From an uncultured virus (IMG/VR IMGVR_UViG_3300027970_000018) (lineage: Duplodnaviria; Heunggongvirae; Uroviricota; Caudoviricetes): a stretch of 64,000 nucleotides of DNA. The translations under genes were made by a program, and so were the position numbers. The stretch is taken from the IMG/VR virus record IMGVR_UViG_3300027970_000018; one strand, 5' to 3'. The notes beneath the pieces were generated by a model. The model ran no database searches and had not been told where the DNA came from. It worked only from the letters and a program-made list of their open reading frames with translations. Of this stretch, positions 1 to 64,000 are shown one piece after another; positions within the stretch are counted from its first letter, which is position 1, and each line of letters starts with the position of its first letter.

Positions 1-3000
1 TAAATCCTTCTAACTCTTGTATCCCATGTTGTAATTCATGTAGAAGGGCTGTCTTAAAATCAATTGGTGTGATAGTAACTCCCTTGCTTTCAGTCTTTAG
101 AGGTATTAGTATCTCTTTTTTAGAAATATTGAACCACATAACATTTGAAATCTTAGGTATTCTTACTTTCCACTCTCTAATTTCAGGATATGAATCTAAA
201 ATTTTACTTTCTAATACGTCCTCTAAATTGTGTAGCCCGAAAGAAGGCATCCCGTTTTTTAATGTTCCATCTGGTATCTCGTACCTCCATAGCCCATCTA
301 CCCCAATCTCCCACCCAGTTGCAAAGAATATTTGCTCTTTCGTGAATTGGTTTTTGCCTTTCACCTTTCTACTCATCTCTCTTGCTACTCTTAGATTATC
401 CATTCGGAAAGTCGCTTCTTCGATTGCATCTAAGTTTGTTGCACCTATTTCTCCAATGATTTGGAAAGAAGGTATTTCACCATCAAGTTGATTTCCTCTG
501 GGGTTAGCATTACCGCCTTTTTCACTCTGTGTAAATGTATTTCTGGACACTGTTTGCGTATCTCCTCCTCTTCCTTTATTTGCGTCTGACATTTCTCCCA
601 TCTGTCTAGCAAATCCTGTGTTATTTCCACCTATTTTATTTATAAGTTCAGATAATTTTATTTGGAAGCTATCTTGTATATCTTGCGTATCTGAAAAAAG
701 TAATTCCCTTTTCTCTTGCAAAGTTAGGGCTGCCCTATCTTCAACATTCCTAGCTTGTACTTCTCCTTGCATTGCTGTGTATCCCATATTAGATATTTCT
801 TGAGCCCTATCAGAAGTATCTGCTTTTATGAATAGCTCTAAGTACGTTAACGCAAGATTATTACTCGCTGTTGTGTTTTCTTTAGCTAGTTTTACTCTTC
901 TGATATTTTCCTCAGTAGTTTCATTCCAATCGATTTTTGCGAAAGAGGTTGCGGCTCTGATAAAAGCACCTGGAGAGCCTCCCCCAGAGAATCCCTCAAA
1001 CTCTTGCACTGCGTGAGAAATCTCGTGGATGATTGATCTTTTAAGCTCTCTTTCTGAAAATCTAAAAGTTCTTGCTCCGCTTCTAAACTCAACCCCTTCC
1101 CCTGCGGATGCAGTTTTATATCTTGGTGAGGATAGGTTAACAGAGATTGTTTTATCATTATAATTGAAACTCGCTCTAACGTCTTTGTTTTGCTCATCGG
1201 TTGTGAATTTTACTTTTAAATCTGGAAATACAGTTGTAACTTCTTGGTTATCTAGTACATCTGACAGTTGGTATGTGGTCTCTATTTCAAAAGTACTATT
1301 TATTATCTCACCATCTGGTATTTCATACACCCACTGACCATTTACTTCTTCCCAATTAGTTTCTCTTTTTATCTCTCTTGGAGATGCTCCGTCCATTGAC
1401 ATATCTAATGCCTTATCTAACATGTCTAATCTGTTGCCTCCAAACTGTTCGTCTAAAGCTGCTGCAGTTTTAATTCCAGCTATCTGCGCTTGTAGTACTC
1501 CTTTAGGTGCTACATTAAATTTATGATACTCTTTCCAGAATGTTGCTTCGTCTTGGAATAGGTCTTTTCTTTTTTGTAATATAGATTGAGCTTGTTTATC
1601 TCCTTTAGATGCTCTTATGTCTAATACTTGTTGGAATACATGTATTAGTTCATGGAGAGTTGTTGTGTTGTTTAGTTTAGTTGGATCGAGGTATATCGAA
1701 CCATTTTTTTCAAATCCGAGGATGTTTCCTTGTGGTGTTTGGAGGAATTGGATTTTCTCTTCTATCGTGATTGCATTTTCATCAAATACTACGTAGTTGA
1801 ACCCTTTATTACTATTATCTTGTAATGTTGTTGTACCAGTTTTATACCTTGTTCCACTTATACCTGTGGAAAGTAAGTAAAGTGATGCGTCTTTGCTACT
1901 ACCTAGTTTTTGAGACAATATTTTATACAACTCTCCACCTTTTTTTGTTAAATCTGAGTCTGTTAGGTTTAACTCCGTATACTCAGGTGACATTCTTATT
2001 TTATCTCTATTACTTTCACTTAAAGGTTCACCCCAGTCTAACCAAGTGTAATCATCTCCTTCTTTTTTACCTTTATTTAAAGTGGCGTTATATATAATAC
2101 CTTTAGCGTATTTTATGCTGTCCTTGACAGGGATTAAATCCTCTACTATTGCATTTGCATATTTCATTAAATTGTCAGTACCGCCTAAATCTTCCTTTAA
2201 TCTTTTTTGCACCCCCTCTTGTGAAAGATATTTTTTTAATGCAGGATTGTTTACAGTTTTCTCAAAATCTTCTAAAGATTTTATAGGGTTCTTCCACCCA
2301 CCAAATCTTACAATATATGAGTATGCAATCCTCTTATTTTCTCCATCTTTTTTCTTAAAAATAAAAGAATCTAAAGGCTCTCCATTAATACTCAACTCTT
2401 TCTTTGCTAATTTTGTTGCGTACCTTTTTGCTATGCTTGGAAGGTCCGTGAAATATAGTCCCCAACCAAACAATAAATTTCCTTCCCCAGTGCCTATCTT
2501 TTCCGTTGAAAATTTATCAAATAAGTAGGGAGAACCGTGTAAACTTTGCACCATAGCATTCAAACTCTCAAATCCCATCTCCTTTATCTTGTCTGCGAAT
2601 ACTTTGGAATCTGCAATTACGTTGATACCTTTTTGTTTTATAAATTCAATTAGGTTTTGCTCGAATTTTATGTCGGATTTTTGTAGGTTTTCTTCATCAA
2701 CAACTCTATTTTCACCTAGAAGTCCTAGCGAACCATTTTTTAAGTCGTTTATGTCCACATCAAATGCAGATTCAAATGTATCTGGAAATGTTGTCTTATC
2801 CTTCAATCTGAATTCTACAGATGTGGCTTCTCTCTCACCTATCGAATTTCTATAAAGGTTATCTACATAAGCTAAAAAGTCTGGCTTACCATAGTATTTA
2901 CCTAAGTCTTCCATCATACTCTCAAAATCAGGGTAGTCTTGTTGTCTTATGACACCATTTGTTCTTCTTAAATAGTATTTGATGATGGGTGCAACACCAT

Positions 3001-5743
3001 TCCCGACCTTTCTATTAATTCCTTTGTTTTGCAAAAGGTGTTGAAATTCGTGGTTGACGACTGATTCGATTGTTTTGGAAAGAAATATTCCGCTAATTTG
3101 TCTGGATTCCAGCCCTCCCCTAATATTCTCTCTTCCATACTCTCCTCCTCGCATAATTGTTTTGGCAAACTCTTTTGAGCCTGTAATCTCAATTCTAATC
3201 TTCTCTCCGTTCTCGCCCTGAGTGGCAACCCCGACAACATTATTCTTTTCTTTTTCATTGAAAGTTATTTCTAAATCAATATTATTTACATTTATTCTTT
3301 TACCAAGGTCTTTAGTATCGAAGATATCTGTCAGAGGAAAAGATATTTTTCCGTCTCTGAATAACTCTTGAGAGAACTCTTCTATTTCTTGAGGAGTGAA
3401 AGGTATCAGTGTGATATCATCAATCTCTCTTCTCCATAAATTTCCTTTTATTCTGAACCACTTTGTTTGAGCGTAAATTTCCTCTTTTGATTTTCCTTGC
3501 TTCTCTAGGTTAATTGCTAATCGTAAAGCTTTATCATCTCCTTTAGTTAACTTATTACCATCAGAAATTATTTGGAAATTCGCTTGTACTTTCTTTGCGT
3601 ACTCAATTGATTTTTGTTTTACTGCTTGCACGAATTTTGATAGCGAACCATTTTTTTGATTGCGTTGTTCGATGTCATCCGGAGTGAGTTGTGATAGAGC
3701 TGCCATATCCTGCTTCTTCATTTGCTCAACTTGCTCCTTCGTATAATTTTCAGTTTCAACTTCTGTCTGATAATATAAATTATCTGTACTAGGTCTCACT
3801 TTCACAAAAACGCTTGTCTGAGGATTTTCCCCAACTTTTTGATACAATGTATCACCTATTCTTACAAAGCTGTTTACAGTTCGTGGAATCGACATTAAAT
3901 TCCCCACAATATTCTTAACCCCACTATACTCCCCAACGGTTTCAGGAAAATTGATTACAGTCAATACATTCGTAGCATCTTGTTTAAATTCCTTTGCAAT
4001 GTACTTCTTACCAGTTGAATCTTTTTTCAAAGCCAAGTAATCCATTAACTCCTCGTAGAATTCAATATTTTTTAAATCAGAGATGTCATTTCCAATAGTA
4101 ATATCCCTATTGTTAATTGAAATTTTTGATAATGTGTTTCGATATACAGCAGAGTTTTTTAACTTCTCTTTTAAGATGTAATTATAGAAGTCTGAAATGA
4201 ATCCCGCTTTCAAATAATCTACATTCGTAACTACTCCCGCCAATGATTTCATGTCCTCGTTTATCTTACGAGTGTTGTCCATTGTTGGATGTCCGAATAT
4301 TACTTGATACAAAGATGCTCTTTCGTTGTAGAAATCTAATCCTGTTTTTCTTGAGTTGATAAATTTCTCAATATCTTTTAATGTGTTCTCTTTTTGGTTT
4401 ACGTCTTTTGTTAGGTTGAATCGCTCAGGTATTTCTACCAAACCATTTTTTACCTGCTGGTACACCGCTTCGTACAAATCCGTAAGGCTGTCCGTAGTGC
4501 GTATTTTGTGGTACAACCCGTCTCCAACTTTTATCAAACCGTGTTGCTCAAATAACTGTTGGTCGGATTTCTCTGAATGCATTCTTACAATAGTAAGTCC
4601 GTCCAATTCCTTTGGAAGTTTCTCTACTGATTTAGTTGCGGTCTTACCAAAAACCCCGTCATAAACATCACTAAATGCTTGGATATTTTGGTTCGTTGGG
4701 TTCTTAACCATATCATTCACCGCATTCAATACTCGAAGTATTGTGGGTTGATCCGTAGTCACTTCATTAAGTCCTACAATGTCAATATTTTTATCAGCAA
4801 GATCCGATTCAATTTCTTTGATAACTTCTGCAACATCTTCTTTACTTTCCTCCCAAATGTTCTCAGGAATATTCTCAATGTAAAGAATTTCCGCTTCAAT
4901 ATCTAATTGGTCGAAATCTGTTGAAATCGTATTTTTTATTAAAGAAAAAGTATCTGTAATGTCTGCCACCAACGTATTGTCTCGCTCTTCAACAACAGGT
5001 ATTTTTCGTATGTTTTTAAATCTGGAAATGAATTTTTCTGCAAAAGTCTCATCTTCATTGAATTTAGTTATTAAATCTGTATATGGTAATTCTTGAACCG
5101 CTTGTCTTATTTCTTGCTCCGATTGAGGATTTTCTACTGCAGCAATTACTTCTTGATAAACTGCTTCCATTGGGATTACCTCAGATGCACCAAAAATATT
5201 TCTTACAGATGGATTTCTGTACTCTGAACTTGGAGTAGAAGTTTCAATACTAAAGTCGTTGACTAGAGCATCTGCTTCCATTCGCATAATCAAATCACCG
5301 ATTCTTGCTAAGTTAATATTCTTTATGTCCTCAGATGTGAACAAACCAGAGTTTATTGCTTTTTCTGGATAAAAGTTTGGAATGTTTCCTTCGTAGAAAA
5401 TCTCTTTTAGTTTTGCCGCCATCTCTGATAACCTACCAACATTATGGTCCGCCATCATCTGCTTCACTTCAAATGTTTCAGAAGGAGTTAATGTACCAAT
5501 TAATTTCTTATTGGAGTTGTAGTATTGAATAACCGATTCTAAACTAACATCGTCAACTGTACCTTTCTTTCCAATACTTTCTACAAAGTCTGGAGTACTT
5601 GCAACAGCCCACATTTCTAAAGCGTCTTTCTCGTTTTTAGTATACGCAAGTGCTTGTTGATACAATGAAGAAGGAAATCCATTTTCATTCGTCACTAATA
5701 AGGTTCCATCGGCTTTTCTGCCTATTCTACATTTTAATCCCAT
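1..5743 (-). CDS. Giant polyvalent cargo/ejection protein, partial (>1914 aa, runs off the left edge): 3x LPD23-like + zincin modules, an extra HExxH, ART-PolyVal-like domain
   Basis: Not in ORF track, consistent with no stop inside the window. ATG at 5743-5741 overlaps the upstream TAA (TAATG). Manual translation starts MGLKCRIGRKADGTLLVTNENGFPSSLYQQAL. In-frame HEFQH (3038-3052), HELIH (~1637-1655), HEISH (1013-1027), HELQH (26-40); HGSPYLFDKF..GTGEG..FGWGLYFT (~2445-2539) ... NYVVFD (1781-1798). Confidence 0.88.
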   Translation of the reverse strand, partial: MGLKCRIGRKADGTLLVTNENGFPSSLYQQALAYTKNEKDALEMWAVASTPDFVESIGKKGTVDDVSLESVIQYYNSNKKLIGTLTPSETFEVKQMMADHNVGRLSEMAAKLKEIFYEGNIPNFYPEKAINSGLFTSEDIKNINLARIGDLIMRMEADALVNDFSIETSTPSSEYRNPSVRNIFGASEVIPMEAVYQEVIAAVENPQSEQEIRQAVQELPYTDLITKFNEDETFAEKFISRFKNIRKIPVVEERDNTLVADITDTFSLIKNTISTDFDQLDIEAEILYIENIPENIWEESKEDVAEVIKEIESDLADKNIDIVGLNEVTTDQPTILRVLNAVNDMVKNPTNQNIQAFSDVYDGVFGKTATKSVEKLPKELDGLTIVRMHSEKSDQQLFEQHGLIKVGDGLYHKIRTTDSLTDLYEAVYQQVKNGLVEIPERFNLTKDVNQKENTLKDIEKFINSRKTGLDFYNERASLYQVIFGHPTMDNTRKINEDMKSLAGVVTNVDYLKAGFISDFYNYILKEKLKNSAVYRNTLSKISINNRDITIGNDISDLKNIEFYEELMDYLALKKDSTGKKYIAKEFKQDATNVLTVINFPETVGEYSGVKNIVGNLMSIPRTVNSFVRIGDTLYQKVGENPQTSVFVKVRPSTDNLYYQTEVETENYTKEQVEQMKKQDMAALSQLTPDDIEQRNQKNGSLSKFVQAVKQKSIEYAKKVQANFQIISDGNKLTKGDDKALRLAINLEKQGKSKEEIYAQTKWFRIKGNLWRREIDDITLIPFTPQEIEEFSQELFRDGKISFPLTDIFDTKDLGKRINVNNIDLEITFNEKEKNNVVGVATQGENGEKIRIEITGSKEFAKTIMRGGEYGRENIRGGLESRQISGIFLSKTIESVVNHEFQHLLQNKGINRKVGNGVAPIIKYYLRRTNGVIRQQDYPDFESMMEDLGKYYGKPDFLAYVDNLYRNSIGEREATSVEFRLKDKTTFPDTFESAFDVDINDLKNGSLGLLGENRVVDEENLQKSDIKFEQNLIEFIKQKGINVIADSKVFADKIKEMGFESLNAMVQSLHGSPYLFDKFSTEKIGTGEGNLLFGWGLYFTDLPSIAKRYATKLAKKELSINGEPLDSFIFKKKDGENKRIAYSYIVRFGGWKNPIKSLEDFEKTVNNPALKKYLSQEGVQKRLKEDLGGTDNLMKYANAIVEDLIPVKDSIKYAKGIIYNATLNKGKKEGDDYTWLDWGEPLSESNRDKIRMSPEYTELNLTDSDLTKKGGELYKILSQKLGSSKDASLYLLSTGISGTRYKTGTTTLQDNSNKGFNYVVFDENAITIEEKIQFLQTPQGNILGFEKNGSIYLDPTKLNNTTTLHELIHVFQQVLDIRASKGDKQAQSILQKRKDLFQDEATFWKEYHKFNVAPKGVLQAQIAGIKTAAALDEQFGGNRLDMLDKALDMSMDGASPREIKRETNWEEVNGQWVYEIPDGEIINSTFEIETTYQLSDVLDNQEVTTVFPDLKVKFTTDEQNKDVRASFNYNDKTISVNLSSPRYKTASAGEGVEFRSGARTFRFSERELKRSIIHEISHAVQEFEGFSGGGSPGAFIRAATSFAKIDWNETTEENIRRVKLAKENTTASNNLALTYLELFIKADTSDRAQEISNMGYTAMQGEVQARNVEDRAALTLQEKRELLFSDTQDIQDSFQIKLSELINKIGGNNTGFARQMGEMSDANKGRGGDTQTVSRNTFTQSEKGGNANPRGNQLDGEIPSFQIIGEIGATNLDAIEEATFRMDNLRVAREMSRKVKGKNQFTKEQIFFATGWEIGVDGLWRYEIPDGTLKNGMPSFGLHNLEDVLESKILDSYPEIREWKVRIPKISNVMWFNISKKEILIPLKTESKGVTITPIDFKTALLHELQHGIQELEGF

Positions 5744-8700
5744 TATGTGTTACAGTTTTTATCAGTCTCCTCTTGAGCAGCTGTATTGATTGAATCGTCT
5801 TTTGCTTTTTTGTATTTGTTCACCACTGGACTTTTTGATTCTTTTACCGCTTTCTCTTCTTGTTCATCTGTGTATTCAGTGTCCTCATCCGTTGTTTCTA
5901 CTTTGAAATCTTTCAACATATTTTTCATGTCCATTTCAACTTTTGGTGAATGGAATGGAGAAGAAGTGTTGAGATTTATCTGAGCTTGTTGTTTAAGAAG
6001 TTCTGCGATAGATGTCTTACCTCCTGTCCATTCATTGAGTGGATAAAAGTAATCAAAATCCTCTAACTGTTTCATTTTCTTGTCAAAAAACTCTTGAGTC
6101 AAATTGTTTTTTGAACCAATTGAATAGAAAAATTCTCCAGGTTGTTTTATGTCTACTCCTCGTTGTGCGAGCATTTGGTTTAATCGAACCACTTTATCCG
6201 CCACATCTGTATCAGAATTGAAAATTAATTCAAACTCTTTGTTGTCTCTTTTCTCTTGTGGAAGTAGTCTAACTGGGTAAGCAATAAGTTTTTCACCGAC
6301 TTTAAATACAACAAATGGTTCCTTCTTTTTATTAGGTTTTCCGTTGGTCTTGAACGTACTGTCTTTACTCATAAAAGTGGTGTCCAAACCTGTCGTTCCA
6401 TTCTTAGTTTTATAACCACCACTTGTTCTGATTCCAATATCAAAAACACCTGCTGCCATTTGATCCGTAAACTGAGTATATTGAATAGTAACATTTCCAT
6501 TCTCGTCTTTTGCTGAGAAATTGAAATTAGGTTGTCCGGGAAGAATTTTTGCCACCGTTAACGTACCATGATTTACTACGTGTAATGCTGGTGTTTTGTC
6601 CATCAATTTGTCGAACATTGTTTTATCATTCACAATTGAATCTCTGAACTGCTCAAATTTTTGATCCTCTCCGCTTGCTGCATCATTGTCTTGTTTTCCT
6701 CTGAGAGTGTGAGTATAAATTCCCTCTTTACCTCCAGTTGTAGTTTTTGGAGAAGCTGTGATTCTAAGGTTTTTTCTTAGGTTTTCTTTGGCTGTTTTCT
6801 TAGCAGCTTTGCCTTTAGCGTCTTTATATTCTTGGATTAATTTCTGATTGTACTCATCTCTAGTGTCGACTTTCAAAATAATCTCATCTCCAGCTTGCAT
6901 ATCATAGATTGCTTGGGTATCTTGAGTTTGATTATACTCTCCAGGAAATACACTTTTAAGTGGGAAACTTTCCATCTCACCAGTGATACCTTTTCTATGT
7001 CCAATTACAACACTATAATTTGTTCTTAGGTTTTCATTTGTTGGACGAACTGAAATTAAAGAAGTGGGCGAGTTTACTTTTGCAAGATTCTCTCCGTTCT
7101 CTCCTAAAGGGATTATAATGTTTCCAAACTCATTAAAGCTATATTCAAAATCAATCGATACTTTGTTTCCATCAGCATCAAGTTCTACAAATACTTGTCT
7201 AACAATTTCATCATCAGCCTTGATACCATTTATTTCTAACGTATTGTTTTTACCATTTGCTATAACAGTTACAGCATCTTGAGTAAGTCCATATCTTGTG
7301 TTATAGTTTCTACCTTTAGTAGAGAATTTAATTGTTTCCAAATCATCTTCATCCGTTCTTTGTTGGATAACTTCTGGAGACATTATTTTTGCATTTTCCA
7401 ATGCCACTTTTTGGCGGATTAAATCCGAAAGGTTTATTCCCTCTGTTATAACTCCTCCTACAAGTAGCCACTGGTCGATGTCATTTTTTAATGTGTCGTA
7501 CTCCTTTTGCTCTGCATCAGTAAGTCCTTCTGTTTGTTGTTTTTTAACCAACTCATTAAAACGAATATAATCCTCAGATTCAACTATTCGGATACCTTGA
7601 TTAGCATCTTTAAGTTCTTGTTCAACTCGTTGGATTTCAGCGTCTAATTCTTCTTTTGTTAGCCTTGTTTTTTCATTTGTATGCTCTTCAAGTGAGGCAA
7701 TATCTTGCGTTAATTGGTCAACAACTTCTTGACTTCTACCTAAAGACTTTTCCTCTTCTTCTAGGTCTCGCTTCATTTGAGCTAAAGCTTGCTCTTGTAT
7801 GGAGTTGTAAGTAGGTTGGTTCAGTGCTTCTAATTCTGCGTTAACAAAATCATAAAGATTTTGTGGCTGAGTTTTTATAAGATGATTAATCCATTTAGCT
7901 TTAGTTAATACAGGTTTAACTAAAGCATTTCCAGTTTTTATTAGTTTTAATATTTCATGTTGCTTACCATCTTTAGTTACTACAAAATATGTAGAACCTT
8001 TATCATTAGAAACAACATCACTATATGGCAATCCAATCTTATCTAGTTCTGACTTTATTTGTGAAACTACTTCTTCAGAAGTTTGTTCCATCTTACCAGA
8101 TGCATCTGTTGTTACATTCATAGATACAGGTTGTTTTTCTATTTCCTGCATTCTATTTTTAACTGTTTGTGCATCAGCTTTCTTAGCATCTATATTAGAA
8201 GTAGTTTGAGTAGAAGTAGGTGTTGTAGGAGTTGGCTCCTTGAAATTACCTCTTTGGTTTTTTAATTCTGCAAGTTGGGCTTCTAGTTCTTGGACTTTGG
8301 AAGTATCACGTACAGTATTTTGGATTGCATCTATTTGAGACGTGATTGTTTGTATTGCTTCGTTTATTACTTGTAAGCTTGTTTTCTCATCTACTTGTAG
8401 GTTTAATGCTGTACGTAATTGTATGCTATCTCCTTCTAGTATATTCGATGTTGGTTTCTCTTGTACTGCTTCTACTGTTTGAGCTATATCTGTTAGAGAG
8501 TTTGTTACTTGTTGTGCTAGTATTCCTTGGAGTTGGATACGAACCATTTGTTCGATGCGGTATTTTTCCCTATCTGAGAGGTCTGGATTTTTTTCCAGTG
8601 CATCTTTGATATAATCTGCAGCAACTTCATACGAACCTATACTTAAAAAGCGAAGTGCTTTGTCAATAATCTCATCATTCTTTTTCAACTCATCATAGAA

Positions 8701-11385
8701 TGCCGGATCCATTGAATATGGTTTGCCAAAAACTTTCGCTAATAAACCTCTACCCTCTTCTCCATTGAAGAAGTTAGTGTCTGTCATTCTACGGTGCATA
8801 TTCATAAACTCTCTGTGAGCGTTTGCGTATGCTTTGTATTCTATTAATGAAGATTTTAATGCTGCCGCTTCTTGAGTTCTTCCTTGGTTTTCTAAATCAT
8901 TGATGTATGCATCTAATTTGTCAAGTTGGTCGATTGCATCTTTTGTAGTTGATACTCGTAATGTACTTAATATATCTGTTTCTGAAACTCCTGCTAAATC
9001 CTTTTTAACGTCTTTACCGATTTTTATTGATTCATCTAACTCAGTCTTCTTTTTCTCTAATTCAGCCATTCTTTGAGTAGCTGCTAAATACTTACGTTGA
9101 AGTTCTTGAGATTTAGCCTTTGCTTTTGGATTGTCAGATGCAGTTTTATTTTCAGCTATTTGAGTTTGAATTTGAGTAATAGTGTCAAAAAGTTTATCTC
9201 TTTCCTTAGTAACTTTTTTAAGTTCACCAGTTGCTTTTTTCTTTTCTTTCGATAATCCATCATAGAATTCCACTGCGCTATACAAACCATTTATACCTGT
9301 GGTTTCTTCAATTGAACGCCCGATAGCCTGTGCGTTTTTCTGAGCTTGTTTTCCGATAACAATGTTTCTTATCATTGCCTCTTTCAAGTTCATCAAATTT
9401 CCATCAGTAATTCCGTTTGGAACACGTAGTGCTTCCACTACTGCTTTCGCTTGTAAGTAGTCTCTTGAAGTTTGAGCAAACTCGTTAATCATAGACTGCT
9501 TGTACTGCTCAACAGTCAATCCATTTTTTTGTAACTGCTCTTGCTCCTCTTTACTGATTTGCATTTCATCAACAACCATCTCAAAATCCTCTTGAATTTC
9601 ACTTTGAGTTTTAATATGCTCTTGGCTTTGAATGAATGATATATTTACATTCAAATTATCATAAGCCGGTGCAGTATTGTTATTTCTGCTTGCAGATGCG
9701 GAAGATGCTTTAGTCATTGCTCGAAGTAGTGTAACTCCTTTTGGTGCGGAAACATCTCCAAATGTTTTACGTAAATTTTCTAATCCCTCATTTGCCGTAG
9801 CCAAATCGGATTCCATTGCTTTTCTTGTAGATGTATAGCTGTTTTTACCAAATCCTGAAAAAGCTGTTCCGCTTTTAATTGCACCTGGTTGTATGCCGCC
9901 TCCAGCTAAACCGATAATCATACCAATTCCAATCTCTTTCCAACCTTCTTTTGAACCGTACTGTTCTGAAAATGCATCTGTTAATGAGGACCACATAGAC
10001 TCTGAATGAGAGTTGTCTAAGTCATAAAGTGACTCCATAGATTTCTGCATAGCCTTTCCAGCTACTCCTTGTAGTCCTTCCTCGAATATACCTTCTATTG
10101 CTGGCTTCTCTAAAATCTTGTAGGTAGTTCCTGCAATTCTTTGAAACCTATTTGCTTTTTGTAAAACTCGTGTTCCATCGTCAAGAGTTGTAACTCCAAG
10201 TCCGATTGCTTTATTGAAGAAGTTTGTTACACCTTTTCTAGCATCTGGTAAAATGTTTATGTCAAATGTTTTTCCAAACATTGCAGCATTTGAGACAGAT
10301 AGGATAGCCATGTTAGCTGCGTAAACAGTGTTGGCTCCATTCTTTGCACTTGTCATAAATTTTGATAACTCCTCGTATGTTGGTTGTCTTCCGTTTATAT
10401 CTTCAAAGGAATTCATGTAGTTATCAACAGATTCTTTGAAGTTGTGCCTAGCTTCCATTCCTGCCTCGAAGTTAGATGTGCGAACCAAGAATGCTCCTGT
10501 ATCAAGTACACCTCCAATTCGACTTCCGAAAACAGCTTTGCTCATCCCACGTAGAATACTTCTACCTTGTGAGTAACCAACTACATCATCAGCTTTTGAT
10601 AACATTTTACCAACTTTCGATGACCCTAACCAAGTAGCCTTTGCTGTCTTCTGTAAGGAGGTTTCAGCCAACTCTTTCGTAACAGCTTTCGATACGCTTT
10701 TTAAACCTAGTTTTGCAAAAGAACCTGCGGCAGAACCTCCTCCTGTTAAAGCTGCAATAGCAACTTCTGGAAGTATTGCTCCCCCAACAAAAGCTAACCC
10801 CCCTGCTACATCATTAAACCAAAAATTAGTTGTAAGAGCACTTTGAAAAATATTGTTGGACTTCTCCTCGTCTGAGTAATAGTTTGGAAGTTTATAGTCA
10901 AGCCGTTTGTTGATGTCGTCCATATTTCTTGAGAACTCGTTGTCCCAAACAGCACTAAAACTTCCTTTGTTTAGTCCATTATAAATACCATATACTGTAC
11001 CAACAGTGCTGTCAAGAACATAGTTTACGATCTTAGATGCGTTCTTAGTTACTCCATAAAAAGCTTTCTCAACAAAACCTTGTTGGTTTGCCAATCTATT
11101 TTCATTACCTTCTGCACCTAAGTAGTTTTCAAACTTTGCTACATACGAACCATCGTTTAGACGCTCGAATACAGAATCGATTGGTACATTATACTCTGCT
11201 GTATTTATTCCTTGGCTTGTTACAGGATTCCAGTCTAATTTTGGAATTGCACTTGGAGCTAATTTTGGACGTATCGGTCCTATTTGCTTATCCGTTTTAG
11301 CTGTATGTTTAAGTACCTCATCTACACTTTTAAAATCCTTAGCGGTTTTTATTGTAGGAGGTGGAGTTGGGTTTTGCTCTATCAT
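5743..11385 (-). CDS. Giant virion cargo/ejection protein (1880 aa), crAss-like
   Basis: Long ORF downstream of the muzzle gene; Gly/Ala-rich hydrophobic segments (AGGLAFVGGAILPEVAIAALTGGG; IGIGMIIGLAGGG), EGIFEEGLQG motif, coiled-coil stretches. Confidence 0.75.
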   Translation of the reverse strand: MIEQNPTPPPTIKTAKDFKSVDEVLKHTAKTDKQIGPIRPKLAPSAIPKLDWNPVTSQGINTAEYNVPIDSVFERLNDGSYVAKFENYLGAEGNENRLANQQGFVEKAFYGVTKNASKIVNYVLDSTVGTVYGIYNGLNKGSFSAVWDNEFSRNMDDINKRLDYKLPNYYSDEEKSNNIFQSALTTNFWFNDVAGGLAFVGGAILPEVAIAALTGGGSAAGSFAKLGLKSVSKAVTKELAETSLQKTAKATWLGSSKVGKMLSKADDVVGYSQGRSILRGMSKAVFGSRIGGVLDTGAFLVRTSNFEAGMEARHNFKESVDNYMNSFEDINGRQPTYEELSKFMTSAKNGANTVYAANMAILSVSNAAMFGKTFDINILPDARKGVTNFFNKAIGLGVTTLDDGTRVLQKANRFQRIAGTTYKILEKPAIEGIFEEGLQGVAGKAMQKSMESLYDLDNSHSESMWSSLTDAFSEQYGSKEGWKEIGIGMIIGLAGGGIQPGAIKSGTAFSGFGKNSYTSTRKAMESDLATANEGLENLRKTFGDVSAPKGVTLLRAMTKASSASASRNNNTAPAYDNLNVNISFIQSQEHIKTQSEIQEDFEMVVDEMQISKEEQEQLQKNGLTVEQYKQSMINEFAQTSRDYLQAKAVVEALRVPNGITDGNLMNLKEAMIRNIVIGKQAQKNAQAIGRSIEETTGINGLYSAVEFYDGLSKEKKKATGELKKVTKERDKLFDTITQIQTQIAENKTASDNPKAKAKSQELQRKYLAATQRMAELEKKKTELDESIKIGKDVKKDLAGVSETDILSTLRVSTTKDAIDQLDKLDAYINDLENQGRTQEAAALKSSLIEYKAYANAHREFMNMHRRMTDTNFFNGEEGRGLLAKVFGKPYSMDPAFYDELKKNDEIIDKALRFLSIGSYEVAADYIKDALEKNPDLSDREKYRIEQMVRIQLQGILAQQVTNSLTDIAQTVEAVQEKPTSNILEGDSIQLRTALNLQVDEKTSLQVINEAIQTITSQIDAIQNTVRDTSKVQELEAQLAELKNQRGNFKEPTPTTPTSTQTTSNIDAKKADAQTVKNRMQEIEKQPVSMNVTTDASGKMEQTSEEVVSQIKSELDKIGLPYSDVVSNDKGSTYFVVTKDGKQHEILKLIKTGNALVKPVLTKAKWINHLIKTQPQNLYDFVNAELEALNQPTYNSIQEQALAQMKRDLEEEEKSLGRSQEVVDQLTQDIASLEEHTNEKTRLTKEELDAEIQRVEQELKDANQGIRIVESEDYIRFNELVKKQQTEGLTDAEQKEYDTLKNDIDQWLLVGGVITEGINLSDLIRQKVALENAKIMSPEVIQQRTDEDDLETIKFSTKGRNYNTRYGLTQDAVTVIANGKNNTLEINGIKADDEIVRQVFVELDADGNKVSIDFEYSFNEFGNIIIPLGENGENLAKVNSPTSLISVRPTNENLRTNYSVVIGHRKGITGEMESFPLKSVFPGEYNQTQDTQAIYDMQAGDEIILKVDTRDEYNQKLIQEYKDAKGKAAKKTAKENLRKNLRITASPKTTTGGKEGIYTHTLRGKQDNDAASGEDQKFEQFRDSIVNDKTMFDKLMDKTPALHVVNHGTLTVAKILPGQPNFNFSAKDENGNVTIQYTQFTDQMAAGVFDIGIRTSGGYKTKNGTTGLDTTFMSKDSTFKTNGKPNKKKEPFVVFKVGEKLIAYPVRLLPQEKRDNKEFELIFNSDTDVADKVVRLNQMLAQRGVDIKQPGEFFYSIGSKNNLTQEFFDKKMKQLEDFDYFYPLNEWTGGKTSIAELLKQQAQINLNTSSPFHSPKVEMDMKNMLKDFKVETTDEDTEYTDEQEEKAVKESKSPVVNKYKKAKDDSINTAAQEETDKNCNT

Positions 11386-14300
11386 TCTCTTTCTAATTCT
11401 GGGTAAACTGAATACAAATATTGTTGAAATGCTGTGATTGCATAGGTAGAAGAATTTCTATATATCTCAGTTACATCGCTGTAACTAAAATCTTTCATTC
11501 CTCCTTTCTCTGTACCTTTTGGAAAAGAGACTTGTCCAGACAGTTTACCATTTTTATAAACAGAGATGTAGTAAGGTTGCCCTTCTTGTAGTACCTCTGC
11601 TTTAAACTTGAACTTACCTTGTTGGTATTCATTAAGTAATTTTTCTACTTCCGCTTGTTTTTCTGGAGCCATTCTTTCAGTAGCTTCTCTAGTCTCTTCA
11701 AATAGAGTAGGGATAAGTGTTTGTTCGATAGGTCTGTTTGGAACACCTGTGCCTAAATCAATTTTAGCTGCGTTTGTACCAAACTTGCTTGTATAATCTG
11801 TGCGGATAGCTGCGTTTAATTTGATATCAGTATTTTCTTCAAACTCTTTTAAAGAAACAATTTTTGGTTCATCTGTTTGTTTTACTTTAGTTCCGTCTTT
11901 AGTCTCCCACCTAGTAACTGTAATTTCTACTTTGTCACCTGTTCCTTGCCCATTTTGAATCAATCTTGCCTTTATTGGGTCTTGATAACCTTTTGTTGTA
12001 GGTGTAAGACCTAACACATAAGCATAGTTCTTTAACTTCTCATAATTTGAGTGGTCTTTCACGAAACTGACTTCTCTTATACTTAAAAGTTCACCTTGTT
12101 TTTTAAGTACATTGTCTTGTGCTTTTGCGCTTTCTACTGCTTCTTTAACAATAGTAGTAATATCTTTAGCTGGGTTTATTTCTTGTCCTTTTTTGTTTTT
12201 ATAGTCTAGGTTGTTATATCCAAGGTCAGATAAGTAGTAGTCGGAGTTAAACTCTTTATTGTTAGTCACTAAGTTGCCAGTAGTTCTTAACCTTTGCTCC
12301 ATAGCTTGTATAGCATCTTTTTGCTTCTTAGCTTCGCTACCAGTAAGTGTAGATAATTGTCTATACATATTACCTAGCTCAACTACTTTATCTTCATACT
12401 GTACAGGAACTCCTTTTGGCATTAATGTGTTAATCTTATTTAAGAACCACTCGTTTTGTATAATAACGGCGTACTTACCTTTATTCGTTCCACTTGCTAC
12501 CCCTTCTCTAGGAGCACTTCCAAGAGTAAGTCCTGCTTCTATATCTTTATAATCTTTTGCAATTTTAGAGAATTCTTTTATATCCATATCCTTTAGAGTT
12601 TCATCTCTTAAAGTGTAAAAGTACTCTCTCTTAACTGCTGGGCTTAATCCCATATGTCGGTCAGCAATTATGTGAGAAGTTGTGTAAAGTTTTAATGATG
12701 CTTGGTCTTGTTTTGATAAACTTTCAAACCCTTTCTCTCCTACTTGTCGCAAAAGCTTTACATAATTATTAGTTTCTTGAGCTATCGGTGCTTTGCCTTT
12801 TTGGATATTTGACATTGCACTTTTCATATCCCAGTTCTTGATGTCCTGTTTTACGAGCGAACCATTTTTTTCTACGACTTTGAAGGCGAAATTTGGAAAC
12901 TCATTTGGGTCCATATCGCCATCATTAGCGATAACTTTTCCTAGTTGCCAAATAGTTTTCATTACGGCTTTGTCTAAATTTTGTCTGTAAGCCTTTCTTG
13001 CTGGAGGTATATTCAATACACTGTTTTGGAAAGCAAGTATAGTTGCTAAATTTTCGTTATTAAGTTCTATTTGGTTTCCTTTTATTTTAATTACACCACC
13101 ATTTTCAGCTAAGTCACTTACATTTGCTAACTGTTTACTAAGCTCTGCGTAATCGCCAGGACCAATACCAACACCAACTAATTTATTGAATTTATTGATT
13201 GCGTCAAACTGTTTCTTCTGTTCCAATTGGATACCATCCATACCTTCAGTGCCATACTTCTCACCTGCTTTTGGGTCGTTAGGGTCTCTATCAGTGAAGA
13301 TGACATTTTTGTTTTGGTTGTTTGAGTCAGATTCATCTACTATTCCAAGATCTTTCTTGGCTTTCATAATATCATACTTATGCTTCTCGTCTGCCCTAGT
13401 GTTAGCAGCTAATTTTAAAGCGTTGTCAAAATTATGTTGTTTAACAGTTTCAGCGAACTCCACATTTGCTTTCTGTACTGCATCAATTTCTCTGTCAACT
13501 AATCTTTTTGAAGCATAGGGAGAAACTGTACCCTCTAAATAATTATCGTAATACAATTCAGATGCAAGTCCTTGTCGGTCTCTTTGTTCTAAAGTGTCAT
13601 CAGACAGTCTATTTTGAAGGTTGTTGAAGTTTGTTCTCTCATTCTCAATCTCTCTGTCGTACAACTCTTTTTGGTCTCCACTTGCTTGTCCTCGTAAGAC
13701 CTCTAAAGCACTAATTCTATCCCTAGAGTTTTCTACCTTTGGTGAGTTGTATTCTTTATAGTAATTTCTTAACTTGTCATCATCGACTCCCTGGAATTGT
13801 TTCCAACCCATTATTTGGAAGTGGCGTTTATCGTTATCATCCAAAGAGGATTCTACAATTTGACGTAAGGTATTTTTATCCGTGTACTCATAAGTATCTT
13901 GGTAGTTAAAATATCCTCCGCTACCTCTGCTTTCAAATGCTTTTTGTTTTAATTGTTCAGCTGCTTTTGCTGTTAATTCTGCGACTTTCTTTTCAGTTCC
14001 AGTGTGTGCAATAAAATCTGCACCACCTCTGTATCTGTCACCAGCTTCTTGAGTACTTAAATAACGTTGTCTATCCGACATTGCAAGTGCATACTCATGG
14101 TACGTTTGGTTATATTTACCATCTGCTTTCTTTAATGCCTCTGCCCAACTTTTATCTTCAATCTCCATTCTCTTTGTAGAGACAACAGCTTCTTTTACTT
14201 TATCATCAAATACTTGTGCTGCATTGGTTAGTAATGAAGACGCTAAAGTATCATCAGATAAATCTAACATTTCATATTGGCTGGAAATTTGTCTTACTTG

Positions 14301-14498
14301 TTGTAGTCGACTTTCAATATATTGTTTATCAACTCCTTTTGCTACTTGTAGCTTTGGAAATTGGTCGTACATATTCTGCAACTTTGCTCTGTTGTTATCC
14401 AACTTCTCTTGCTTGTATGAAAGTGCAGCATTGATAAAGTTAAAATCTGGAGAGTACAGAGGTTGGTCGTAATTATGTAATATGCTATAAGCGTTCAT
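11382..14498 (-). CDS. Large virion cargo protein (1038 aa)
   Basis: Long ORF, ATGA-coupled to the next gene, in the cargo block, with its own TAnnTTTG promoter. Confidence 0.65.
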   Translation of the reverse strand: MNAYSILHNYDQPLYSPDFNFINAALSYKQEKLDNNRAKLQNMYDQFPKLQVAKGVDKQYIESRLQQVRQISSQYEMLDLSDDTLASSLLTNAAQVFDDKVKEAVVSTKRMEIEDKSWAEALKKADGKYNQTYHEYALAMSDRQRYLSTQEAGDRYRGGADFIAHTGTEKKVAELTAKAAEQLKQKAFESRGSGGYFNYQDTYEYTDKNTLRQIVESSLDDNDKRHFQIMGWKQFQGVDDDKLRNYYKEYNSPKVENSRDRISALEVLRGQASGDQKELYDREIENERTNFNNLQNRLSDDTLEQRDRQGLASELYYDNYLEGTVSPYASKRLVDREIDAVQKANVEFAETVKQHNFDNALKLAANTRADEKHKYDIMKAKKDLGIVDESDSNNQNKNVIFTDRDPNDPKAGEKYGTEGMDGIQLEQKKQFDAINKFNKLVGVGIGPGDYAELSKQLANVSDLAENGGVIKIKGNQIELNNENLATILAFQNSVLNIPPARKAYRQNLDKAVMKTIWQLGKVIANDGDMDPNEFPNFAFKVVEKNGSLVKQDIKNWDMKSAMSNIQKGKAPIAQETNNYVKLLRQVGEKGFESLSKQDQASLKLYTTSHIIADRHMGLSPAVKREYFYTLRDETLKDMDIKEFSKIAKDYKDIEAGLTLGSAPREGVASGTNKGKYAVIIQNEWFLNKINTLMPKGVPVQYEDKVVELGNMYRQLSTLTGSEAKKQKDAIQAMEQRLRTTGNLVTNNKEFNSDYYLSDLGYNNLDYKNKKGQEINPAKDITTIVKEAVESAKAQDNVLKKQGELLSIREVSFVKDHSNYEKLKNYAYVLGLTPTTKGYQDPIKARLIQNGQGTGDKVEITVTRWETKDGTKVKQTDEPKIVSLKEFEENTDIKLNAAIRTDYTSKFGTNAAKIDLGTGVPNRPIEQTLIPTLFEETREATERMAPEKQAEVEKLLNEYQQGKFKFKAEVLQEGQPYYISVYKNGKLSGQVSFPKGTEKGGMKDFSYSDVTEIYRNSSTYAITAFQQYLYSVYPELERE

Positions 14499-14537
14499 CT
14501 ACAGTGTGTTATGTTATCGAACCATTTTATAATTTTT

Positions 14538-14545
14538 CAAAAATA
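14538..14545 (-). promoter_or_regulatory. Bacteroidota-type -7 promoter element (TATTTTTG)
   Basis: Matches TAnnTTTG, ~40 nt upstream of the ATG at 14498. Confidence 0.6.
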
Positions 14546-14578
14546 GTCATTTATGTGAAACGAATAAAATTAATAGGA

Positions 14579-16702
14579 TTATTCCTCTCCTTTGGCTGAA
14601 CCATATAAATAATTAAACATATCTTGCTTCTGTCTATTATCTTGAACTGACCAAGGTGATGACGGGTCAAAATTTATAGATGAGCCGAAGAAGTCTAAAG
14701 AGTAGTCTGGATAGAGGCTTCCAAGTAAATTCATCTTCTGATTATTTTGGAAGTTGTTCAAATTCACTTTACGGTTGAAGTCGTAGTAATTTCTTAACTC
14801 CTCTTCTGTCTTAGCTCGTGCCATTAATTGACGTTGCTCGAAGTTGAGTGCGTTGTTCAAACCATATACTTGTTCCTGCCCCGATTGCCCGATGTTGAAT
14901 AGTTCAGATTGTGATTGGTTTTGAGCATTCGTGATGTTTGCATTTGTTGCTGCTTGATTTACTGCTTCATTTCCTGATGCGAGTAGGTTTGCCAATACAG
15001 ACGCTCTTTGTGCTTCTGGAAGTCCTTGTAATTGCGAAGCGATAAAGTTTCTCTGTTTCGCAGTTTCTTGGATATTATTCTCAATTCCAATTTTTACTGG
15101 GTCAATTCTCTCTAAACGGATATCGCCTTTTAAATGTGCTTCCATTGGAGATGGTGGCAAAACAGATTGGTCTGGAGTATAGAACATACGAGGTCCTTTA
15201 GGAAACTGTGTTCCTATTTTTACTTTGTCTTCTATTTTTGTTCCGTCTACAATAGTATTTTCATCCTCAGTTTCTTCTTCTTCTGTAGTTGTTGCGTCTT
15301 TTTTCGGAACAATATCAATGTACTTGTATGCGGCTGTTTTGTATTTCGCTAAATCCTCGTATTTAACTCCATAGGCTTCAAGTTCTTTTTCTGCTTGTTC
15401 TTTTGGAATCTTGAACATACGGTCAACATCAATTCTTCCTTCTTTTAATCCAGGTACTTCTACCATTTGGCGTAAGTACGAAGAAGTTCTGTTACCAAAC
15501 TTGTCGTCTCTTATTTGGTTTTCTTTTACTCCAGATGTATATTGTGGAGAAAAGCCTGATGCAGCAATATCCCTATTATATGCCTCTTGAATAGTTCCTA
15601 TTTCATCGTCTGTTGCATTTCTAAACTTCTTTCCTTCTGGGTTTATCTCAGGGTTATTTTCATAATAGTCTTTTAAAACAAAACCTTCAATCCTTCTATC
15701 TGTCATTCCACCATAGGTAGTTGCGTTTGTAAGAAGTTTTCCCGACCTGTCTGTTTTTTGACTCCCTGTTATAATCCCCTCAAAACCTTTCTCGTCTAAA
15801 TCTTCAATTAACCCTCTATTGATTACAATGCTTCCCCACTTGTATTTACCTGATTCAAGTGCTTTTGCTACTGCGGGCTCGTATTTATTGTAGTACTTTA
15901 ATAACTCAGCTTTTTGAGTATCAGATAAGTCTGCACCTGTTGGAAGTCCTTTTTCTTTTTCAATGAATATTCCTGATGTTGGGTCTTCTCCTTCTTCTAC
16001 TGTTCCACCTCTTGCCATGTTTAACAGCTTCTTTCCTTCTTCAATGGATATTCCGTATTTGTCACAAACCATTTTTAGTTGCGGGTTGTGAGTTCCTCCA
16101 TACTTCATTTCGTCCGGAGTTTCGTTTTTTGGCTTAGTAGATTCCTGCATTTCAAATACAAGGTCAAAAAATCCTTGGCGTTCTTTTTCTAAAGGCTTCT
16201 TACGGTTCTCAATATCATTTATTTTCTTTGAGAGGTATCCCATATTAATCTTCGCAGTTTTGCTATCAATATTCTCTCTTTGCATTTCAGATTTCAAAGA
16301 CTTAAACACATCTTCTTGCTCTAAATTTAATTTTTTCAAACCTACTTTTGCCGTATATTTTTCAACAGCTTCTGCATAAGTATTCTTAGTAGAAACATTG
16401 ATTCCAAATTCTTTTTCTAAGCGTCTTGCCTGCGCAGCCGTGAGCTTCAAATGGTCTGATAAAACATCTGTACCATCTGGAATATTAACTTTAATGCCAC
16501 CTCTTTCGTGAGATTTTCCAACAGCTTTCTGGGTTGTTCCGTCAGGAAACTGTACATACTCATCTCTCTCGATTTCCGTATTTGGTTCGATTGTAGAACG
16601 AGAACTTAATCCTTTGAGAACATCTCCAGTAAGTAACTCCTCTTCGGATACTGATTTGTCGTCTTCTACTTCAATATCTTTTATGTTGAAAGTTTTTCTC
16701 AT
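14579..16702 (-). CDS. Virion cargo protein (707 aa), crAss-like
   Basis: EIERDE..GKSHERGG..SDHLK N-terminal motif resembling crAss-like cargo proteins; Q/N-rich helical C-terminus; MKYGGT and MARGGT motifs. Confidence 0.65.
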   Translation of the reverse strand: MRKTFNIKDIEVEDDKSVSEEELLTGDVLKGLSSRSTIEPNTEIERDEYVQFPDGTTQKAVGKSHERGGIKVNIPDGTDVLSDHLKLTAAQARRLEKEFGINVSTKNTYAEAVEKYTAKVGLKKLNLEQEDVFKSLKSEMQRENIDSKTAKINMGYLSKKINDIENRKKPLEKERQGFFDLVFEMQESTKPKNETPDEMKYGGTHNPQLKMVCDKYGISIEEGKKLLNMARGGTVEEGEDPTSGIFIEKEKGLPTGADLSDTQKAELLKYYNKYEPAVAKALESGKYKWGSIVINRGLIEDLDEKGFEGIITGSQKTDRSGKLLTNATTYGGMTDRRIEGFVLKDYYENNPEINPEGKKFRNATDDEIGTIQEAYNRDIAASGFSPQYTSGVKENQIRDDKFGNRTSSYLRQMVEVPGLKEGRIDVDRMFKIPKEQAEKELEAYGVKYEDLAKYKTAAYKYIDIVPKKDATTTEEEETEDENTIVDGTKIEDKVKIGTQFPKGPRMFYTPDQSVLPPSPMEAHLKGDIRLERIDPVKIGIENNIQETAKQRNFIASQLQGLPEAQRASVLANLLASGNEAVNQAATNANITNAQNQSQSELFNIGQSGQEQVYGLNNALNFEQRQLMARAKTEEELRNYYDFNRKVNLNNFQNNQKMNLLGSLYPDYSLDFFGSSINFDPSSPWSVQDNRQKQDMFNYLYGSAKGEE

Positions 16703-17922
16703 TTCAATGTAATTTGTCCATTCTTAATTTCTTTGATAACTCCTTTTACTTTCTTTCCACCAACTTTGATAGTAACAGACTCTCCAATTCGCTTGTTAAA
16801 TGTGCCTCCATTTTTCATAACCATTTGTTGGTCTTGTGGTTGCTCTACCGCTGGTGCTTGTTGTCCTTGCATTTGTTGTACAACCATTTGTATCATTTGT
16901 TCGGCTTGTTGTTGCGGTATTCCTTGTGAAACTAAAGCTTCAAGAACTTGTTGGGGATTTGCTCCTTGTTGTAACATTCCTGCAATCATTTGAACTACTT
17001 GCTGCATTTGTTGTTCTTGCCCTTCTGGTATCTGCTCTTGAGGTTGTTGTGGTTGCATTTGTTCTTGTGGCATCGTCATTCCATCCTCTGCAAACATATT
17101 CATTGTACCACCTAACTTCATGCCACCAGTTGAATTTTGATCTTCTGATTGAGAATCTGGGACGTAATTTCTTTCTTGTTGTTTTTTCTTATACCAATCC
17201 ATTACATATTGGTTTCTTTTTGAAAATCCGATTCCAGAAGCTAAATTACGAGCAATATCTAAAGCTGCTGCTCCACCTGCTCCTACAATATTCATCCCTC
17301 TTCCTGGTGTTCCTTTTGGAGACCCTAAAGCTCTACCTAAAGAGTAAATCTCTGTTGATAAATCTGAACCTCCAGGGTTAATCATTGGAAAACGGAACAT
17401 ATTTGCTTTTGGCATACCTTCACCTTCTCCAGTAGTATCTACAAGAGCACCACTTCCGTCTACACTTTTTCCATTGCCGTTTAGATTTTTACCAGTTGTG
17501 CTTCCAAAATTAATATCGTACTTGTTGTACCCTAACCTGTCGTTTTCGCCCTTAATCCAATCTTGGTATTGCATTCTTTGTTCCTCTGTTGCGGTGCCAT
17601 CAGATATACCAGTGGTTACATTATTCTTCCATTCCTCATTTATTGCATCTTCAATTGATAAATCCTGAAATAAGTTTGAACTCTGTGTGATAGGTGAAAC
17701 TTGAGTACTTGGCAAAAAATAGTTTGCTTCTGCTCCTTGTTCTACCCACTTACCTTGCTCAGAATCGTAGTAAGATTTAGTCGGTTGTTGGAACATAGAT
17801 TGCATCCTACTCATTGCTGGGGATGCTCCTTGACCTGCCATTAGCTGTTTTAATCGCTCTGCTTGCTGAGGGGTTATTGTTCCGTTACTATACGCTTGTT
17901 GGAGTAATTGTAATTCGTTCAT
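16699..17922 (-). CDS. Virion-associated protein with Q/M-rich low-complexity region (407 aa)
   Basis: ORF in cargo block, hydrophobic Gly/Ala segment, Q-rich helix, MKLGGT and MKNGGT motifs. Confidence 0.6.
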   Translation of the reverse strand: MNELQLLQQAYSNGTITPQQAERLKQLMAGQGASPAMSRMQSMFQQPTKSYYDSEQGKWVEQGAEANYFLPSTQVSPITQSSNLFQDLSIEDAINEEWKNNVTTGISDGTATEEQRMQYQDWIKGENDRLGYNKYDINFGSTTGKNLNGNGKSVDGSGALVDTTGEGEGMPKANMFRFPMINPGGSDLSTEIYSLGRALGSPKGTPGRGMNIVGAGGAAALDIARNLASGIGFSKRNQYVMDWYKKKQQERNYVPDSQSEDQNSTGGMKLGGTMNMFAEDGMTMPQEQMQPQQPQEQIPEGQEQQMQQVVQMIAGMLQQGANPQQVLEALVSQGIPQQQAEQMIQMVVQQMQGQQAPAVEQPQDQQMVMKNGGTFNKRIGESVTIKVGGKKVKGVIKEIKNGQITLK

Positions 17923-17968
17923 ACTGCAATATTAATAATTTGTATTTAGTCGGTAAAAATTATTGCTT

Positions 17969-18745
17969 TTACTCTGTTTTTTGCTTCGTCACATCGGGCA
18001 TTTGAAACATAGATGGGAGTTCAGGCAATTGGTTCGGAGTATCAGGTAAATCTAATTGGAAAGGTTCTTCTGGTTCGTATTGCTCTTGTTTCTGTTGCTT
18101 ATAGCTTACTATTGAATTTGGTACTTGAAGTGCATCTAGGAAAGCTTTTTGTTTTTCCTTCTTTTCTTCTAGTCTTTTTCTTGCTTCGGATTTTTCTGCT
18201 TTCTCTTCGGCTTTCTTTTTTTTAGATTCTTCTTTCTCCACTTCTTTTTCAAATTCTTGTGGGTCAACTGTTGTTGTTATTGGTTGTCCTTGTATTTGAG
18301 TTTGGAGTGTTATTGGTTGTGGTTTTTGTTTTGGCTGTTGTTTAGATAAGGTTTCATATCGAACCATTGCTCTTTTTACAAGGGCGGGGTCTTTTCCAAT
18401 GTGGTAGTGAGGACCAGTTGCACCAGTTTTCTTCATAGCTTCTGAAGTAGTTTCGTCCAACAAGCCTAATCCGTACTTCGTTAATAATGCTGCACCTTCC
18501 AAATCATTCATTAGGTAGTCGGCTACATCTTTATCCTGGGCGGAAATGTCAAATGCTTCTCCTGTATTATGACGAGAAGTGGTAGAAGCTTTTCCAACTT
18601 TTTGAGATGCTTCACGTTTTGCGCTTGTCACACGAATCTTTGGAAATTTAATTGCAAGCTCACCATAGAAAGCTTGCAACTCTGATGTAAGTGTTTGAAC
18701 TTTCTCGTTATGATTATGTTCGTGGTCTTTTTCTCTTAGTGGCAT
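17969..18745 (-). CDS. Peptidase M15 (LAS-type) peptidoglycan hydrolase, probably virion-associated
   Basis: VTSAKR..SRHNTGEAFD..GPHYH pattern (S-x-H-x6-D ... H-x-H); sits between muzzle and cargo genes. Confidence 0.75.
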   Translation of the reverse strand: MPLREKDHEHNHNEKVQTLTSELQAFYGELAIKFPKIRVTSAKREASQKVGKASTTSRHNTGEAFDISAQDKDVADYLMNDLEGAALLTKYGLGLLDETTSEAMKKTGATGPHYHIGKDPALVKRAMVRYETLSKQQPKQKPQPITLQTQIQGQPITTTVDPQEFEKEVEKEESKKKKAEEKAEKSEARKRLEEKKEKQKAFLDALQVPNSIVSYKQQKQEQYEPEEPFQLDLPDTPNQLPELPSMFQMPDVTKQKTE

Positions 18746-18747
18746 AT

Positions 18748-21700
18748 CTATTGGTTATAAAAGTCTCTTTCGTCCGTTGCAAATCTGAACAGCATTTTGT
18801 ACCTAGATTCCGCATCTTGAATTAAACGTACAAGGAAATAATCTCCTCTTAGATAGTCTTTGTATCCTGCGGTGTAGTCAAGCAGTCTGTGGTCAAGCAT
18901 TTTGTAAATCTGTGGGCAGTCTTCTCTCCAAATTGGAATACCTGCTCTTTCATTTTTTACGATATTGTACAAGTAGTTAAATGACCATTTGTGATTTAAC
19001 TCTGTCTGTAATACTTCTATCGAATTTGTATTGTAGGTTGGGTACTGAAGTAACTGTCTCATATCATCATCCTGTTGACGGACTAATTCTAGTTGTCCAG
19101 TGTTTTGGAATGAGTTGTAGATAACAGCTTTATTAAATCCATTTGAAACTACATCGGTGAAATTATACTTGTCATAGTATTTTCTAATATCTAACCAATA
19201 TTCAATCGCATCTAATCTCGAAGCAGTAAGTTTTGTATTGATTGGGTATTCAATTATCCAAGGATATAATTTTCCATAGAATACTTGATTTGAACTTAGG
19301 TAGGGGAAGTGGCTCCAAAGACCAAATTCATCTACATCAAATCTGTCATTAATTCCTGTTTGGAAATAACCATTATACGCCACGTAGTAGTTTGGAACAA
19401 ATGAGTAATAAGATATCCAACTTCTTAATACTGGGCTATACGCCACTGTCCAAGAACAAGATTTGAAGTAGTTAGTGTCTTTGAATGAGGGAGTTGTTAG
19501 GGGAACTAATTGAGTGTCCTCTTCGATACAATTATCTGGGCCAACATTAAAAAGCTCAAATATACTTCCATCTGGTATTGTAAATATACCAAAAGGACAT
19601 TCTGTGTCAGATGATAGGGTTGCCCAAATAGTTACTCCAGAATCATCTGGAGTAACTATCCACTCACTTCCTGTCCAAATTATTAAAACTCCTCCAACAA
19701 TAAAAACATTCTTTCCATTAACAACCTCTCCTCTGACCCCTATCTTTGTACCAGGTACGTCCCCTTTAATTTGGTAAACTGTGATTACCGTGTCACAACT
19801 ACAATCACCATCTCTGTGGAAAACTAGGTTTGCTCCCTTTATTCCTTCATACGTATAGCCATCTGCCACATACTCTGCGATTACATCTTCGTAGCCATTT
19901 GTTTGGTAGATTTCATTGTTAAAGTAAAGTAGGTTGTTTGAGATAGGAATATAATCCATTTTTGTTACAAATAGACGTTTGAATCTGTCATCCCACATCA
20001 TTGTTAATCCTACTCCTTTGTAATTATTATCTATATTGTAAGTTGGATAATATTGAAGTATTTTGAATGGTAAATTTTCTTTAAACCATTTTTCTAACCC
20101 ATCATTTACAAATTCAGTTGGTTTACTTACCTCGTTCATTTCTTTTCCATTTGGTGCTAGTTGGAATATTTTTCCTCTTTTAGCATCTGCCCAGAAATGT
20201 CCATACTCACAACTAACCAATATGTTGTGTTGTGTTCCGGCGTGTCCCAAATCTGTTACGTTGAAATTCACTGGTCTTCCCGCAAAGATACCGCCATTCC
20301 CAAGGTTCTGAGTATCTGGTGTTAACCTATCTCGAATCTGATCGATTGCACCGTAGATTGTAAATCCATTTGTAAATCGTGCCATCAGCTGCATCGACTC
20401 CAATCCTACTACGGAAATTAAATCTCCATAAGATTTGCTAAAGTCAAATGTATCAAGTGCTTTATACCTTAACCAAGGCGAATATCTATCTGTTTGAGAA
20501 ACATCTTGAGAAGAGTAGATTACTACGTTTGACAAATCATTTAATTTATCATAGACTTCTCTCGAATAGTCAAGAGGAAGTATTCTGTATGGATAATAAC
20601 TGTGTCCAAGTGAATAGACTTTGTTATAGAAATAGGTGTTCGGTTGTCTTATTGGTACATTTTCCTCTTGAGTTAATTCAATTATATCTTGTTTGTTTGG
20701 ATAAAAATCCTCGTGCTTCTCTCTCTTTGCGTAGCGGAAATTACAGTTGATTTCTGACTCTACTAAAAAGTAAGGGATTCCGTAAGAGTATAAATAGAAT
20801 TTTGCTGGAGGATTGATGTAATACAAAGATGCAAACGTAGTTCCAGTGAATCCGTCTAATTGGTATTTAGATTTCTTCGTTGGAAAGCTGTATGATACCC
20901 ATGCTACATCATCCATTATTTCATAGTCTATGAAATATCTGAAAGGGTTTGTAGGATTATCTGGGTTAATGTTGAAATAGTCTGAATATTTGAAAGGTGT
21001 TAGTGGTGCTAGTCCAAAGGCTGTCGTTCTAAAGAATGGTAACTTCCTTTTTAACGAAAATCTAGAGATAAATACATCTAATCCAAAAGCTGCATCACAA
21101 TCTGTACCTCCATTTAAGCTACCACAAAATCCCGTGTTTATCCAACTAACGGAATCAATTGAACCATACTGTGCTGGACTGTATTGTTTTAACGAAGCAT
21201 AAGGGCTTGCTGCATTTCCAACAATTTTTGTTGACTTTCCTTTTACTGTTGGTGCGGCTCTCCTTGATGCATTATTTGGATTAAACAACGTATTGTCGTG
21301 CGAAATATAGTCTGCTGGGTAATTAATATTATATGCACCAGTTCTTACAGCTACTGTATATTCTCTGTCTAATTGGTTTACTCGGTAAGCGGTTGGTGTT
21401 GTACCTACTTCCTCAGCTACTTCTAAGAATCCTTCTTTAATATAAGTGCTTACTGTAAGCCCTCTTGTAATTTGGTGTTGTACAGAGTTTGGTTTAAATA
21501 AGTTGTAGTGTCCTAAAGCTGCTTGGTAGTATGCAAAGTTTTGGGGTTGCCCAAGATTACGGTAAGTTTCTAACCATCTATATCGGTACTCTCCCCACTT
21601 GAGTAGGATTGGATACACAATAGCTGCTACTGCTGCTGCTGCTAATGCTCCTGAAACTGGTACAGACAACCCACCTGTTCCTCCTAACACTAACCAATCA

Positions 21701-24700
21701 CTTGATTGCAATAATAATTCAAATGCAACTTCTAATGATGCTAATGATGCTGCTTTGAAATAAGCATCTTGACTTAATAGTACATAAGTTGGATGATCTC
21801 TTACTTCATCAAAATAGCTTGCAGAATTTCCAAACATATATCCTTCCACTCGCATCTCTCTTGGAAGTGTCGGTTTTTCAAAATGTATGTCTGGAGAATG
21901 GAATGTAAAGAAGTTGTTGCCAGTGCTTGAAAACGGATGGATTAATAGTCCGTTTTGATAATCAATTCCAAGAGAATTTAATGGGTAATTTGAGTAGTAT
22001 ACGTCTTCTTGAGTTGGAGGTTGTGTTACAAAATTATTTTCTCGATACTTCATCATATCAAATAATAACCCTTTTGCTATAACTGACTTTTGAGTTCTTC
22101 TGTCTCCTCTAAATATTTCGTAGCTTACTATTTTGCTCCTTTCCAAAGGTGTTAGCAAACCATTTGTTACCGCTATGTCTAGGAATGCGTTGATTACTTC
22201 GACCGGTAGGTGGAATCCGATTGGGTAGATAACAGAGTTTTGGAAATCTCCTAAACTCTGGGTGCCGTAAGACATGAATGGTGCTACGGTATTGTCTGGG
22301 TACTTGAAGTGTCTAATTGGTTTATCTCTAAAATCTGTATCTGTTAACAAGATATAGTTTCCATCTGAATCTAAAGATGGTGCGACACTTCCTCCAGTTA
22401 CATAATAGTCTTCAAACTTTGTCCTATAAGCGGTTGGTATATCCGATGGTTGTATTTTTAAAACAGAAGAATCAAACAACTCTTTGTTACAAGGGTATAC
22501 TTCTGTCGATTCTACATAAGCAAACTCCCCTTTTTTGTAAGGGACTGCCTCGCAGTTTCCAAGAACGGGCTGGCTAAATTCACAAATTGATTTCCATATC
22601 TGTTTTTTACCAAAAGTTAAATCTGTGTATTCAATCAGTGTAGATGTCTCAATATCCCTTTGAAACACGGAAAAACAATTGCAAGGTGGAGTCAATGTGT
22701 TTATTTGTGTACCACCTATTTTTCTAGAGCTCATGGACGTATCTATTGTGATATAAACTGTTCCACTTGTTCCTCCAAAATCAGATGCTTGTAATTCCAT
22801 TCTGTGATTAACAGACGGAGTAAAAATATTGTCTATAATGTTTCCGTAGGTAGAGACGCTTGCTGTCGAAGAACAATTTGTAAAAGCAAGTAGGCGTAGT
22901 GAAACACCGTTGTTGTCATCAGATATACTGCAGTTTGGAACACCTACTTCAAAAATAACTTTACTTCTTCCATTAAAGTTTATCTTATACCATATAGCGT
23001 TAGAGTGCAAATTGTTTGTTAAAGATGCGTTGTAATAATCTCCAGCTAATGTACCAGTCAGTGTTGTTGTTTCTGATATCAAATATCCAGGATAATCCCC
23101 TGTAAAATAAAGTACACCTGAAACTGCAATAACAACTAATCCTGTATCGGTTAAAATATCTGCTGCGTGTGTTGTCACAAATAATGCAGCGGTAGATGTT
23201 AATGTACCTGCCCAGCTTAATCCGTAAGTAAAAGAACCTAGTTGTAAATCAGCTGTACCGCTCGATCCTAAGAGTGTAACTTGAAAAACTGATTTAGTTG
23301 TAGTTGTTGTTCGACTATCTTGTAAGGTTGCAAAAGTGGTTGCCTCTCCCTTGTTTACTAAAAAGTTTGAGTTGTCAGATTGTGGGTCAGTAAGTGGTAA
23401 TACTTCTGTTGTATTTGCACAACTGTTGTTTATAGGGATAAGGCGTTTGTATACGATTTCTCCTGAATCCATAAAACTCGTTTCAAAAGCGGTGTCTCTT
23501 TCAATATTCCCAGTAGTTGTCTCTATTGAGAAAATATTGCAAGATGTCGAATTTGCAACTACTGGGGTATAATCTTCTAAAGGTTTTTCTACTTGACTTA
23601 CTGTTTGAGACTCAACAGATATTGGAAACATCTCTTCTGATACCAACTCTATATCTTCTGAACAATTGTCTCCGAAGTAAGGTGTACAACTTTCTGTATA
23701 TTCAGATGGGTCATCAAGTATATCTCGTATATCTGCTCCGTTTGCATCCGAACCATTTATTATCTGCTGGGTGTTTGCTGCGATGTAGGTTATAATGTCT
23801 GTTGTCCCATCTGGCACAATCAGTGAAGATGATGTTATGGTGTCTAATACCATAATATCTCCCTCTCCTTCGGTTACATAACAACCTGATTCAACTTCTT
23901 TTTCAACTGTAATAGTTTCAATATTTGAGCCTTCGACTAAGCAGTCATCTGTTTCAAATGCGGTATTCTCAAACTGCCATCGATACTTTCTGTTGTTACC
24001 AAAACACTCTGGATTGTACTCAAGGACTGAACTTGTTTCTGCGTTCTCTGGGTAATCTTCCGAACCAACTTCGTCCACCTCATTTCCAATTGCTGGTCGT
24101 GCAATAAGTGGAATTAAAGGTAATTCATATCCACCTAACATTTGAAACTTAATCCCATAAGGATAAACCTCATCTCGCATACCTGATTGGTAATTGGAGA
24201 TTGAAATTCCATCTTCGTATAAATCTTCTTTTGCTTGGTAAGTGGACCACTGTGCCATTGCACCAAGTAAATTGGCAATAGGTTGGAGATTTATTGTCCT
24301 CTGTGTTTTAAGTCCGTACTGGTATAAACAGTCGTTTGCAACTGTCATACCTTTTGCACGGTCATAAAAAGGTCGTCTACTGATTACTCGTTGCATATCC
24401 ATAACTTCTTTGTTTGTGAAGTCATAGATTGTTATTGTAGTTTGATTAATTGGATAAACCCCGTAGTTGTAGACAGTGGTTGCAGCATCTAATCCGCTCC
24501 TGTGGATTACTACAATTTTAAAATACTCAAAATTTTTATCAAGCCCTATCACATCAATTGCGATAGCTTGGCTTGTTTTGTATCCCAACAAACTTTGGTC
24601 CAATACAAGGTTGTTCTTGTCAAAGATTGGAATTGGATTTGTTATTGCAAAGTAATCTGAAAGCTCATTTCCATTAAAATCTGAGTGAGCAATCAATACT

Positions 24701-25434
24701 TCATTTGTACCTGCTGGTAAATTACCCCCACTTTGAATTATTCTTGGGAATAGGCAAGGAATTTCGTGTAATGGGAATACTCGCATCTTCTCACAGTCAA
24801 GGCAGATATCGGTTGTTGTATCATCACAGTTATCTATACTACTTGTATAATTATCAATATTATCTATATCAATGTACCGTTGCGGATTTCTTAGATGAGC
24901 AAACCATAGTGTTCTGCCCGTTTTTCCGTGTTTGATGTGAATGTTGTTTGGGTGGATTGGGTCATCAATTGAAAAGTTTAAACAACCGCTTCCTGTCTGG
25001 CTACCACTATTACATAAGTCAGATACCAATGTTGTATAGACACACGAAGCTACTTGAGGTTCTTGCTCAAGTGGAGTCTCTAAAACAACTCGAATATTTC
25101 CATCAACCACTTCCTCTACTGGAGAATTGATTAGTGCTTCTTGAATACTTTCTATGTAACCTATTTCTGAGAACCCTGTTGTAGGATTTGTCAAGAAGAA
25201 AAATGTTTGTTCTGATACCACATCGTACTTGTGTCCAACAACAACATACCCATTTTTGAACCCAGTACATTTTACGTTTGAGCCTTCATTTTGAAGCACA
25301 ACTTTCCCGGTCCCATGTTCATCGTGGAAATTAGTGTTGAGTGCAAAAGAGTATTCTTCTTTTGTCAACTCAAATGGTGCAGTATCTCTGTTCATTCCCT
25401 TTTTAGGAACGGACATATCTTTGTTTAATGCCAT
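18748..25434 (-). CDS. Tail stabilisation / muzzle protein (2228 aa), crAss-like
   Basis: N-terminal KGMNRD..YSFALN..LQNE, GMRDEVYPYGI, FHSPD, GHAGTQH..FWADAKRGKIF, WTVAYSP..WISYYSFVP motifs; follows the tail tubular/ring gene. Confidence 0.8.
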   Translation of the reverse strand: MALNKDMSVPKKGMNRDTAPFELTKEEYSFALNTNFHDEHGTGKVVLQNEGSNVKCTGFKNGYVVVGHKYDVVSEQTFFFLTNPTTGFSEIGYIESIQEALINSPVEEVVDGNIRVVLETPLEQEPQVASCVYTTLVSDLCNSGSQTGSGCLNFSIDDPIHPNNIHIKHGKTGRTLWFAHLRNPQRYIDIDNIDNYTSSIDNCDDTTTDICLDCEKMRVFPLHEIPCLFPRIIQSGGNLPAGTNEVLIAHSDFNGNELSDYFAITNPIPIFDKNNLVLDQSLLGYKTSQAIAIDVIGLDKNFEYFKIVVIHRSGLDAATTVYNYGVYPINQTTITIYDFTNKEVMDMQRVISRRPFYDRAKGMTVANDCLYQYGLKTQRTINLQPIANLLGAMAQWSTYQAKEDLYEDGISISNYQSGMRDEVYPYGIKFQMLGGYELPLIPLIARPAIGNEVDEVGSEDYPENAETSSVLEYNPECFGNNRKYRWQFENTAFETDDCLVEGSNIETITVEKEVESGCYVTEGEGDIMVLDTITSSSLIVPDGTTDIITYIAANTQQIINGSDANGADIRDILDDPSEYTESCTPYFGDNCSEDIELVSEEMFPISVESQTVSQVEKPLEDYTPVVANSTSCNIFSIETTTGNIERDTAFETSFMDSGEIVYKRLIPINNSCANTTEVLPLTDPQSDNSNFLVNKGEATTFATLQDSRTTTTTKSVFQVTLLGSSGTADLQLGSFTYGLSWAGTLTSTAALFVTTHAADILTDTGLVVIAVSGVLYFTGDYPGYLISETTTLTGTLAGDYYNASLTNNLHSNAIWYKINFNGRSKVIFEVGVPNCSISDDNNGVSLRLLAFTNCSSTASVSTYGNIIDNIFTPSVNHRMELQASDFGGTSGTVYITIDTSMSSRKIGGTQINTLTPPCNCFSVFQRDIETSTLIEYTDLTFGKKQIWKSICEFSQPVLGNCEAVPYKKGEFAYVESTEVYPCNKELFDSSVLKIQPSDIPTAYRTKFEDYYVTGGSVAPSLDSDGNYILLTDTDFRDKPIRHFKYPDNTVAPFMSYGTQSLGDFQNSVIYPIGFHLPVEVINAFLDIAVTNGLLTPLERSKIVSYEIFRGDRRTQKSVIAKGLLFDMMKYRENNFVTQPPTQEDVYYSNYPLNSLGIDYQNGLLIHPFSSTGNNFFTFHSPDIHFEKPTLPREMRVEGYMFGNSASYFDEVRDHPTYVLLSQDAYFKAASLASLEVAFELLLQSSDWLVLGGTGGLSVPVSGALAAAAVAAIVYPILLKWGEYRYRWLETYRNLGQPQNFAYYQAALGHYNLFKPNSVQHQITRGLTVSTYIKEGFLEVAEEVGTTPTAYRVNQLDREYTVAVRTGAYNINYPADYISHDNTLFNPNNASRRAAPTVKGKSTKIVGNAASPYASLKQYSPAQYGSIDSVSWINTGFCGSLNGGTDCDAAFGLDVFISRFSLKRKLPFFRTTAFGLAPLTPFKYSDYFNINPDNPTNPFRYFIDYEIMDDVAWVSYSFPTKKSKYQLDGFTGTTFASLYYINPPAKFYLYSYGIPYFLVESEINCNFRYAKREKHEDFYPNKQDIIELTQEENVPIRQPNTYFYNKVYSLGHSYYPYRILPLDYSREVYDKLNDLSNVVIYSSQDVSQTDRYSPWLRYKALDTFDFSKSYGDLISVVGLESMQLMARFTNGFTIYGAIDQIRDRLTPDTQNLGNGGIFAGRPVNFNVTDLGHAGTQHNILVSCEYGHFWADAKRGKIFQLAPNGKEMNEVSKPTEFVNDGLEKWFKENLPFKILQYYPTYNIDNNYKGVGLTMMWDDRFKRLFVTKMDYIPISNNLLYFNNEIYQTNGYEDVIAEYVADGYTYEGIKGANLVFHRDGDCSCDTVITVYQIKGDVPGTKIGVRGEVVNGKNVFIVGGVLIIWTGSEWIVTPDDSGVTIWATLSSDTECPFGIFTIPDGSIFELFNVGPDNCIEEDTQLVPLTTPSFKDTNYFKSCSWTVAYSPVLRSWISYYSFVPNYYVAYNGYFQTGINDRFDVDEFGLWSHFPYLSSNQVFYGKLYPWIIEYPINTKLTASRLDAIEYWLDIRKYYDKYNFTDVVSNGFNKAVIYNSFQNTGQLELVRQQDDDMRQLLQYPTYNTNSIEVLQTELNHKWSFNYLYNIVKNERAGIPIWREDCPQIYKMLDHRLLDYTAGYKDYLRGDYFLVRLIQDAESRYKMLFRFATDERDFYNQ

Positions 25435-26294
25435 ACTGGAATTTCTACTTCAAACGTTAATATTTCTTCTCGGTTTCTAATCATCATTTTACGAAGCTCT
25501 CTTGGAGTAAGTTTAGTCATTTTCAATTCATTAACTGCTCTTCTCAAAGCTAAGGACTCTTCTTGCTTATAGATTGGATACATAGTTTGTAGCCCTAAAG
25601 CGTCATTGTTTCCAATTAATCTTTCTGCAGTACGTCTTTTCAAGTAGTACTCAATGTATGTGTCCAAGTGTCCGTTTGCGGTTTCAGGTACATCTAAGAA
25701 TCCCTCTTCATCTACTGGAAGTCCTTTGTACTGGATGTAAACTGTTCCCTTGCTAAAATTAGTTTGGAGTTTTCTTCTGTTAATAATATTTATTTCGTGT
25801 GGATTTTCTATTCGGTAATTATTCAAGCAACTCGTAGCGCACACTGATTTTTCAAACCCCTTTGTTAAGCGAAGTATTCTTGGATTCTTATAGGTAAATG
25901 TGACACTTCCTGAGTCGAAATATACGTTCTCTCGGATAACTTTCTCTGTACGTTCTTTACAACAAGAATCACACTCATTCCAGGCATCGCTTAACTCTAC
26001 TCGTTCTGTATAAAATACTGAGTTCAATAGAGTGTGATGCTCAATATTTGACCTTTGATAGTAATCGGGCTCACATTCCAATGCCATTCTTAAACTAAAA
26101 AATTGATCGGGTAATTGTCCCAAACCATTTTTTATTTCCACAAACGCTTCTTGGTCCGTACAAATGTCGTTTCCAAATCGTTTCAAAGCAGAAATCGCAT
26201 CTGAATACAATTCATTCTCGTCTATAAGTCCTGCGTCTGCATACTTATTAAGGTCTCTGAGTACCTGTGATGTTATAGTATCTATATTAGGCAT
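25425..26294 (-). CDS. Tail tubular / ring (gatekeeper) protein
   Basis: Synteny IHF-ring-muzzle; LQTNFSKGTVYIQYKGLPVDEEGFLDVP motif; start trimmed to ATG at 26294. Confidence 0.7.
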   Translation of the reverse strand: MPNIDTITSQVLRDLNKYADAGLIDENELYSDAISALKRFGNDICTDQEAFVEIKNGLGQLPDQFFSLRMALECEPDYYQRSNIEHHTLLNSVFYTERVELSDAWNECDSCCKERTEKVIRENVYFDSGSVTFTYKNPRILRLTKGFEKSVCATSCLNNYRIENPHEINIINRRKLQTNFSKGTVYIQYKGLPVDEEGFLDVPETANGHLDTYIEYYLKRRTAERLIGNNDALGLQTMYPIYKQEESLALRRAVNELKMTKLTPRELRKMMIRNREEILTFEVEIPVWH

Positions 26295-26826
26295 CTTGTA
26301 ATTTTCTTGAGCGTCCAATTGGTTTGTCTACATATTGAGACATCCCTAACATTTTTCTTAGTGTGAATGGATAAATTTTATACTTCTTTCCATTTCTTAT
26401 ATTAGCTTTTACTGTGTCTTTTATCTCTTCTGCATACTGGTGGCTCATCGACCAAAGCTTAAACAAACCATCTGATTCATTGGGTAGGAATAGCATTGTG
26501 ATACGTTGTTTCCCTAAATCCCTAGATAACTTCCTTGGTACAATTCTCTCCTCTTTCTTTACAAACGTAATGTTATGCCCTTTAGATACGTGTACACAAA
26601 AGTAGCCAAATCCCTTAATCATAACCCCGCCTGTTCTGTTTATCAATTGCTCTTTAATCTCTTTAAAGATAGCCATTATTATTTTAAACACTGTTGTAAT
26701 AGGTGGAATATTTTTCGGTTTAACATGTTTGGACCTACAATACGAGCGAAAAGGTTTGTACAACGTAAAGTTGCTAAACGGTATTCCCTCATCCGTAATC
26801 CTAACAGTCTTTTTATTCGATGGCAT
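26287..26826 (-). CDS. IHF/HU-like DNA-binding protein
   Basis: Basic protein with IIMAIFKEIKEQLI..GVMIKGFGYF pattern, located between ring genes as in crAss-like phages. Confidence 0.6.
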   Translation of the reverse strand: MPSNKKTVRITDEGIPFSNFTLYKPFRSYCRSKHVKPKNIPPITTVFKIIMAIFKEIKEQLINRTGGVMIKGFGYFCVHVSKGHNITFVKKEERIVPRKLSRDLGKQRITMLFLPNESDGLFKLWSMSHQYAEEIKDTVKANIRNGKKYKIYPFTLRKMLGMSQYVDKPIGRSRKLQDA

Positions 26827-27524
26827 TACTCAGTTGTTTTTCCTTTCTGGTTTGAGTCCAAGTTCGGGTTTGTATCCTCAACAGAAGTTCTATAAATGTT
26901 TGCTAACTCAGCCAATGTATCTCTTGTAACTAAATCATAGAATCTGTCTGGGCAAACAAATGGATAATCCCAATAGCTTTGACAAATTTTCTGATCATCA
27001 CAACACGCACTTACTTTCTCAATCTCAAAAGTTTTAAGAGCAAACATTTGTATCGTAAGCATCTCTACTTCTGAATTTGGTAAGTAAATATACCCGTTCT
27101 GAATAAAGTAGTATTTCTCTGCGTTTCTTAAATGACGCATCTTCTTGATTTGCTTGTAGTTTCTAATGTTTGTATAATCAAAAACTCGGCTACCATCTAT
27201 TGATGAAACAGACAGTATTCCCGAACCCATTTTACCAAACAGTCCGTCTGGTAATTTTTTAGCGGATTTCATTACAGATTTACAATTAGGGACATCTACT
27301 AAGTCACATTCGATTAAGGGAACATTCTCCATCTCAAAGCAAGTGATTGTACTAATTATTCCGTCTTCTCTGAATAAAGTTAATTCATCTAGCTTCTGAC
27401 TCATCAAGAACTTAGCTTTATCCTGTCCTATGGAAAGAACAAGTCGTCTCGAAATCCTACCATCTTTAGTAAGACCTTTCAAGTCACCGATAATCCTTGA
27501 TACAAATTCTGCATTTGTTTTCAT
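26826..27524 (-). CDS. Tail ring / head-tail connector protein
   Basis: Synteny; DGRISRRLV, YYFIQNGYIYL, YWDYPF motifs. Confidence 0.6.
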   Translation of the reverse strand: MKTNAEFVSRIIGDLKGLTKDGRISRRLVLSIGQDKAKFLMSQKLDELTLFREDGIISTITCFEMENVPLIECDLVDVPNCKSVMKSAKKLPDGLFGKMGSGILSVSSIDGSRVFDYTNIRNYKQIKKMRHLRNAEKYYFIQNGYIYLPNSEVEMLTIQMFALKTFEIEKVSACCDDQKICQSYWDYPFVCPDRFYDLVTRDTLAELANIYRTSVEDTNPNLDSNQKGKTTE

Positions 27525-27528
27525 GTGT

Positions 27529-27536
27529 CAAATGTA
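27529..27536 (-). promoter_or_regulatory. Bacteroidota-type -7 promoter (TACATTTG), 4 nt before ATG
   Basis: Exact TAnnTTTG downstream of a terminator-like hairpin. Confidence 0.6.
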
Positions 27537-27580
27537 ATAACTTAAAAACCTTTCTCAAAAATAATAATACTAAAAGACAA

Positions 27581-27608
27581 TTCCCCAAAATCTTTCGACA
27601 ATGGGGAA
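27581..27608 (-). terminator. Probable intrinsic terminator
   Basis: TTCCCCA..TGGGGAA hairpin followed by T-rich sequence on the minus strand, after the 27645 gene. Confidence 0.5.
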
Positions 27609-27644
27609 TCGGAGAATGGTGGGAAAACCGATAAACCCGCCAAA

Positions 27645-29129
27645 TTATTTATCTACAGTTGTGTCGGATATTGGTCCTACTACTGTTGTTGCAATAACAC
27701 CATTATTGATATTTTTAGTAATATCTGTGGTTGTTGCACCAATACCGGTAATATCTCCATTGTTACTGTTATGTGTTATTTGTCCAGTATTTGCATTTGA
27801 AAATATTTCTCCGTTATTGTCGTTGTACGAAATGACCCCATCATTAGAATTATCTTTTATCCAACCTCTATTGCTATTGTATGATATGCTGCTTGAACAA
27901 GAGTTATTTCGTATATCTCCGCTATTTTTATTGTATATTATAAAATTAACAGCATTAGTGTTTAAAAGTATGTTTCCATTGTGGGAGTTAAAACTTATGT
28001 CTCCTATATTTGCATTTTGAATAATACCTCCATTGTTGTTATTATATGAAACATCCCCATCATTAGAGTTACCTTCTATTATGCCTATGTTAGAATTAAA
28101 AGAAACATCTCCGTTACAATCATTCGAGGATATGTCTCCTAAGTTTGAATTTCTTAGTACTTGTCCTGAATTAGTGTTTTCTAGTATTTCACCTACATTG
28201 TTATTCTCTGTTACTGAAGCTGTATTAGAAAATATTGTTCCTTCATTTGTATTTCCAATGACAACATAATTCTCATAAATCAAGTAGGATATTCTATTAG
28301 AGTATACAAAATAGGTATTATTAAATACTCCTGCTGCTACATTCTCAAATACAAAGTTTGAACCCCAATCTGAGATGTCAACTGGATTGTATGTAAATCC
28401 TAGGTCATCTGCATTTACCCAGGACATTCCAAACTCGTTATCTTTCCAGTCATATTGTTTTGCTACCCAATCGTTTGCGTGATCGTAGTGTACAAAAAAG
28501 CTTCTTGACTCATAATAAGTGGTATTTGTTGTAGGAATCAATTGCCAATTGGTTGCGTCTAAAGTTCTGTTATTAGTTGCTGTACCTACTGCTCCTGTTA
28601 GGCTTAACCAACACTTTCCTCCCCAAATTACAACATCATCAGTTGTAGGCGAAATTGTTGAATACCACACGCCAATACTAGGTGCAGTAGGGATATAATA
28701 AGCATGTTTGACTACACGCATTATACGCTGACCCTCTACTGAGAATAGATTTGTTGCAATACCTGTAATCATTATGTCTCTGTCGGTAATATAATATTTA
28801 GCACCTACTTCGACATCATTACCTGCTACAAGTGCTTGTGATTCAACATAAGTAAGTAACACTATTTTAGCTCCAGACAACTCTTGAAATTTTTCACACA
28901 AATAAGTAATGATACTTCTATTTATATCATCTTGTGTATCTTCTGTGTTTATAATAATGTCTGTACCACAAAGTACGTTACTTCCTAAGTGGTAAACACA
29001 TCTTGAATCTGTTACGCTTGTACAAGGATTTGGTTCTGGACAATTGTTCTCATTTTGAGGTGGCATAACTTGGGCTGCGTTACCACCACAGTTATCACAC
29101 TCTTCGCAATTTTTATTTGTTGTTATCAT
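27645..29129 (-). CDS. Tail fibre/spike-like protein with Cys-rich N-terminus and Asn-rich 9-aa repeat solenoid
   Basis: C-terminal NxNxGxIxx repeats; N-terminal Cys-rich segment resembles that of the neighbouring gene. Confidence 0.6.
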   Translation of the reverse strand: MITTNKNCEECDNCGGNAAQVMPPQNENNCPEPNPCTSVTDSRCVYHLGSNVLCGTDIIINTEDTQDDINRSIITYLCEKFQELSGAKIVLLTYVESQALVAGNDVEVGAKYYITDRDIMITGIATNLFSVEGQRIMRVVKHAYYIPTAPSIGVWYSTISPTTDDVVIWGGKCWLSLTGAVGTATNNRTLDATNWQLIPTTNTTYYESRSFFVHYDHANDWVAKQYDWKDNEFGMSWVNADDLGFTYNPVDISDWGSNFVFENVAAGVFNNTYFVYSNRISYLIYENYVVIGNTNEGTIFSNTASVTENNNVGEILENTNSGQVLRNSNLGDISSNDCNGDVSFNSNIGIIEGNSNDGDVSYNNNNGGIIQNANIGDISFNSHNGNILLNTNAVNFIIYNKNSGDIRNNSCSSSISYNSNRGWIKDNSNDGVISYNDNNGEIFSNANTGQITHNSNNGDITGIGATTTDITKNINNGVIATTVVGPISDTTVDK

Positions 29130-29141
29130 TTTCTTATTTTA

Positions 29142-29753
29142 TTAACCACAAAGAATTTCAATTATTAAAAATGTATCTGTTGCAATACAACCTTTACTGT
29201 CTGTTACTTTAACTCTTAACATACCCATTCGTGCTGCGTTATTTGTGCCACAAGCTGTAAAAGCAAGTTCATCTGCAGGTACAGAAGCAGTTCTTGTTAC
29301 GGTTGCTGTTGCAGCTGTTGGATTACTTGTTATTTGAAACAAACCATAGTTATCAGCGATGCTCCATTCATAAGTGTATGGTTCGGTTCCATTTTCTACA
29401 GTTACAGAATATGGTCCCTCTTGTGGAGTAATCTTTGCGTAAAGATTACAGCTTTCAGATGTTATTTGAATGTTACAAACCTTATCAATAAGTGCTTGGA
29501 ATAAATCCTGAAATGTGATGTCACAATCGTTGTCAAGGTCTAAACATTCAAGATTGTAGTTATCTGGAGAAAGGTCTGCGTATAAATTACAAAACTCTAT
29601 CCCAAGATTATAGACTACCTCTGTTACAGTTGCTCCTTTGCAAAGATTTAAGCAAGGGATATCTGGTCCTTCCCAAGTGATGCAGTTAGAAGATTGTGCG
29701 GTGCAAGTTCCTTTGTTTATGTTTAAAGGGACTGCTTTTATTTTTTTAGCCAT
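29142..29753 (-). CDS. Cys-rich tail protein with SprB/PKD-like repeat
   Basis: SSNCITWEGPDIPCLNLCKG N-terminus; VTVENGTEPYTYEWS...VKVTDSKGC resembles the SprB repeat consensus. Confidence 0.55.
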   Translation of the reverse strand: MAKKIKAVPLNINKGTCTAQSSNCITWEGPDIPCLNLCKGATVTEVVYNLGIEFCNLYADLSPDNYNLECLDLDNDCDITFQDLFQALIDKVCNIQITSESCNLYAKITPQEGPYSVTVENGTEPYTYEWSIADNYGLFQITSNPTAATATVTRTASVPADELAFTACGTNNAARMGMLRVKVTDSKGCIATDTFLIIEILCG

Positions 29754-31398
29754 TACAACAAGTGTTAGTTATTTGTTCTTCTGGACATTCTTCTCCTCTT
29801 GTTAGAGGTAAGTTTACCCATTCATTATTAGCGTAGTATCCGAATACTGGTATTCCTAATACACAGTAAGGATTTGTTTGAGCAGTGGTATATTCTACTA
29901 CTGTTGGTTTAGTAGCTTTACATTTGAAGTAAGCAAAATATACTTTTCCATTTTGCGAACCATTTGTATTCCCTGCCGCAAGTAGTAGTTGGTTTCCTAA
30001 CACCGTTACCTGATATGTGTGACACGGATGTGGACTATTCTCGCTAGCGGTGCAGTTGCAATCTTCAACCTCTACAACTGTTTCTGTACAAGTTGTGCAA
30101 GGTTCAGGTGGACAATTATCCGTAGTAATTGGAATACAACAATATTCCACATAAGGCTCAGGTAAATCTGGCAACTCGTCTGGAAGTAGTGCAAAATCAA
30201 TAATGTCGTTTTTAAGAGTTGCTTTTCCTTTTTCAATTGGACAGCAAAATTCAATTCCTAATCTTCTCGACATCATTTGCTGATACATCATTTCTGCAAA
30301 ATCACATTTGATGTCAACTACTTTTTGAGGATCACATATACCAAACTCTACAAGTGGCTCTACTGTTTCTCTAGGATAGCAGTCGATACAATTATTGTAG
30401 ATACCTGAATAATCAAGTACAGGTATGTAAGTCTTTGTTCTGTCGTAAGATACCTGCTCAATTTTAAAGCAACCGTTATTGTAAAAAGGGATTCTGATTA
30501 CTTGGTCTTCGCTTGCAAGTAGTTCTGACCTTGGGTCAGTACTGAAAATTTCAAAATCTGAACTGCAAGAGTAAACTCTGTAAGATTTTGTGGAACACTC
30601 TTCGCATGTTGGGTAGCAGTATTCTATAACTAAAGGTGGGTTGCAAGGTACTACACTAAACGCTTCAAATATGCTACCTTCTTCGATTGTGTATGTTCCA
30701 AAAGGGCAAGTTGTGTCTTCATTTAATAGCACTGTAAAAACAGGGTCTAACCCCCAATAAATTGAATCTACACCAAAACTTATAATAAAATTATCAATAC
30801 CTATAATTGAAAATGGATATTGATATTTTCCGTCTGCTAAATCAGTTCCTACAACCTCCACCGTAACAGGTTCTTCACCTACTAAGGTGTAGGTTAGTTT
30901 TACACAATCACACCCCTCTATAAGCGAAGGAGTTGCAAAATCAACAACTAATGTTCCTGTATCTATTTCAACATACGATCCATCTGGATACCACAGCCAG
31001 TCGTCTGAGATTGGACAACTATCTGTGCTATTAAAACGACTTATTGAATAGTTATTACTTGTATTTCTGATGTTTACTCTCCAGGTGTACTCACTCAGAT
31101 TTGCCGGAGTGTTGTCCCAAAAAATTGTAATCTGATTAAAAATACCACTTGTGATGTTTAACTCATAATAGTTATAACCGTTTTGAGTACCTGTTTTTTG
31201 TACGTCATAAGAGTAATCTGTGCCGTCAAGACTAAATGAAACTCTTAGTAAATCACAAGCAACCTCTGAAACTAGATAACATTCTAAACTTCCTTGTACA
31301 GCAACATACTTCCCCAAATACTGAGATAAATCTTGCTCAGTATATAGTGGAGAAACCTGTCCAGTACAATTAGTTAGTTGATATCTAGGTGTAGACAT
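29746..31398 (-). CDS. Cys-rich structural (tail/fibre-associated) protein, 550 aa
   Basis: ORF in tail block; repeated CY...Y..C..C units; carries a domain shared with the muzzle protein. Confidence 0.55.
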   Translation of the reverse strand: MSTPRYQLTNCTGQVSPLYTEQDLSQYLGKYVAVQGSLECYLVSEVACDLLRVSFSLDGTDYSYDVQKTGTQNGYNYYELNITSGIFNQITIFWDNTPANLSEYTWRVNIRNTSNNYSISRFNSTDSCPISDDWLWYPDGSYVEIDTGTLVVDFATPSLIEGCDCVKLTYTLVGEEPVTVEVVGTDLADGKYQYPFSIIGIDNFIISFGVDSIYWGLDPVFTVLLNEDTTCPFGTYTIEEGSIFEAFSVVPCNPPLVIEYCYPTCEECSTKSYRVYSCSSDFEIFSTDPRSELLASEDQVIRIPFYNNGCFKIEQVSYDRTKTYIPVLDYSGIYNNCIDCYPRETVEPLVEFGICDPQKVVDIKCDFAEMMYQQMMSRRLGIEFCCPIEKGKATLKNDIIDFALLPDELPDLPEPYVEYCCIPITTDNCPPEPCTTCTETVVEVEDCNCTASENSPHPCHTYQVTVLGNQLLLAAGNTNGSQNGKVYFAYFKCKATKPTVVEYTTAQTNPYCVLGIPVFGYYANNEWVNLPLTRGEECPEEQITNTCCNG

Positions 31399-31404
31399 TT
31401 TATG

Positions 31405-31641
31405 TTAACATTTCTTTCCGCCTTTTTTCATTGGCGGAGTAGTTACTTTTTTTAACTCTTTAACTTCTTTCTTTGCCTTAGATCTTACAGCTAAGGTTTT
31501 TGCTAAACCACCTACTGTTTTAGCGGCAGCGGCTGTTGCGGCAATTGCTTGAGCAGCACCCATTTGCTTACACCCACCAGAAAGTGTTGGAGTGTAGCCT
31601 GGAGGGCATCCTGATTTCTTTTTACTTGTTGTAGTTTTCAT
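31405..31641 (-). CDS. Small basic protein ending MKKGGKKC
   Basis: Start trimmed to the ATG overlapping the upstream TGA (MKTTTSKKK...). Confidence 0.55.
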   Translation of the reverse strand: MKTTTSKKKSGCPPGYTPTLSGGCKQMGAAQAIAATAAAAKTVGGLAKTLAVRSKAKKEVKELKKVTTPPMKKGGKKC

Positions 31642-31766
31642 TTCTTTTTTGCATTGTAATCGGTTACACAATATTTGCAGCAAGATTTTCCATCGTTTGC
31701 TGTTGATTTTTCACAAGCTTTTATTCCTCGCTTGCAATTGTTACATTTTGTTGCTTGGCATCCCAT
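31638..31766 (-). CDS. Small Cys-rich protein (42 aa)
   Basis: Manual translation MGCQATKCNNCKRGIKACEKSTANDGKSCCKYCVTDYNAKKK; fills the gap and is ATGA-coupled to the next gene. Confidence 0.6.
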   Translation of the reverse strand: MGCQATKCNNCKRGIKACEKSTANDGKSCCKYCVTDYNAKKK

Positions 31767-31778
31767 CGGTGTTTTGTT

Positions 31779-32330
31779 TTAGCAGTGTTTACAATCTATT
31801 TTATCCATAAGCTTTAGAGCGTACTCGTACAGCTTCATTCCTTTTTTTGATTCGTGGCAGTATTCTACTTTTGCTTTTGCAGATTTTAAATACTCCTCTA
31901 CCTCTGCGATACGAACCATTTTATCCTTTTTGTTTTTGTCGGGTAGACAATCATTCAGATCCAGGTTGCATCGAATTTTATCAAGACGGGTGTATGCTTT
32001 TGTTAGTCGTAAGTGGTTGTATTCAACTTTGATGTATTCACTTGGTGATAAACTGTATCTGATTGCATAAATTCCATCTGGCAACTCCCACATCTCAGAA
32101 TCACAACGTACATTTTGAATTTCTAAATCACAAGCTGTTAATCGTAAGTTGAATCCCTGAGTTAACAGCTCTGGTGCAATAGAAGCTGAAGTCTGAAATC
32201 CTGGTACTGTAATCAATAACTCTGGACAAACAGTTGGCAACAAGGTGTCATAAACACTTGCGTCAAGTATTTGGAATAATTTCTCTTCCCTTACGTCCAA
32301 AATGTTTAACCCTAATTGGTGTGAGTTCAT
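31779..32330 (-). CDS. Structural protein (tail hub-like)
   Basis: DASVY..LLITVPGF..LPDGIYAIRYS pattern of crAss-like tail proteins; own promoter. Confidence 0.55.
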   Translation of the reverse strand: MNSHQLGLNILDVREEKLFQILDASVYDTLLPTVCPELLITVPGFQTSASIAPELLTQGFNLRLTACDLEIQNVRCDSEMWELPDGIYAIRYSLSPSEYIKVEYNHLRLTKAYTRLDKIRCNLDLNDCLPDKNKKDKMVRIAEVEEYLKSAKAKVEYCHESKKGMKLYEYALKLMDKIDCKHC

Positions 32331-32344
32331 TATCTAATTTTTAA

Positions 32345-32352
32345 CAAAAATA
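32345..32352 (-). promoter_or_regulatory. Bacteroidota-type promoter (TATTTTTG, TTTG at 32373-32376)
   Basis: -7 and -33 elements spaced 20 nt. Confidence 0.6.
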
Positions 32353-32392
32353 CTTGGTCGTTATCAACTTTGCAAAAATGTTGTATTTGTGA

Positions 32393-32683
32393 TTATTTGA
32401 GTCTTTTATTATTACCCTTGCCATTCCTACTTCTGTTACTTTTTCTATCTTCCAAAACAGTTTTTCCACTTTTTGTGTGGCTAACATCTTTTCCTCCTTT
32501 GCCATAAATACCTCTATCTCGTCTTTCTTGTACTAATTCTCCACGATACTTTCTTCTCTCTGGAGTTGAATGATATTTTATGTTATATGCGTTCTTTTTA
32601 GCACGAGCTTCTGGATTATTTGCGAAGTATTTTGAAGATTTACTTTTACCAGTAAATTTTCCTGCAAGTTTATTTCTAGGCAT
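32393..32683 (-). CDS. Small basic protein, degenerate HNH-like
   Basis: GGKDVSH...EDRKSNRSRNG pattern. Confidence 0.5.
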   Translation of the reverse strand: MPRNKLAGKFTGKSKSSKYFANNPEARAKKNAYNIKYHSTPERRKYRGELVQERRDRGIYGKGGKDVSHTKSGKTVLEDRKSNRSRNGKGNNKRLK

Positions 32684-33180
32684 TACTTAATAATTAATAG
32701 TGTGGTCAATACTCCATTCACAATAAGTGAGATATTTCGTTGTCGCTTTACCCTTTTCAAATCAACATCTTTAATTTTCAATAAAGTATCTTGATTAGCT
32801 ACCGTGCCTTTATAAATGGTAATTACCCGATCTTGATTTCTAATTACACTGTCTTTCACTTGCCCTTGTACAAACAAAGTTCCAATAAGAGTATCTTGCT
32901 CTTTGATAATTCGCAAAGTATCCTTAGTAGCTTTTGCTTTTGCTACCTCAGAAGATAAGGAATCTAGTTTAGAGTTGAAAAGTTTGATTAGTGCCTTATC
33001 TGTACTGATTACAGTTGTGTAGGAATTAATTGCTTGCTTCTCTGCTTCAATGCGATTATTGATATCTTTTTCAGAGGGTACTTTGCCTATTTGAGTATCT
33101 TTTCTAAAGTACAATAAGATGATTATTAAAGCTAGGATACCATAAGATATTCCGATAGCTACTTTTTTTATATTAACCAT
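32683..33180 (-). CDS. Spanin-like membrane protein
   Basis: N-terminal TM, coiled coil, C-terminal hydrophobic segment; directly downstream of the endolysin. Confidence 0.55.
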   Translation of the reverse strand: MVNIKKVAIGISYGILALIIILLYFRKDTQIGKVPSEKDINNRIEAEKQAINSYTTVISTDKALIKLFNSKLDSLSSEVAKAKATKDTLRIIKEQDTLIGTLFVQGQVKDSVIRNQDRVITIYKGTVANQDTLLKIKDVDLKRVKRQRNISLIVNGVLTTLLIIK

Positions 33181-33859
33181 TTGTCAGTGATTTTAGCATT
33201 TCAAGCATCTCTGGTTGTGGGTGAATATCTGTTTTATCTTTTCGGTAGCTGTTGTGGGTGTACAAACCATTTTTACCTGTAAGCGCTTCGTTGTTTACGG
33301 TGAAAAGTTTTTCGTAGTTGTACGTCAAATCTATTTTGTAGATTTCTCCCCAGTAAACAAGTAACTGTCTTACAGATTCGATTTGAGCTGTGGTATACTT
33401 GTGGAAATACTTTTTGCCCTTAAATGGTTCAGCAACCTCGTACACATCTTCCGCAGGAACTTCTTTGTCCACGTAGTTAAAGAATTTATCTCCAACTTTA
33501 TCAACTGCTCCCCAATTGCAAATCTCAATTCCAATCGATAATGCATCTAAGTTTTTCCAAGGAAGTTTTCTTGCACGGAACACTTCTTGCTTCACTCCTA
33601 AATGGTATGCCCAAGCTTTGGAAGAAAATGCTTGAACAATTTCTCCGTTAAATGTTCCTTTTGCTCCTTTACCTGATATTGTGATACATGTAGCAATTCT
33701 ACCACGCTTATCTGAGTTCCAATCATTTACAGTTGCTATTCCAGACGCATTTCCAGCTGTGTGGTGTAATACGATTTGAGTTTTTGGAATCGCCTCTGAA
33801 TAAAATTCAGTCGCTTTAAGTGGTACTTGTTTGATCAATTTTAAGTCTAGGTTTTTCAT
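33173..33859 (-). CDS. Endolysin, N-acetylmuramoyl-L-alanine amidase (Amidase_2 type)
   Basis: IVLHHTAG, WAYHLG, SIGIEICNWG, TH...KTD zinc-ligand motifs. Confidence 0.85.
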   Translation of the reverse strand: MKNLDLKLIKQVPLKATEFYSEAIPKTQIVLHHTAGNASGIATVNDWNSDKRGRIATCITISGKGAKGTFNGEIVQAFSSKAWAYHLGVKQEVFRARKLPWKNLDALSIGIEICNWGAVDKVGDKFFNYVDKEVPAEDVYEVAEPFKGKKYFHKYTTAQIESVRQLLVYWGEIYKIDLTYNYEKLFTVNNEALTGKNGLYTHNSYRKDKTDIHPQPEMLEMLKSLTNG

Positions 33860-33867
33860 ATTGGTTT

Positions 33868-34422
33868 TTATTTTTTACTTGATTTTATTGCGTCAATTAT
33901 TTTTTGCCATTTATCTGGTATAAATCCTGATATAGCTTTTGTTCCTTTTTTAAGCCAATTCTTATACCCCGCTTCCTCCAGGTTTTCAAATATGGACCAT
34001 AGTTCAATGCCTGTGAAGAATAGTATTGCACACATTGGTATGTTTAGTTTCAGCACAGATACATTGAAATTCAAGGCGCTTTTAAACAGATGGATATCAA
34101 TCATGAATGCAATCAACACTGCTATCCCATACTCTACAAATATTTTTCTACCCATCATTTTAAGACCTGCGGATTTCATTCGTTTCCAAAAGCTATAACT
34201 GTAAATCTTAAAGTTTTTGGCATCCGCACCCATTCTTGTAATAGTGTCTAACACTGTTAGAAAGGCAAATAATATTAGTATTCCTTTAACATCATAAGTT
34301 GAAAAAATCCACGCCATCCCTCCAATAATAAATAAATAAACTTTGCTAACACCTAAAAAAGCCATCGCTGATGTCCAAATATCTATTACATCAGAAGACA
34401 GAGTTGTATTCTGCTGTCTCAT
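33868..34422 (-). CDS. Holin
   Basis: Several TM segments, LDTIT..S.GL..IELWSIFENL motif; upstream of the endolysin. Confidence 0.75.
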   Translation of the reverse strand: MRQQNTTLSSDVIDIWTSAMAFLGVSKVYLFIIGGMAWIFSTYDVKGILILFAFLTVLDTITRMGADAKNFKIYSYSFWKRMKSAGLKMMGRKIFVEYGIAVLIAFMIDIHLFKSALNFNVSVLKLNIPMCAILFFTGIELWSIFENLEEAGYKNWLKKGTKAISGFIPDKWQKIIDAIKSSKK

Positions 34423-34424
34423 TA

Positions 34425-34643
34425 TTATATCTGATTTGGATTCTTAACTGTTAATTTACTAATTGCTGCTCCAACAATTCCTGCCACAATAAAGTGTGGT
34501 GCAATACTCGTAGCATAGGTCGGAAGATATTGTTCCGTAGCTAAAATAGCCGTTCCGATGGCTCCAAGTGCTATAAAAAGATTGGTAATTTTTCTGAAAA
34601 GTTTCGGGCTCTCTAATTTCCATCGTCTAAATATTTCGTTCAT
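34425..34643 (-). CDS. Small two-TM membrane protein (holin/antiholin-like)
   Basis: RWKLESPKLFRKI followed by two hydrophobic helices; start trimmed to ATG 34643. Confidence 0.55.
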   Translation of the reverse strand: MNEIFRRWKLESPKLFRKITNLFIALGAIGTAILATEQYLPTYATSIAPHFIVAGIVGAAISKLTVKNPNQI

Positions 34644-34664
34644 GTTGTGTAAGTTTAATAAGTC

Positions 34665-34672
34665 CAAAATTA
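34665..34672 (-). promoter_or_regulatory. Bacteroidota-type promoter for lysis cassette (TAATTTTG, TTTG at 34692-34695)
   Basis: -7/-33 spacing 19 nt, downstream of a terminator. Confidence 0.55.
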
Positions 34673-34719
34673 AGTTTGATTACGTGTATATCAAAAAATA
34701 TAATATTTTAAGTGAAAAC

Positions 34720-34747
34720 AAAAAACCCCCACTATGAAGTGAGGGTT
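34720..34747 (-). terminator. Intrinsic terminator after auxiliary capsid gene
   Basis: AACCCTCAT-like stem (AACCCTCACT TCAT AGTGGGGGTT) plus T run on the minus strand. Confidence 0.75.
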
Positions 34748-34771
34748 CTTGTATAATATGTTATAAACTTA

Positions 34772-37327
34772 TTATCCTACTACTGGAGGAACTCCAGCAT
34801 TAGCAGCCAAGTTATTTAACAAATTCTGAACAGCTGTATGTTTACCGTTCTCCACATAAATTTCGTAAGATACGTTATTTGTGTGTTTTCCAGCAAATCC
34901 ACCTGCGTACTCTGTATTTGCTACTTCTAAGTAGTATACTCTGTACTGAGCCAAATGGTCTCCAACAGTTGCAGTCTCACCTAACAAGATTCTTGTCAAG
35001 TAATTTGATTGGTAGTTCGTACCTTTGAAGAAAGCTAAACCTTCTTTTTCAATTGCACGAGCGTTACCATACAAGTGAGTTCTTGGTACATAACGAGTGA
35101 TCCAATCAGCATTGAATGTACCTTTCGGTAAGTGTCCAATACCTTCTCTGATTTCTGTTGTATAACCAGCTACTCCATTGATTTGAGTTGCAGATTCTGT
35201 GAATGTAACCATGTCACGTAATGCCTCATCTCCAGCTAATACGAAGTATTTACCTTTGAATTTGATACCACATAAACAGTTTCCATTTACGTTTACTTCT
35301 TGTACGTCTTTTTTCCACTGATGAGCGCCAAAAGCGTTAGGCGCTTTAGTACGGTAGTAGTCTAAGAATACATCAGAACATGCCTCACAAACCAAGTTTG
35401 AGATAACAGTGGTAGTGTAACGAGTTTTACAATTTCTGCGATCTTCCATTTGGAAGTAGCTTCCTGAAATTGCAGCAACCGTTCCAGCTAAGTTTCCTGT
35501 TGCATTTGTAACAGTAGTTCCTGTGATTGAATCAGTTAATCCTACGAAAGTTAAAACTGCTGCTGAAGAAGTAACTACGATACCTTCTGCTAACAATGCT
35601 GCTGCGTGAGAGGTAACAAAATCAGATGCAGCTACTGTTAATCCACCACTTCCTGGGAATGTAGCTAAGTAGTTTGTACCATTAACATTTACGTTTGCAG
35701 TACCGCTTGTTCCTGTTAAAGTAACTGCCACTCTTGCCCCAAGTAATCCTGCTAAGTCTCCTGTTGCATTTGCGATAGTAGTTCCAGCGACAATAGCTTG
35801 AGGTCCTTGCAATGTAAGTACTCCAGCTGCTGCTGTAACTGTTACTCCAGATGCGGCTAAAATAGCTGATGCATTTGTTGTAACGAAGTTAGATCCAGTA
35901 ACTGTTAAACTTGTCGCAAAAGTTGCTGTGTAAGCGTCTCCGTCAATTGTAACTGTCGCTGTACCGCTTGTTCCTGTCAAAGCAATTGTTCGAGAATAAT
36001 TGTCTGACATTGCTACTTCAATTACTAAATCAGAATATGCTCCTTGTAATTCAGCTAAACGGTTGTCTCCACACTCGTTATCAGCTAATACGATTGAGTA
36101 CGATTCAGTAACAGCGTTACATGTTGCTCCTTGCACCCAATCTGTTGTAGAGGTTGTACTGTTAGAACACATTGAAGCTACTTGTCCAACTAAGTCAATA
36201 GTTGCAGTATTTCTTGCGTTTGTCGCAGTACTTACGAATGTTGCAATCTCAGCACCAGTGATTGGAGAAGAGTAGATTGCAGTATAGAAACCTACACCAC
36301 CGTTGTTACCAGATGCTCTAGCAATTGTAGCAGAGACATACTTAGCATTAGCCAAGTTTGTTGTGATAGTCGAGCTTAAATCCGCACCATTATCTTCGAT
36401 AGTGATTGCGTACAAGTAGCCTTCTGGAGTTGCTGTATACCCGTCTGGACAAACTGCACAACCTTTGATTATCGAACCAATTGATTGTGAGTATGCTGAT
36501 GGATCTGCAACGCTGTCTGCCAATAAAATTTCGTATACAGATGTAGAACCTGAACGAGATTTTCTACGAACTGGAACATCGTACTGAGCAGCAACTAAAG
36601 CTAAAGCTTCGTCATCGCCAGTATCGCATACCTCCAATGTCCAGAAATTGTAAGGAATAAGTGTGTTGTCAGGTGTGTTGTCACATTCTCCAAAAACAGG
36701 AGTGATTTCAACAAACTCTTCAACATTTTGCCCTCCAGATAACTGGTGAGTTTTCAATCTTTCGATTGCTTCTAAGATGATTGCTTTACAGTCTACTGAT
36801 GCACAAGTATCACAATCTTCGCAAGTGTCGAAAACGTCACACTCTGGAACTTCAACTTTTACGTTTACTACTTCCACATCTGTTGCACCACCTCTGTACT
36901 GCATTGCACCATTTCTGATCTCTAAAGCAATATTAAAATAAGCTTGCCCTTTTTTAAAAGTGAAAGCCGAATCTGCATCAAAACCATTATACCCTAAAGT
37001 AAATTCATCTAATACAATCTCGCTTCTTTGAGGCACACTTACTCTCAAGCTCTTGATATCCTCCAATGCAAACATTTGAGTTGACAATGCTTTGTCAGAA
37101 AAACTCCTTGTAACAGGAGTAGGCGGAACGCCCAACTGAATAGCAAGTTTCTTCTTGTTCTTAGGAATTCCCAAGAAAGAAGACAAAACTACTGCGCCAT
37201 CACCGTTATTTTGCGTGTTGTCGACAATAGCTAATTGACCTTTAGCCAAATTTCCTGCACCACCAGAGGTTTTTACGTTCCCTCCCGCTACAAAAAACTG
37301 ACGGCCGAATGCTCTATTAAGTCCCAT
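34772..37327 (-). CDS. Auxiliary capsid/structural protein (851 aa) with two tandem Ala/Thr-rich beta-domains
   Basis: Synteny after MCP and ring gene; CLCGIKFKG motif; internal duplication LTGTSGTA...NATG.LAG. Confidence 0.65.
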   Translation of the reverse strand: MGLNRAFGRQFFVAGGNVKTSGGAGNLAKGQLAIVDNTQNNGDGAVVLSSFLGIPKNKKKLAIQLGVPPTPVTRSFSDKALSTQMFALEDIKSLRVSVPQRSEIVLDEFTLGYNGFDADSAFTFKKGQAYFNIALEIRNGAMQYRGGATDVEVVNVKVEVPECDVFDTCEDCDTCASVDCKAIILEAIERLKTHQLSGGQNVEEFVEITPVFGECDNTPDNTLIPYNFWTLEVCDTGDDEALALVAAQYDVPVRRKSRSGSTSVYEILLADSVADPSAYSQSIGSIIKGCAVCPDGYTATPEGYLYAITIEDNGADLSSTITTNLANAKYVSATIARASGNNGGVGFYTAIYSSPITGAEIATFVSTATNARNTATIDLVGQVASMCSNSTTSTTDWVQGATCNAVTESYSIVLADNECGDNRLAELQGAYSDLVIEVAMSDNYSRTIALTGTSGTATVTIDGDAYTATFATSLTVTGSNFVTTNASAILAASGVTVTAAAGVLTLQGPQAIVAGTTIANATGDLAGLLGARVAVTLTGTSGTANVNVNGTNYLATFPGSGGLTVAASDFVTSHAAALLAEGIVVTSSAAVLTFVGLTDSITGTTVTNATGNLAGTVAAISGSYFQMEDRRNCKTRYTTTVISNLVCEACSDVFLDYYRTKAPNAFGAHQWKKDVQEVNVNGNCLCGIKFKGKYFVLAGDEALRDMVTFTESATQINGVAGYTTEIREGIGHLPKGTFNADWITRYVPRTHLYGNARAIEKEGLAFFKGTNYQSNYLTRILLGETATVGDHLAQYRVYYLEVANTEYAGGFAGKHTNNVSYEIYVENGKHTAVQNLLNNLAANAGVPPVVG

Positions 37328-37348
37328 TTTTGTTAATTATTTATTTTG

Positions 37349-38014
37349 TTAAATCGTGAAAAGCCTATCTTTAGTTAACTGATACCCGTTGGCATCAGAA
37401 TTTATTGCCGAGAATTCTTTTGACATAGCTAGTAAAATTCTGTTTACCACTTTATCATCAAACTCTGGGTCGATATCTGCTGACAATGTGTTGTCTAATT
37501 TTGGGTAGCCCGCAATGTCGACTTGTCTTGGATATCTGTAATAAGTTAAAAGTACTTTACTATACTCAAAACCTTTTTTGTATAACACCACTGAATTGTT
37601 AGAGAAGTGGTAAAATGACTCTCTGTATTCAAATGATGGTTGAGTATTGGTGTCAGCCAATTTCTCTTCGACATCTTCGCTCTTTGTTTCAAACAACAGT
37701 ATGTTATTTGCTTCACAACAGTCTGTCGTTACAGATGCTGTTATGTTTGAAAAATCAAAGTAGTTTGTAGGTAGTGCATAAGTTGTGTGCGTTTCTTCCA
37801 AACCATTTTGTACTAGCGGTGTGTCCTTTACCAATACAGTTTGTACATCTCGTATAGAGTCTTCATTTCTTTTGTCTAAACTCCATTCTAAGTACTTATT
37901 CTGCATATTATTAAAAAGCATGACAAAGCGAGGTTTATCCACGTTAGTTCTGTTGTTGGTAGCATTTCTGTTTACCAAATTTAAAAACTCTATATATGTC
38001 TCTTGAATTGTCAT
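37349..38014 (-). CDS. Ring / head-tail adaptor protein (crAss gene 74-like)
   Basis: Synteny; PSFEYRES and LTYYRYPRQVDIAGY motifs. Confidence 0.65.
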   Translation of the reverse strand: MTIQETYIEFLNLVNRNATNNRTNVDKPRFVMLFNNMQNKYLEWSLDKRNEDSIRDVQTVLVKDTPLVQNGLEETHTTYALPTNYFDFSNITASVTTDCCEANNILLFETKSEDVEEKLADTNTQPSFEYRESFYHFSNNSVVLYKKGFEYSKVLLTYYRYPRQVDIAGYPKLDNTLSADIDPEFDDKVVNRILLAMSKEFSAINSDANGYQLTKDRLFTI

Positions 38015-38033
38015 GCTTTTTTATTTCTTTGTT

Positions 38034-38996
38034 TTATGCTTCTATTGCAGCTAAGTCAAATTTTACATCTTTCAAATCTGGATTTTTAGCTATATTCTCT
38101 GCCGCATGTTTTAAATCCACTCCGACAAATGTTTCGTCATAGTAAATTTTTCCAGGTTCAATACTCAATTTCTTACTGTTTACAGGTAAGTTTTTCAATT
38201 TATTGTAGATGAAGATTTTCTCTTTCACTAAAGATGAGTTATCTATCTCTCCAACTAAATCAACAAACATTGTACAACTTTGGAAATCATCTTTAATTGT
38301 TTCGTAGAAGATGCTTCTCATTGTTTGTTGGTCTGCATTTTTAGGGTATTTACCTAAGCCTAACCAAGTTAATGCTCCATCTAATTTTGGTTTGTCGTTG
38401 TTATAAAGAGTGAGGAATACTGAAACTGCATCCATGATAGCAGAGTTAATGTCGTCTTTCTCTTTTCTAACTTTACTGATGTCCACAACTATATAAGATG
38501 CGTTTGAGTATTTAGCTGCTCTTGACATCTCTTGTGGAGCAAGTCCTCCTGACATAATAGCACCATACAGTTGCATAACCTGAATAGGGTCTTCTGCGTG
38601 GAACACTAAGTCTGGGTATATGTGGAACATCTGTTTCAACAAAGAGTCTTCATTCTCCTGTTGTAACAAAGTGTCATTTCCTTTTGCTTTTTGAAAAGGT
38701 CTTAAAACCTTTGAAACTACTTGTGTAACTCTAAGTTTTTTCTCTGCATCACTAAGTCCTCTGTAACAAGGGGAGGCATCATAGAAACCTGTATCCCACA
38801 AACCATCTCTAAACGCAAATGTGTTTGAATCTCCTACACCATCAGATGGGAGTCTTGATACACCTGCTTTGACAAATCCTGATGGTGCATCACCATCTTT
38901 TTTGTCTACTACTCGGTAGATAGAACCTTTTACACATCGAAATCCATCAATCTCGAATAAAACGTTATCTTCTTTTTCTTTGGTTTTTGTACTCAT
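38034..38996 (-). CDS. Conserved protein downstream of MCP (crAss gene 75-like)
   Basis: Synteny; start trimmed to MSTKTKEK after the MCP terminator. Confidence 0.6.
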   Translation of the reverse strand: MSTKTKEKEDNVLFEIDGFRCVKGSIYRVVDKKDGDAPSGFVKAGVSRLPSDGVGDSNTFAFRDGLWDTGFYDASPCYRGLSDAEKKLRVTQVVSKVLRPFQKAKGNDTLLQQENEDSLLKQMFHIYPDLVFHAEDPIQVMQLYGAIMSGGLAPQEMSRAAKYSNASYIVVDISKVRKEKDDINSAIMDAVSVFLTLYNNDKPKLDGALTWLGLGKYPKNADQQTMRSIFYETIKDDFQSCTMFVDLVGEIDNSSLVKEKIFIYNKLKNLPVNSKKLSIEPGKIYYDETFVGVDLKHAAENIAKNPDLKDVKFDLAAIEA

Positions 38997-39026
38997 TTTA
39001 TTTTGTTTTTCGGTATTTTTAGTTTT

Positions 39027-39057
39027 AAAATAGCTAGGTAGTTTGTGGCTACCTAGC
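39027..39057 (-). terminator. Terminator after major capsid gene
   Basis: GCTAGGTAG-loop-CTACCTAGC stem followed by TATTTT. Confidence 0.7.
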
Positions 39058-39070
39058 GTATTTTGGTTTG

Positions 39071-40780
39071 TTATCGTTGTAACTCGATTGTTACTTGACG
39101 AGATACATCCAACACTAAACAAGCACTGCTTGAGTGTGCCCAGAATGTACGACCCATCGTTTTCAAACTTGATTGTACGTAACTTGCATTACCATCGTTA
39201 GCCATACGACCTTGCTCGTAACCAAATGTTACGTGAGCTCCTTCTGGCTTGATGTAGTAAATGTTTGAGTTCACTGTTCCACCTTCTACAAGTGTAGCGT
39301 TCTTAACAGATTTAGCTACGTTGCTATAAGCTGGGCTTGATGCATCACGAATGATTGCACTGTGCGAAGTCCAAGCGTAACCATTGTCACCGTAGAATCC
39401 TCTTGTCAACTTATCAGCCAATGGTTGGTAGTCTAAAGTATCATCTAAAGTAGCTTTGATTTTTCCAATTCCAGGTATTTTAACTGAACGGAAACGAACT
39501 GCGTCCATATCCAATGCACCTAAACTTCCTGATAAAGGAGACTCGATACGAGTTGTTGTTCCAAGTAATCCAGCCAAACCATTTAATTGTTGTGTTGTCT
39601 CTTCACGGAACAAGTGCTCGATTTCTGCGTGCATTCTAGATCCTACGTCCAAGCCTAATTCTCTTTCGTGAACTGGCATGTCAGAATTTTTGAATACATA
39701 AGAAGCTGCATTGTGTAAGTGGTCTAAAGTTAAACCTCCTTCTTTTGCATAGCGGATAATTTTTCCTCTACGGTACTGATGCCAAGCTCCTTCGTTAATC
39801 ATTTTTGTACCACCGTTACCTGTACGGAATACACCAGCTTTAGCCATAACCAATGCTTGTGCTTCCATTTGAGCTAACTCAGCTAACACGAAATATTCAA
39901 CAGCTGGACCAACTCTTAAATTAGCGGTATTTGTTGGGTCAAAACCTGGTTTACCTGACTGTGCGTCTTTAACGATTTTAGTCATAAAGTACATGTCTTT
40001 GTTGTCTCCGATCATGTTCTCTAATTGGCGCATTGCTTTCTCTTTAGTAGCATCTGTAACAGATTTCAAACCTGGAGCTTTCATTCTTGCAGCTTTATCT
40101 GTGTAGAAAGTCTCCACTGAACGGTGGTCTCCTAAGATAAACTCACAAGTAATTGTTCCGATTGGGTTGTCAATCAAGTTGATACCAGAGTAGTTAACTC
40201 CAAGCTCAGGCATAATGTTAGTCACTTTCATGTAACTTGTGCCTGGTTTCAATTTTTCAGGTGGGAAGAATTTCTCTTTATCCAAAGAAGAAATTTGACA
40301 ATAATGTCTGAATCCGTCACCAACTGGCTCAACAGGGATGTCAGCTACGTGACACTGCTCACCAAATAGTGGATCATAAGTTAATACATCTCCTGGTTGG
40401 AATTCTTCTGAAAGAATCAATTCAAAGATTGTTTCACCTTGTCCTGGTCTTGCAGTTAATGTAGACGTATCCTCAGTTACTGTTGCACAGGCATTCTCCC
40501 TGTGTACAGGCAAATCATACGTAATTGATTCTGTTGGAGTCACCTCTAATACAGCTGACTTCTCGAACAAATTACGCATAAAAGTCATTGGTCTCTTGTG
40601 AGTTGTCGCAAACAAGTTAACCATACCTAAATGTTTCTTATGAGAATTCTCATCATTTAATAGGTATGCAGAAACTTTTGGTGCGTCAAACCACTTTAAG
40701 TCCTTCACCGATTTACTCGAAGTGAAGCCAACAACCATATCCCCATTGATTGAGGGGAACGTGCTAAATTGGTTATTCAT
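39071..40780 (-). CDS. Major capsid protein (569 aa)
   Basis: Position terminase-portal-acidic protein-MCP as in crAss-like phages; biased codon usage of a highly expressed gene; followed by a terminator. Confidence 0.75.
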   Translation of the reverse strand: MNNQFSTFPSINGDMVVGFTSSKSVKDLKWFDAPKVSAYLLNDENSHKKHLGMVNLFATTHKRPMTFMRNLFEKSAVLEVTPTESITYDLPVHRENACATVTEDTSTLTARPGQGETIFELILSEEFQPGDVLTYDPLFGEQCHVADIPVEPVGDGFRHYCQISSLDKEKFFPPEKLKPGTSYMKVTNIMPELGVNYSGINLIDNPIGTITCEFILGDHRSVETFYTDKAARMKAPGLKSVTDATKEKAMRQLENMIGDNKDMYFMTKIVKDAQSGKPGFDPTNTANLRVGPAVEYFVLAELAQMEAQALVMAKAGVFRTGNGGTKMINEGAWHQYRRGKIIRYAKEGGLTLDHLHNAASYVFKNSDMPVHERELGLDVGSRMHAEIEHLFREETTQQLNGLAGLLGTTTRIESPLSGSLGALDMDAVRFRSVKIPGIGKIKATLDDTLDYQPLADKLTRGFYGDNGYAWTSHSAIIRDASSPAYSNVAKSVKNATLVEGGTVNSNIYYIKPEGAHVTFGYEQGRMANDGNASYVQSSLKTMGRTFWAHSSSACLVLDVSRQVTIELQR

Positions 40781-40810
40781 TTTTTAATTTTTTAAAAAGT
40801 TAAAATCCTA

Positions 40811-41941
40811 CTATTCAAGTGGTATAAACATACCTCCTGATTGTTCATTTTTTTGTGTCTTAGTTTCGGACTCTGAACTTCTTTTGATTCTAATGGTTCC
40901 AGCTTTCATAGCTGTACTAACTTTCTGCTCAGTGAGCTTCTTGTTAGTGATTTGTTTAATGTACTCTTCTCTGTCCATTAACCATAAGGCTAACTCTGAT
41001 GATAGTACAGGGTTTAAACGTATCTCCATTAATTTTTTGTCAAAATCAGTTAAGTTTCCGTCACTCGTTTTACTTGCGAAGTCAACAATTTTAGCTTTTA
41101 CGGTATCTTTCAACTCGAAGTTAGAATCAAGCTCCTTTTTAACATCTTTACGATAAAGCTTTAATTTCTCTTGGCGAGCTTCGTTTTCCTTAATTGCTTC
41201 TTGCTTTTGCTGCTCTGCAAATTTGGTCATAGCTTCTCTGATTTTTTGGTCAGATTCTAAAGCTTTATCTCGTAGCACACCTTTGTCTTCGTAGTATTTA
41301 ATAAGTGCCTCGATTTCCTCTGGGTCTTTATTATTACCTTGCATCAAAAGGGCAACTGCTTGACGTTGACCCTCAGTAGTATCCAAGTCGAGAGCATCTA
41401 AGGGGTCTAAATATGTTTGCTTGTTTTGTAGTACAGATGTGATGTTACCACCCTTCTGTTCTATCTCAATCATTGTTTTAGTCAACTCAGAAACTCCTTT
41501 AATTGATATCTTATCTTTCGAGACTTCCTCTTTTTCTGTTTCAACTAATTGTTGTACGATGTCTGTGTAAAGCTCTTCATCAATATCTAATTCCTCGATA
41601 GGGATTTCTACCGTTTCACCGTTTTCATCTTCTTGAGCAACTGAACTTACGTTTAGCTTTCTCAATAAGCTACGGTACAACTCTTGGTTTGGGTTTGTCG
41701 AAATTGGTTCTAGCGTTTGCTTCTCACGATCTTGAATAGATTGTACGCTTTCCTCTTCCTCGGAACCTTCGCCTCCGTTGTTTTTATTTTCGTTATTCAA
41801 AGAACTTTTATCCTCTTCCTCAGTAATCGCTATTACTTCTGGAACTACTACTTCTTCTTTCTTTTCTTCTGTGGATTTAAACTCAAATGGGTTGTCATCC
41901 TTTAAAGAATCGAAAGTTATGATACCTGCGGTTTCACTCAT
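40811..41941 (-). CDS. Acidic scaffold-like protein (crAss gene 77-like)
   Basis: Glu-rich N-terminus and coiled coil, between portal and MCP. Confidence 0.6.
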   Translation of the reverse strand: MSETAGIITFDSLKDDNPFEFKSTEEKKEEVVVPEVIAITEEEDKSSLNNENKNNGGEGSEEEESVQSIQDREKQTLEPISTNPNQELYRSLLRKLNVSSVAQEDENGETVEIPIEELDIDEELYTDIVQQLVETEKEEVSKDKISIKGVSELTKTMIEIEQKGGNITSVLQNKQTYLDPLDALDLDTTEGQRQAVALLMQGNNKDPEEIEALIKYYEDKGVLRDKALESDQKIREAMTKFAEQQKQEAIKENEARQEKLKLYRKDVKKELDSNFELKDTVKAKIVDFASKTSDGNLTDFDKKLMEIRLNPVLSSELALWLMDREEYIKQITNKKLTEQKVSTAMKAGTIRIKRSSESETKTQKNEQSGGMFIPLE

Positions 41942-42038
41942 ACAAAATTATTTTGATTATTATTGTGGTGCAATTTTATAGGTTATTTAGAATTTAACCT
42001 AAAAGTTTATAGGATTATACCTTATAAAGTCGGGAAAG

Positions 42039-44798
42039 TTAGTTTTTGTTAGCAAGTGCGATTCTTTCTTTTGATTCGTTTGTTTCACGTTTTAGTTTCA
42101 GTTCCTCTGTTTTTAGTTGTAGTTCCTGCATACGTAGTTGTAGGGTTGACAAACCATTTTGTTGGTCCGCTTTGAGCTTTTCTTTCTTAACTTCTAAGTC
42201 AGAGTCAATCTTATATTTCTCTAAAGCTTGTTTTGAAGTTTCATTAATATTTGTAAGGCTTTCTAAAGAAGTATCAGTTGTAGCTGCTCTACCTTCTGCT
42301 TGCATTTCTCCAACAGCTAATTTAACTTGGTTATTTTTATCAACGATTTGTACATCTCTTTGATGTGCTTTCTCTGCAAGTTGGTCTTTAAGTGCTGCAT
42401 CTTCTTGAAGAAGTTGTTTCTCATATTCAAATTTTTGTTGCTCTTGTTCTTGTCTTCTTTGATTAGCTTCAGTTGCAATTTCAATCAATTCTTGCATTGA
42501 GTCAGAAGAAATTAGTTTAGCAAGTGCTACGAAGTCATTCCCAACAGTGTTGTCATTGATGATTTTTTGTTTGAACAACTCCACTTCTTTTTTCTTTCTT
42601 GAATCTTTTGAGGGGATTAATCCTAGCTTTCTGAAAGGGAAGTTTGGATCACTCATTCTGAGATAAGCAATGCTCGCATCATCTTTTGTATAAACAAGTG
42701 TGTTATCTAATTTATTCGACTGTGCGTATTGAGCAACTGAAAGGTGTAATTCTAAAGCTCGTTTTTCGTAGTAATTGAATTCCTGGAAAATTTCAGCGAT
42801 TGCTGATGTACTTGCCTCCTGATTTAGCCTTACCCCTTCTGCAGTTTCGTATTTAGTTGGTTGTAATGCTTGCTGAGGATTTGTACCTACTGTTTCGTAA
42901 GCAAGTGCTTTGTACTTGTCTGCCAATCCTACTCTGTATTGAATTTGTCCAGCGTAAGTTAAATTATGTGTTGTAAATTGATTAAAGTTGTTTTGGTTCT
43001 TATCAGACTCTCCAGAGGTTTGTACTGGTAAAATCCCAATATCCTTTGCTAAGTTACGCATTTCAACCATTGCTTCCTGCGCATTTCCCCAGCCATTAAT
43101 TTCCGATGGAATAAGTGTAACATCTAATAGAAAGAAAATACCAATCTCTTTCTCAAGCAAGTTGTAAATTTGGTTCATTACCAAATTATATGCTGCTTGG
43201 TATGGCATTACTTTGTGTGCCCAAGGTTCTCCAATATATCCTGCTACTGGAATCTTAATATCAAACTCGCTATCTCCTTTGATTTGGTGGTCACATCTTT
43301 TGCAGTATAAATAAAGGTCTTCTTTTAAGTTTGAGCTTTTAATTTTTACTCCTTCGTAACACACTGGTTTAAGAACCCACTTGATTGTATTAAGTTCTCT
43401 TTTTTCTAACTCTCTTCCGTTACGGACTACATCTACAATACTTGATTTAAAATCTTGTTTGATTCCATTCTCTCTTAGGAATTCAGGCAAGATGTCTTCT
43501 GTTACTTCTTCTGTTACGATTAGTCCAGACTCTGTTTCATACGTTAATAGTCCCCAATATTCTTCTGCTATGAAGTATACTTCTGTCACTTGACATAGGT
43601 CATCTCTGTGTTTGAAATCACTCCTTAATATTGATGCATGTTGTGCATAATGGTCCATAGATACTTTACTTTGGTATCTTGGTAGGAATCTATCTCTTTT
43701 TTGTTGTGTACCATCTTTATCAAACCATATTGTTTCGCCCATCGGGGTTCCGAAATGATCTTGTATACCAAGTAGGTTGTTATAATCTGTTGCTCCATCG
43801 AAAGGGACCCACATTGGTTTATTGAAGTTGCTATTTAAGGCTTGTTCAATTGTTCCGGATACTTCTCCAGTTCCAATGAATGTTTTCCAGTCAGGATTTC
43901 CTCCTAATAAATCTTTTTGCTTGTCTGTGGTAATATATGCACCATGTTTACTGATTACCTCAGATGGGGTCATATAATGATACCTTCCAACGTAGCGGCA
44001 ATCTTGTGCGAAACGTGAGTCCACTTCTTTAGAGAAGAATGTATTTTTTGGGCTCCAAGTAATTGGTCTATAGTTGTCATAGCCAATTTTGTACTCTCGG
44101 AAGCATCTGCCTGTAAGTAGTTTATCTTTTAATTCTGTTTTTCCGAGATCATTTAATTCAAAAACTTCTCGGTCTCTCTCAAGTGTAGCTTCTCCCCACT
44201 TCATGCCGTTACTCTTGAATCCTTTCTTTGAAGATTGCAAAGTATCTTTTGGAGTAGCTTGTATTTTTGCTTGTTCGAGTTGTTGGATGTATTGCTGTTG
44301 CTCTTCTTGAGATGAGAACTGCTTTCCTTCTATTGTTAGGCCATGTTTTGCCAAAGCCATTTTAACTTCTTCCTCGCTAATACGCTCAAGCTCTTTTTGA
44401 ATTTGCTCGTTCTTATATCTTAGGAATTCGTTTGTTCCTATTTCACCTGTATCAGTGACGTGGAACTTGTCTTGCATATCTATGTACTTGGCTACGATGT
44501 CACGGACCAATCCTCCGATTAAGTCGTAGTGTTTTAAGAATGCTGGGACTCCTACACCGTCTAAAGCATCGGCTAACTTCTCCAAATGTGGCACAGCAGA
44601 TTTTAACTCCTGGTATGACATTTTTCCTTCAACCATTCTATAATAGTCGTGGAATTTGAGGTTCTCAATAAACTGTTCTCTACCAATATATTCAAAAGCA
44701 TCCATGACAGCTCTCTGCCATTTATCGGATTCTTTTACTGATTTCTTAACCCATAATGGAGGAAGTACATCAGTTTGGTTTATATTGTTAGGGTACAT
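42039..44798 (-). CDS. Portal protein (919 aa)
   Basis: crAss-like portal pattern (LP..W..K..K...W, LKHYDLIG, C.YVGR.HYMT.SEV, MPYQ.AYN.VMNQ), C-terminal coiled coil; downstream of terminase. Confidence 0.85.
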   Translation of the reverse strand: MYPNNINQTDVLPPLWVKKSVKESDKWQRAVMDAFEYIGREQFIENLKFHDYYRMVEGKMSYQELKSAVPHLEKLADALDGVGVPAFLKHYDLIGGLVRDIVAKYIDMQDKFHVTDTGEIGTNEFLRYKNEQIQKELERISEEEVKMALAKHGLTIEGKQFSSQEEQQQYIQQLEQAKIQATPKDTLQSSKKGFKSNGMKWGEATLERDREVFELNDLGKTELKDKLLTGRCFREYKIGYDNYRPITWSPKNTFFSKEVDSRFAQDCRYVGRYHYMTPSEVISKHGAYITTDKQKDLLGGNPDWKTFIGTGEVSGTIEQALNSNFNKPMWVPFDGATDYNNLLGIQDHFGTPMGETIWFDKDGTQQKRDRFLPRYQSKVSMDHYAQHASILRSDFKHRDDLCQVTEVYFIAEEYWGLLTYETESGLIVTEEVTEDILPEFLRENGIKQDFKSSIVDVVRNGRELEKRELNTIKWVLKPVCYEGVKIKSSNLKEDLYLYCKRCDHQIKGDSEFDIKIPVAGYIGEPWAHKVMPYQAAYNLVMNQIYNLLEKEIGIFFLLDVTLIPSEINGWGNAQEAMVEMRNLAKDIGILPVQTSGESDKNQNNFNQFTTHNLTYAGQIQYRVGLADKYKALAYETVGTNPQQALQPTKYETAEGVRLNQEASTSAIAEIFQEFNYYEKRALELHLSVAQYAQSNKLDNTLVYTKDDASIAYLRMSDPNFPFRKLGLIPSKDSRKKKEVELFKQKIINDNTVGNDFVALAKLISSDSMQELIEIATEANQRRQEQEQQKFEYEKQLLQEDAALKDQLAEKAHQRDVQIVDKNNQVKLAVGEMQAEGRAATTDTSLESLTNINETSKQALEKYKIDSDLEVKKEKLKADQQNGLSTLQLRMQELQLKTEELKLKRETNESKERIALANKN

Positions 44799-44819
44799 GT
44801 TTTATTTTTAAATTAAGGT

Positions 44820-45011
44820 TTAGTAACCTTTCTTTTTAACTTTCATGGAAGTTTTTGTACCACCTTTTTTGAGTTTCTTAAAAGATGATTTTTGAGCATC
44901 CTTTGCAACATCTGAAAACTTCCTAGTTACCTTAGATTCATTCTGACTTCTTAGGAAGCGAGTCTCATCCATAAGACTTTGCTTAGTCACTTTCTTTTTT
45001 GGCTGTAACAT
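44820..45011 (-). CDS. Small Lys-rich protein
   Basis: 63-aa ORF in operon context, LKKGGT motif. Confidence 0.55.
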   Translation of the reverse strand: MLQPKKKVTKQSLMDETRFLRSQNESKVTRKFSDVAKDAQKSSFKKLKKGGTKTSMKVKKKGY

Positions 45012-45013
45012 AA

Positions 45014-45343
45014 TTATTTCTTTTTAGGAGTTACTTTTTTAATTCCGGCACTCACGCCAGTGGGTTTTTTATATGTAATAGTTCGTGAAGCCCCCTTTTT
45101 AAATTCTGCGATTTTCTTAGGTACATCTTTTCTGTTTATCTTAGAATCTGAATACATCCCACTACCAGGGCTTGTACGTAAGGTAAACTCTTTCTTACCT
45201 TTTGCATACCCAGTTGTATCCATAGATTCGTAAGTGGCACTTATACCTGTTATGTGAGCTGGTTTAGTTCTACCTACCCTGCCATTCTTAAATGCCATGT
45301 AGGTGCCAGTTGCTTTTTTAGACCCTTTCTTTGGTGTTTGCAT
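45014..45343 (-). CDS. Small Lys-rich protein
   Basis: 109-aa ORF with A-rich initiation region. Confidence 0.6.
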   Translation of the reverse strand: MQTPKKGSKKATGTYMAFKNGRVGRTKPAHITGISATYESMDTTGYAKGKKEFTLRTSPGSGMYSDSKINRKDVPKKIAEFKKGASRTITYKKPTGVSAGIKKVTPKKK

Positions 45344-45422
45344 TTTTCTAATTTTTAAGTTTTAAAATACAAATTTTGAAAATAATCTGACAATAAAAAA
45401 GTTTATAGGAAATCCTCTGATT

Positions 45423-47534
45423 TTAGCGAATTGTGTACGGATTTAATCTTCGACTTCCGTATGCTCCAGATAATTTTACTTTCTTTTCTTTTGGTTTTTG
45501 GCTTCCATACCAATCGATGTCCGAACCTGTATTTAATACATTCATGCTCTTTCTAAATGATTTTGGACGAACATTGTCTACATCTAACATTACTGCGTGA
45601 AGTAATGCGTGAGAGAATGCCTCTTTTCTATCGGAGTTTTTTCCAGGTTCCCAATCTCGGAGTTCTTTTAATAAATCGATATCGTCTATGAATTCTACTC
45701 CGTATTTAATTATCTCGTTATTGTCATCATCTACTCCTACTACGTGCTCTTCCCAACACCAGTCAACAAGTACTTTTAGTCTATGTTCATTGTTTCCTGC
45801 GCTTGGATACAAACCATATTTTTTGGTGAGGTTTTTGTTGTTTCGGCTTTCCTTGGATTTGGCGAATGTAATTGCCGGTGCAAGCCAAAGGTGTGCTTTG
45901 TGTCTTCCCTCTAAATAGTCCTCAAAAGAGACATCGGCAGACTCCATCAAACACTCTGCTGCCCAACATTCAATCATAGTTTCAATTTGTCTGTGGAAAT
46001 CTAAATGTCGATTTGGTCTCGTTGTTAATGAAGCTGCAATTGTTTCACAAGGGCTATTTACGGACATATTTCTACGTTTGATTACGTAGAATGATCCGAG
46101 TGAATCAGTTCCAGATACGTTCAGCTTATAATCATCGAGTCCTGAAACGAACATATACTTCTCTGGAGGAGTTTGTGGTAAATCGTCAAACAATAAAATT
46201 GGTGCGTCCATAACACCTCCATCGTGACTTACTTTTGCTCTACGTTTGTCCGAAAATGCTTGTACGAATTTTGGTCCATCTCTTAGGATTTGAATGTTCT
46301 TCCCTATGTCACCATCATCTTCAAGTGCTTTGATTGTTCTCTCAATTGCTTCTGTTGGAAACGGGTTTGTCCCTGTTTTCAAGAAACAATCTTTCAAGGT
46401 TATGGGATAATACATTCGGTTTTTATCCCTAGTATCTCGTATACCTGATTTCTTTAATTCATCAATTCTTTTCTCTGCTTTCTCCCAATCGGTTACTCGC
46501 ATTTCAATTTTAGCTAACTCCTTATCTTTTATCTTCAGGTAGTCTGCTAAATTTGTTTTTAATTTCTTTACTTCTAGACGATATGACATTTGTCCTGGAA
46601 CGAATGTTCCGAACTTCATATTGTAATCATTTCTCCAAGTTCTTCTGTCTAGTGGTACATCTCGTTCTAGTCGGTCAAAATCTATGGACAACAAACCATA
46701 AGCTGAGGGGTCTTCCATGACCTTACGTGCGTCCTCTACCTTATCTAAGTTACCTGATGTTCCGCTCAAGATTGGTACGAGTTTATATCCCTCATCTGTT
46801 CTAAAAGATGGGAGAGCTGTTTCAAATGGTTCTCGGAAACTGTATTTACCAATCTCATCCCCAATGTATCCAATTGGGCTTGTTCCTGCGCCCTTTTCAG
46901 ATTTTGATTCTTTACCTTCCTCTAAGTTGGTAATTAAAATCTCAGAATGCTTATAAGACTTACCTGCAGTACTTTTATCCTTAAATCCAAACTCAATACT
47001 TTCAGTCCAATCTTTTGATAAAGTTGGTAGAAAGAATGCATCTGTAATATTTGTAAATGATACTTGTAATGCCCTAGAGATGTGCCCTAAATCGACTTTA
47101 TTTCCCCCTACTATTTGAAATAACCCTACGGGATTTGTTAGAACTGTTTGGTGCGTAAGCATGGAAATATAAGTCGTCTTACCAAATCCACGAGTTCCAA
47201 AAAGCAATAACCCTTTGTTTTCTGATCTTGCCCTCTTATATGAGTCGATGATATATAGAATGTTATCATCAAGTGGTGGGTGCATTACCACGTCTTTACT
47301 GTCTCCTCTAGCGTCCTTTGTAGGGATTGCAGCATGGAAATAATTTATGTAGAAGTAAAGTTGGGGGTGAATGTGATAACCCCCAATATTTACTCCGTTT
47401 TTTATTTTTTCTAACTCCTCAGACCAAAATTGTTCAACTTCTCTTTTTTGGTTATAATATGGTATTCCCTTTTCCCATTTGGGAATATCTTTCATGTTAA
47501 TTAATAACTCTGTCGATCTGGAGTATGATGCCAT
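45423..47534 (-). CDS. terL: Terminase large subunit
   Basis: Walker A LLFGTRGFGKT, Walker B YIGDEIGK, SGTSG coupling motif, RNase H-like GLDDY...DSLGS and NSDR. Confidence 0.9.
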   Translation of the reverse strand: MASYSRSTELLINMKDIPKWEKGIPYYNQKREVEQFWSEELEKIKNGVNIGGYHIHPQLYFYINYFHAAIPTKDARGDSKDVVMHPPLDDNILYIIDSYKRARSENKGLLLFGTRGFGKTTYISMLTHQTVLTNPVGLFQIVGGNKVDLGHISRALQVSFTNITDAFFLPTLSKDWTESIEFGFKDKSTAGKSYKHSEILITNLEEGKESKSEKGAGTSPIGYIGDEIGKYSFREPFETALPSFRTDEGYKLVPILSGTSGNLDKVEDARKVMEDPSAYGLLSIDFDRLERDVPLDRRTWRNDYNMKFGTFVPGQMSYRLEVKKLKTNLADYLKIKDKELAKIEMRVTDWEKAEKRIDELKKSGIRDTRDKNRMYYPITLKDCFLKTGTNPFPTEAIERTIKALEDDGDIGKNIQILRDGPKFVQAFSDKRRAKVSHDGGVMDAPILLFDDLPQTPPEKYMFVSGLDDYKLNVSGTDSLGSFYVIKRRNMSVNSPCETIAASLTTRPNRHLDFHRQIETMIECWAAECLMESADVSFEDYLEGRHKAHLWLAPAITFAKSKESRNNKNLTKKYGLYPSAGNNEHRLKVLVDWCWEEHVVGVDDDNNEIIKYGVEFIDDIDLLKELRDWEPGKNSDRKEAFSHALLHAVMLDVDNVRPKSFRKSMNVLNTGSDIDWYGSQKPKEKKVKLSGAYGSRRLNPYTIR

Positions 47535-48061
47535 TATTTTTTAGGTTGTACTGAAAACATAGGTGAATTGAATGCAGCTTCAATTGCTTCTGGAGACTCT
47601 GCTCTTTCTTTTAACGAAACATAAGTTTTGTCGTACTCTTCTGCGTCTACAATTGATACTGTTTTCTTGTCAATATCAATGTTGAAGATGCTTCTTGATG
47701 CCTCAATCAGTTTTTCAATCTCTGCTTTATCAGACTCTTCTAATTCTGTGTCAATTGCATTTAAAACACAAATTTCATAGTACTCAACAAAAATAGCAGA
47801 TAGCCTTTGGTGTACAATCTGTTTCATTTGGATGTTGAAATTTGCTTGGTGTACTGCAATAATATCATCCTTAACATCTTGAGCTGTTAGGTTAGGGTTT
47901 TGCTCTCTAAGTGTTAAAACTTTCAACCTATTTTGGTCAATTGTTTCAACCTCAGCATCCATTGAATTAACAAGAATCTCTAAGCTATTCTTTGCTCTGT
48001 CAAATCTTGCTCTAAGACTTTCTTTTAAATTTACTTCTAGTAATTCAGTGTTATTCTCCAT
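47534..48061 (-). CDS. Hypothetical protein
   Basis: 175-aa ORF coupled to terL. Confidence 0.65.
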   Translation of the reverse strand: MENNTELLEVNLKESLRARFDRAKNSLEILVNSMDAEVETIDQNRLKVLTLREQNPNLTAQDVKDDIIAVHQANFNIQMKQIVHQRLSAIFVEYYEICVLNAIDTELEESDKAEIEKLIEASRSIFNIDIDKKTVSIVDAEEYDKTYVSLKERAESPEAIEAAFNSPMFSVQPKK

Positions 48062-48434
48062 CTTGTTCGTCTTTTGGTTCTTCAGCTAAATTTTGCAACT
48101 CTTCTCTTGTAATTAGTTCTGTTAATCCCGCATCAACATTTTTGATATGTTGCTCCATTAAACTTAAAGTCAATCTATCGTGGTTAGCGATTGAAATGTC
48201 CGTTAATTGTAGTAAAACAATCAAATTTTGTTTAAATTGATTCAATATTTGAACCGACTTATCTTGCAAGTTTATGAAATCAGCAAACATTGTTCCTGGT
48301 ATTGTTACAGTGCTTCCAGCTACATATTTCTGTAACATGTACTTATCCTGATTCACTTTTTCTTGAAGTGCGTCTAACTTCTGCTCAATTGGAAGTTTTT
48401 TCTTTTGCGTAATCGCTTTTTTAGGTTTATCCAT
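48051..48434 (-). CDS. Hypothetical protein
   Basis: Start trimmed to MDKPKK, TAATG-coupled. Confidence 0.6.
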   Translation of the reverse strand: MDKPKKAITQKKKLPIEQKLDALQEKVNQDKYMLQKYVAGSTVTIPGTMFADFINLQDKSVQILNQFKQNLIVLLQLTDISIANHDRLTLSLMEQHIKNVDAGLTELITREELQNLAEEPKDEQDGE

Positions 48435-48697
48435 TATTTGGGGTTTTTGTTTGCGTTTATTATGTAAATAGCTACTTTTTGATAACAAGGTCTACAACTC
48501 ATTGCAACTCTTCTCTCTCCGCTTGTTTCATTATAATAATCAAATGCAACTTTCCATTCAAAACTTGGATACGGTTTTTTAAGCATTACCTCTATTTGAG
48601 AAGTTGCAAAAGGTGGGGAATAATCGGTTATTTGTTTTTCTTTCACTATTTGGGGGGTTTTGTTTAAATACTTAAATATACGTTTAATCAAGATCAT
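48434..48697 (-). CDS. Hypothetical protein with CxxC
   Basis: Operon-coupled ORF, MSCRPC motif. Confidence 0.55.
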   Translation of the reverse strand: MILIKRIFKYLNKTPQIVKEKQITDYSPPFATSQIEVMLKKPYPSFEWKVAFDYYNETSGERRVAMSCRPCYQKVAIYIINANKNPK

Positions 48698-48905
48698 ACT
48701 CTCTAGTTTCTATTTCGTATGCCAATGCTTTTGACATCGCTGAATACACTTCTTTATCTGTTAACTGCAAAAAATCTTTTTTCTTGAAGTCTCCAAACTT
48801 ATTATGCATTATCATCGTGTGATACATTATTTGTCCAAGAGACCAGTCTGGACATTCTTTTAAAAACTCTAAGAACTTTCTATGTACTAATCTCTTGTAA
48901 TTCAT
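48684..48905 (-). CDS. Hypothetical protein
   Basis: Operon-coupled ORF. Confidence 0.6.
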   Translation of the reverse strand: MNYKRLVHRKFLEFLKECPDWSLGQIMYHTMIMHNKFGDFKKKDFLQLTDKEVYSAMSKALAYEIETREYDLD

Positions 48906-49568
48906 CTACTGCGTTTTTTGAACTTTAAATCTAACAGTAATCTCCTTGTTACCATATTGTACAAAAAGCTCTCTTGAAGTAGGTCTCTCAAGACTAAATC
49001 CTGCAGTGTTCAACCTTATCGAAAACTCTTTTCTTGCTTCGTCAATATCAATGTGAGTTGCAAAGGTACATCCACATGATACCCTTGCTCCAGTGAATGT
49101 GTATTTGGTTGGTACAAACAAACCAAATTTGAAGTTGATTATCTCCTGGTTTGTTGTTCCGAGATCTACGACAAATTTTGCTTCCTCGTAAGAAATTGGA
49201 TAATCGTGTCCGTCAACTGAAAATACGGATGCTCCGCTTGGTGCTTCTGCTTCTAGTGCCAACCACTTGGGTTCACGACCTAAATCTGTCAACCCACAAG
49301 CTGTTCTTTTTATAGAAGCTTTTAATTCAATACAACAATTACAAGCTGTACAGAAATTTCCACTTTTTCCAAATGTTGCTGTGTAACATTTTCCTTCGTG
49401 GATTGAGTGTCCCATCTTTCTTTTATGCTTGAGTACGTTTGCGGAGTTGTATTCACAAGCATTACATATTTCCACTCTTTCCTCGAACCATTTTTTACCT
49501 GTTGGGGTGTCGGTTGTTATCGCCTCGGCAATCATTTTTGCCTTATCTAATCCTTCCTTTAGTGACAT
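48906..49568 (-). CDS. Zn-binding Cys-rich protein with DUF1573-like C-terminal domain
   Basis: RVEICNACE..CTACNCCI..K..C N-terminus; SCGCT motif. Confidence 0.6.
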   Translation of the reverse strand: MSLKEGLDKAKMIAEAITTDTPTGKKWFEERVEICNACEYNSANVLKHKRKMGHSIHEGKCYTATFGKSGNFCTACNCCIELKASIKRTACGLTDLGREPKWLALEAEAPSGASVFSVDGHDYPISYEEAKFVVDLGTTNQEIINFKFGLFVPTKYTFTGARVSCGCTFATHIDIDEARKEFSIRLNTAGFSLERPTSRELFVQYGNKEITVRFKVQKTQ

Positions 49569-49873
49569 AGTTGTAAATTTTCGGGATTAACACTTTCTGT
49601 AAAAAACTCCTCATACAGTGTTTCAAAAGTATTAGGTGTAGATGGATAAACAACTCCGACCTCATTCTTAACTATGTAGTCACCTACATTTCCACGCATT
49701 ATACCTAGTGGTGTTTTAATCTCACAGTAGTAGTCCTCTGGCGATCTAAGGTCTGTACCAACGTGTGTGATAATATCATTTGTTGTTACTTTGTCGCTAA
49801 ACCAGTCTGGTCTGTCATCTATGTCGTACTTAAATGCATCAACAACTATTGGTTTGTTCCTAAACTTTCTCAT
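49559..49873 (-). CDS. Conserved phage protein (PGDYG-like)
   Basis: KFRNKPIVVDA..IKTPLG.M..GDYIVK..G..YP..P..FE..YE. Confidence 0.7.
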   Translation of the reverse strand: MRKFRNKPIVVDAFKYDIDDRPDWFSDKVTTNDIITHVGTDLRSPEDYYCEIKTPLGIMRGNVGDYIVKNEVGVVYPSTPNTFETLYEEFFTESVNPENLQLCH

Positions 49874-49875
49874 AA

Positions 49876-50337
49876 TTATAATTTATTAATGTATCCTTCG
49901 TATTCTTCTAAAGTCATCCCTCTTCTGTAAGATGGGAGTGTTAAAATATTGTTGAATCTTGTTCTGCACAAAATATATTTGTCGGGGTTTTCATCTCGAA
50001 TTTTTCTAAACCTTGAGTAAAAATTCTCAATCTGCTCACCAAGATTTAGTACCTTCGTTTTATACGCTTTTGTAACAGGGTTTTCTTCTGAGTATTTTTT
50101 CATGGCAGCATAGATGTGCCTTGCTCTTTCAATTTTGAAAGTCATATATCCCATTGTTGGAACTCGAAAAGACAGTACGCTCGGTTTTCTAGTCTCACGT
50201 TTGATATAAGGAAACAAGAATCCAAATACTAAAGCTACGTGCTTTACATCAAATCCATGTTTCTCGGACACATTTAAAATGATATCATCATCAAATGCTA
50301 TATCTCCTTCTGACTTTCTGAAAACTCTTTGTGCCAT
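49876..50337 (-). CDS. Putative HU/IHF-like DNA-binding protein
   Basis: DDIILNVSEKHG..V..SFRVPTMGYM pattern; start trimmed to MAQRV. Confidence 0.45.
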   Translation of the reverse strand: MAQRVFRKSEGDIAFDDDIILNVSEKHGFDVKHVALVFGFLFPYIKRETRKPSVLSFRVPTMGYMTFKIERARHIYAAMKKYSEENPVTKAYKTKVLNLGEQIENFYSRFRKIRDENPDKYILCRTRFNNILTLPSYRRGMTLEEYEGYINKL

Positions 50338-50338
50338 A

Positions 50339-50740
50339 TTACTTCGTATTAACACCTAAAATAAAACAGAACAAATATTTATTGTCGTCCACTGAGTCTG
50401 TGTACTCTTTTAATTTTACAAGATCGGGGTGTAGGTACTTATTCTTCTTAGACATTGGGTCTTCAATTAAAAAGCCATATTCTTTCAAATCGTGATTAAT
50501 GTTATTCAAATTAGCTTCTGATAAACCTGTAAGAAATTCTTGAATGTCTTTCTTAGTTTTCCTGCTGTATCCAAATTTAAGATACATAGCCATAATAGTA
50601 ACAAGCTGTTTCCTTAAGATTGTTTGAGATTTTCCTTCAAGAAAAAGTTTGACAGAATATAAGTAGACAACTCTTTCATACAATTCTATATCATCTTCAA
50701 CAGCAATTTTTGTTCCGTACAGCTTAATGTCTTTGCTCAC
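50339..50740 (-). CDS. Winged-helix DNA-binding protein (RepL-like)
   Basis: IQEFLTGLSEANLNNINHDLKEYGFLI pattern; start moved to GTG 50740 because a TAAATTTG promoter lies at 50758-50765. Confidence 0.5.
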   Translation of the reverse strand: MSKDIKLYGTKIAVEDDIELYERVVYLYSVKLFLEGKSQTILRKQLVTIMAMYLKFGYSRKTKKDIQEFLTGLSEANLNNINHDLKEYGFLIEDPMSKKNKYLHPDLVKLKEYTDSVDDNKYLFCFILGVNTK

Positions 50741-50807
50741 GTTGTTTGTTTTGACGACAAATTTATAATTTAATATGATATAATGCAATAATAAGACAAA
50801 AAATTTT

Positions 50808-50835
50808 AAAAAAGGGTACTATTTCTAGTACCCTT
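50808..50835 (-). terminator. Intrinsic terminator
   Basis: AAGGGTACTA GAAA TAGTACCCTT followed by a T run. Confidence 0.75.
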
Positions 50836-50918
50836 CTTATGCCTCAAACTGTTACGTGTTTAATCCCTCCCTCGTTTGGAAGACGGTGTAAAAGTAATAA
50901 TTATTTTTTATATAAAAT

Positions 50919-50947
50919 AAAAAACCCTAATAAATTAATATTAGGGT
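50919..50947 (-). terminator. Intrinsic terminator
   Basis: ACCCTAATA-loop-TATTAGGGT followed by a T run. Confidence 0.65.
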
Positions 50948-51025
50948 CTAGTGTTGATAAAAATATTTGTTTAATGTTGTTTATCTTTCGATAAGAGAAT
51001 AAGAATTGGTGCTCGTATTCTCTTA

Positions 51026-51033
51026 CAAAAGTA
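51026..51033 (-). promoter_or_regulatory. Bacteroidota-type promoter (TACTTTTG, TTTG at 51052-51055) with no ORF before the next terminator
   Basis: Consensus -7/-33; lies in a 19-nt direct repeat also present at 50890-50908. Confidence 0.6.
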
Positions 51034-51050
51034 ATAATTATTTTTAATAC

Positions 51051-51389
51051 TCAAACTTTTTTAACCCTTTTCCCCATACCAACTTTTGTTTTTTCTATTT
51101 TTTTGGCTTTTAGTTTAGTTGGGGATATTTCTTGTTTGGTTTTTGGAGTATCTTTTGATACTCTTTTTGTTGGTCGACAATACTCATTTTTACCTCCAGC
51201 ACCGCACGGTTTTCCAGATTTAGTATCTTGCCACTTTTCAGCTTGCCATCTCTTTAGGTTAGTTCCTTCCTTGGTCTTTCTTACTTTACCTGATTCTTTT
51301 CTGCATTTAGCAATCGCTTGTGAAGCTCTAGCTGATGGAAATACATTGTACTGATTTTTTACTTTAGTGTAGCATGTGTCCTTTTGCAT
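51051..51389 (-). CDS. Small basic protein (DUF5872-like)
   Basis: PSARAS..LKRWQAEKW..CRPTKRVSKDTPKT motif common in environmental phages. Confidence 0.65.
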   Translation of the reverse strand: MQKDTCYTKVKNQYNVFPSARASQAIAKCRKESGKVRKTKEGTNLKRWQAEKWQDTKSGKPCGAGGKNEYCRPTKRVSKDTPKTKQEISPTKLKAKKIEKTKVGMGKRVKKV

Positions 51390-51513
51390 AGTTCTTAATT
51401 GAAACACAAAGAACGGTACAAAAATTTTAATGAAGAAAAATGTAGTCTTAAAAATATTTTTAATTTTTTTTAAAAAAGATTCGATATATCAAAAATTATA
51501 GTATTATGTTTCA

Positions 51514-51521
51514 TACATTTG
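51514..51521 (+). promoter_or_regulatory. Bacteroidota-type -7 promoter (TACATTTG)
   Basis: Consensus match 25 nt upstream of ATG 51547, at the strand switch. Confidence 0.55.
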
Positions 51522-51546
51522 CTGTGAACTTTAAAACAAGTTAGAT

Positions 51547-52386
51547 ATGGAGTATAAAATATTAAATGTCAGTTTTTTACAAGAAAAGATAGAAGGTATT
51601 AACGAAGGTGATAACGTATCAGAGGATATATTAAAAACTAATATTGATGAAAGTGTTATAAAATTCCTTCTAGAAACGAAAGTTATTGAAGAGGTGCTTC
51701 CTGTGTATGTAGAGGGAGAGAATTTCTTTGCTGTCGAACAATCTGACGTGGGTGGTGGTTTTGAGGCGGAGGAGCCTTTCGATGCGGTTTCGGAGTTAGA
51801 GTTGCAGGATTACAGGGTTAATTTGGATGAACTTGTTAGGTGGTTTATTTTTGATTTTAAAGAATATCTCTTAGAGAACAAAATTACTGTGCCTAATAAT
51901 GAGTACTTTAAAGGTATAAAAGGTTATAGCATATTAGGTTCAGATAACAACCATTTTACAAAATTTAGTATAAGAAAATTAGCATTTGATTACGACAATA
52001 TTATAAGAAGTCTTGGGTATTTTAACTCATTATCTAATTTTAAAAGGGATGAAGAAATAGAAACTGGGAAAGAGGTTGTAATCCACTTCCTAGAAAAAGG
52101 TGTAGGTAAGAGAGTTGGTGAAAATGGCGAAGAATTGCTAGACCACGAGAATTTAGATGGAGATTTTAAAGAAAAAGAATACCTTGATAATATAAACCAG
52201 TTTGATCTTAAATTAGAATATTTAAGTTTCTTAGAAGTATTGAAATGTTTTGCACCTAAGTTTATATACGGAAATCCAATTGATTTTATTGCTAGAATTG
52301 ATATACTAAAAAACAACGTAAAAGCTAGAAAAACCTTAATATCTAAATACTCAGATTGCGATTGGGAAATAAAAATTTTAGATTAA
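51547..52386 (+). CDS. Hypothetical acidic protein
   Basis: 279-aa ORF with upstream promoter. Confidence 0.7.
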   Translation: MEYKILNVSFLQEKIEGINEGDNVSEDILKTNIDESVIKFLLETKVIEEVLPVYVEGENFFAVEQSDVGGGFEAEEPFDAVSELELQDYRVNLDELVRWFIFDFKEYLLENKITVPNNEYFKGIKGYSILGSDNNHFTKFSIRKLAFDYDNIIRSLGYFNSLSNFKRDEEIETGKEVVIHFLEKGVGKRVGENGEELLDHENLDGDFKEKEYLDNINQFDLKLEYLSFLEVLKCFAPKFIYGNPIDFIARIDILKNNVKARKTLISKYSDCDWEIKILD

Positions 52387-52430
52387 GTGCTTGTTATTTA
52401 TAAAAATACATTACATTTTTGGACAGTTAT

Positions 52431-52455
52431 AAAGAGGGCTTCGGTCCTCTTTTTT
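52431..52455 (+). terminator. Intrinsic terminator (copy 1)
   Basis: AAAGAGGGC TTCG GTCCTCTTTTTT. Confidence 0.85.
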
Positions 52456-52571
52456 ATTTTATATAAAATTTCTAATAAAAAGTTTGTAGTATCAAAAAAT
52501 ATGTTACATTTGTACTGTTTATTTTCATAAATGTTATGGTTTACTTACTTGTGACTAATTAAGTAGAAAGG

Positions 52572-52598
52572 AAAGAGGGCTTCGGCCCTCTTTTTTTT
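52572..52598 (+). terminator. Intrinsic terminator (copy 2)
   Basis: AAAGAGGGC TTCG GCCCTCTTTTTTTT; near-identical to copy 1. Confidence 0.85.
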
Positions 52599-52631
52599 GT
52601 GGTCAAAATTTTGTAGTTAAAAATTAATTAT

Positions 52632-52639
52632 TAAATTTG
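52632..52639 (+). promoter_or_regulatory. Bacteroidota-type promoter (TAAATTTG, TTTG at 52610-52613)
   Basis: Consensus match, 4 nt before ATG 52644. Confidence 0.65.
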
Positions 52640-52643
52640 CCAG

Positions 52644-53450
52644 ATGTCACAAAGTACTTACACCATACTTGCTATCCTAATAGCTTTAAAAAGAAGCAGA
52701 AGAAACTCTGTTATCTTCAAGCGTTGTAGTACAAAATTGGCTAATAAGCTGTGCATATCTCCAAACACTTTAAAGAAATATATTGCTATCGCTGTTGAAT
52801 CAGGATATATTATTGAATTGGAGGGTCGGTATAAAATAATACCTTTTAGAGATATTCTAAAATCTATATCAAAAGATAATAAAACATTTTACTTTGGTTC
52901 CCATGCGATTCTTCGTGATGGGCGAACCAATGTGAAACACATAAAGCGAGTACTTTTACGATTTGCTGTAAATGATATGATCATTCGACCACAATCATTT
53001 AAGATTGAAATGAAAGTACAAGAGCTGGATTTAATTAATAAACTGACGAGCACTGGGAAAAAGCAACCCTCTCTTAGTAAATACGAATACCAACAGGCTA
53101 AACGTATTATTAAGAAAGGAAGAAACAATGTGGCTACGGCAGTTAAATTAAGTAAATCGATTAACAGAAATATAATAACCTCAGCAAGACACGCTGCAAA
53201 GAAACTTGGAGTAGGTATTACCTTAGCGAACAAAACATTGAATGATGGTGCTAAAGTATACACTCGAAAGGAAGAGTGTTTTTTCTTGAAAGGAGCAAAT
53301 CTGTTCACCGTTGATAAAGCGAGAGCAGATTACCCAGGAGCGAAAGTAATACCCCTTCCTTACACAGATTCTGTCAAAGTGTGTTTCGGTTCCACTCTCT
53401 TCCCTTGGAGTTTAGAAAATGACCCCATAATCTCCCGCTATCAGCGGTAA
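52644..53450 (+). CDS. Basic double-HTH protein, putative replication initiator
   Basis: STKLANKLCISPNTLKKYI..ESGYI and SARHAAKKLGVGITLANKTL HTH-like motifs; followed by AT-rich intergenic DNA. Confidence 0.5.
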   Translation: MSQSTYTILAILIALKRSRRNSVIFKRCSTKLANKLCISPNTLKKYIAIAVESGYIIELEGRYKIIPFRDILKSISKDNKTFYFGSHAILRDGRTNVKHIKRVLLRFAVNDMIIRPQSFKIEMKVQELDLINKLTSTGKKQPSLSKYEYQQAKRIIKKGRNNVATAVKLSKSINRNIITSARHAAKKLGVGITLANKTLNDGAKVYTRKEECFFLKGANLFTVDKARADYPGAKVIPLPYTDSVKVCFGSTLFPWSLENDPIISRYQR

Positions 53451-53696
53451 AGATTTTATCCCCTTATAATTTATAAATTTTTCTATTAAAGTTTAATTAA
53501 AAAAGAAAAATAAAAAATAAATTAAAAAAGAAAGATAAAAAAGGAAGTTGCTTTTAGGATGTTCTTTTTCTGATTCCAATTAAATTTGGTAAGTGGCAAT
53601 CTATGTCAAAATCTTTATTTTACTACGTTTTTACAAAAACTTATAATATTTTTACAATTTTTCATACATTTTTTGCAATTATATCAAATTATGTAT

Positions 53697-53704
53697 TACT
53701 TTTG
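53697..53704 (+). promoter_or_regulatory. Bacteroidota-type promoter (TACTTTTG, TTTG at 53672-53675) driving the RNA cluster
   Basis: Consensus match 4 nt before tRNA-like element 1. Confidence 0.65.
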
Positions 53705-53708
53705 TCTT

Positions 53709-53825
53709 GAAGTTGTGGTGAAACGGTAGACACACACCTTTTAGGAGGTAAAAGCGGAGTATGAAGTATAAACATACCGTACAGTTAACAAGTACGACAT
53801 GGAGGTTCAAGTCCTCCCAGCTTCA
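53709..53825 (+). tRNA. Non-canonical tRNA-Leu(TAG)-like RNA with two-hairpin variable region
   Basis: Acceptor GAAGTTG/CAGCTTC, D-arm GTG-AAACGGTAGA-CAC, ACCT-TTTAGG-AGGT, T-arm GGAGG-TTCAAGT-CCTCC, discriminator A. Confidence 0.7.
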
Positions 53826-53829
53826 CAAA

Positions 53830-53913
53830 AAAAACAGGGAGCTATGAAGAGCGGGTATAGCTTTAAATCAATATCGGCATTTAATAGTGATAAGGAAACT
53901 TGACCCTGTTTTT
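53830..53913 (+). ncRNA. Structured RNA element (multi-branch) between tRNA-like genes
   Basis: AAAAACAGGG/CCCTGTTTTT closing stem enclosing AGCTAT/ATAGCT and TCAA-TATC/GATA-TTGA helices. Confidence 0.4.
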
Positions 53914-53965
53914 ATGAAACTTACGGTGATGTTAAAATCAATAGTATTGGTTTACAACCGTTGGA

Positions 53966-54071
53966 GAAGTGATAGTTTATCTCGGTTAAAACATTGAAGA
54001 TTATAGCGTGTGTACAACGTGGCCGAAAGAGACTAATCTTCAAAAACCCTGTTCGAGTCGGGGTCACTTTG
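53966..54071 (+). tRNA. tRNA-like RNA with extended anticodon arm and 30-nt insert (no assignable anticodon)
   Basis: Acceptor GAAGTGA/TCACTTT, D-arm GTTT..AAAC, 10-bp TTGAAGATTA/TAATCTTCAA, T-arm CCCTG-TTCGAGT-CGGGG. Confidence 0.7.
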
Positions 54072-54092
54072 CAAAGAGATTAAAAATATACT

Positions 54093-54365
54093 ATGGAAAC
54101 ACTTTCAGACCTTATAGAAGTTGTAAAAGGAAATATAGAAGATACTAAGGAAAAGATTAAAGAATTAGAAGATGCCTTGGAAGAAGAGTTGTTTGAAGGT
54201 GCTTTTTATAAATCTAGTAATCAGTCTAAAGATAAAAATGATTTTTACATAAGATATCTGCGAACTGGGATTTTGATACAAAATAATATAAAAGAAATGC
54301 TTATAAACTTTTTAGGTGAAATTTCCTCAGAATATGTAGTAGATGATATTAATACAAAACAATGA
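54093..54365 (+). CDS. Hypothetical protein
   Basis: 90-aa ORF with A-rich initiation region. Confidence 0.6.
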   Translation: METLSDLIEVVKGNIEDTKEKIKELEDALEEELFEGAFYKSSNQSKDKNDFYIRYLRTGILIQNNIKEMLINFLGEISSEYVVDDINTKQ

Positions 54366-54520
54366 AAACCAAAGATTATGAAGTACTAAAGAAGTTAATA
54401 ACTTCCCAAGAGTTACCTAATGACGTAATATCAATTGCAAAGATAATCAAAGCAAAGAGTGTTAAGAAAGTCATTAAAATAGCAAACAAAGAATTAAAAA
54501 GTAAAAATAAAAACCAGTGA
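54362..54520 (+). CDS. Small basic hypothetical protein (52 aa)
   Basis: Manual translation MKTKDYEVLKKL...; ATGA-coupled, fills the gap. Confidence 0.5.
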   Translation: MKTKDYEVLKKLITSQELPNDVISIAKIIKAKSVKKVIKIANKELKSKNKNQ

Positions 54521-54522
54521 AA

Positions 54523-55443
54523 ATGAATACAGAAAGAGTAAACGAGCTTATAGAAAATTTCAGAGAGATTCGAGAAAATATAAAAAATAATCTTGAGGGT
54601 ATTAAAAAAGAACTTGAGTTAGAAGTTAATGAGTTTTTTAGCTTAGATATTACAAAAGAAATTATCGATAAGGCTAAAAACAGAAAAGATATATCACCAC
54701 TTGTTAATTCATTGGCTGGTTGGGTGAGGAGAGGAAAAAGAAATAAAAATGCCTTAGCAGATGAGTTTGTGTCCTCTTTGTTTGGAGACAAAGATATTCC
54801 GAAAGACCTACTAGATGACCTCAAAGATTCTTATTTTAAGTATTTATCTAAAGTGGAAGATGACATATTTTTTCCGGATAAAAAAGAAGTTGAAATCCCA
54901 TCTAAGACACAAACACTAAAACCCATTTCAAAAGGGGTGTGTTTTGATATGCACAGTTTTTGTAAGGAATACGAGACTCGGCAAAACAAAGAGGGAGATA
55001 AAAAAGAGTTTGAGTTCTATACAACCACAGGTACGGTAAAGACATTTATGGATGAATTAGGTCTACTTCCAATAGAAGGAAGTAAGTATAAAACAGCTTG
55101 TGAAAGCAAAAAAAGCCTTTTAGAATCTTTATTTGAAGAAAATATAATAAGATCACGTAGTTTTAGAAAAGAAAAGGTAGCTCTTATATCTGCAGTATTG
55201 GATACATGGAGAAATTATCATAAAATGTATGTTGAGAATGTGGCCGAACCCTTTGAAGAAGCCTATGGTTTGTTACTAAACAAACACGGAAATCTGGAGG
55301 TTTTTAAACAAGAGGATATAGAAGTAGGCTATCCTTTTCCAACAAGGAGATTAGCAGAGATATTTTTAAGAAATAATAAAACCAACATACTATTATACAC
55401 TAGAGAATTAACAGAATGGAAGAAGGAAAACAATTTGTCTTAA
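54523..55443 (+). CDS. Hypothetical protein
   Basis: ~306-aa ORF; start trimmed to ATG 54523. Confidence 0.65.
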   Translation: MNTERVNELIENFREIRENIKNNLEGIKKELELEVNEFFSLDITKEIIDKAKNRKDISPLVNSLAGWVRRGKRNKNALADEFVSSLFGDKDIPKDLLDDLKDSYFKYLSKVEDDIFFPDKKEVEIPSKTQTLKPISKGVCFDMHSFCKEYETRQNKEGDKKEFEFYTTTGTVKTFMDELGLLPIEGSKYKTACESKKSLLESLFEENIIRSRSFRKEKVALISAVLDTWRNYHKMYVENVAEPFEEAYGLLLNKHGNLEVFKQEDIEVGYPFPTRRLAEIFLRNNKTNILLYTRELTEWKKENNLS

Positions 55444-55709
55444 AATACAAGTCAGCAGTAGATACTGGTAGATTTGGTAAGGAGTTAAAACTTTCCCCTA
55501 AATTGAAAGTAGAAATATCAGAAGGTGGTATTAGTATAGAGACTATTGGTAAGACAGTGTCTATTACGTTGGATATTGATAACGAACCAATTTTTATCTG
55601 TATGTCCGAATCGGCATGGGAGAAACACAATAACGGCTTCGATGTAAATTACCAAACAATTCAAAATCACATAAAAGAAATAAAAAATGGCAAAAGAAAC
55701 AGAGGTTAA
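55416..55709 (+). CDS. Hypothetical protein
   Basis: 97-aa ORF overlapping both neighbours. Confidence 0.55.
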   Translation: MEEGKQFVLKYKSAVDTGRFGKELKLSPKLKVEISEGGISIETIGKTVSITLDIDNEPIFICMSESAWEKHNNGFDVNYQTIQNHIKEIKNGKRNRG

Positions 55710-57546
55710 AAAAGATCCATTCTTAGCAGCTCTAGAGGAGGTAAATAAGAAGTATGGTGCAGAAGCAGTACAAGATGGCGATGCTATATTAGATATTGAG
55801 AGGCTAAAAACAGGATCACTTTCACTTGACCTTGCTTTAGGTGGTGGTTGGGGGGTAGGTAAAATAGCAGAGCTTTATGGACCAGAATCTTGCTTGTCGG
55901 GTGATACTTTTATCCCCTACGCCTTGAGAAAAGAGTGTGGAAAACTTAGAAATAAAAAAGGTGGTACTTTAAAATTATTATTTGAGAAGTTTAATAAGTT
56001 GCCCCTAACAAAAAGACATGCTAGGTTTATAAATCCATTAGAAGGGGATTTTTACACAGTTCCTTGTATAAATGAAATGAATAGGATAGAACATATAAAA
56101 ATAAAAGATGTTGTGTATAATGGAGTGAAACCTGTTTACAATGTACTGCTTGAAAATGGGATGCAGATAAAAGCTACGTTAGATCACAAGTTTTATGATG
56201 GAAGTAAATATACAATGTTAGGGAACTTAGTTGCTGGAGATATTGTACACATACATAATAATACAACATTTAAAGTTGATGAGTATCAATATAAGTACTA
56301 TAAAGAGGTTTTTGTAAAGTACCATCCATCTTGGAAACAGAAAATTGTAAATGGTTGCACATATTATAGAAACCATGTATCGAGAGCTATATTTGAAGCA
56401 AACATGAATGGTTATGATTATAAGGACTTTGTGAAATTACTTAACAGTGGTCCAAGCGAAGAGGCTTCAAAATTACTTACAATACCCGAAAAACATCATA
56501 TACACCACATTGATGAGGACATCACAAATAATTCACTAGAAAATTTATGTTTAATATCTTCTTCTGACCACGGTAAAATACACGCTAACGAAAGGCACAA
56601 TAACCTGAGATTTATATCTGTCCCAAAACAAATAGTTTCTATTGATTACGTAGGGGAAGAAGAAGTTTTTGATATAAAATGCGAAGACCCTTACCACAAT
56701 TATGTAGCAAATGGTTTTATTGTCCATAATTGCGGTAAAACAACTTTGTGTATAAGCTCTGCAGTTGAAGCCCAAAAGGCATTTCCAGATAAAAAAGTAT
56801 TGATTATAGATGCGGAACACGCACTTGACAGAAGATATTGCAAGAACTTGGGATTAGATATGAAAAATGTAGTGATTTCTCAACCAGATAATGGTGAGCA
56901 AGGGTTAGAGATTTTAGAGACATTTATTTCATCTGGCAGAATTAGTATTGCAATTATAGACTCAATAGCTGCATTAACACCAAAGTCAGAGATTGAAGGT
57001 GAGATGGGTGATTCTCAAATGGGGAAACACGCAAGACTTATGTCTCAAGCTATGCGAAAATTAACTGGTATTGCAAATAAGACAAAAACAACTCTTTTGT
57101 TTACAAACCAATTACGTTCTAAGCTTGGTGTTATGTTTGGAAACCCAGAGACAACAACCGGTGGGAACGCAATGAAGTTTTACGCATCTACACGAGTTGA
57201 TATGAGAAAAAAGCAAGGTGATAAAGTTGATGAAGTAGTTCAGAATATAGTTTCCTCTTGTAAAGTAGTTAAAAACAAGTTAGCACCACCTTTTCAAAAA
57301 TGTGAATTTACGATTGAGTTTGGAGAAGGTATTGATAAGGCAAGTGAGATTCTTACACTTGGAGTTGCAACAAGACTTATAGAGAGAGGCGGATCATGGT
57401 TCTCTTACCAAGGAGTTAAGATTGGAAATGGCATCACAGCAACAAAAGATATCCTAAGAGACAACCCACAGTTAATGGAAGAAATTGAAGATATAATCAG
57501 AAAAAACATAAGCGTATATGACGACATCGAACAAATTGCCGAATAA
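55687..57546 (+). CDS. recA: RecA recombinase containing an intein
   Basis: TGSLSLDLALGGG..ELYGPES | CGKTT..IDAEHALD..SQPDNGEQGLEI..DSIAALTPK.EIEGEMGD..ARLMSQAMRKL..ETTTGGNAMKFYAS; spliced length 339 aa. Confidence 0.97.
   Translation: MAKETEVKKDPFLAALEEVNKKYGAEAVQDGDAILDIERLKTGSLSLDLALGGGWGVGKIAELYGPESCLSGDTFIPYALRKECGKLRNKKGGTLKLLFEKFNKLPLTKRHARFINPLEGDFYTVPCINEMNRIEHIKIKDVVYNGVKPVYNVLLENGMQIKATLDHKFYDGSKYTMLGNLVAGDIVHIHNNTTFKVDEYQYKYYKEVFVKYHPSWKQKIVNGCTYYRNHVSRAIFEANMNGYDYKDFVKLLNSGPSEEASKLLTIPEKHHIHHIDEDITNNSLENLCLISSSDHGKIHANERHNNLRFISVPKQIVSIDYVGEEEVFDIKCEDPYHNYVANGFIVHNCGKTTLCISSAVEAQKAFPDKKVLIIDAEHALDRRYCKNLGLDMKNVVISQPDNGEQGLEILETFISSGRISIAIIDSIAALTPKSEIEGEMGDSQMGKHARLMSQAMRKLTGIANKTKTTLLFTNQLRSKLGVMFGNPETTTGGNAMKFYASTRVDMRKKQGDKVDEVVQNIVSSCKVVKNKLAPPFQKCEFTIEFGEGIDKASEILTLGVATRLIERGGSWFSYQGVKIGNGITATKDILRDNPQLMEEIEDIIRKNISVYDDIEQIAE
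55891..56730 (+). mobile_element. Intein (280 aa) with HNH homing endonuclease
   Basis: N-terminal CLSGDT, block B IKATLDHKF, HHIDEDITNNSLENL..H HNH motif, C-terminal VFDI..HNYVANGFIVHN|C. Confidence 0.93.
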
Positions 57547-57730
57547 CGACATCGAAGAGATGAGAAGAGTACTCCGAACAGTTAAAAGTGATTCGGAGTT
57601 GGCTACCAACAATGATGCTATTTATCAGCAACAGCTTAAAGCAGAAGTTGATAAAAAGATAACTAAAGGCTGGAAACCGAGAAGAATAAAGAGATACATG
57701 CTCGAAAACTATGGAATCGAATTAAAATGA
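57518..57730 (+). CDS. Hypothetical protein
   Basis: 70-aa ORF in operon. Confidence 0.55.
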   Translation: MTTSNKLPNNDIEEMRRVLRTVKSDSELATNNDAIYQQQLKAEVDKKITKGWKPRRIKRYMLENYGIELK

Positions 57731-58014
57731 ATTTCCTTGTTGTTTGTATTAACGCTAAGAAGCGTCCAGCAGATTTTCCAGTTGATAAGTGGATTATGGA
57801 AGAAGAAATTTACACCGTAGTTGAAAGATTAGAAATGGTCCGCCAAAATATGGCGATAGGATATGTTTTGAAAGAGATTGATTTATCAAGCGTCAAAAAC
57901 TACAAGGCATTCCACTCCAAACGTTTTCGACTTGCAACCAAGGTAGATTTAGAACTCCACAATTTGAGAGCAGAAATAATTGAAGAACAGAACCAAATAC
58001 CAGAATTAGCATGA
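57727..58014 (+). CDS. Hypothetical protein
   Basis: VVCINAKKRP..W..E..YTV pattern; ATGA-coupled. Confidence 0.65.
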   Translation: MNFLVVCINAKKRPADFPVDKWIMEEEIYTVVERLEMVRQNMAIGYVLKEIDLSSVKNYKAFHSKRFRLATKVDLELHNLRAEIIEEQNQIPELA

Positions 58015-58160
58015 AACATTTTCAAGTACACGTTACGTACAAAATAGGTGGTCCGAGATCACAAACCCTACTTGGGTTCATTCAGAAGAATGAACCAACC
58101 GCTGATGAGATTGAGAAAGCAATTAAAGAGCAACAAGGTGTTGCTGAACTGACTTTTTAA
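58011..58160 (+). CDS. Small hypothetical protein (49 aa)
   Basis: Manual translation MKHFQVHVTYKIGG...; ATGA-coupled. Confidence 0.5.
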   Translation: MKHFQVHVTYKIGGPRSQTLLGFIQKNEPTADEIEKAIKEQQGVAELTF

Positions 58161-58187
58161 GTTACACAATTAAAGTTCTTTCTTAAA

Positions 58188-58514
58188 ATGACAAAAGAAG
58201 AAGTTACATCAAAATTCAAGTTAGTATCAAACTCTAAACTATTCGGTTCAGAAGTAAAACCTGAGTACTATGTATTCGGATGCGCTTGTGGACACAGAGT
58301 AATTAGTTTGTTGAATATCTACGGAGCTATACCATTTTTTGTTGACTGCGAGAAGTGTGGAAATTTTATGAATCGCATTTACGATTTTGACGACAATCAA
58401 ACACCATCCACGCATAAATGGTTTGTACCAACACTCGAAGAAGTTCTACAAACAAAAGATGAGAATCAAGTAGCTTTCTATTTAGACTTTGGACTAAAAT
58501 TAAAACCACTATGA
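58188..58514 (+). CDS. Zn-ribbon protein
   Basis: CACGH...CEKCG motifs. Confidence 0.6.
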   Translation: MTKEEVTSKFKLVSNSKLFGSEVKPEYYVFGCACGHRVISLLNIYGAIPFFVDCEKCGNFMNRIYDFDDNQTPSTHKWFVPTLEEVLQTKDENQVAFYLDFGLKLKPL

Positions 58515-59008
58515 TAAAATATTTAATTGGGATTGATCCAGGATTAACTGGAGGAATATCTGTGCTCGACTCAGAGACAAATGAAGTGACAACTTACGCA
58601 ATTCCACGAGTTGGTAAAAACGATGTAAATGGACCAGAACTTTTGGAGATACTAAAAAAGTACTCGTCCGAAAAACACCTTGTAGCTATCGAAGACGTAC
58701 ACTCCATATTTGGTTCGTCTGCATCCTCTAACTTTACATTTGGAAGAGTACTAGGTACACTCGAAGGGTTGATAGTAGGTGCTGAATTATCTTGGATAAA
58801 AGTGCAACCAAAAGCTTGGCAAAAAGTCGCTTGGAATGGAATACCAGTCTTGTTCGATGCTAAAGGAAAGAAGAACACTAAAGGAATGTCTTTCCTTGCA
58901 ATTACCAGGCTGTTCCCAAAACAAAAATTCCTCAAAACAAAAGATGGAATTATTGATGCAGCACTTATAGCGTTTTATTTAAAAATTACGTATGCTACAA
59001 ACTATTAG
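58511..59008 (+). CDS. ruvC: RuvC-like Holliday junction resolvase
   Basis: IGIDPGLTGG, AIEDVH..F.FG..G, V.PKAWQK, DG..DAALIA. Confidence 0.85.
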   Translation: MIKYLIGIDPGLTGGISVLDSETNEVTTYAIPRVGKNDVNGPELLEILKKYSSEKHLVAIEDVHSIFGSSASSNFTFGRVLGTLEGLIVGAELSWIKVQPKAWQKVAWNGIPVLFDAKGKKNTKGMSFLAITRLFPKQKFLKTKDGIIDAALIAFYLKITYATNY

Positions 59009-59132
59009 ATTGCTCCGCAAGCCATTATTATTCACAATGTACCTACTAGCATTAATTGGTTTGAACCTCGGATACCCATTCAAAGTTCGCAGAGTAGCAC
59101 AAGGAACAACTTTTATCGAGATAATGGGGTAA
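58992..59132 (+). CDS. Small hydrophobic peptide (46 aa)
   Basis: Manual translation MLQTIRLLRKPLLFTMYLLALIGLNLGYPF... Confidence 0.35.
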   Translation: MLQTIRLLRKPLLFTMYLLALIGLNLGYPFKVRRVAQGTTFIEIMG

Positions 59133-59191
59133 AAAATTAAAAATAATATCAATTTTTATAAAAAAGTTGTTGGTTATTTAAAATATAGTAT

Positions 59192-59199
59192 TAGTTTTG
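59192..59199 (+). promoter_or_regulatory. Bacteroidota-type -7 promoter (TAGTTTTG)
   Basis: Consensus match upstream of the SSB-like gene. Confidence 0.55.
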
Positions 59200-59226
59200 T
59201 TGAAAATTTTAATTAATAAATAAGTT

Positions 59227-59925
59227 ATGGGAGCAAATAATGCAAGCAGAGAGAACATGAGATTCTTTCGTATCGTGGCAAAAGCTGACAAAGCAGATCA
59301 AGCTGGAAGAAGAGCTATCTGTGAAGTTACAAAAGGTGCAGACGGAAAGTATGTCGCATCAGAGTGGTTTAACAACATTACAGGTTGGATTACCAAATTA
59401 GGACAAAAAGAGTTTGAATGGGAAGGGAAGAAAAGTAAAATCCTTGTTATTCAATTAACAGATTCAGACGGTATCTGTCAAATCGAGGCTTCATTATCTG
59501 GACCATTTTTTGCAATTATCAATAGTTTGATTGGTGCAGATTTAACAAGAGAAGTTGAAATCAGTGCTTGGATCAAAGACGAAAAGTATGTTAATGCATC
59601 TTTAAAATATGCAGATGGTGATAAGTGTGAGTGGGCTATCCCAGTAGAAGACCAACCAAAACCAGTTGAGTATAAAAAACCAAGTGGTGAAATGGATAAA
59701 GATTTCACAAACGTTAAAGAGTTTTGGTCTAACCAGTTTTTAGCTTTAGCATCAAAAGCTACAAAAAGTAATTTTACTGGCACAGTGGCATCAACCCCTC
59801 AAGCACCAATTATGGAAGTGGAAGCTCCAGTTAATGCACCAGCACAGGAAGCAAATACAACTCAGAAGGCAGCACCAGTTAAAGCACCGGCTGTAGAGGA
59901 GGTTGATGATTATTTACCCTTCTAA
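59227..59925 (+). CDS. ssb: Single-stranded DNA-binding protein
   Basis: Ala/Pro-rich linker and acidic C-terminal tip EEVDDYLPF; recombination gene context. Confidence 0.7.
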   Translation: MGANNASRENMRFFRIVAKADKADQAGRRAICEVTKGADGKYVASEWFNNITGWITKLGQKEFEWEGKKSKILVIQLTDSDGICQIEASLSGPFFAIINSLIGADLTREVEISAWIKDEKYVNASLKYADGDKCEWAIPVEDQPKPVEYKKPSGEMDKDFTNVKEFWSNQFLALASKATKSNFTGTVASTPQAPIMEVEAPVNAPAQEANTTQKAAPVKAPAVEEVDDYLPF

Positions 59926-59943
59926 CTAAATAACAATTTTCAC

Positions 59944-60339
59944 ATGAATGTGATTGGAAAAAGTGAAGTATTTTGTTTCCCAAAATTAAAAATAAAAAGT
60001 GTTGTTGGAAAAATAGATACAGGTGCATTTGGTACATCTATTAGAGCAGGGGGCATAAAAGAGAAAAACAAAAAGCTTTATTTTTGGGTAGGTAATAGGA
60101 CAAACACTTTTGTATACTCTGATTACAAGATGGTGAAGGTTAAGAGTTCTTTTGGACACATTCAAAAAAGATACACAATAAAAATAGAAATTTCATTGGG
60201 AGATAGCAAGTATAACATTCATGTGATGCTTTCTGATAGAAGTAAAATGCCTTTTAAATACTTAATTGGTAGAAACTTCCTTAAAAAGTCTGGGTATATT
60301 GTTGATGTATCAAAACAATTTTTAATTTCAAATAAATAA
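59944..60339 (+). CDS. Retropepsin-like protease (RimK-associated 'ATP-dependent zinc protease' family)
   Basis: VIGKSE..KIDTGAFGTS..VKSSFG..RY..LSDRSKM...LIGRNFL. Confidence 0.8.
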   Translation: MNVIGKSEVFCFPKLKIKSVVGKIDTGAFGTSIRAGGIKEKNKKLYFWVGNRTNTFVYSDYKMVKVKSSFGHIQKRYTIKIEISLGDSKYNIHVMLSDRSKMPFKYLIGRNFLKKSGYIVDVSKQFLISNK

Positions 60340-60342
60340 AAT

Positions 60343-60834
60343 ATGACAGGAAATTCGTGGTTTACCGTAAAAGTAAAATACACACAGCAAAAAGAGGATG
60401 GAACCTTTGCTCGTGTAACAGAGCCATACTTATTAGCCGCAGTGTCATTCACGGATGCAGAAGCAAGAATATATGAGGAGTTAGGTTCAATAATACGTGG
60501 TGAGTTTATAGTGCTTTCAATTGCACGTACAGATATCCACGACATCTTTGCTTATGATGATGCAGATGTTTGGTACAAAGGTGTTGTATCCTACGACAAA
60601 ATGGACGATGAGGGAGGTAAGAAAAAGAAGATCAAAAACACATTCTTGATTGGTGCTGAATCAGTAAAAGAAGCGAATGATCGTCTTGTAGAAAGTCTAT
60701 CTACTCTTATGATTGATTACACTATTGATGGAGTTGTAGTAACACCTTTAGTAGATATCTTTCCTTTTGTAGATGTAGAGGATACGAACCAAATTACCCA
60801 GTCGGGTGATGGTGTTGATGAAGAACAAGATTAA
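60343..60834 (+). CDS. DUF4494 family protein
   Basis: WFTVKVKY..VTEPYL..A.SFT.AEARI..WYK..DE.G.KKK, a Bacteroidota family. Confidence 0.8.
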   Translation: MTGNSWFTVKVKYTQQKEDGTFARVTEPYLLAAVSFTDAEARIYEELGSIIRGEFIVLSIARTDIHDIFAYDDADVWYKGVVSYDKMDDEGGKKKKIKNTFLIGAESVKEANDRLVESLSTLMIDYTIDGVVVTPLVDIFPFVDVEDTNQITQSGDGVDEEQD

Positions 60835-60842
60835 AAACCTAT

Positions 60843-60870
60843 AAGTACTGTCGGTAAGCCGACAATACTT
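60843..60870 (+). terminator. Intergenic hairpin (terminator or mRNA-stability element) before the chaperonin genes
   Basis: AAGTACTGTCGG TAAG CCGACAATACTT. Confidence 0.5.
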
Positions 60871-60885
60871 TCTTAACACATTAAA

Positions 60886-61470
60886 ATGAAAGTACTTAGA
60901 AGTAATATTTTAATAGAAGAGATCGGATTTGCACCAACAAAAGCGGATGTAAAAGGTTTATCAAGTACTTGGGGAATATCTGAAAAATTGAGGGGACATA
61001 ATCCAATGAGAATTGGTGTTGTAAAATCAATCGGTACAGATACAACCACGGTACAAGAAGGAGATGTAGTTTTATATCTATCTCTGTATTTGATGAATAT
61101 ACCTGGACTTCCAATAAATCAGTTTATGATTTACGAAGGAAATTTGATGGGCAGATACGATGGAATCGAAAACAAAAACGGAACAATAAAAATGGAAAGA
61201 ATTAAATTTAATCCTTTATCGGATAGAATTATCGTCAAAAAAGACGAACCTGCTAAACCTAAAAATGGTTTGGTAGTTACGGATACAACAACCAGCAACA
61301 AACCACTTACAGGGACAATTGTAAGAGTAAGTGATTTCCAAGTAGAAAGACCGCTTGTAGTAAAAGAAGGTGATAGAATTATGTTCACTAAAGTTGCAGG
61401 AATGGAAATCGAGTTGGAAGAAGGTAAGTTCATAATCATGCGTGAAGCAGATGTAATCGGAATTTTTTAA
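60886..61470 (+). CDS. groES: Co-chaperonin with two tandem GroES domains
   Basis: Domain 2: PLSDRIIVK..GTIV.V..VKEGDRIMFTK.AG.EI..IMREADVIG; domain 1: VLRSNILIE..GVVKSIG..VQEGDVVLY..IYEGNLMG. Confidence 0.85.
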   Translation: MKVLRSNILIEEIGFAPTKADVKGLSSTWGISEKLRGHNPMRIGVVKSIGTDTTTVQEGDVVLYLSLYLMNIPGLPINQFMIYEGNLMGRYDGIENKNGTIKMERIKFNPLSDRIIVKKDEPAKPKNGLVVTDTTTSNKPLTGTIVRVSDFQVERPLVVKEGDRIMFTKVAGMEIELEEGKFIIMREADVIGIF

Positions 61471-63078
<1,608 letters not shown>

Positions 63079-63084
63079 TACGCT

Positions 63085-63303
63085 ATGAAAGATGAAAAGT
63101 TTCAACAATTGCAGTTAGAAAAACTGAGGAGTGGAGAAGCAGGTTGCTACGAAGATGCATCTATTTACACAGTGCTTTTAGATTTAGTAGAAGGTAACGG
63201 AGTAGACACTGTATATGAAATGTTAGTACAAGTTGCAGCAAATATTTCTGTACTACCTGAATTAAAAGATGAGATTTTAAAATCGCTCACTTTTAAAAAA
63301 TAA
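63085..63303 (+). CDS. Hypothetical protein
   Basis: 72-aa ORF after groEL. Confidence 0.55.
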   Translation: MKDEKFQQLQLEKLRSGEAGCYEDASIYTVLLDLVEGNGVDTVYEMLVQVAANISVLPELKDEILKSLTFKK

Positions 63304-63319
63304 GTGAATTAATAGGCCT

Positions 63320-63410
63320 AAGTGGTGGTACTCTATAATGCTTACCAAGGAGAGAGAACTTCCGAACAAACACAGAGGTTGGAAATGAGCTAACCAACAC
63401 ACCACCACTT
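63320..63410 (+). ncRNA. Candidate structured intergenic RNA
   Basis: Perfect 10-bp closing stem AAGTGGTGGT/ACCACCACTT enclosing CTCT/AGAG and GTTGG/CCAAC hairpins. Confidence 0.45.
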
Positions 63411-63425
63411 TTAAAATTAAAAAAT

Positions 63426-63782
63426 ATGACACATTACGTAATAGCAAAGAAAAGTGACTATACTTATCTAAAAGATTATAGACAAAAATTAGTTAACATT
63501 TATATCATAAAAGATGATAAGGAAGCACTTCCTGAAAGTTTTGTGGGGATATTTATAGATGTATCTGAATCTCACCCATTATTTGAGAAAATCGACTTTT
63601 TATTAGCACAAGTAGCTGACTTGTCTGAGAGAGATGACTATGAACCATTATATTCTCAAGTAAAACTAAGGTTTGATCTCCTAGTTAGTTGGATAACTCC
63701 AGGGAGTATAAAAGAAGAGCATGACGAGGCAGAAGAGTCTTTTAAGTATTTTTCTAAAAACATACACGAATATTTGCCCTAA
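63426..63782 (+). CDS. Hypothetical protein
   Basis: 118-aa ORF with A-rich initiation region. Confidence 0.6.
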   Translation: MTHYVIAKKSDYTYLKDYRQKLVNIYIIKDDKEALPESFVGIFIDVSESHPLFEKIDFLLAQVADLSERDDYEPLYSQVKLRFDLLVSWITPGSIKEEHDEAEESFKYFSKNIHEYLP

Positions 63783-63791
63783 AACAGTTAG

Positions 63792-64000
63792 ATGAAAGGA
63801 GATAAAACACTCAACAGTCTTCCACCTTGGACAGATGATATGCACAAAATATTCTTGAAAGACTTAAAGGAGCTACAATCTGTTACAGTACTTCCAAAAG
63901 AAAGTTTTTCTTCTCAACCTGCTGTAATACCACTTGATTTCTTGCTCCGTGGAAAACAACTTCTAAAAGAAATACTTGATGAACAACAAGAAGTAATATC
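63792..64000 (+). CDS. Hypothetical protein, partial (runs off the right edge)
   Basis: Manual translation MKGDKTLNSLPPWTDDMHKIF..., no stop before the window end. Confidence 0.5.
   Translation, partial: MKGDKTLNSLPPWTDDMHKIFLKDLKELQSVTVLPKESFSSQPAVIPLDFLLRGKQLLKEILDEQQEVI

Follow-up and report, generated by a model that had tools for sequence, protein, structure and literature searches.

The stretch of DNA analysed here, called the window in the following, comprises 64,000 nucleotides from a lake-water phage related to the crAss-like phages (IMG/VR record IMGVR_UViG_3300027970_000018) and represents 64 kb of a probable 126-kb genome, leaving about 62 kb outside. Positions 1-51.4 kb form a block of virion (late) genes read from the minus strand, among them those for a polyvalent virion protein, a giant virion RNA-polymerase-like protein, a member of the crAss tail ring protein 1 family (ORF 25425-26318), an amidase (ORF 33173-33859) and the portal protein (ORF 42039-44798). 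To the right of a strand switch follows a second block, which includes a GroES-like ORF and a GroEL-like ORF (61474-63078). A preliminary description had called the phage crAss-like, which is only roughly right, the closest named relatives by large terminase (36% identity) being the Cellulophaga phages phi17:2 and phi4:1.

Dispersed through the virion-gene block lies the word AAATGGTTYG (as read on the coding strand, equivalent to CRAACCATTT on the plus strand), which occurs in two forms with either C (AAATGGTTCG) or T (AAATGGTTTG) at position 9 and, with a score of 35, outranks every other dispersed 10-mer in the window. An exact count over the 64-kb window gave ten copies of CGAACCATTT on the plus strand and none on the minus strand, and these are the ten that had been located by manual scan; two near matches reported from the same scan, at 6185 and 18360, are present as well. 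In comparison, dinucleotide shuffles (n = 100) contained 0.17 copies of CGAACCATTT on average and two at most, and a third-order Markov model predicts 0.11. While plus-strand copies and polarity had been described correctly, the sister word CAAACCATTT had been missed (ten copies on the plus strand, two on the minus strand), the actual unit being AAATGGTTYG. Both minus-strand copies of CAAACCATTT are found right of the strand switch and are in sense orientation there. Within the virion-gene block (1-51.4 kb), CAAACCATTT adds nine copies, resulting in 19 sense versus 0 antisense occurrences of AAATGGTTYG, whereas the right block holds two sense copies and one antisense copy and is too sparse to separate strand from transcription direction. 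The statement that the core word is always preceded by C holds for all ten plus-strand copies of GAACCATTT; the three copies on the other strand are preceded by G, T and A. Eighteen of the 19 late-block copies are intragenic, with as many as four in one gene, and copies follow each other at a mean spacing of 2.65 kb (coefficient of variation 0.71), slightly more evenly than random. No dispersed repeats longer than the 10-mer were found in the window. The observation is thus confirmed, and it is stronger than first described.

All copies of the virion-gene block lie on the minus strand. Four of them belong to the polyvalent protein, namely AAATGGTTCG at 1697..1706, 2729..2738 and 3644..3653, each read as K-N-G-S (aa 1347, 1003 and 698, respectively), and AAATGGTTTG at 4439..4448, read as K-N-G-L (aa 433). 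As an observation in its own right, module junctions of this protein are located 14-26 residues from three copies, which is suggestive of nearby recombination, albeit in few cases. ORF 5743-11385 carries AAATGGTTCG at 8540..8549 (Q-M-V-R frame) and AAATGGTTTG at 9283..9292 (I-N-G-L), and ORF 11382-14498 carries AAATGGTTCG at 12858..12867 (K-N-G-S). The sole non-coding copy, AAATGGTTCG at 14518..14527, precedes the start codon at 14498 by 20-29 nt, and AAATGGTTTG at 16065..16074 is read in the K-M-V-C frame of ORF 14579-16702. In the giant RNA-polymerase-like protein, the peptide at 22156..22165 (AAATGGTTTG, T-N-G-L, aa 1091) is kept family-wide, and that at 23749..23758 (AAATGGTTCG, I-N-G-S, aa 560) is limited to the window's clade. 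Further to the right, AAATGGTTTG occurs at 26121..26130 in the tail ring protein (K-N-G-L), at 33263..33272 in the amidase (K-N-G-L), at 37799..37808 in ORF 37349-38014 (Q-N-G-L), at 39575..39584 in ORF 39071-40780 (L-N-G-L) and at 42150..42159 in the portal protein (Q-N-G-L), while AAATGGTTCG is present at 29956..29965 in ORF 29746-31398 (T-N-G-S), at 31912..31921 in ORF 31779-32330 (K-M-V-R frame) and at 49484..49493 in ORF 48906-49568 (K-W-F-E frame). The three copies of the right block are all AAATGGTTTG: a plus-strand sense copy at 58416..58425 (K-W-F-V), which is a weak instance as the peptide alone gives the word with a probability of 0.76, a plus-strand sense copy at 61263..61272 in the GroES-like ORF (K-N-G-L), and a minus-strand copy at 62824..62833 in the GroEL-like ORF, the only one antisense to its gene.

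Since nearly all copies are intragenic, protein sequence and codon usage have to be accounted for, and codon-preserving nulls were run on gene models that were our own selection from the window's ORF list. Synonymous shuffling (300 shuffles per form) gave 1.24 copies of the CG form on average (largest 4) and 1.23 of the TG form (largest 6), while nine of each are observed; codon-order permutation gave means of 0.06 and 0.10 for the two forms. A further measure is the proportion of permissible sites, i.e. peptide sites able to encode the word, at which it is realised. There are 21 such sites, and the word is present at 18 of them (86%), compared to 2.25 expected. All six Asn-Gly-Ser tripeptides are written AAT-GGT-TCG, while TCG accounts for 7% of Ser codons. 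The word had been regarded as frame-independent, which is wrong as stated: among the 18 coding copies, 14 have their first base at codon position 3 (x-N-G-S/L), and only three are read as M-V-R/C and one as K-W-F. This bias arises because the codon-position-3 frame is where the word can mostly be encoded, 16 of the 21 permissible sites being found there.

Single-base variants of the word are near expectation when the change falls at position 1 or at positions 4-10 and somewhat in excess at positions 2-3, where G is accepted (4 sense versus 0 antisense) and T equally; hence, all ten positions are read. At four of five sites checked, moreover, the word-fitting peptide arose in the window's clade by amino-acid replacement within conserved blocks. 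Here, the clade has KNGL, KNGS, KNGS and NGS in place of REGA/QDGN, KSGV/KAGM, YKGT/YQGT and NGT/AST in distant homologues, with invariant flanks. At aa 1347 of the polyvalent protein, three replacements fall inside a four-codon patch with unchanged flanks, and the change of Y-K/Q-G-T to K-N-G-S adjoins the HExxH motif of this ejected protein. As conserved residues were replaced while the flanks stayed invariant, the word came into being at the protein's expense. Together, shuffles, 18/21 saturation and word-creating replacements bear out the earlier proposal of a hidden, strand-polar cis signal at the nucleotide level for which protein sequence is insufficient. The best explanation for AAATGGTTYG is a recognition word on DNA, strand-specific, carrying about 19 bits and under selection, which the clade has installed at nearly every virion-gene site able to encode it.

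The word appears to be specific to a lineage and is missing in more distant relatives. A scan of IMG/VR afforded one relative, at 48% identity; G001 (65.6 kb), whose large terminase is 48% identical, has no copy. The best dispersed word in G001 or phi17:2 scores about 12 or less, as opposed to 35 in the window. The top words of G001 and phi17:2 were considered as analogous signals and rejected, being a single tandem repeat inside a gene and tRNA T-arms, respectively, and after masking of these no comparable word was found in the two genomes. At the peptide level, relatives whose proteins are 77-96% identical retain word-compatible sequences. Contigs of 88.8 kb and 61 kb carry relatives with an MCP that is 92% and 78% identical, respectively. 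The phage itself is present in lake-water runs X1-X10, and relatives with about 90% nucleotide identity are present in sequencing runs X12 and X13 (assembled contigs, positions 23001-43000, 80% likeness). Among 40 listed of 2031 differences between contigs of runs X10-X13 and positions 23001-43000, none falls in the eight motif copies, a number too small to be informative. Contig breaks in X10 do not follow the motif copies, and one contig crosses three; no molecule ends were reported for X10-X13, nor can assembled contigs display them. Megablast of positions 1-25000 against phages gave no match, a GroEL scan of the genome collection gave no close relatives, and two metagenome scans with low-complexity peptide patterns confirmed no relative.

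Regarding function, a nick-type strand-specific DNA signal is the best reading of the word, although we hold it tentatively, at somewhat less than an even chance. A phage enzyme specific to the clade would recognise the duplex word and cut one strand, and packaged DNA would be interrupted on that strand at programmed sites about every 2.7 kb, as in Pseudomonas phages tf and Rembedalsseter, the phiKMV-like phages and T5. The reading on DNA instead of RNA, the nicking and the identity of the reader protein are what we infer from sequence. Among the options originally proposed (nick site, Chi/KOPS-like polar site, protein-binding site on DNA or late mRNA), the nick site is the one most strengthened, given that a motif at which nicking is proven, that of Pseudomonas phage tf, has the same signature, whereas a host Chi loses ground in view of ten specified positions and the survey of 406 Bacteroidota genomes described below. 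In phage tf, nicks have been mapped experimentally to the motif TACTRTGMC (PMC3517423). Subjected to the same permissible-site test, this motif is distributed 14 versus 0 by strand with one dominant frame and is realised at 8 of 13 permissible sites (62%) compared to 0.67 expected, and at 0 of 24 in the wrong orientation. Similarly, the motif WACTRTGAC was reported with 13 copies on one strand, each at a drop in nanopore coverage, and with enrichment in 60 related phages (PMC11780129). The signature is not exclusive to nick sites, however, as E. coli Chi displays a weaker version.

The words of tf, Rembedalsseter and LUZ24-like phages (5'-TACT/RTGMC-3', WACTRTGAC) resemble the one described here in being short, asymmetric, degenerate at one or two positions, far more frequent than by chance, written through genes with all copies (13-14) on one strand, and clade-specific. 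Such lineage specificity fits a nickase and its sites evolving together. In contrast to these phages, where nicks are proven, the window's word is known from sequence; it belongs to another host phylum and phage lineage, is unrelated in sequence, and occurs in more copies (at least 19 in 51 kb) and at higher saturation (86% versus 62% in tf). The nicked strand in tf is constant across convergent gene blocks, a feature for which the window's right block is too sparse to allow comparison. T5/BF23 (5'-R/GCGCRGG-3') and phiKMV-like phages (5'-CGACN5CCTA/CTCCGG-3') also carry strand-specific programmed nicks with a consensus (PMC3517423). Nicks of the phiKMV type are located on the non-coding strand (PMC3517423), and in the late genes CRAACCATTT occupies the non-coding strand, too. 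Both groups, however, have few sites (4-5 major ones), and their sequences are dissimilar to the window's word, which in fact shares nothing with known nick consensus sequences; moreover, the T5 heptamer also occurs on the un-nicked strand, unlike the late-block word. No free-standing nuclease or candidate nickase was recognised among the 51 ORFs of the 64-kb window, in which the only HNH domain resides within the intein of the RecA-like gene.

Alternatively, the signal might act on RNA, AAAUGGUUYG in late mRNAs being bound by a protein or paired with an RNA carrying CGAACCAUUU and thereby altering stability, processing or translation. This is conceivable but unlikely: the late-block copies are sense in 19 of 19 cases, the single intergenic copy lies between co-directional genes, the one degenerate position is C/U, both of which pair with one G (G-C or G-U wobble), and G at positions 2-3 is what G-U wobble predicts, a point weakened by the equal acceptance of T; yet a complementary word is absent from every transcribed strand of the window except at the sites, an Rfam search of the window gave just one tRNA-like element, and sense orientation is confounded with strand and GC-skew polarity. 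We know of no phage in which a site dedicated to a small RNA or a protein recurs some 20 times within ORFs. The polarity of the word matches a GC-skew switch near 50 kb, which would suit a guide or recombination word of the Chi, KOPS or SRS kind, read one way by a host or phage helicase-nuclease or translocase and protecting or orienting the linear genome while it is packaged or undergoes recombination-dependent replication; genes for a RecA homologue and a Holliday-junction resolvase are present in the phage. Such words are likewise over-represented, orientation-biased and found inside genes, and E. coli Chi (5'-GCTGGTGG-3') exhibits a codon-level excess, too (11 of 28 sites versus 2.59 expected in one 50-kb sample). 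Still, Chi is realised at a lower rate in the same test and lies on both strands (13 versus 5); Chi, KOPS and SRS are present on both strands and enriched across the host chromosome, as opposed to 19 versus 0 in the late block; and known Chi and KOPS words specify 5-8 bases compared to ten here. In 406 Bacteroidota genomes (5, then 401), no enrichment was detected, the word reaching at most about 1 per 32 kb, or roughly 1-2 times a reversed-word control, versus 1 per 2.7 kb in the phage. On this basis, a host Chi or uptake-sequence word is disfavoured for the genomes surveyed, though a word peculiar to the true host is conceivable, and a polar guide word in general is rather unlikely. Less probable is a function in replication starts, in which the word on the lagging-strand template would be favoured by primase or for strand initiation, with replication proceeding outward from the strand switch. 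The word would lie on that template if the origin were at the GC-skew minimum near 50 kb, its spacing is a little more even than random, and its end includes GTT, which T4-type primase uses; the origin position, however, is deduced only from skew, the window shows no primase gene, and known primase sites specify 3-5 bases, not ten. A crAss-like middle or late promoter, which would be similarly oriented with late genes (host sigma-type tripartite motif; phi14:2), does not fit 18 of 19 copies being intragenic, as crAss-like promoters are described as -35/-10-like, upstream of genes and mainly intergenic (bioRxiv 10.1101/2020.03.07.982082). Also rejected were an out-of-frame mini-ORF (ATG-GTT-YGN, then stop), a stop within two codons being found in 6 of 21 copies and unremarkable by eye, and tRNA T-arm mimicry, no complementary half-stem following the word.

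Absence of any function, with the word arising through a drive, either mutational or by gene conversion (one copy serving as template for a short patch at another), or through codon-pair bias, is quite improbable. A 15-base stretch, AAAAAATGGTTCGCT, is common to three copies and the four-codon change at aa 1347 resembles a one-step patch, but codon and codon-pair usage cannot yield 18 of 21 versus 2.25 expected, G001 and phi17:2 lack a comparable word, and relatives with 77-96% identical proteins have retained the copies, at least as far as peptides show; we know of no such sequence drive in phages. Finally, the single outlier among the Bacteroidota genomes is a CRISPR array, found in one of 401 (G077), which comprises at least 101 repeats of 30 nt with the centre AAAATGGTTCG (repeat family GTTTCAATTCC...ATTAAAAG). 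The word could thus be a mimic copying a host repeat core and disturbing crRNA processing or self/non-self discrimination. The G+C content of the array DNA is near the phage's (36.7% versus 35.8%), and reading of the array from its far end would place CGAACCATTTT, the complement of the word in phage mRNA, on the crRNA strand. Far-end reading is suggested by a variant terminal repeat, by the absence of cas genes on the sequenced side of the array and by the ATTGAAAC 3' end, which we take to be a sign of reading direction. This explanation is nevertheless highly improbable: only 11 of 30 repeat bases are common, flanks of the phage sites add nothing to the match, none of 100 G077 spacers matches the window (best 16/35), late genes are poorly placed for counter-defence, and chance coincidence is estimated at 1-5%, for a match that emerged from viewing many genomes. 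The RNA anti-CRISPRs known so far imitate a repeat in its entirety, and the whole-repeat likeness expected of a viral solitary CRISPR repeat or RNA anti-CRISPR is not found here.

AAATGGTTYG could represent a genome-wide 'written word', not described before, in a freshwater crAss-related clade. There is a small chance that, instead of a nick site, it is a new kind of polar signal that some phage factor reads, perhaps on late RNA, or is tied to a Bacteroidota CRISPR repeat with an identical core. T5 has been known to carry programmed nicks for some 50 years, and what they are for is described as still unknown (PMC11780129). If the word marks nicks, the phenomenon would reach a crAss-related lineage of Bacteroidota type and gain a new recognition sequence, and it would be under strong selection, conserved residues having been replaced and nearly all encodable sites used. 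The strength of this selection would argue that the function matters in nature, though nickless T5 mutants grow in the laboratory. Comparing permissible with realised sites distinguishes DNA words under selection from effects of codon bias, and the proven motif of tf was recovered in this way. Hence, the same test could find such signals in uncultured phages, together with their reader enzymes by phyletic comparison.

The + strand of the window contains 10 copies of the 10-mer CGAACCATTT and the − strand 0, in agreement with the count of the preliminary description, while dinucleotide shuffles of the window yield 0.17 copies. By a one-mismatch search, a second word, CAAACCATTT, is found with 10 copies on the + strand and 2 on the − strand, both of the latter being located right of the strand switch. 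In coding-strand orientation, the two forms combine to the unit AAATGGTTYG (the word); they are the two top-scoring 10-mers of the window, all other high scorers being parts of them. The block of virion genes (late block) contains 19 sense versus 0 antisense copies, 18 of them intragenic, and the + strand genes beyond the switch (right block) contain 2 sense versus 1 antisense. Its density in the phage is one copy per 2.7 kb, counted on one strand. The word is genuine, specific and, within the virion-gene block, exclusive to one strand.

This late block is formed by ~36 ORFs on the − strand from position 1 to ~51.4 kb, encoding the large terminase, portal, crAss tail ring protein, amidase, holin, a virion RNA-polymerase-like protein of 2228 aa and giant tail or ejected proteins, among them a polyvalent protein (P0013, 2191 aa, 2-5743, − strand) bearing LPD23 and ART-PolyVal domains. 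The GC skew reverses its sign near 50 kb. In the following + strand block, a RecA homologue (55687-57543, +), interrupted at residues ~130-348 by an intein with HNH endonuclease domain, is accompanied by a Holliday-junction resolvase and a GroES-like protein (60886-61467, +), whose Cpn10 domain (residues 107-193) is preceded by a ~100-aa N-terminal extension and which is followed by a GroEL-like gene. Two + strand hairpins with a TTCG loop and subsequent T run (52431-52484 and 52572-52625, 78% alike) lie between early genes and probably act as a pair of terminators. A tRNA-like element (53709-53825, +) lies in a 640-nt non-coding gap and reaches 36.2 bits against Rfam tRNA with no ARAGORN call; its variable region is enlarged by a 47-nt insertion, and its anticodon loop, as aligned, is one base short. 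By large terminase, the Cellulophaga phages phi17:2 and phi4:1 are the nearest named relatives (36% identity), and the IMG/VR fragment G001 is 48% identical. As the capsid protein is also recorded on a 126,323-base contig, the window would represent about half of the genome; the sequencing runs containing it are labelled lake water.

Coding bias is not the source of the word. When synonymous codons were shuffled within each late gene (300 shuffles, preserving proteins and per-gene codon usage), means of 1.24 and 1.23 copies were obtained for the two forms versus 9 and 9 observed, with maxima of 4 and 6, and permutation of codon order gave 0.06 and 0.10. The late proteins contain six Asn-Gly-Ser tripeptides, all written AAT-GGT-TCG behind a codon ending in A, at a TCG share of 7% among Ser codons, and 8 of 11 Asn-Gly-Leu are written AAT-GGT-TTG. 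Considering every peptide able to encode the word in any frame, 18 of 21 permissible sites carry it, while codon usage predicts 2.25; in antisense orientation, 0 of 4 sites of the late block do. Hence, the earlier claim that the word is not accounted for by protein sequence is borne out by both the shuffles and the site counts. The description of the word as frame-independent was incorrect: in the frame starting at codon position 3, 14 of 16 sites are realised versus 0.28 expected, a strong preference that follows from the distribution of peptides able to encode it. The few permissible sites of the right block are realised in 2 of 3 (sense) and 1 of 2 (antisense) cases. Single-base variants at positions 1 and 4-10 occupy 0-1 sites each, near expectation, and positions 2 and 3 show slight excesses (5 vs 0.81 and 3 vs 0.66 expected, respectively). 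All ten positions of the word are specified, corresponding to ~19 bits.

The origin of individual copies was followed by aligning homologues from protein searches at the word sites. In the polyvalent protein, the peptides at three sites are retained in close relatives (89-96% identical across the conserved 724 N-terminal residues) and changed in relatives at 44-46%, the flanks being invariant: KNGL at aa 433 is replaced by REGA or QDGN, KNGS at aa 698 by KSGV, KAGM or KSGI, and KNGS at aa 1347, inside the block ILGFE....IYLDP just upstream of the HExxH motif, by YKGT or YQGT. Similarly, IINGS of the RNA-polymerase-like protein is common to the window and its 81% and 77% relatives, and this position reads NGT or A-S-T in relatives at 52-54%. 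The NGL at aa 1091 of this protein is conserved across the family, and its sole unrealised NGL (aa 1161) is new and specific to the window. At 4 of 5 sites with a readable older state, amino-acid replacements in this clade thus made the word possible, in one case by a Ser where all other sequences have a hydrophobic residue. Directional selection, or a drive, is thereby at work on the nucleotide sequence. In a separate comparison with three relatives that are 89-96% identical up to aa 724, the window copy of P0013 displays an extra module from aa 725 to ~1021, and the location of the zincin-like (HExxH) module varies from relative to relative; three word copies are situated 14-26 residues from module junctions.

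Outside this clade, 0 copies are present in the 65.6-kb fragment G001, and after masking of its tandem repeat and of the phi17:2 tRNA block, no dispersed word of either relative scores above ~12, compared to 35 and 23 for the two words of the window. The masked G001 repeat (48235-48516) consists of 12- and 15-nt units within one gene, with 18 copies of AGCAGCACC, and provides the top k-mers of G001.

The same site test was applied to known systems. In Pseudomonas phage tf, 14 nicks have been mapped to TACT/RTGMC, every one of them in the top strand (PMC3517423). Here, TACTRTGMC gave 14 copies versus 0 by strand. Permissible sites were realised in 8 of 13 cases for + strand genes (0.67 expected), in 2 of 8 for genes on the − strand (0.14 expected) and in 0 of 24 for the opposite orientation, with a single dominant frame, x-T-V-T. 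Four of the 14 nick sites (2099, 3491, 5264, 20791) coincide with gene boundaries: in three, RTG provides the start codon (ATG or GTG), and one falls at the 3' end of a gene. In phage Rembedalsseter, the related WACTRTGAC is reported to occur exactly 13 times on one strand, whose native nanopore coverage falls at each copy, and 60 relatives are also enriched in this motif; the purpose of such nicks is described there as unknown (PMC11780129). E. coli Chi, in one 50-kb sample, realised 11 of 28 sites (2.59 expected) at 13 versus 5 by strand, a weaker version of the pattern seen for the word. The tf motif resembles the word in strand exclusivity, length and degeneracy, and saturation is higher for the word (86%) than for tf (62%) and Chi (39%).

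Middle and late crAss-type promoters, described for phi14:2 as host sigma-type motifs upstream of genes (10.1101/2020.03.07.982082), do not match a word with 18 of 19 late-block copies inside genes. A signal acting at the RNA level is an unlikely explanation. Somewhat more doubtful is a polar word of the Chi or KOPS kind: among 5 Flavobacteriia and another 401 Bacteroidota genomes, counts of the word range from 0 to ~110 per genome, at most ~one per 32 kb with both strands combined and roughly 1-2 times the reversed-word control, so it is not a chromosome-wide word of the sampled Bacteroidota, a sample which may not include the host. Marking of replication start sites is improbable, and a drive devoid of function still more so. 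Of the 401 genomes, G077 alone stands out (143 against 29 copies), and a CRISPR array on its contig 30 (L134 7889-14508) accounts for the surplus. This array comprises at least 101 repeats of 30 nt, GTTTCAATTCCAAAATGGTTCGATTAAAAG, with spacers of 34-37 nt and runs off the contig; no cas genes are found on its sequenced side. The repeat centre equals the word plus one A, yet mimicry of a CRISPR repeat is very improbable, as 0 of 100 G077 spacers match the window and the likeness does not continue into the sequences flanking the phage copies. The probability of such a coincidence may be a few percent by estimate, and it is recorded as a note, not as evidence.

The best supported reading, held tentatively on the analogy with tf, is that the word may serve as a nick-type DNA recognition site. 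Inspection of the window revealed no candidate nuclease, its only HNH domain being that of the RecA-gene intein, and searches of the literature on phage single-strand interruptions and crAss-like promoters or nicks yielded no account of a word of this kind from crAss-like phages. Judging from codon choice and protein alignments, the word appears to be under strong nucleotide-level selection.

What the first reader, a model, noticed from the sequence alone, without database searches (positions are those of the whole stretch)
53966..54071. tRNA-like RNA whose anticodon loop is replaced by a 10-bp stem plus 30-nt insert
Seen: canonical acceptor, D and T arms, but the anticodon stem is a perfect 10 bp (TTGAAGATTA/TAATCTTCAA) capped by TAGCGTGTGTACAACGTGGCCGAAAGAGAC, which contains a GCGT-[GTGTACA]-ACGT mini-hairpin and a C-GAAA-G tetraloop. 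The insert is far too short for a group I intron and shows no obvious bulge-helix-bulge. Inference: with the first element, a pair of tRNA scaffolds carrying foreign RNA modules, possibly an undescribed phage tRNA-mimic system.
Basis: partly seen in the sequence, partly recalled or inferred. Interest (0 to 1): 0.72.

Follow-up and report, generated by a model that had tools for sequence, protein, structure and literature searches.

The report
Phage tRNA body with blocked anticodon
A freshwater phage carries a gene with every part of a normal tRNA except that about 31 extra bases bury the anticodon in a long stem, so the RNA either needs an unknown kind of splicing or, more likely, works as a tRNA look-alike that reads no codons.

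Summary
Window 53966-54071 is a tRNA body with a 7-bp acceptor stem, a D arm with GG, and a T arm with a TTCGAGT loop. Its anticodon stem runs on as a perfect 10-bp helix (53994-54003 / 54034-54043) capped by 30 nt.

- **Detection.** ARAGORN finds it only in intron mode, with a 31-nt insert, and made 0 calls in 2.56 Mb of shuffled sequence. Rfam gives nothing there.
- **Not an assembly artefact.** An identical 6-kb contig and a roughly 6%-diverged relative from another study both carry the insert.
- **Not a known intron type.** The insert is not a group I intron and has no bulge-helix-bulge motif. No RNA ligase or splicing nuclease gene lies in the window.
- **The neighbour** (53709-53825) derives from tRNA-Leu(UAG) but has a 6-nt anticodon loop and a roughly 50-nt two-hairpin variable region.
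- **Related phages** conserve another tRNA-like RNA whose anticodon arm ends in a 4-nt loop.

Best reading (about 0.4): a transcribed, non-decoding tRNA mimic. Rivals are a protein-spliced mini-intron giving tRNA-Ile(UAU) (about 0.28) and a decaying relic (about 0.25). No RNA data exist.

The closest case in print is the 'enigmatic' tRNA introns of Lak megaphages. This scan has noted similar hairpin mini-introns and tRNA mimics on other DNA.

The parts
53672..53704 (+). Bacteroidota-type promoter-like motif (TTTG, 21 nt, TAnnTTTG) ending 4 nt before element 1. It probably drives both tRNA-like genes.
   Evidence: 13 matches in the window against 5.92 +/- 2.21 in 100 shuffles (0 shuffles reach 13), and this is one of them. 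The consensus itself is recalled, not taken from a call. In two relatives the similarity breaks right after 53704.
53709..53825 (+). Element 1, the neighbour: a tRNA-Leu(UAG)-derived body with a 6-nt anticodon loop and a roughly 50-nt two-hairpin variable region.
   Evidence: Rfam RF00005, 36.2 bits. The ARAGORN intron-mode alternative has 2 mismatches in the anticodon stem. A contig in run X12 replaces 53736-53799 by 26 letters that spell a canonical Leu(UAG) anticodon arm and a short variable arm.
53966..53972 (+). Acceptor stem, 5' strand.
   Evidence: ARAGORN drawing.
53975..53992 (+). D arm: 4-bp stem, 10-nt loop with GG.
   Evidence: ARAGORN drawing; sequence.
53994..54003 (+). 5' arm of the 10-bp helix. 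It comprises the pair T53994-A54043, the anticodon stem 53995-53999, and the first four loop bases 54000-54003, which include every candidate anticodon position.
   Evidence: I15.
54004..54033 (+). 30-nt cap of the helix, with a predicted 4-bp mini-hairpin (54006-54009 / 54017-54020) and a 7-nt loop; the rest is unpaired. ARAGORN's 31-nt 'intron' is 54003-54033. The canonical 37/38 reading puts it at 54006-54036.
   Evidence: Unique in the window and in the fetched loci.
54034..54043 (+). 3' arm of the 10-bp helix.
   Evidence: I15.
54047..54063 (+). T arm: 5-bp stem with one G.U, loop TTCGAGT.
54064..54071 (+). Acceptor stem 3' strand and discriminator G. No CCA is encoded.

Best explanation
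Element 2 is a gene for a non-decoding, tRNA-shaped RNA (a tRNA mimic) that descends from a real phage tRNA gene. Proposed course (all steps inferred; only the anatomy is shown): it is transcribed rightward from the Bacteroidota-type promoter at 53672-53704, with element 1 in this phage and directly in one relative. Because the acceptor/T-arm helix and the D/T elbow are intact, host RNase P and the 3'-end enzymes trim it like a tRNA, and CCA is added. It then acts through its tRNA body. It could serve as a competitor or decoy for proteins that recognise tRNA shape, such as tRNA-cleaving defence nucleases or tRNA-modifying or charging enzymes. Or, more modestly, it could serve as an RNase P/Z processing signal ahead of the downstream genes.
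For: (1) The tRNA body is intact and far beyond chance, but no 7-nt anticodon loop exists in the primary sequence. (2) Its neighbour under the same promoter comes from tRNA-Leu(UAG), since a relative has the canonical form. Yet that neighbour has a 6-nt loop and a roughly 50-nt variable region, and no clean intron reading repairs it. A contig in X13 carries the same D-arm-to-first-hairpin segment on a different acceptor and T stem, with a still shorter loop and a different second hairpin. So at least one of the pair is not a normal decoder. (3) Related phages G001, G011 and G012 share a 111-112-nt tRNA-like RNA in which a 6-bp hairpin with a 4-nt loop stands in place of the anticodon arm. G001 and G012 are 93% alike over this RNA where the other aligned pieces are 69-84% alike, and the three aligned copies differ at few columns. 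The clade therefore keeps non-decoding tRNA-like RNAs. (4) No RNA ligase, splicing endonuclease or other RNA-processing family was found among the 56 window proteins scanned. (5) A relative about 6% diverged has lost element 1 and two small ORFs but keeps element 2, insert included, fused to the same promoter. (6) A promoter-like motif lies in the right place.
Against: No RNA data: no listed run is RNA, so transcription, end processing and the absence of splicing are all unshown. The conserved mimic of the relatives is an analogy, not a homologue: nhmmer found no match to element 2 in 3 relatives' genomes or in 80 loci. Divergence of the element-2 stretch from the X13 relative (10 of 163 letters plus 1 indel) is no lower than in the intergenic stretch (12 of 165) or the coding stretch upstream (35 of 543), so purifying selection is not shown. 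Where those 10 changes fall was not displayed. ARAGORN's intron mode does give a formally acceptable tRNA. No target protein is known. The 308-aa downstream gene has no relatives.
Confidence: 0.4

Rival explanations
1. Protein-spliced mini-intron. The 31 nt are cut out after transcription by an endonuclease and the halves are rejoined by an RNA ligase (host or phage). This yields a decoding tRNA, most likely tRNA-Ile(UAU) if the cut is at the canonical 37/38 site. The helix that masks the anticodon is the recognition structure.
For: ARAGORN intron mode calls it at default thresholds. Every way of removing 31 contiguous bases that keeps U33 also leaves A37. The resulting anticodons are CUA, UUA, UAA and UAU (three of the six cut positions give UAU), and the canonical 37/38 position gives UAU (worked out). 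ATA is a common codon here (389 of 18,002 codons, 32% of Ile). The neighbour's ancestral anticodon UAG reads CTA (180 codons), so both fit the usual A-ending-codon supplement of AT-rich phages. Lak megaphages of Prevotella have tRNA genes with 23-141-nt 'enigmatic' inserts at this position (PMC6784885; abstract, passages and Table S6 read). RtcB is present in the Bacteroides control genome.
Against: No bulge-helix-bulge: both candidate cut sites lie inside, or at the end of, an uninterrupted helix. No ligase or endonuclease family was found in the window. Among 5 relatives, 1 of 5 has an Rnl2-type ligase and 0 of 5 have RtcB. A double-strand cut with the usual 2-nt 3' overhang followed by direct sealing would leave a 6- or 8-nt loop, never 7 (inference from the pairing register). 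The spliced loop would have a Watson-Crick A32-U38 pair. Discriminator G is not what I recall for bacterial tRNA-Ile. The suppressor readings are unwanted: TAA ends 38 of 48 genes, and the frames do not lengthen when a stop codon is read as sense. The neighbour cannot be rescued by any such splice.
Confidence: 0.28
2. Decaying relic. A former tRNA gene was hit by an insertion, for example a replication template switch that lengthened the anticodon hairpin. It is now junk awaiting deletion.
For: The locus is in flux. One relative lacks element 1 and the two small ORFs, and another lacks everything from 53705 to 55252. In run X10 the contigs of depth about 7 stop at 53763 and resume at 54056, with only a depth-2.2 piece between. 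That pattern is consistent with a commoner alternative allele in the same lake or with a local drop in coverage. Divergence from the X13 relative is no lower than in the flanks, and there is an indel in the cap. Perfect 10-bp hairpins arise at chance frequency here. A note from this scan on another virus ascribes small hairpin inserts, one of them in a tRNA gene, to copying errors (not checked here).
Against: All tRNA tertiary landmarks are still intact: U8, A14, G18G19, G53-C61, the T-loop. It sits right behind a promoter-like motif in two diverged genomes. Phage genomes of this density (93% covered by open frames of 100 aa or more) seldom keep junk. The neighbour's first insert hairpin lies in a 64-nt stretch that recurs on a second tRNA body in X13 with 4 substitutions and 3 gaps.
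Confidence: 0.25
3. Self-cleaving or self-splicing RNA, tmRNA-like RNA or Y-RNA-like RNA of a catalogued family.
For: None beyond the tRNA-like shape.
Against: Rfam 15 at E<=10 over 53600-54200 gives no ribozyme, intron, tmRNA or YrlA match on this element. ARAGORN's tmRNA search finds none. There is no G3.U70. The 5' and 3' ends are at the acceptor stem, not permuted.
Confidence: 0.03

Closest known systems
'Enigmatic' introns in tRNA genes of Lak megaphages (Devoto et al. 2019, PMC6784885)
   Same: Both are phages of Bacteroidota-type hosts. In both, an otherwise good tRNA body is interrupted in the anticodon loop by an insert with no assignable intron class, and the mechanism is unknown. 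Table S6 lists inserts of 23 to 141 nt.
   Different: Most Lak inserts are 79-141 nt, several contain a T-loop-like segment, and they recur identically across cohorts. This insert is 31 nt, unique, and forms a perfect extension of the anticodon stem. I ran no sequence comparison with the Lak inserts.
Archaeal and eukaryal protein-spliced tRNA introns (bulge-helix-bulge; review PMC4090602, seen in a search listing only)
   Same: Short insert. It is compatible with position 37/38, and the intron pairs with anticodon-loop bases.
   Different: No 3-nt bulges flanking a 4-bp helix. The virus has bacterial-type RecA, GroES and GroEL genes. No splicing endonuclease gene is in the window.
Group I introns in bacterial and phage tRNA anticodon loops
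   Same: Same insertion region of the tRNA.
   Different: 31 nt is far below any group I core, and Rfam gives no match.
tRNA-like domain RNAs that do not decode (YrlA / bacterial and phage Y RNAs, Rfam RF02553; tmRNA)
   Same: A tRNA elbow and acceptor-like helix are used for something other than decoding.
   Different: YrlA is circularly permuted with a Ro-binding stem, and tmRNA lacks a D stem and carries a tag frame. Here the order of parts is that of a normal tRNA with open acceptor ends. No Rfam hit and no tmRNA call.
Conserved 111-112-nt tRNA-like RNA of related phages G001, G011 and G012
   Same: Same phage clade (UvsX about 60% identical, shared gene order). A tRNA body whose anticodon arm cannot present an anticodon, lying near ordinary tRNA genes.
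   Different: There is no sequence similarity to element 2. There the arm is a 6-bp hairpin with a 4-nt loop plus a long variable hairpin. Here it is a 10-bp helix with a 30-nt cap.

Membership tests
Canonical elongator tRNA (Rfam RF00005) | 7-bp acceptor stem, D arm with G18G19, T arm with a T54-psi55-C56-type loop and G53-C61 | tested here: met
   ARAGORN drawing; sequence.
Canonical elongator tRNA (Rfam RF00005) | 5-bp anticodon stem closed by a 7-nt loop with U33 and a free anticodon | tested here: not met
   38-40 nt lie between the stem strands, and loop positions 32-35 are paired in a 10-bp helix.
Canonical elongator tRNA (Rfam RF00005) | Reaches the family's gathering score, or a default tRNA-finder call | tested here: not met
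   No RF00005 match on 53966-54071 even at E<=10. ARAGORN default finds 0 genes.
Group I intron-bearing tRNA gene | Intron with a P1-P9 catalytic core, usually 200 nt or more, matching Rfam group I models | tested here: not met
   The insert is 31 nt, and there is no intron family match at E<=10.
Bulge-helix-bulge (protein-spliced) tRNA intron | Two 3-nt bulges separated by a 4-bp helix at the splice sites | tested here: not met
   Continuous perfect 10-bp helix. The constrained fold shows no bulges.
Bulge-helix-bulge (protein-spliced) tRNA intron | Splicing endonuclease and ligase available | tested here: inconclusive
   None among the 56 window proteins. About a third or more of the phage genome is outside the window, and the host is unknown.
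Lak-type 'enigmatic' phage tRNA intron | Unclassifiable insert in the anticodon loop of an otherwise good phage tRNA gene | tested here: met
   The definition is descriptive only (PMC6784885).
Lak-type 'enigmatic' phage tRNA intron | Sequence or structure relatedness to the Lak inserts | not tested
   No alignment was run.
Lak-type 'enigmatic' phage tRNA intron | Insert removed from the RNA | not testable with these tools
   No RNA run is listed for this phage. The Lak passages I read report no RNA evidence of removal either.
tmRNA | G3.U70, no D stem, tag reading frame, detected by the ARAGORN tmRNA search | tested here: not met
   ARAGORN -m finds 0 tmRNA. Pair 3-70 is A-U.
YrlA / Y RNA | Permuted tRNA-like domain with a Ro-binding stem formed by the 5' and 3' ends | tested here: not met
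   Normal order of parts. No RF02553 match at E<=10.

The most novel reading that the evidence does not exclude
The 31 nt are a true mini-intron that is neither self-splicing nor of the bulge-helix-bulge type. A helix-recognising endonuclease and an RNA ligase remove it in a bacterial host and release a tRNA-Ile(UAU). That would be a tRNA-splicing route not described for bacteria or their viruses, possibly shared with the roughly 30-nt hairpin inserts this scan noted in other lake-phage tRNA genes and with the Lak megaphage introns. Keeping the anticodon masked until splicing could also hide the tRNA from anticodon-cutting defence nucleases.
Probability: 0.25. Interest if true: 0.85.

Novelty: new variant of a known kind. 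Interest (0 to 1): 0.5.

Why it matters
Short inserts in phage tRNA genes that cannot splice themselves have been in print since 2019 without a mechanism, and tRNA is now known as a main battleground between phages and bacterial defences. This element is a small, clean case. It has an intact tRNA body, a 31-nt insert, an anticodon locked in a 10-bp helix and a plausible promoter, and it could be tested directly by expression in a Bacteroidota host. Either outcome is useful. Removal of the insert would reveal a new bacterial tRNA-splicing route. A stable unspliced RNA would add a normal-topology, anticodon-masked member to the growing set of phage tRNA mimics.

Tried and rejected
- **Relatives by DNA or protein.**
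  - blastn against 50,697 phage records: no match.
  - IMG/VR scans with the 308-aa and 268-aa neighbour proteins: no relatives.
  - IMG/VR exact patterns from the T arm, the D arm and element 1's hairpin: 0 hits each.
  - Metagenome pattern scan: only L081, 100% identical to the window over 6,087 nt.
  - blastn-short and nhmmer against the 80 UvsX loci, and nhmmer against 3 whole relatives' genomes: nothing.
- **Host mimicry by the insert** (for example a CRISPR repeat). A 20-mer scan of 185,579 species genomes gave 1 hit, inside GC-rich sequence of a Pirellulaceae MAG. That matches the roughly 1 hit expected by chance and was rejected.
- **Isotype from the body.** Comparison with 39 distinct tRNAs of related phages gave no informative similarity.
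- **Neighbour gene function.** The 308-aa protein has only itself among 5.8 billion proteins, and the Atlas gave no usable hit.
- **Suppressor reading.** Rejected as a need of the phage: there is no recoding in the window.
- **RNA evidence.** No RNA holder is listed.
- **RNA ligase family PF09511.** It rang in 0 of 5 relatives, but its control rang nowhere, so this result is uninformative.
- **Whole-record search of L081's contig.** No genome is held for the window either.
- **A 23-nt inverted look-alike of two joined parts of the element at 53411-53433** (I4 and I7). Judged to be chance after counting the possible junctions.
- **The unconstrained fold is not special.** z = -1.15, and 30 of 200 shuffles fold as well.
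- **Literature.** Searches found no paper on short, non-group-I inserts in phage tRNA genes other than PMC6784885, and none on tRNA-shaped phage decoys with a masked anticodon.

Full report
**What the window is.** The 64-kb window is part of a tailed phage with a crAss-like layout.
- A long leftward block holds the terminase, portal, a 2,228-aa virion protein, crAss-type tail ring proteins, holin and amidase.
- From about 51.5 kb a rightward block holds a RecA/UvsX gene interrupted by an intein with an HNH nuclease, then GroES and GroEL.
- The terminase is only 31-36% identical to its best named relatives: seven Cellulophaga phage records, phage csAssE-Sib and two others (10 records in all).
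- Public runs that hold the stretch are lake, aquatic and groundwater DNA metagenomes.
- A Bacteroidota-type promoter motif is enriched, with 13 matches against 5.92 +/- 2.21 in shuffles. Several copies lie just upstream of genes in the right orientation, which points to a Bacteroidota host. The consensus itself is recalled.
- The standard genetic code fits. Open frames of 100 aa or more cover 93% of the window, the largest frames do not grow when a stop codon is read as sense, and 48 genes end in TAA 38, TGA 6 and TAG 4 times.

**The observation.** At 53966-54071 the sequence has the following parts:
- a 7-bp acceptor stem;
- U8 and A14;
- a 4-bp D stem with a 10-nt loop containing GG;
- a 5-bp T stem with loop TTCGAGT and the G53-C61 pair;
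- discriminator G, with no encoded CCA.

Between the D and T arms the repeat finder reports a perfect 10-bp inverted repeat, 53994-54003 against 54034-54043, with 30 nt between the arms (I15).

Standard detection fails. Default ARAGORN finds no tRNA in the whole window. Rfam's tRNA model hits only the neighbour at 53709-53825, even at E<=10.

The same run makes no other call in the window apart from the neighbour. It makes 0 calls in 40 dinucleotide-preserving shuffles, 2.56 Mb in all. In about 790 kb of other phage loci only 2 of its calls carry an intron.

A perfect 10-bp hairpin alone is at chance frequency: 7 in the window against 5.8 +/- 2.7 in shuffles. The significance lies in the tRNA body and in the helix being in register with its anticodon stem.

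The unconstrained optimum is -24.3 and is not unusual for the composition (z = -1.15).

**Not an artefact.**
- A JGI metagenome contig of 97.7 kb is 100% identical over 6,087 nt around the element.
- In a run from another study and year (X13), one 739-nt contig of a relative covers 53913-54075 without a break. It has 10 substitutions and one extra T behind 54025, inside the supposed GAAA loop.

So the insert is present in an independent assembly of a diverged genome.

**What the relatives show about the locus.**
- The X13 contig matches 53540-53704, skips 53705-53912 (element 1 and the hairpin after it), and matches 53913-54075 (a 53-nt leader plus element 2). It then skips 54076-54522 (two small ORFs) and continues into the 308-aa gene.
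- An X12 contig matches up to 53704 and resumes at 55253, with 137 other letters between.
- Both breaks begin right after the promoter-like motif at 53672-53704. The promoter is therefore kept while what follows is exchanged in cassettes.
- Another X12 record replaces 53736-53799 of element 1 by 26 letters. These spell a 5-bp anticodon stem, a 7-nt loop with anticodon UAG and an 11-nt variable arm, which is a normal class II tRNA-Leu(UAG).
- Element 1 of the window is thus a derivative of that tRNA. Its loop has 6 nt, and its variable region has about 50 nt in two hairpins.
- A further X13 contig carries the D arm, anticodon arm and first hairpin of element 1 (4 substitutions, 3 gaps, loop even shorter). 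There it sits on a body with a different acceptor and T stem and a different second hairpin.
- Divergence of the element-2 stretch from X13 (10 of 163) is about the same as in the promoter region (12 of 165) and in the upstream gene (35 of 543). Constraint on element 2 is therefore not shown. The table did not list where the 10 changes fall.

**What the insert is not.**
- No Rfam family (group I or II introns, small ribozymes, tmRNA, YrlA) matches at E<=10.
- Both possible splice sites lie in or at the end of an unbroken helix, so there is no bulge-helix-bulge.
- The insert is unique in the window at up to 3 mismatches and occurs in no other fetched locus except the same phage.
- A 20-mer of it has only a chance match among 185,579 species genomes.

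**If it were spliced.** With ARAGORN's stem register, taking out 31 contiguous bases can leave a 7-nt loop with U33 and A37 at six cut positions. The anticodons are CUA, UUA (ARAGORN's choice), UAA, and UAU at three of the positions. The canonical 37/38 cut gives UAU (worked out).
- Suppressor readings make no sense for a phage that ends 38 of 48 genes in TAA and shows no recoding.
- UAA (Leu) would need a class II body.
- UAU (Ile, codon ATA: 389 of 18,002 codons) is the sensible product. It pairs nicely with the neighbour's ancestral UAG (CTA: 180 codons).

Several points count against splicing:
- No RNA ligase or endonuclease family appears among the 56 window proteins scanned.
- In five related records, an Rnl2-type ligase is present in 1 of 5 and RtcB in 0 of 5. 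The PF09511 search was uninformative because its control was silent.
- A double-strand cut with a 2-nt 3' overhang followed by direct sealing would give a 6- or 8-nt loop, not 7 (inference).
- The product would have a Watson-Crick 32-38 pair and a G discriminator.

**Evidence from the wider clade.** Phages with about 60% identical UvsX and the same terminase-UvsX-GroEL order have no homologue of element 2. Five of the six whole contigs examined nonetheless carry one odd tRNA-like gene beside ordinary tRNA genes: G001, G002, G003, G011 and G012. G015 has 25 calls, two of them with inserts of 2 and 6 nt.

The copies in G001, G011 and G012 are one conserved RNA of 111-112 nt:
- It has acceptor, D and T arms, a 6-bp hairpin with a 4-nt loop where the anticodon arm should be, and a long variable hairpin.
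- G001 and G012 are 93% alike over this RNA, where the other aligned pieces are 69-84% alike. The three aligned copies differ at only a few columns.
- With three near-identical sequences there is no compensatory change (0 of 33 pairs). The support is conservation, not covariation.

This shows that the clade keeps tRNA-shaped RNAs that cannot decode.

**Verdict.** Three readings remain open.

1. **Non-decoding tRNA mimic (about 0.4).** It would be transcribed from the promoter at 53672-53704, trimmed like a tRNA, and act through its body. I favour it for four reasons. The neighbour under the same promoter cannot be a normal decoder. The clade conserves another anticodon-less tRNA-like RNA. No splicing machinery is in sight. 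A diverged relative kept element 2 while shedding its surroundings.
2. **Protein-dependent mini-intron giving tRNA-Ile(UAU) (about 0.28).**
3. **Decaying relic of an insertion (about 0.25).**

No RNA run holds this phage, so none of the three is tested.

**Comparison with what is known.** The nearest case in print is the 'enigmatic' tRNA introns of Lak megaphages (PMC6784885). I read its abstract, the passages found and Table S6. It lists inserts of 23-141 nt in the anticodon loops of phage tRNA genes, with no mechanism given. Five literature searches found no other paper on such inserts and none on anticodon-masked phage tRNA decoys. One listing, seen as an abstract start only (PMC13096335), reports a defence system that cuts the variable loop of tRNA-Tyr. 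That is relevant background for element 1.

This scan has noted look-alikes on other DNA: hairpin mini-introns of 28-32 nt in phage tRNA-Thr genes, and several anticodon-less tRNA mimics. These are unchecked AI notes. I used them as leads only. None shares sequence with this element.

I file the finding as a new variant of a known but unexplained kind.

Noticed in passing
window 53709-53825: Element 1 is a tRNA-Leu(UAG) derivative with a 6-nt anticodon loop and a roughly 50-nt two-hairpin variable region. A groundwater relative has the canonical tRNA in its place, and an aquatic relative has the same first hairpin on a different tRNA body.
   Followed up: partly
window 53705-53912, 54076-54522, 53705-55252: Relatives differ from the window by clean cassette-like gaps or replacements that start right after the promoter-like motif and end at element or gene borders. 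In run X10 the contigs of depth about 7 stop at 53763 and resume at 54056, which is consistent with a commoner alternative allele in the same lake or with a local drop in coverage.
   Followed up: partly
window 55687-57546: The RecA/UvsX gene is interrupted by an intein with an HNH endonuclease: Pfam RecA in two stretches, Intein_splicing and HNH_3. Relatives at about 60% identity have UvsX matches of about 970 nt, that is, without the intein.
   Followed up: no
window, 13 sites, e.g. 27529-27589 (-), 32345-32376 (-), 52483-52639 (+), 53672-53704 (+): The Bacteroidota-type promoter motif is enriched (13 against 5.9 expected) and mostly sits upstream of genes, which suggests a Bacteroidota host.
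   Followed up: partly
L112:9250-9360, L126:12671-12782, L133:17449-17560 (-): A conserved 111-112-nt tRNA-like RNA in three related phages has a 4-nt-loop hairpin instead of an anticodon arm. It is far better conserved than its flanks.
   Followed up: partly
L118:1500-1603: A related phage (G010) has a class II tRNA body with a good 5-bp anticodon stem and a 7-nt loop whose middle triplet is TCA, plus a roughly 35-nt variable arm. It may be a UGA-reading tRNA. ARAGORN parses it differently.
   Followed up: no
L093:1399-1498 and L091:1689-1863: Further odd tRNA-like genes next to normal tRNA genes in relatives G003 (100 nt) and G002 (175 nt). Their acceptor, D and T arms are good, but the anticodon arms are poor.
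   Followed up: no
window 60886-63078 and 2-5743: The phage encodes GroES and GroEL. It also has a giant polyvalent protein, cut off by the window's end, with LPD23 repeats and a weak ADP-ribosyltransferase match.
   Followed up: no
window 53830-53913: A perfect 10-bp inverted repeat (64 nt apart) followed by a T-run lies between the two tRNA-like genes. It may be a terminator or a processing structure, and it is deleted together with element 1 in the X13 relative.
   Followed up: no
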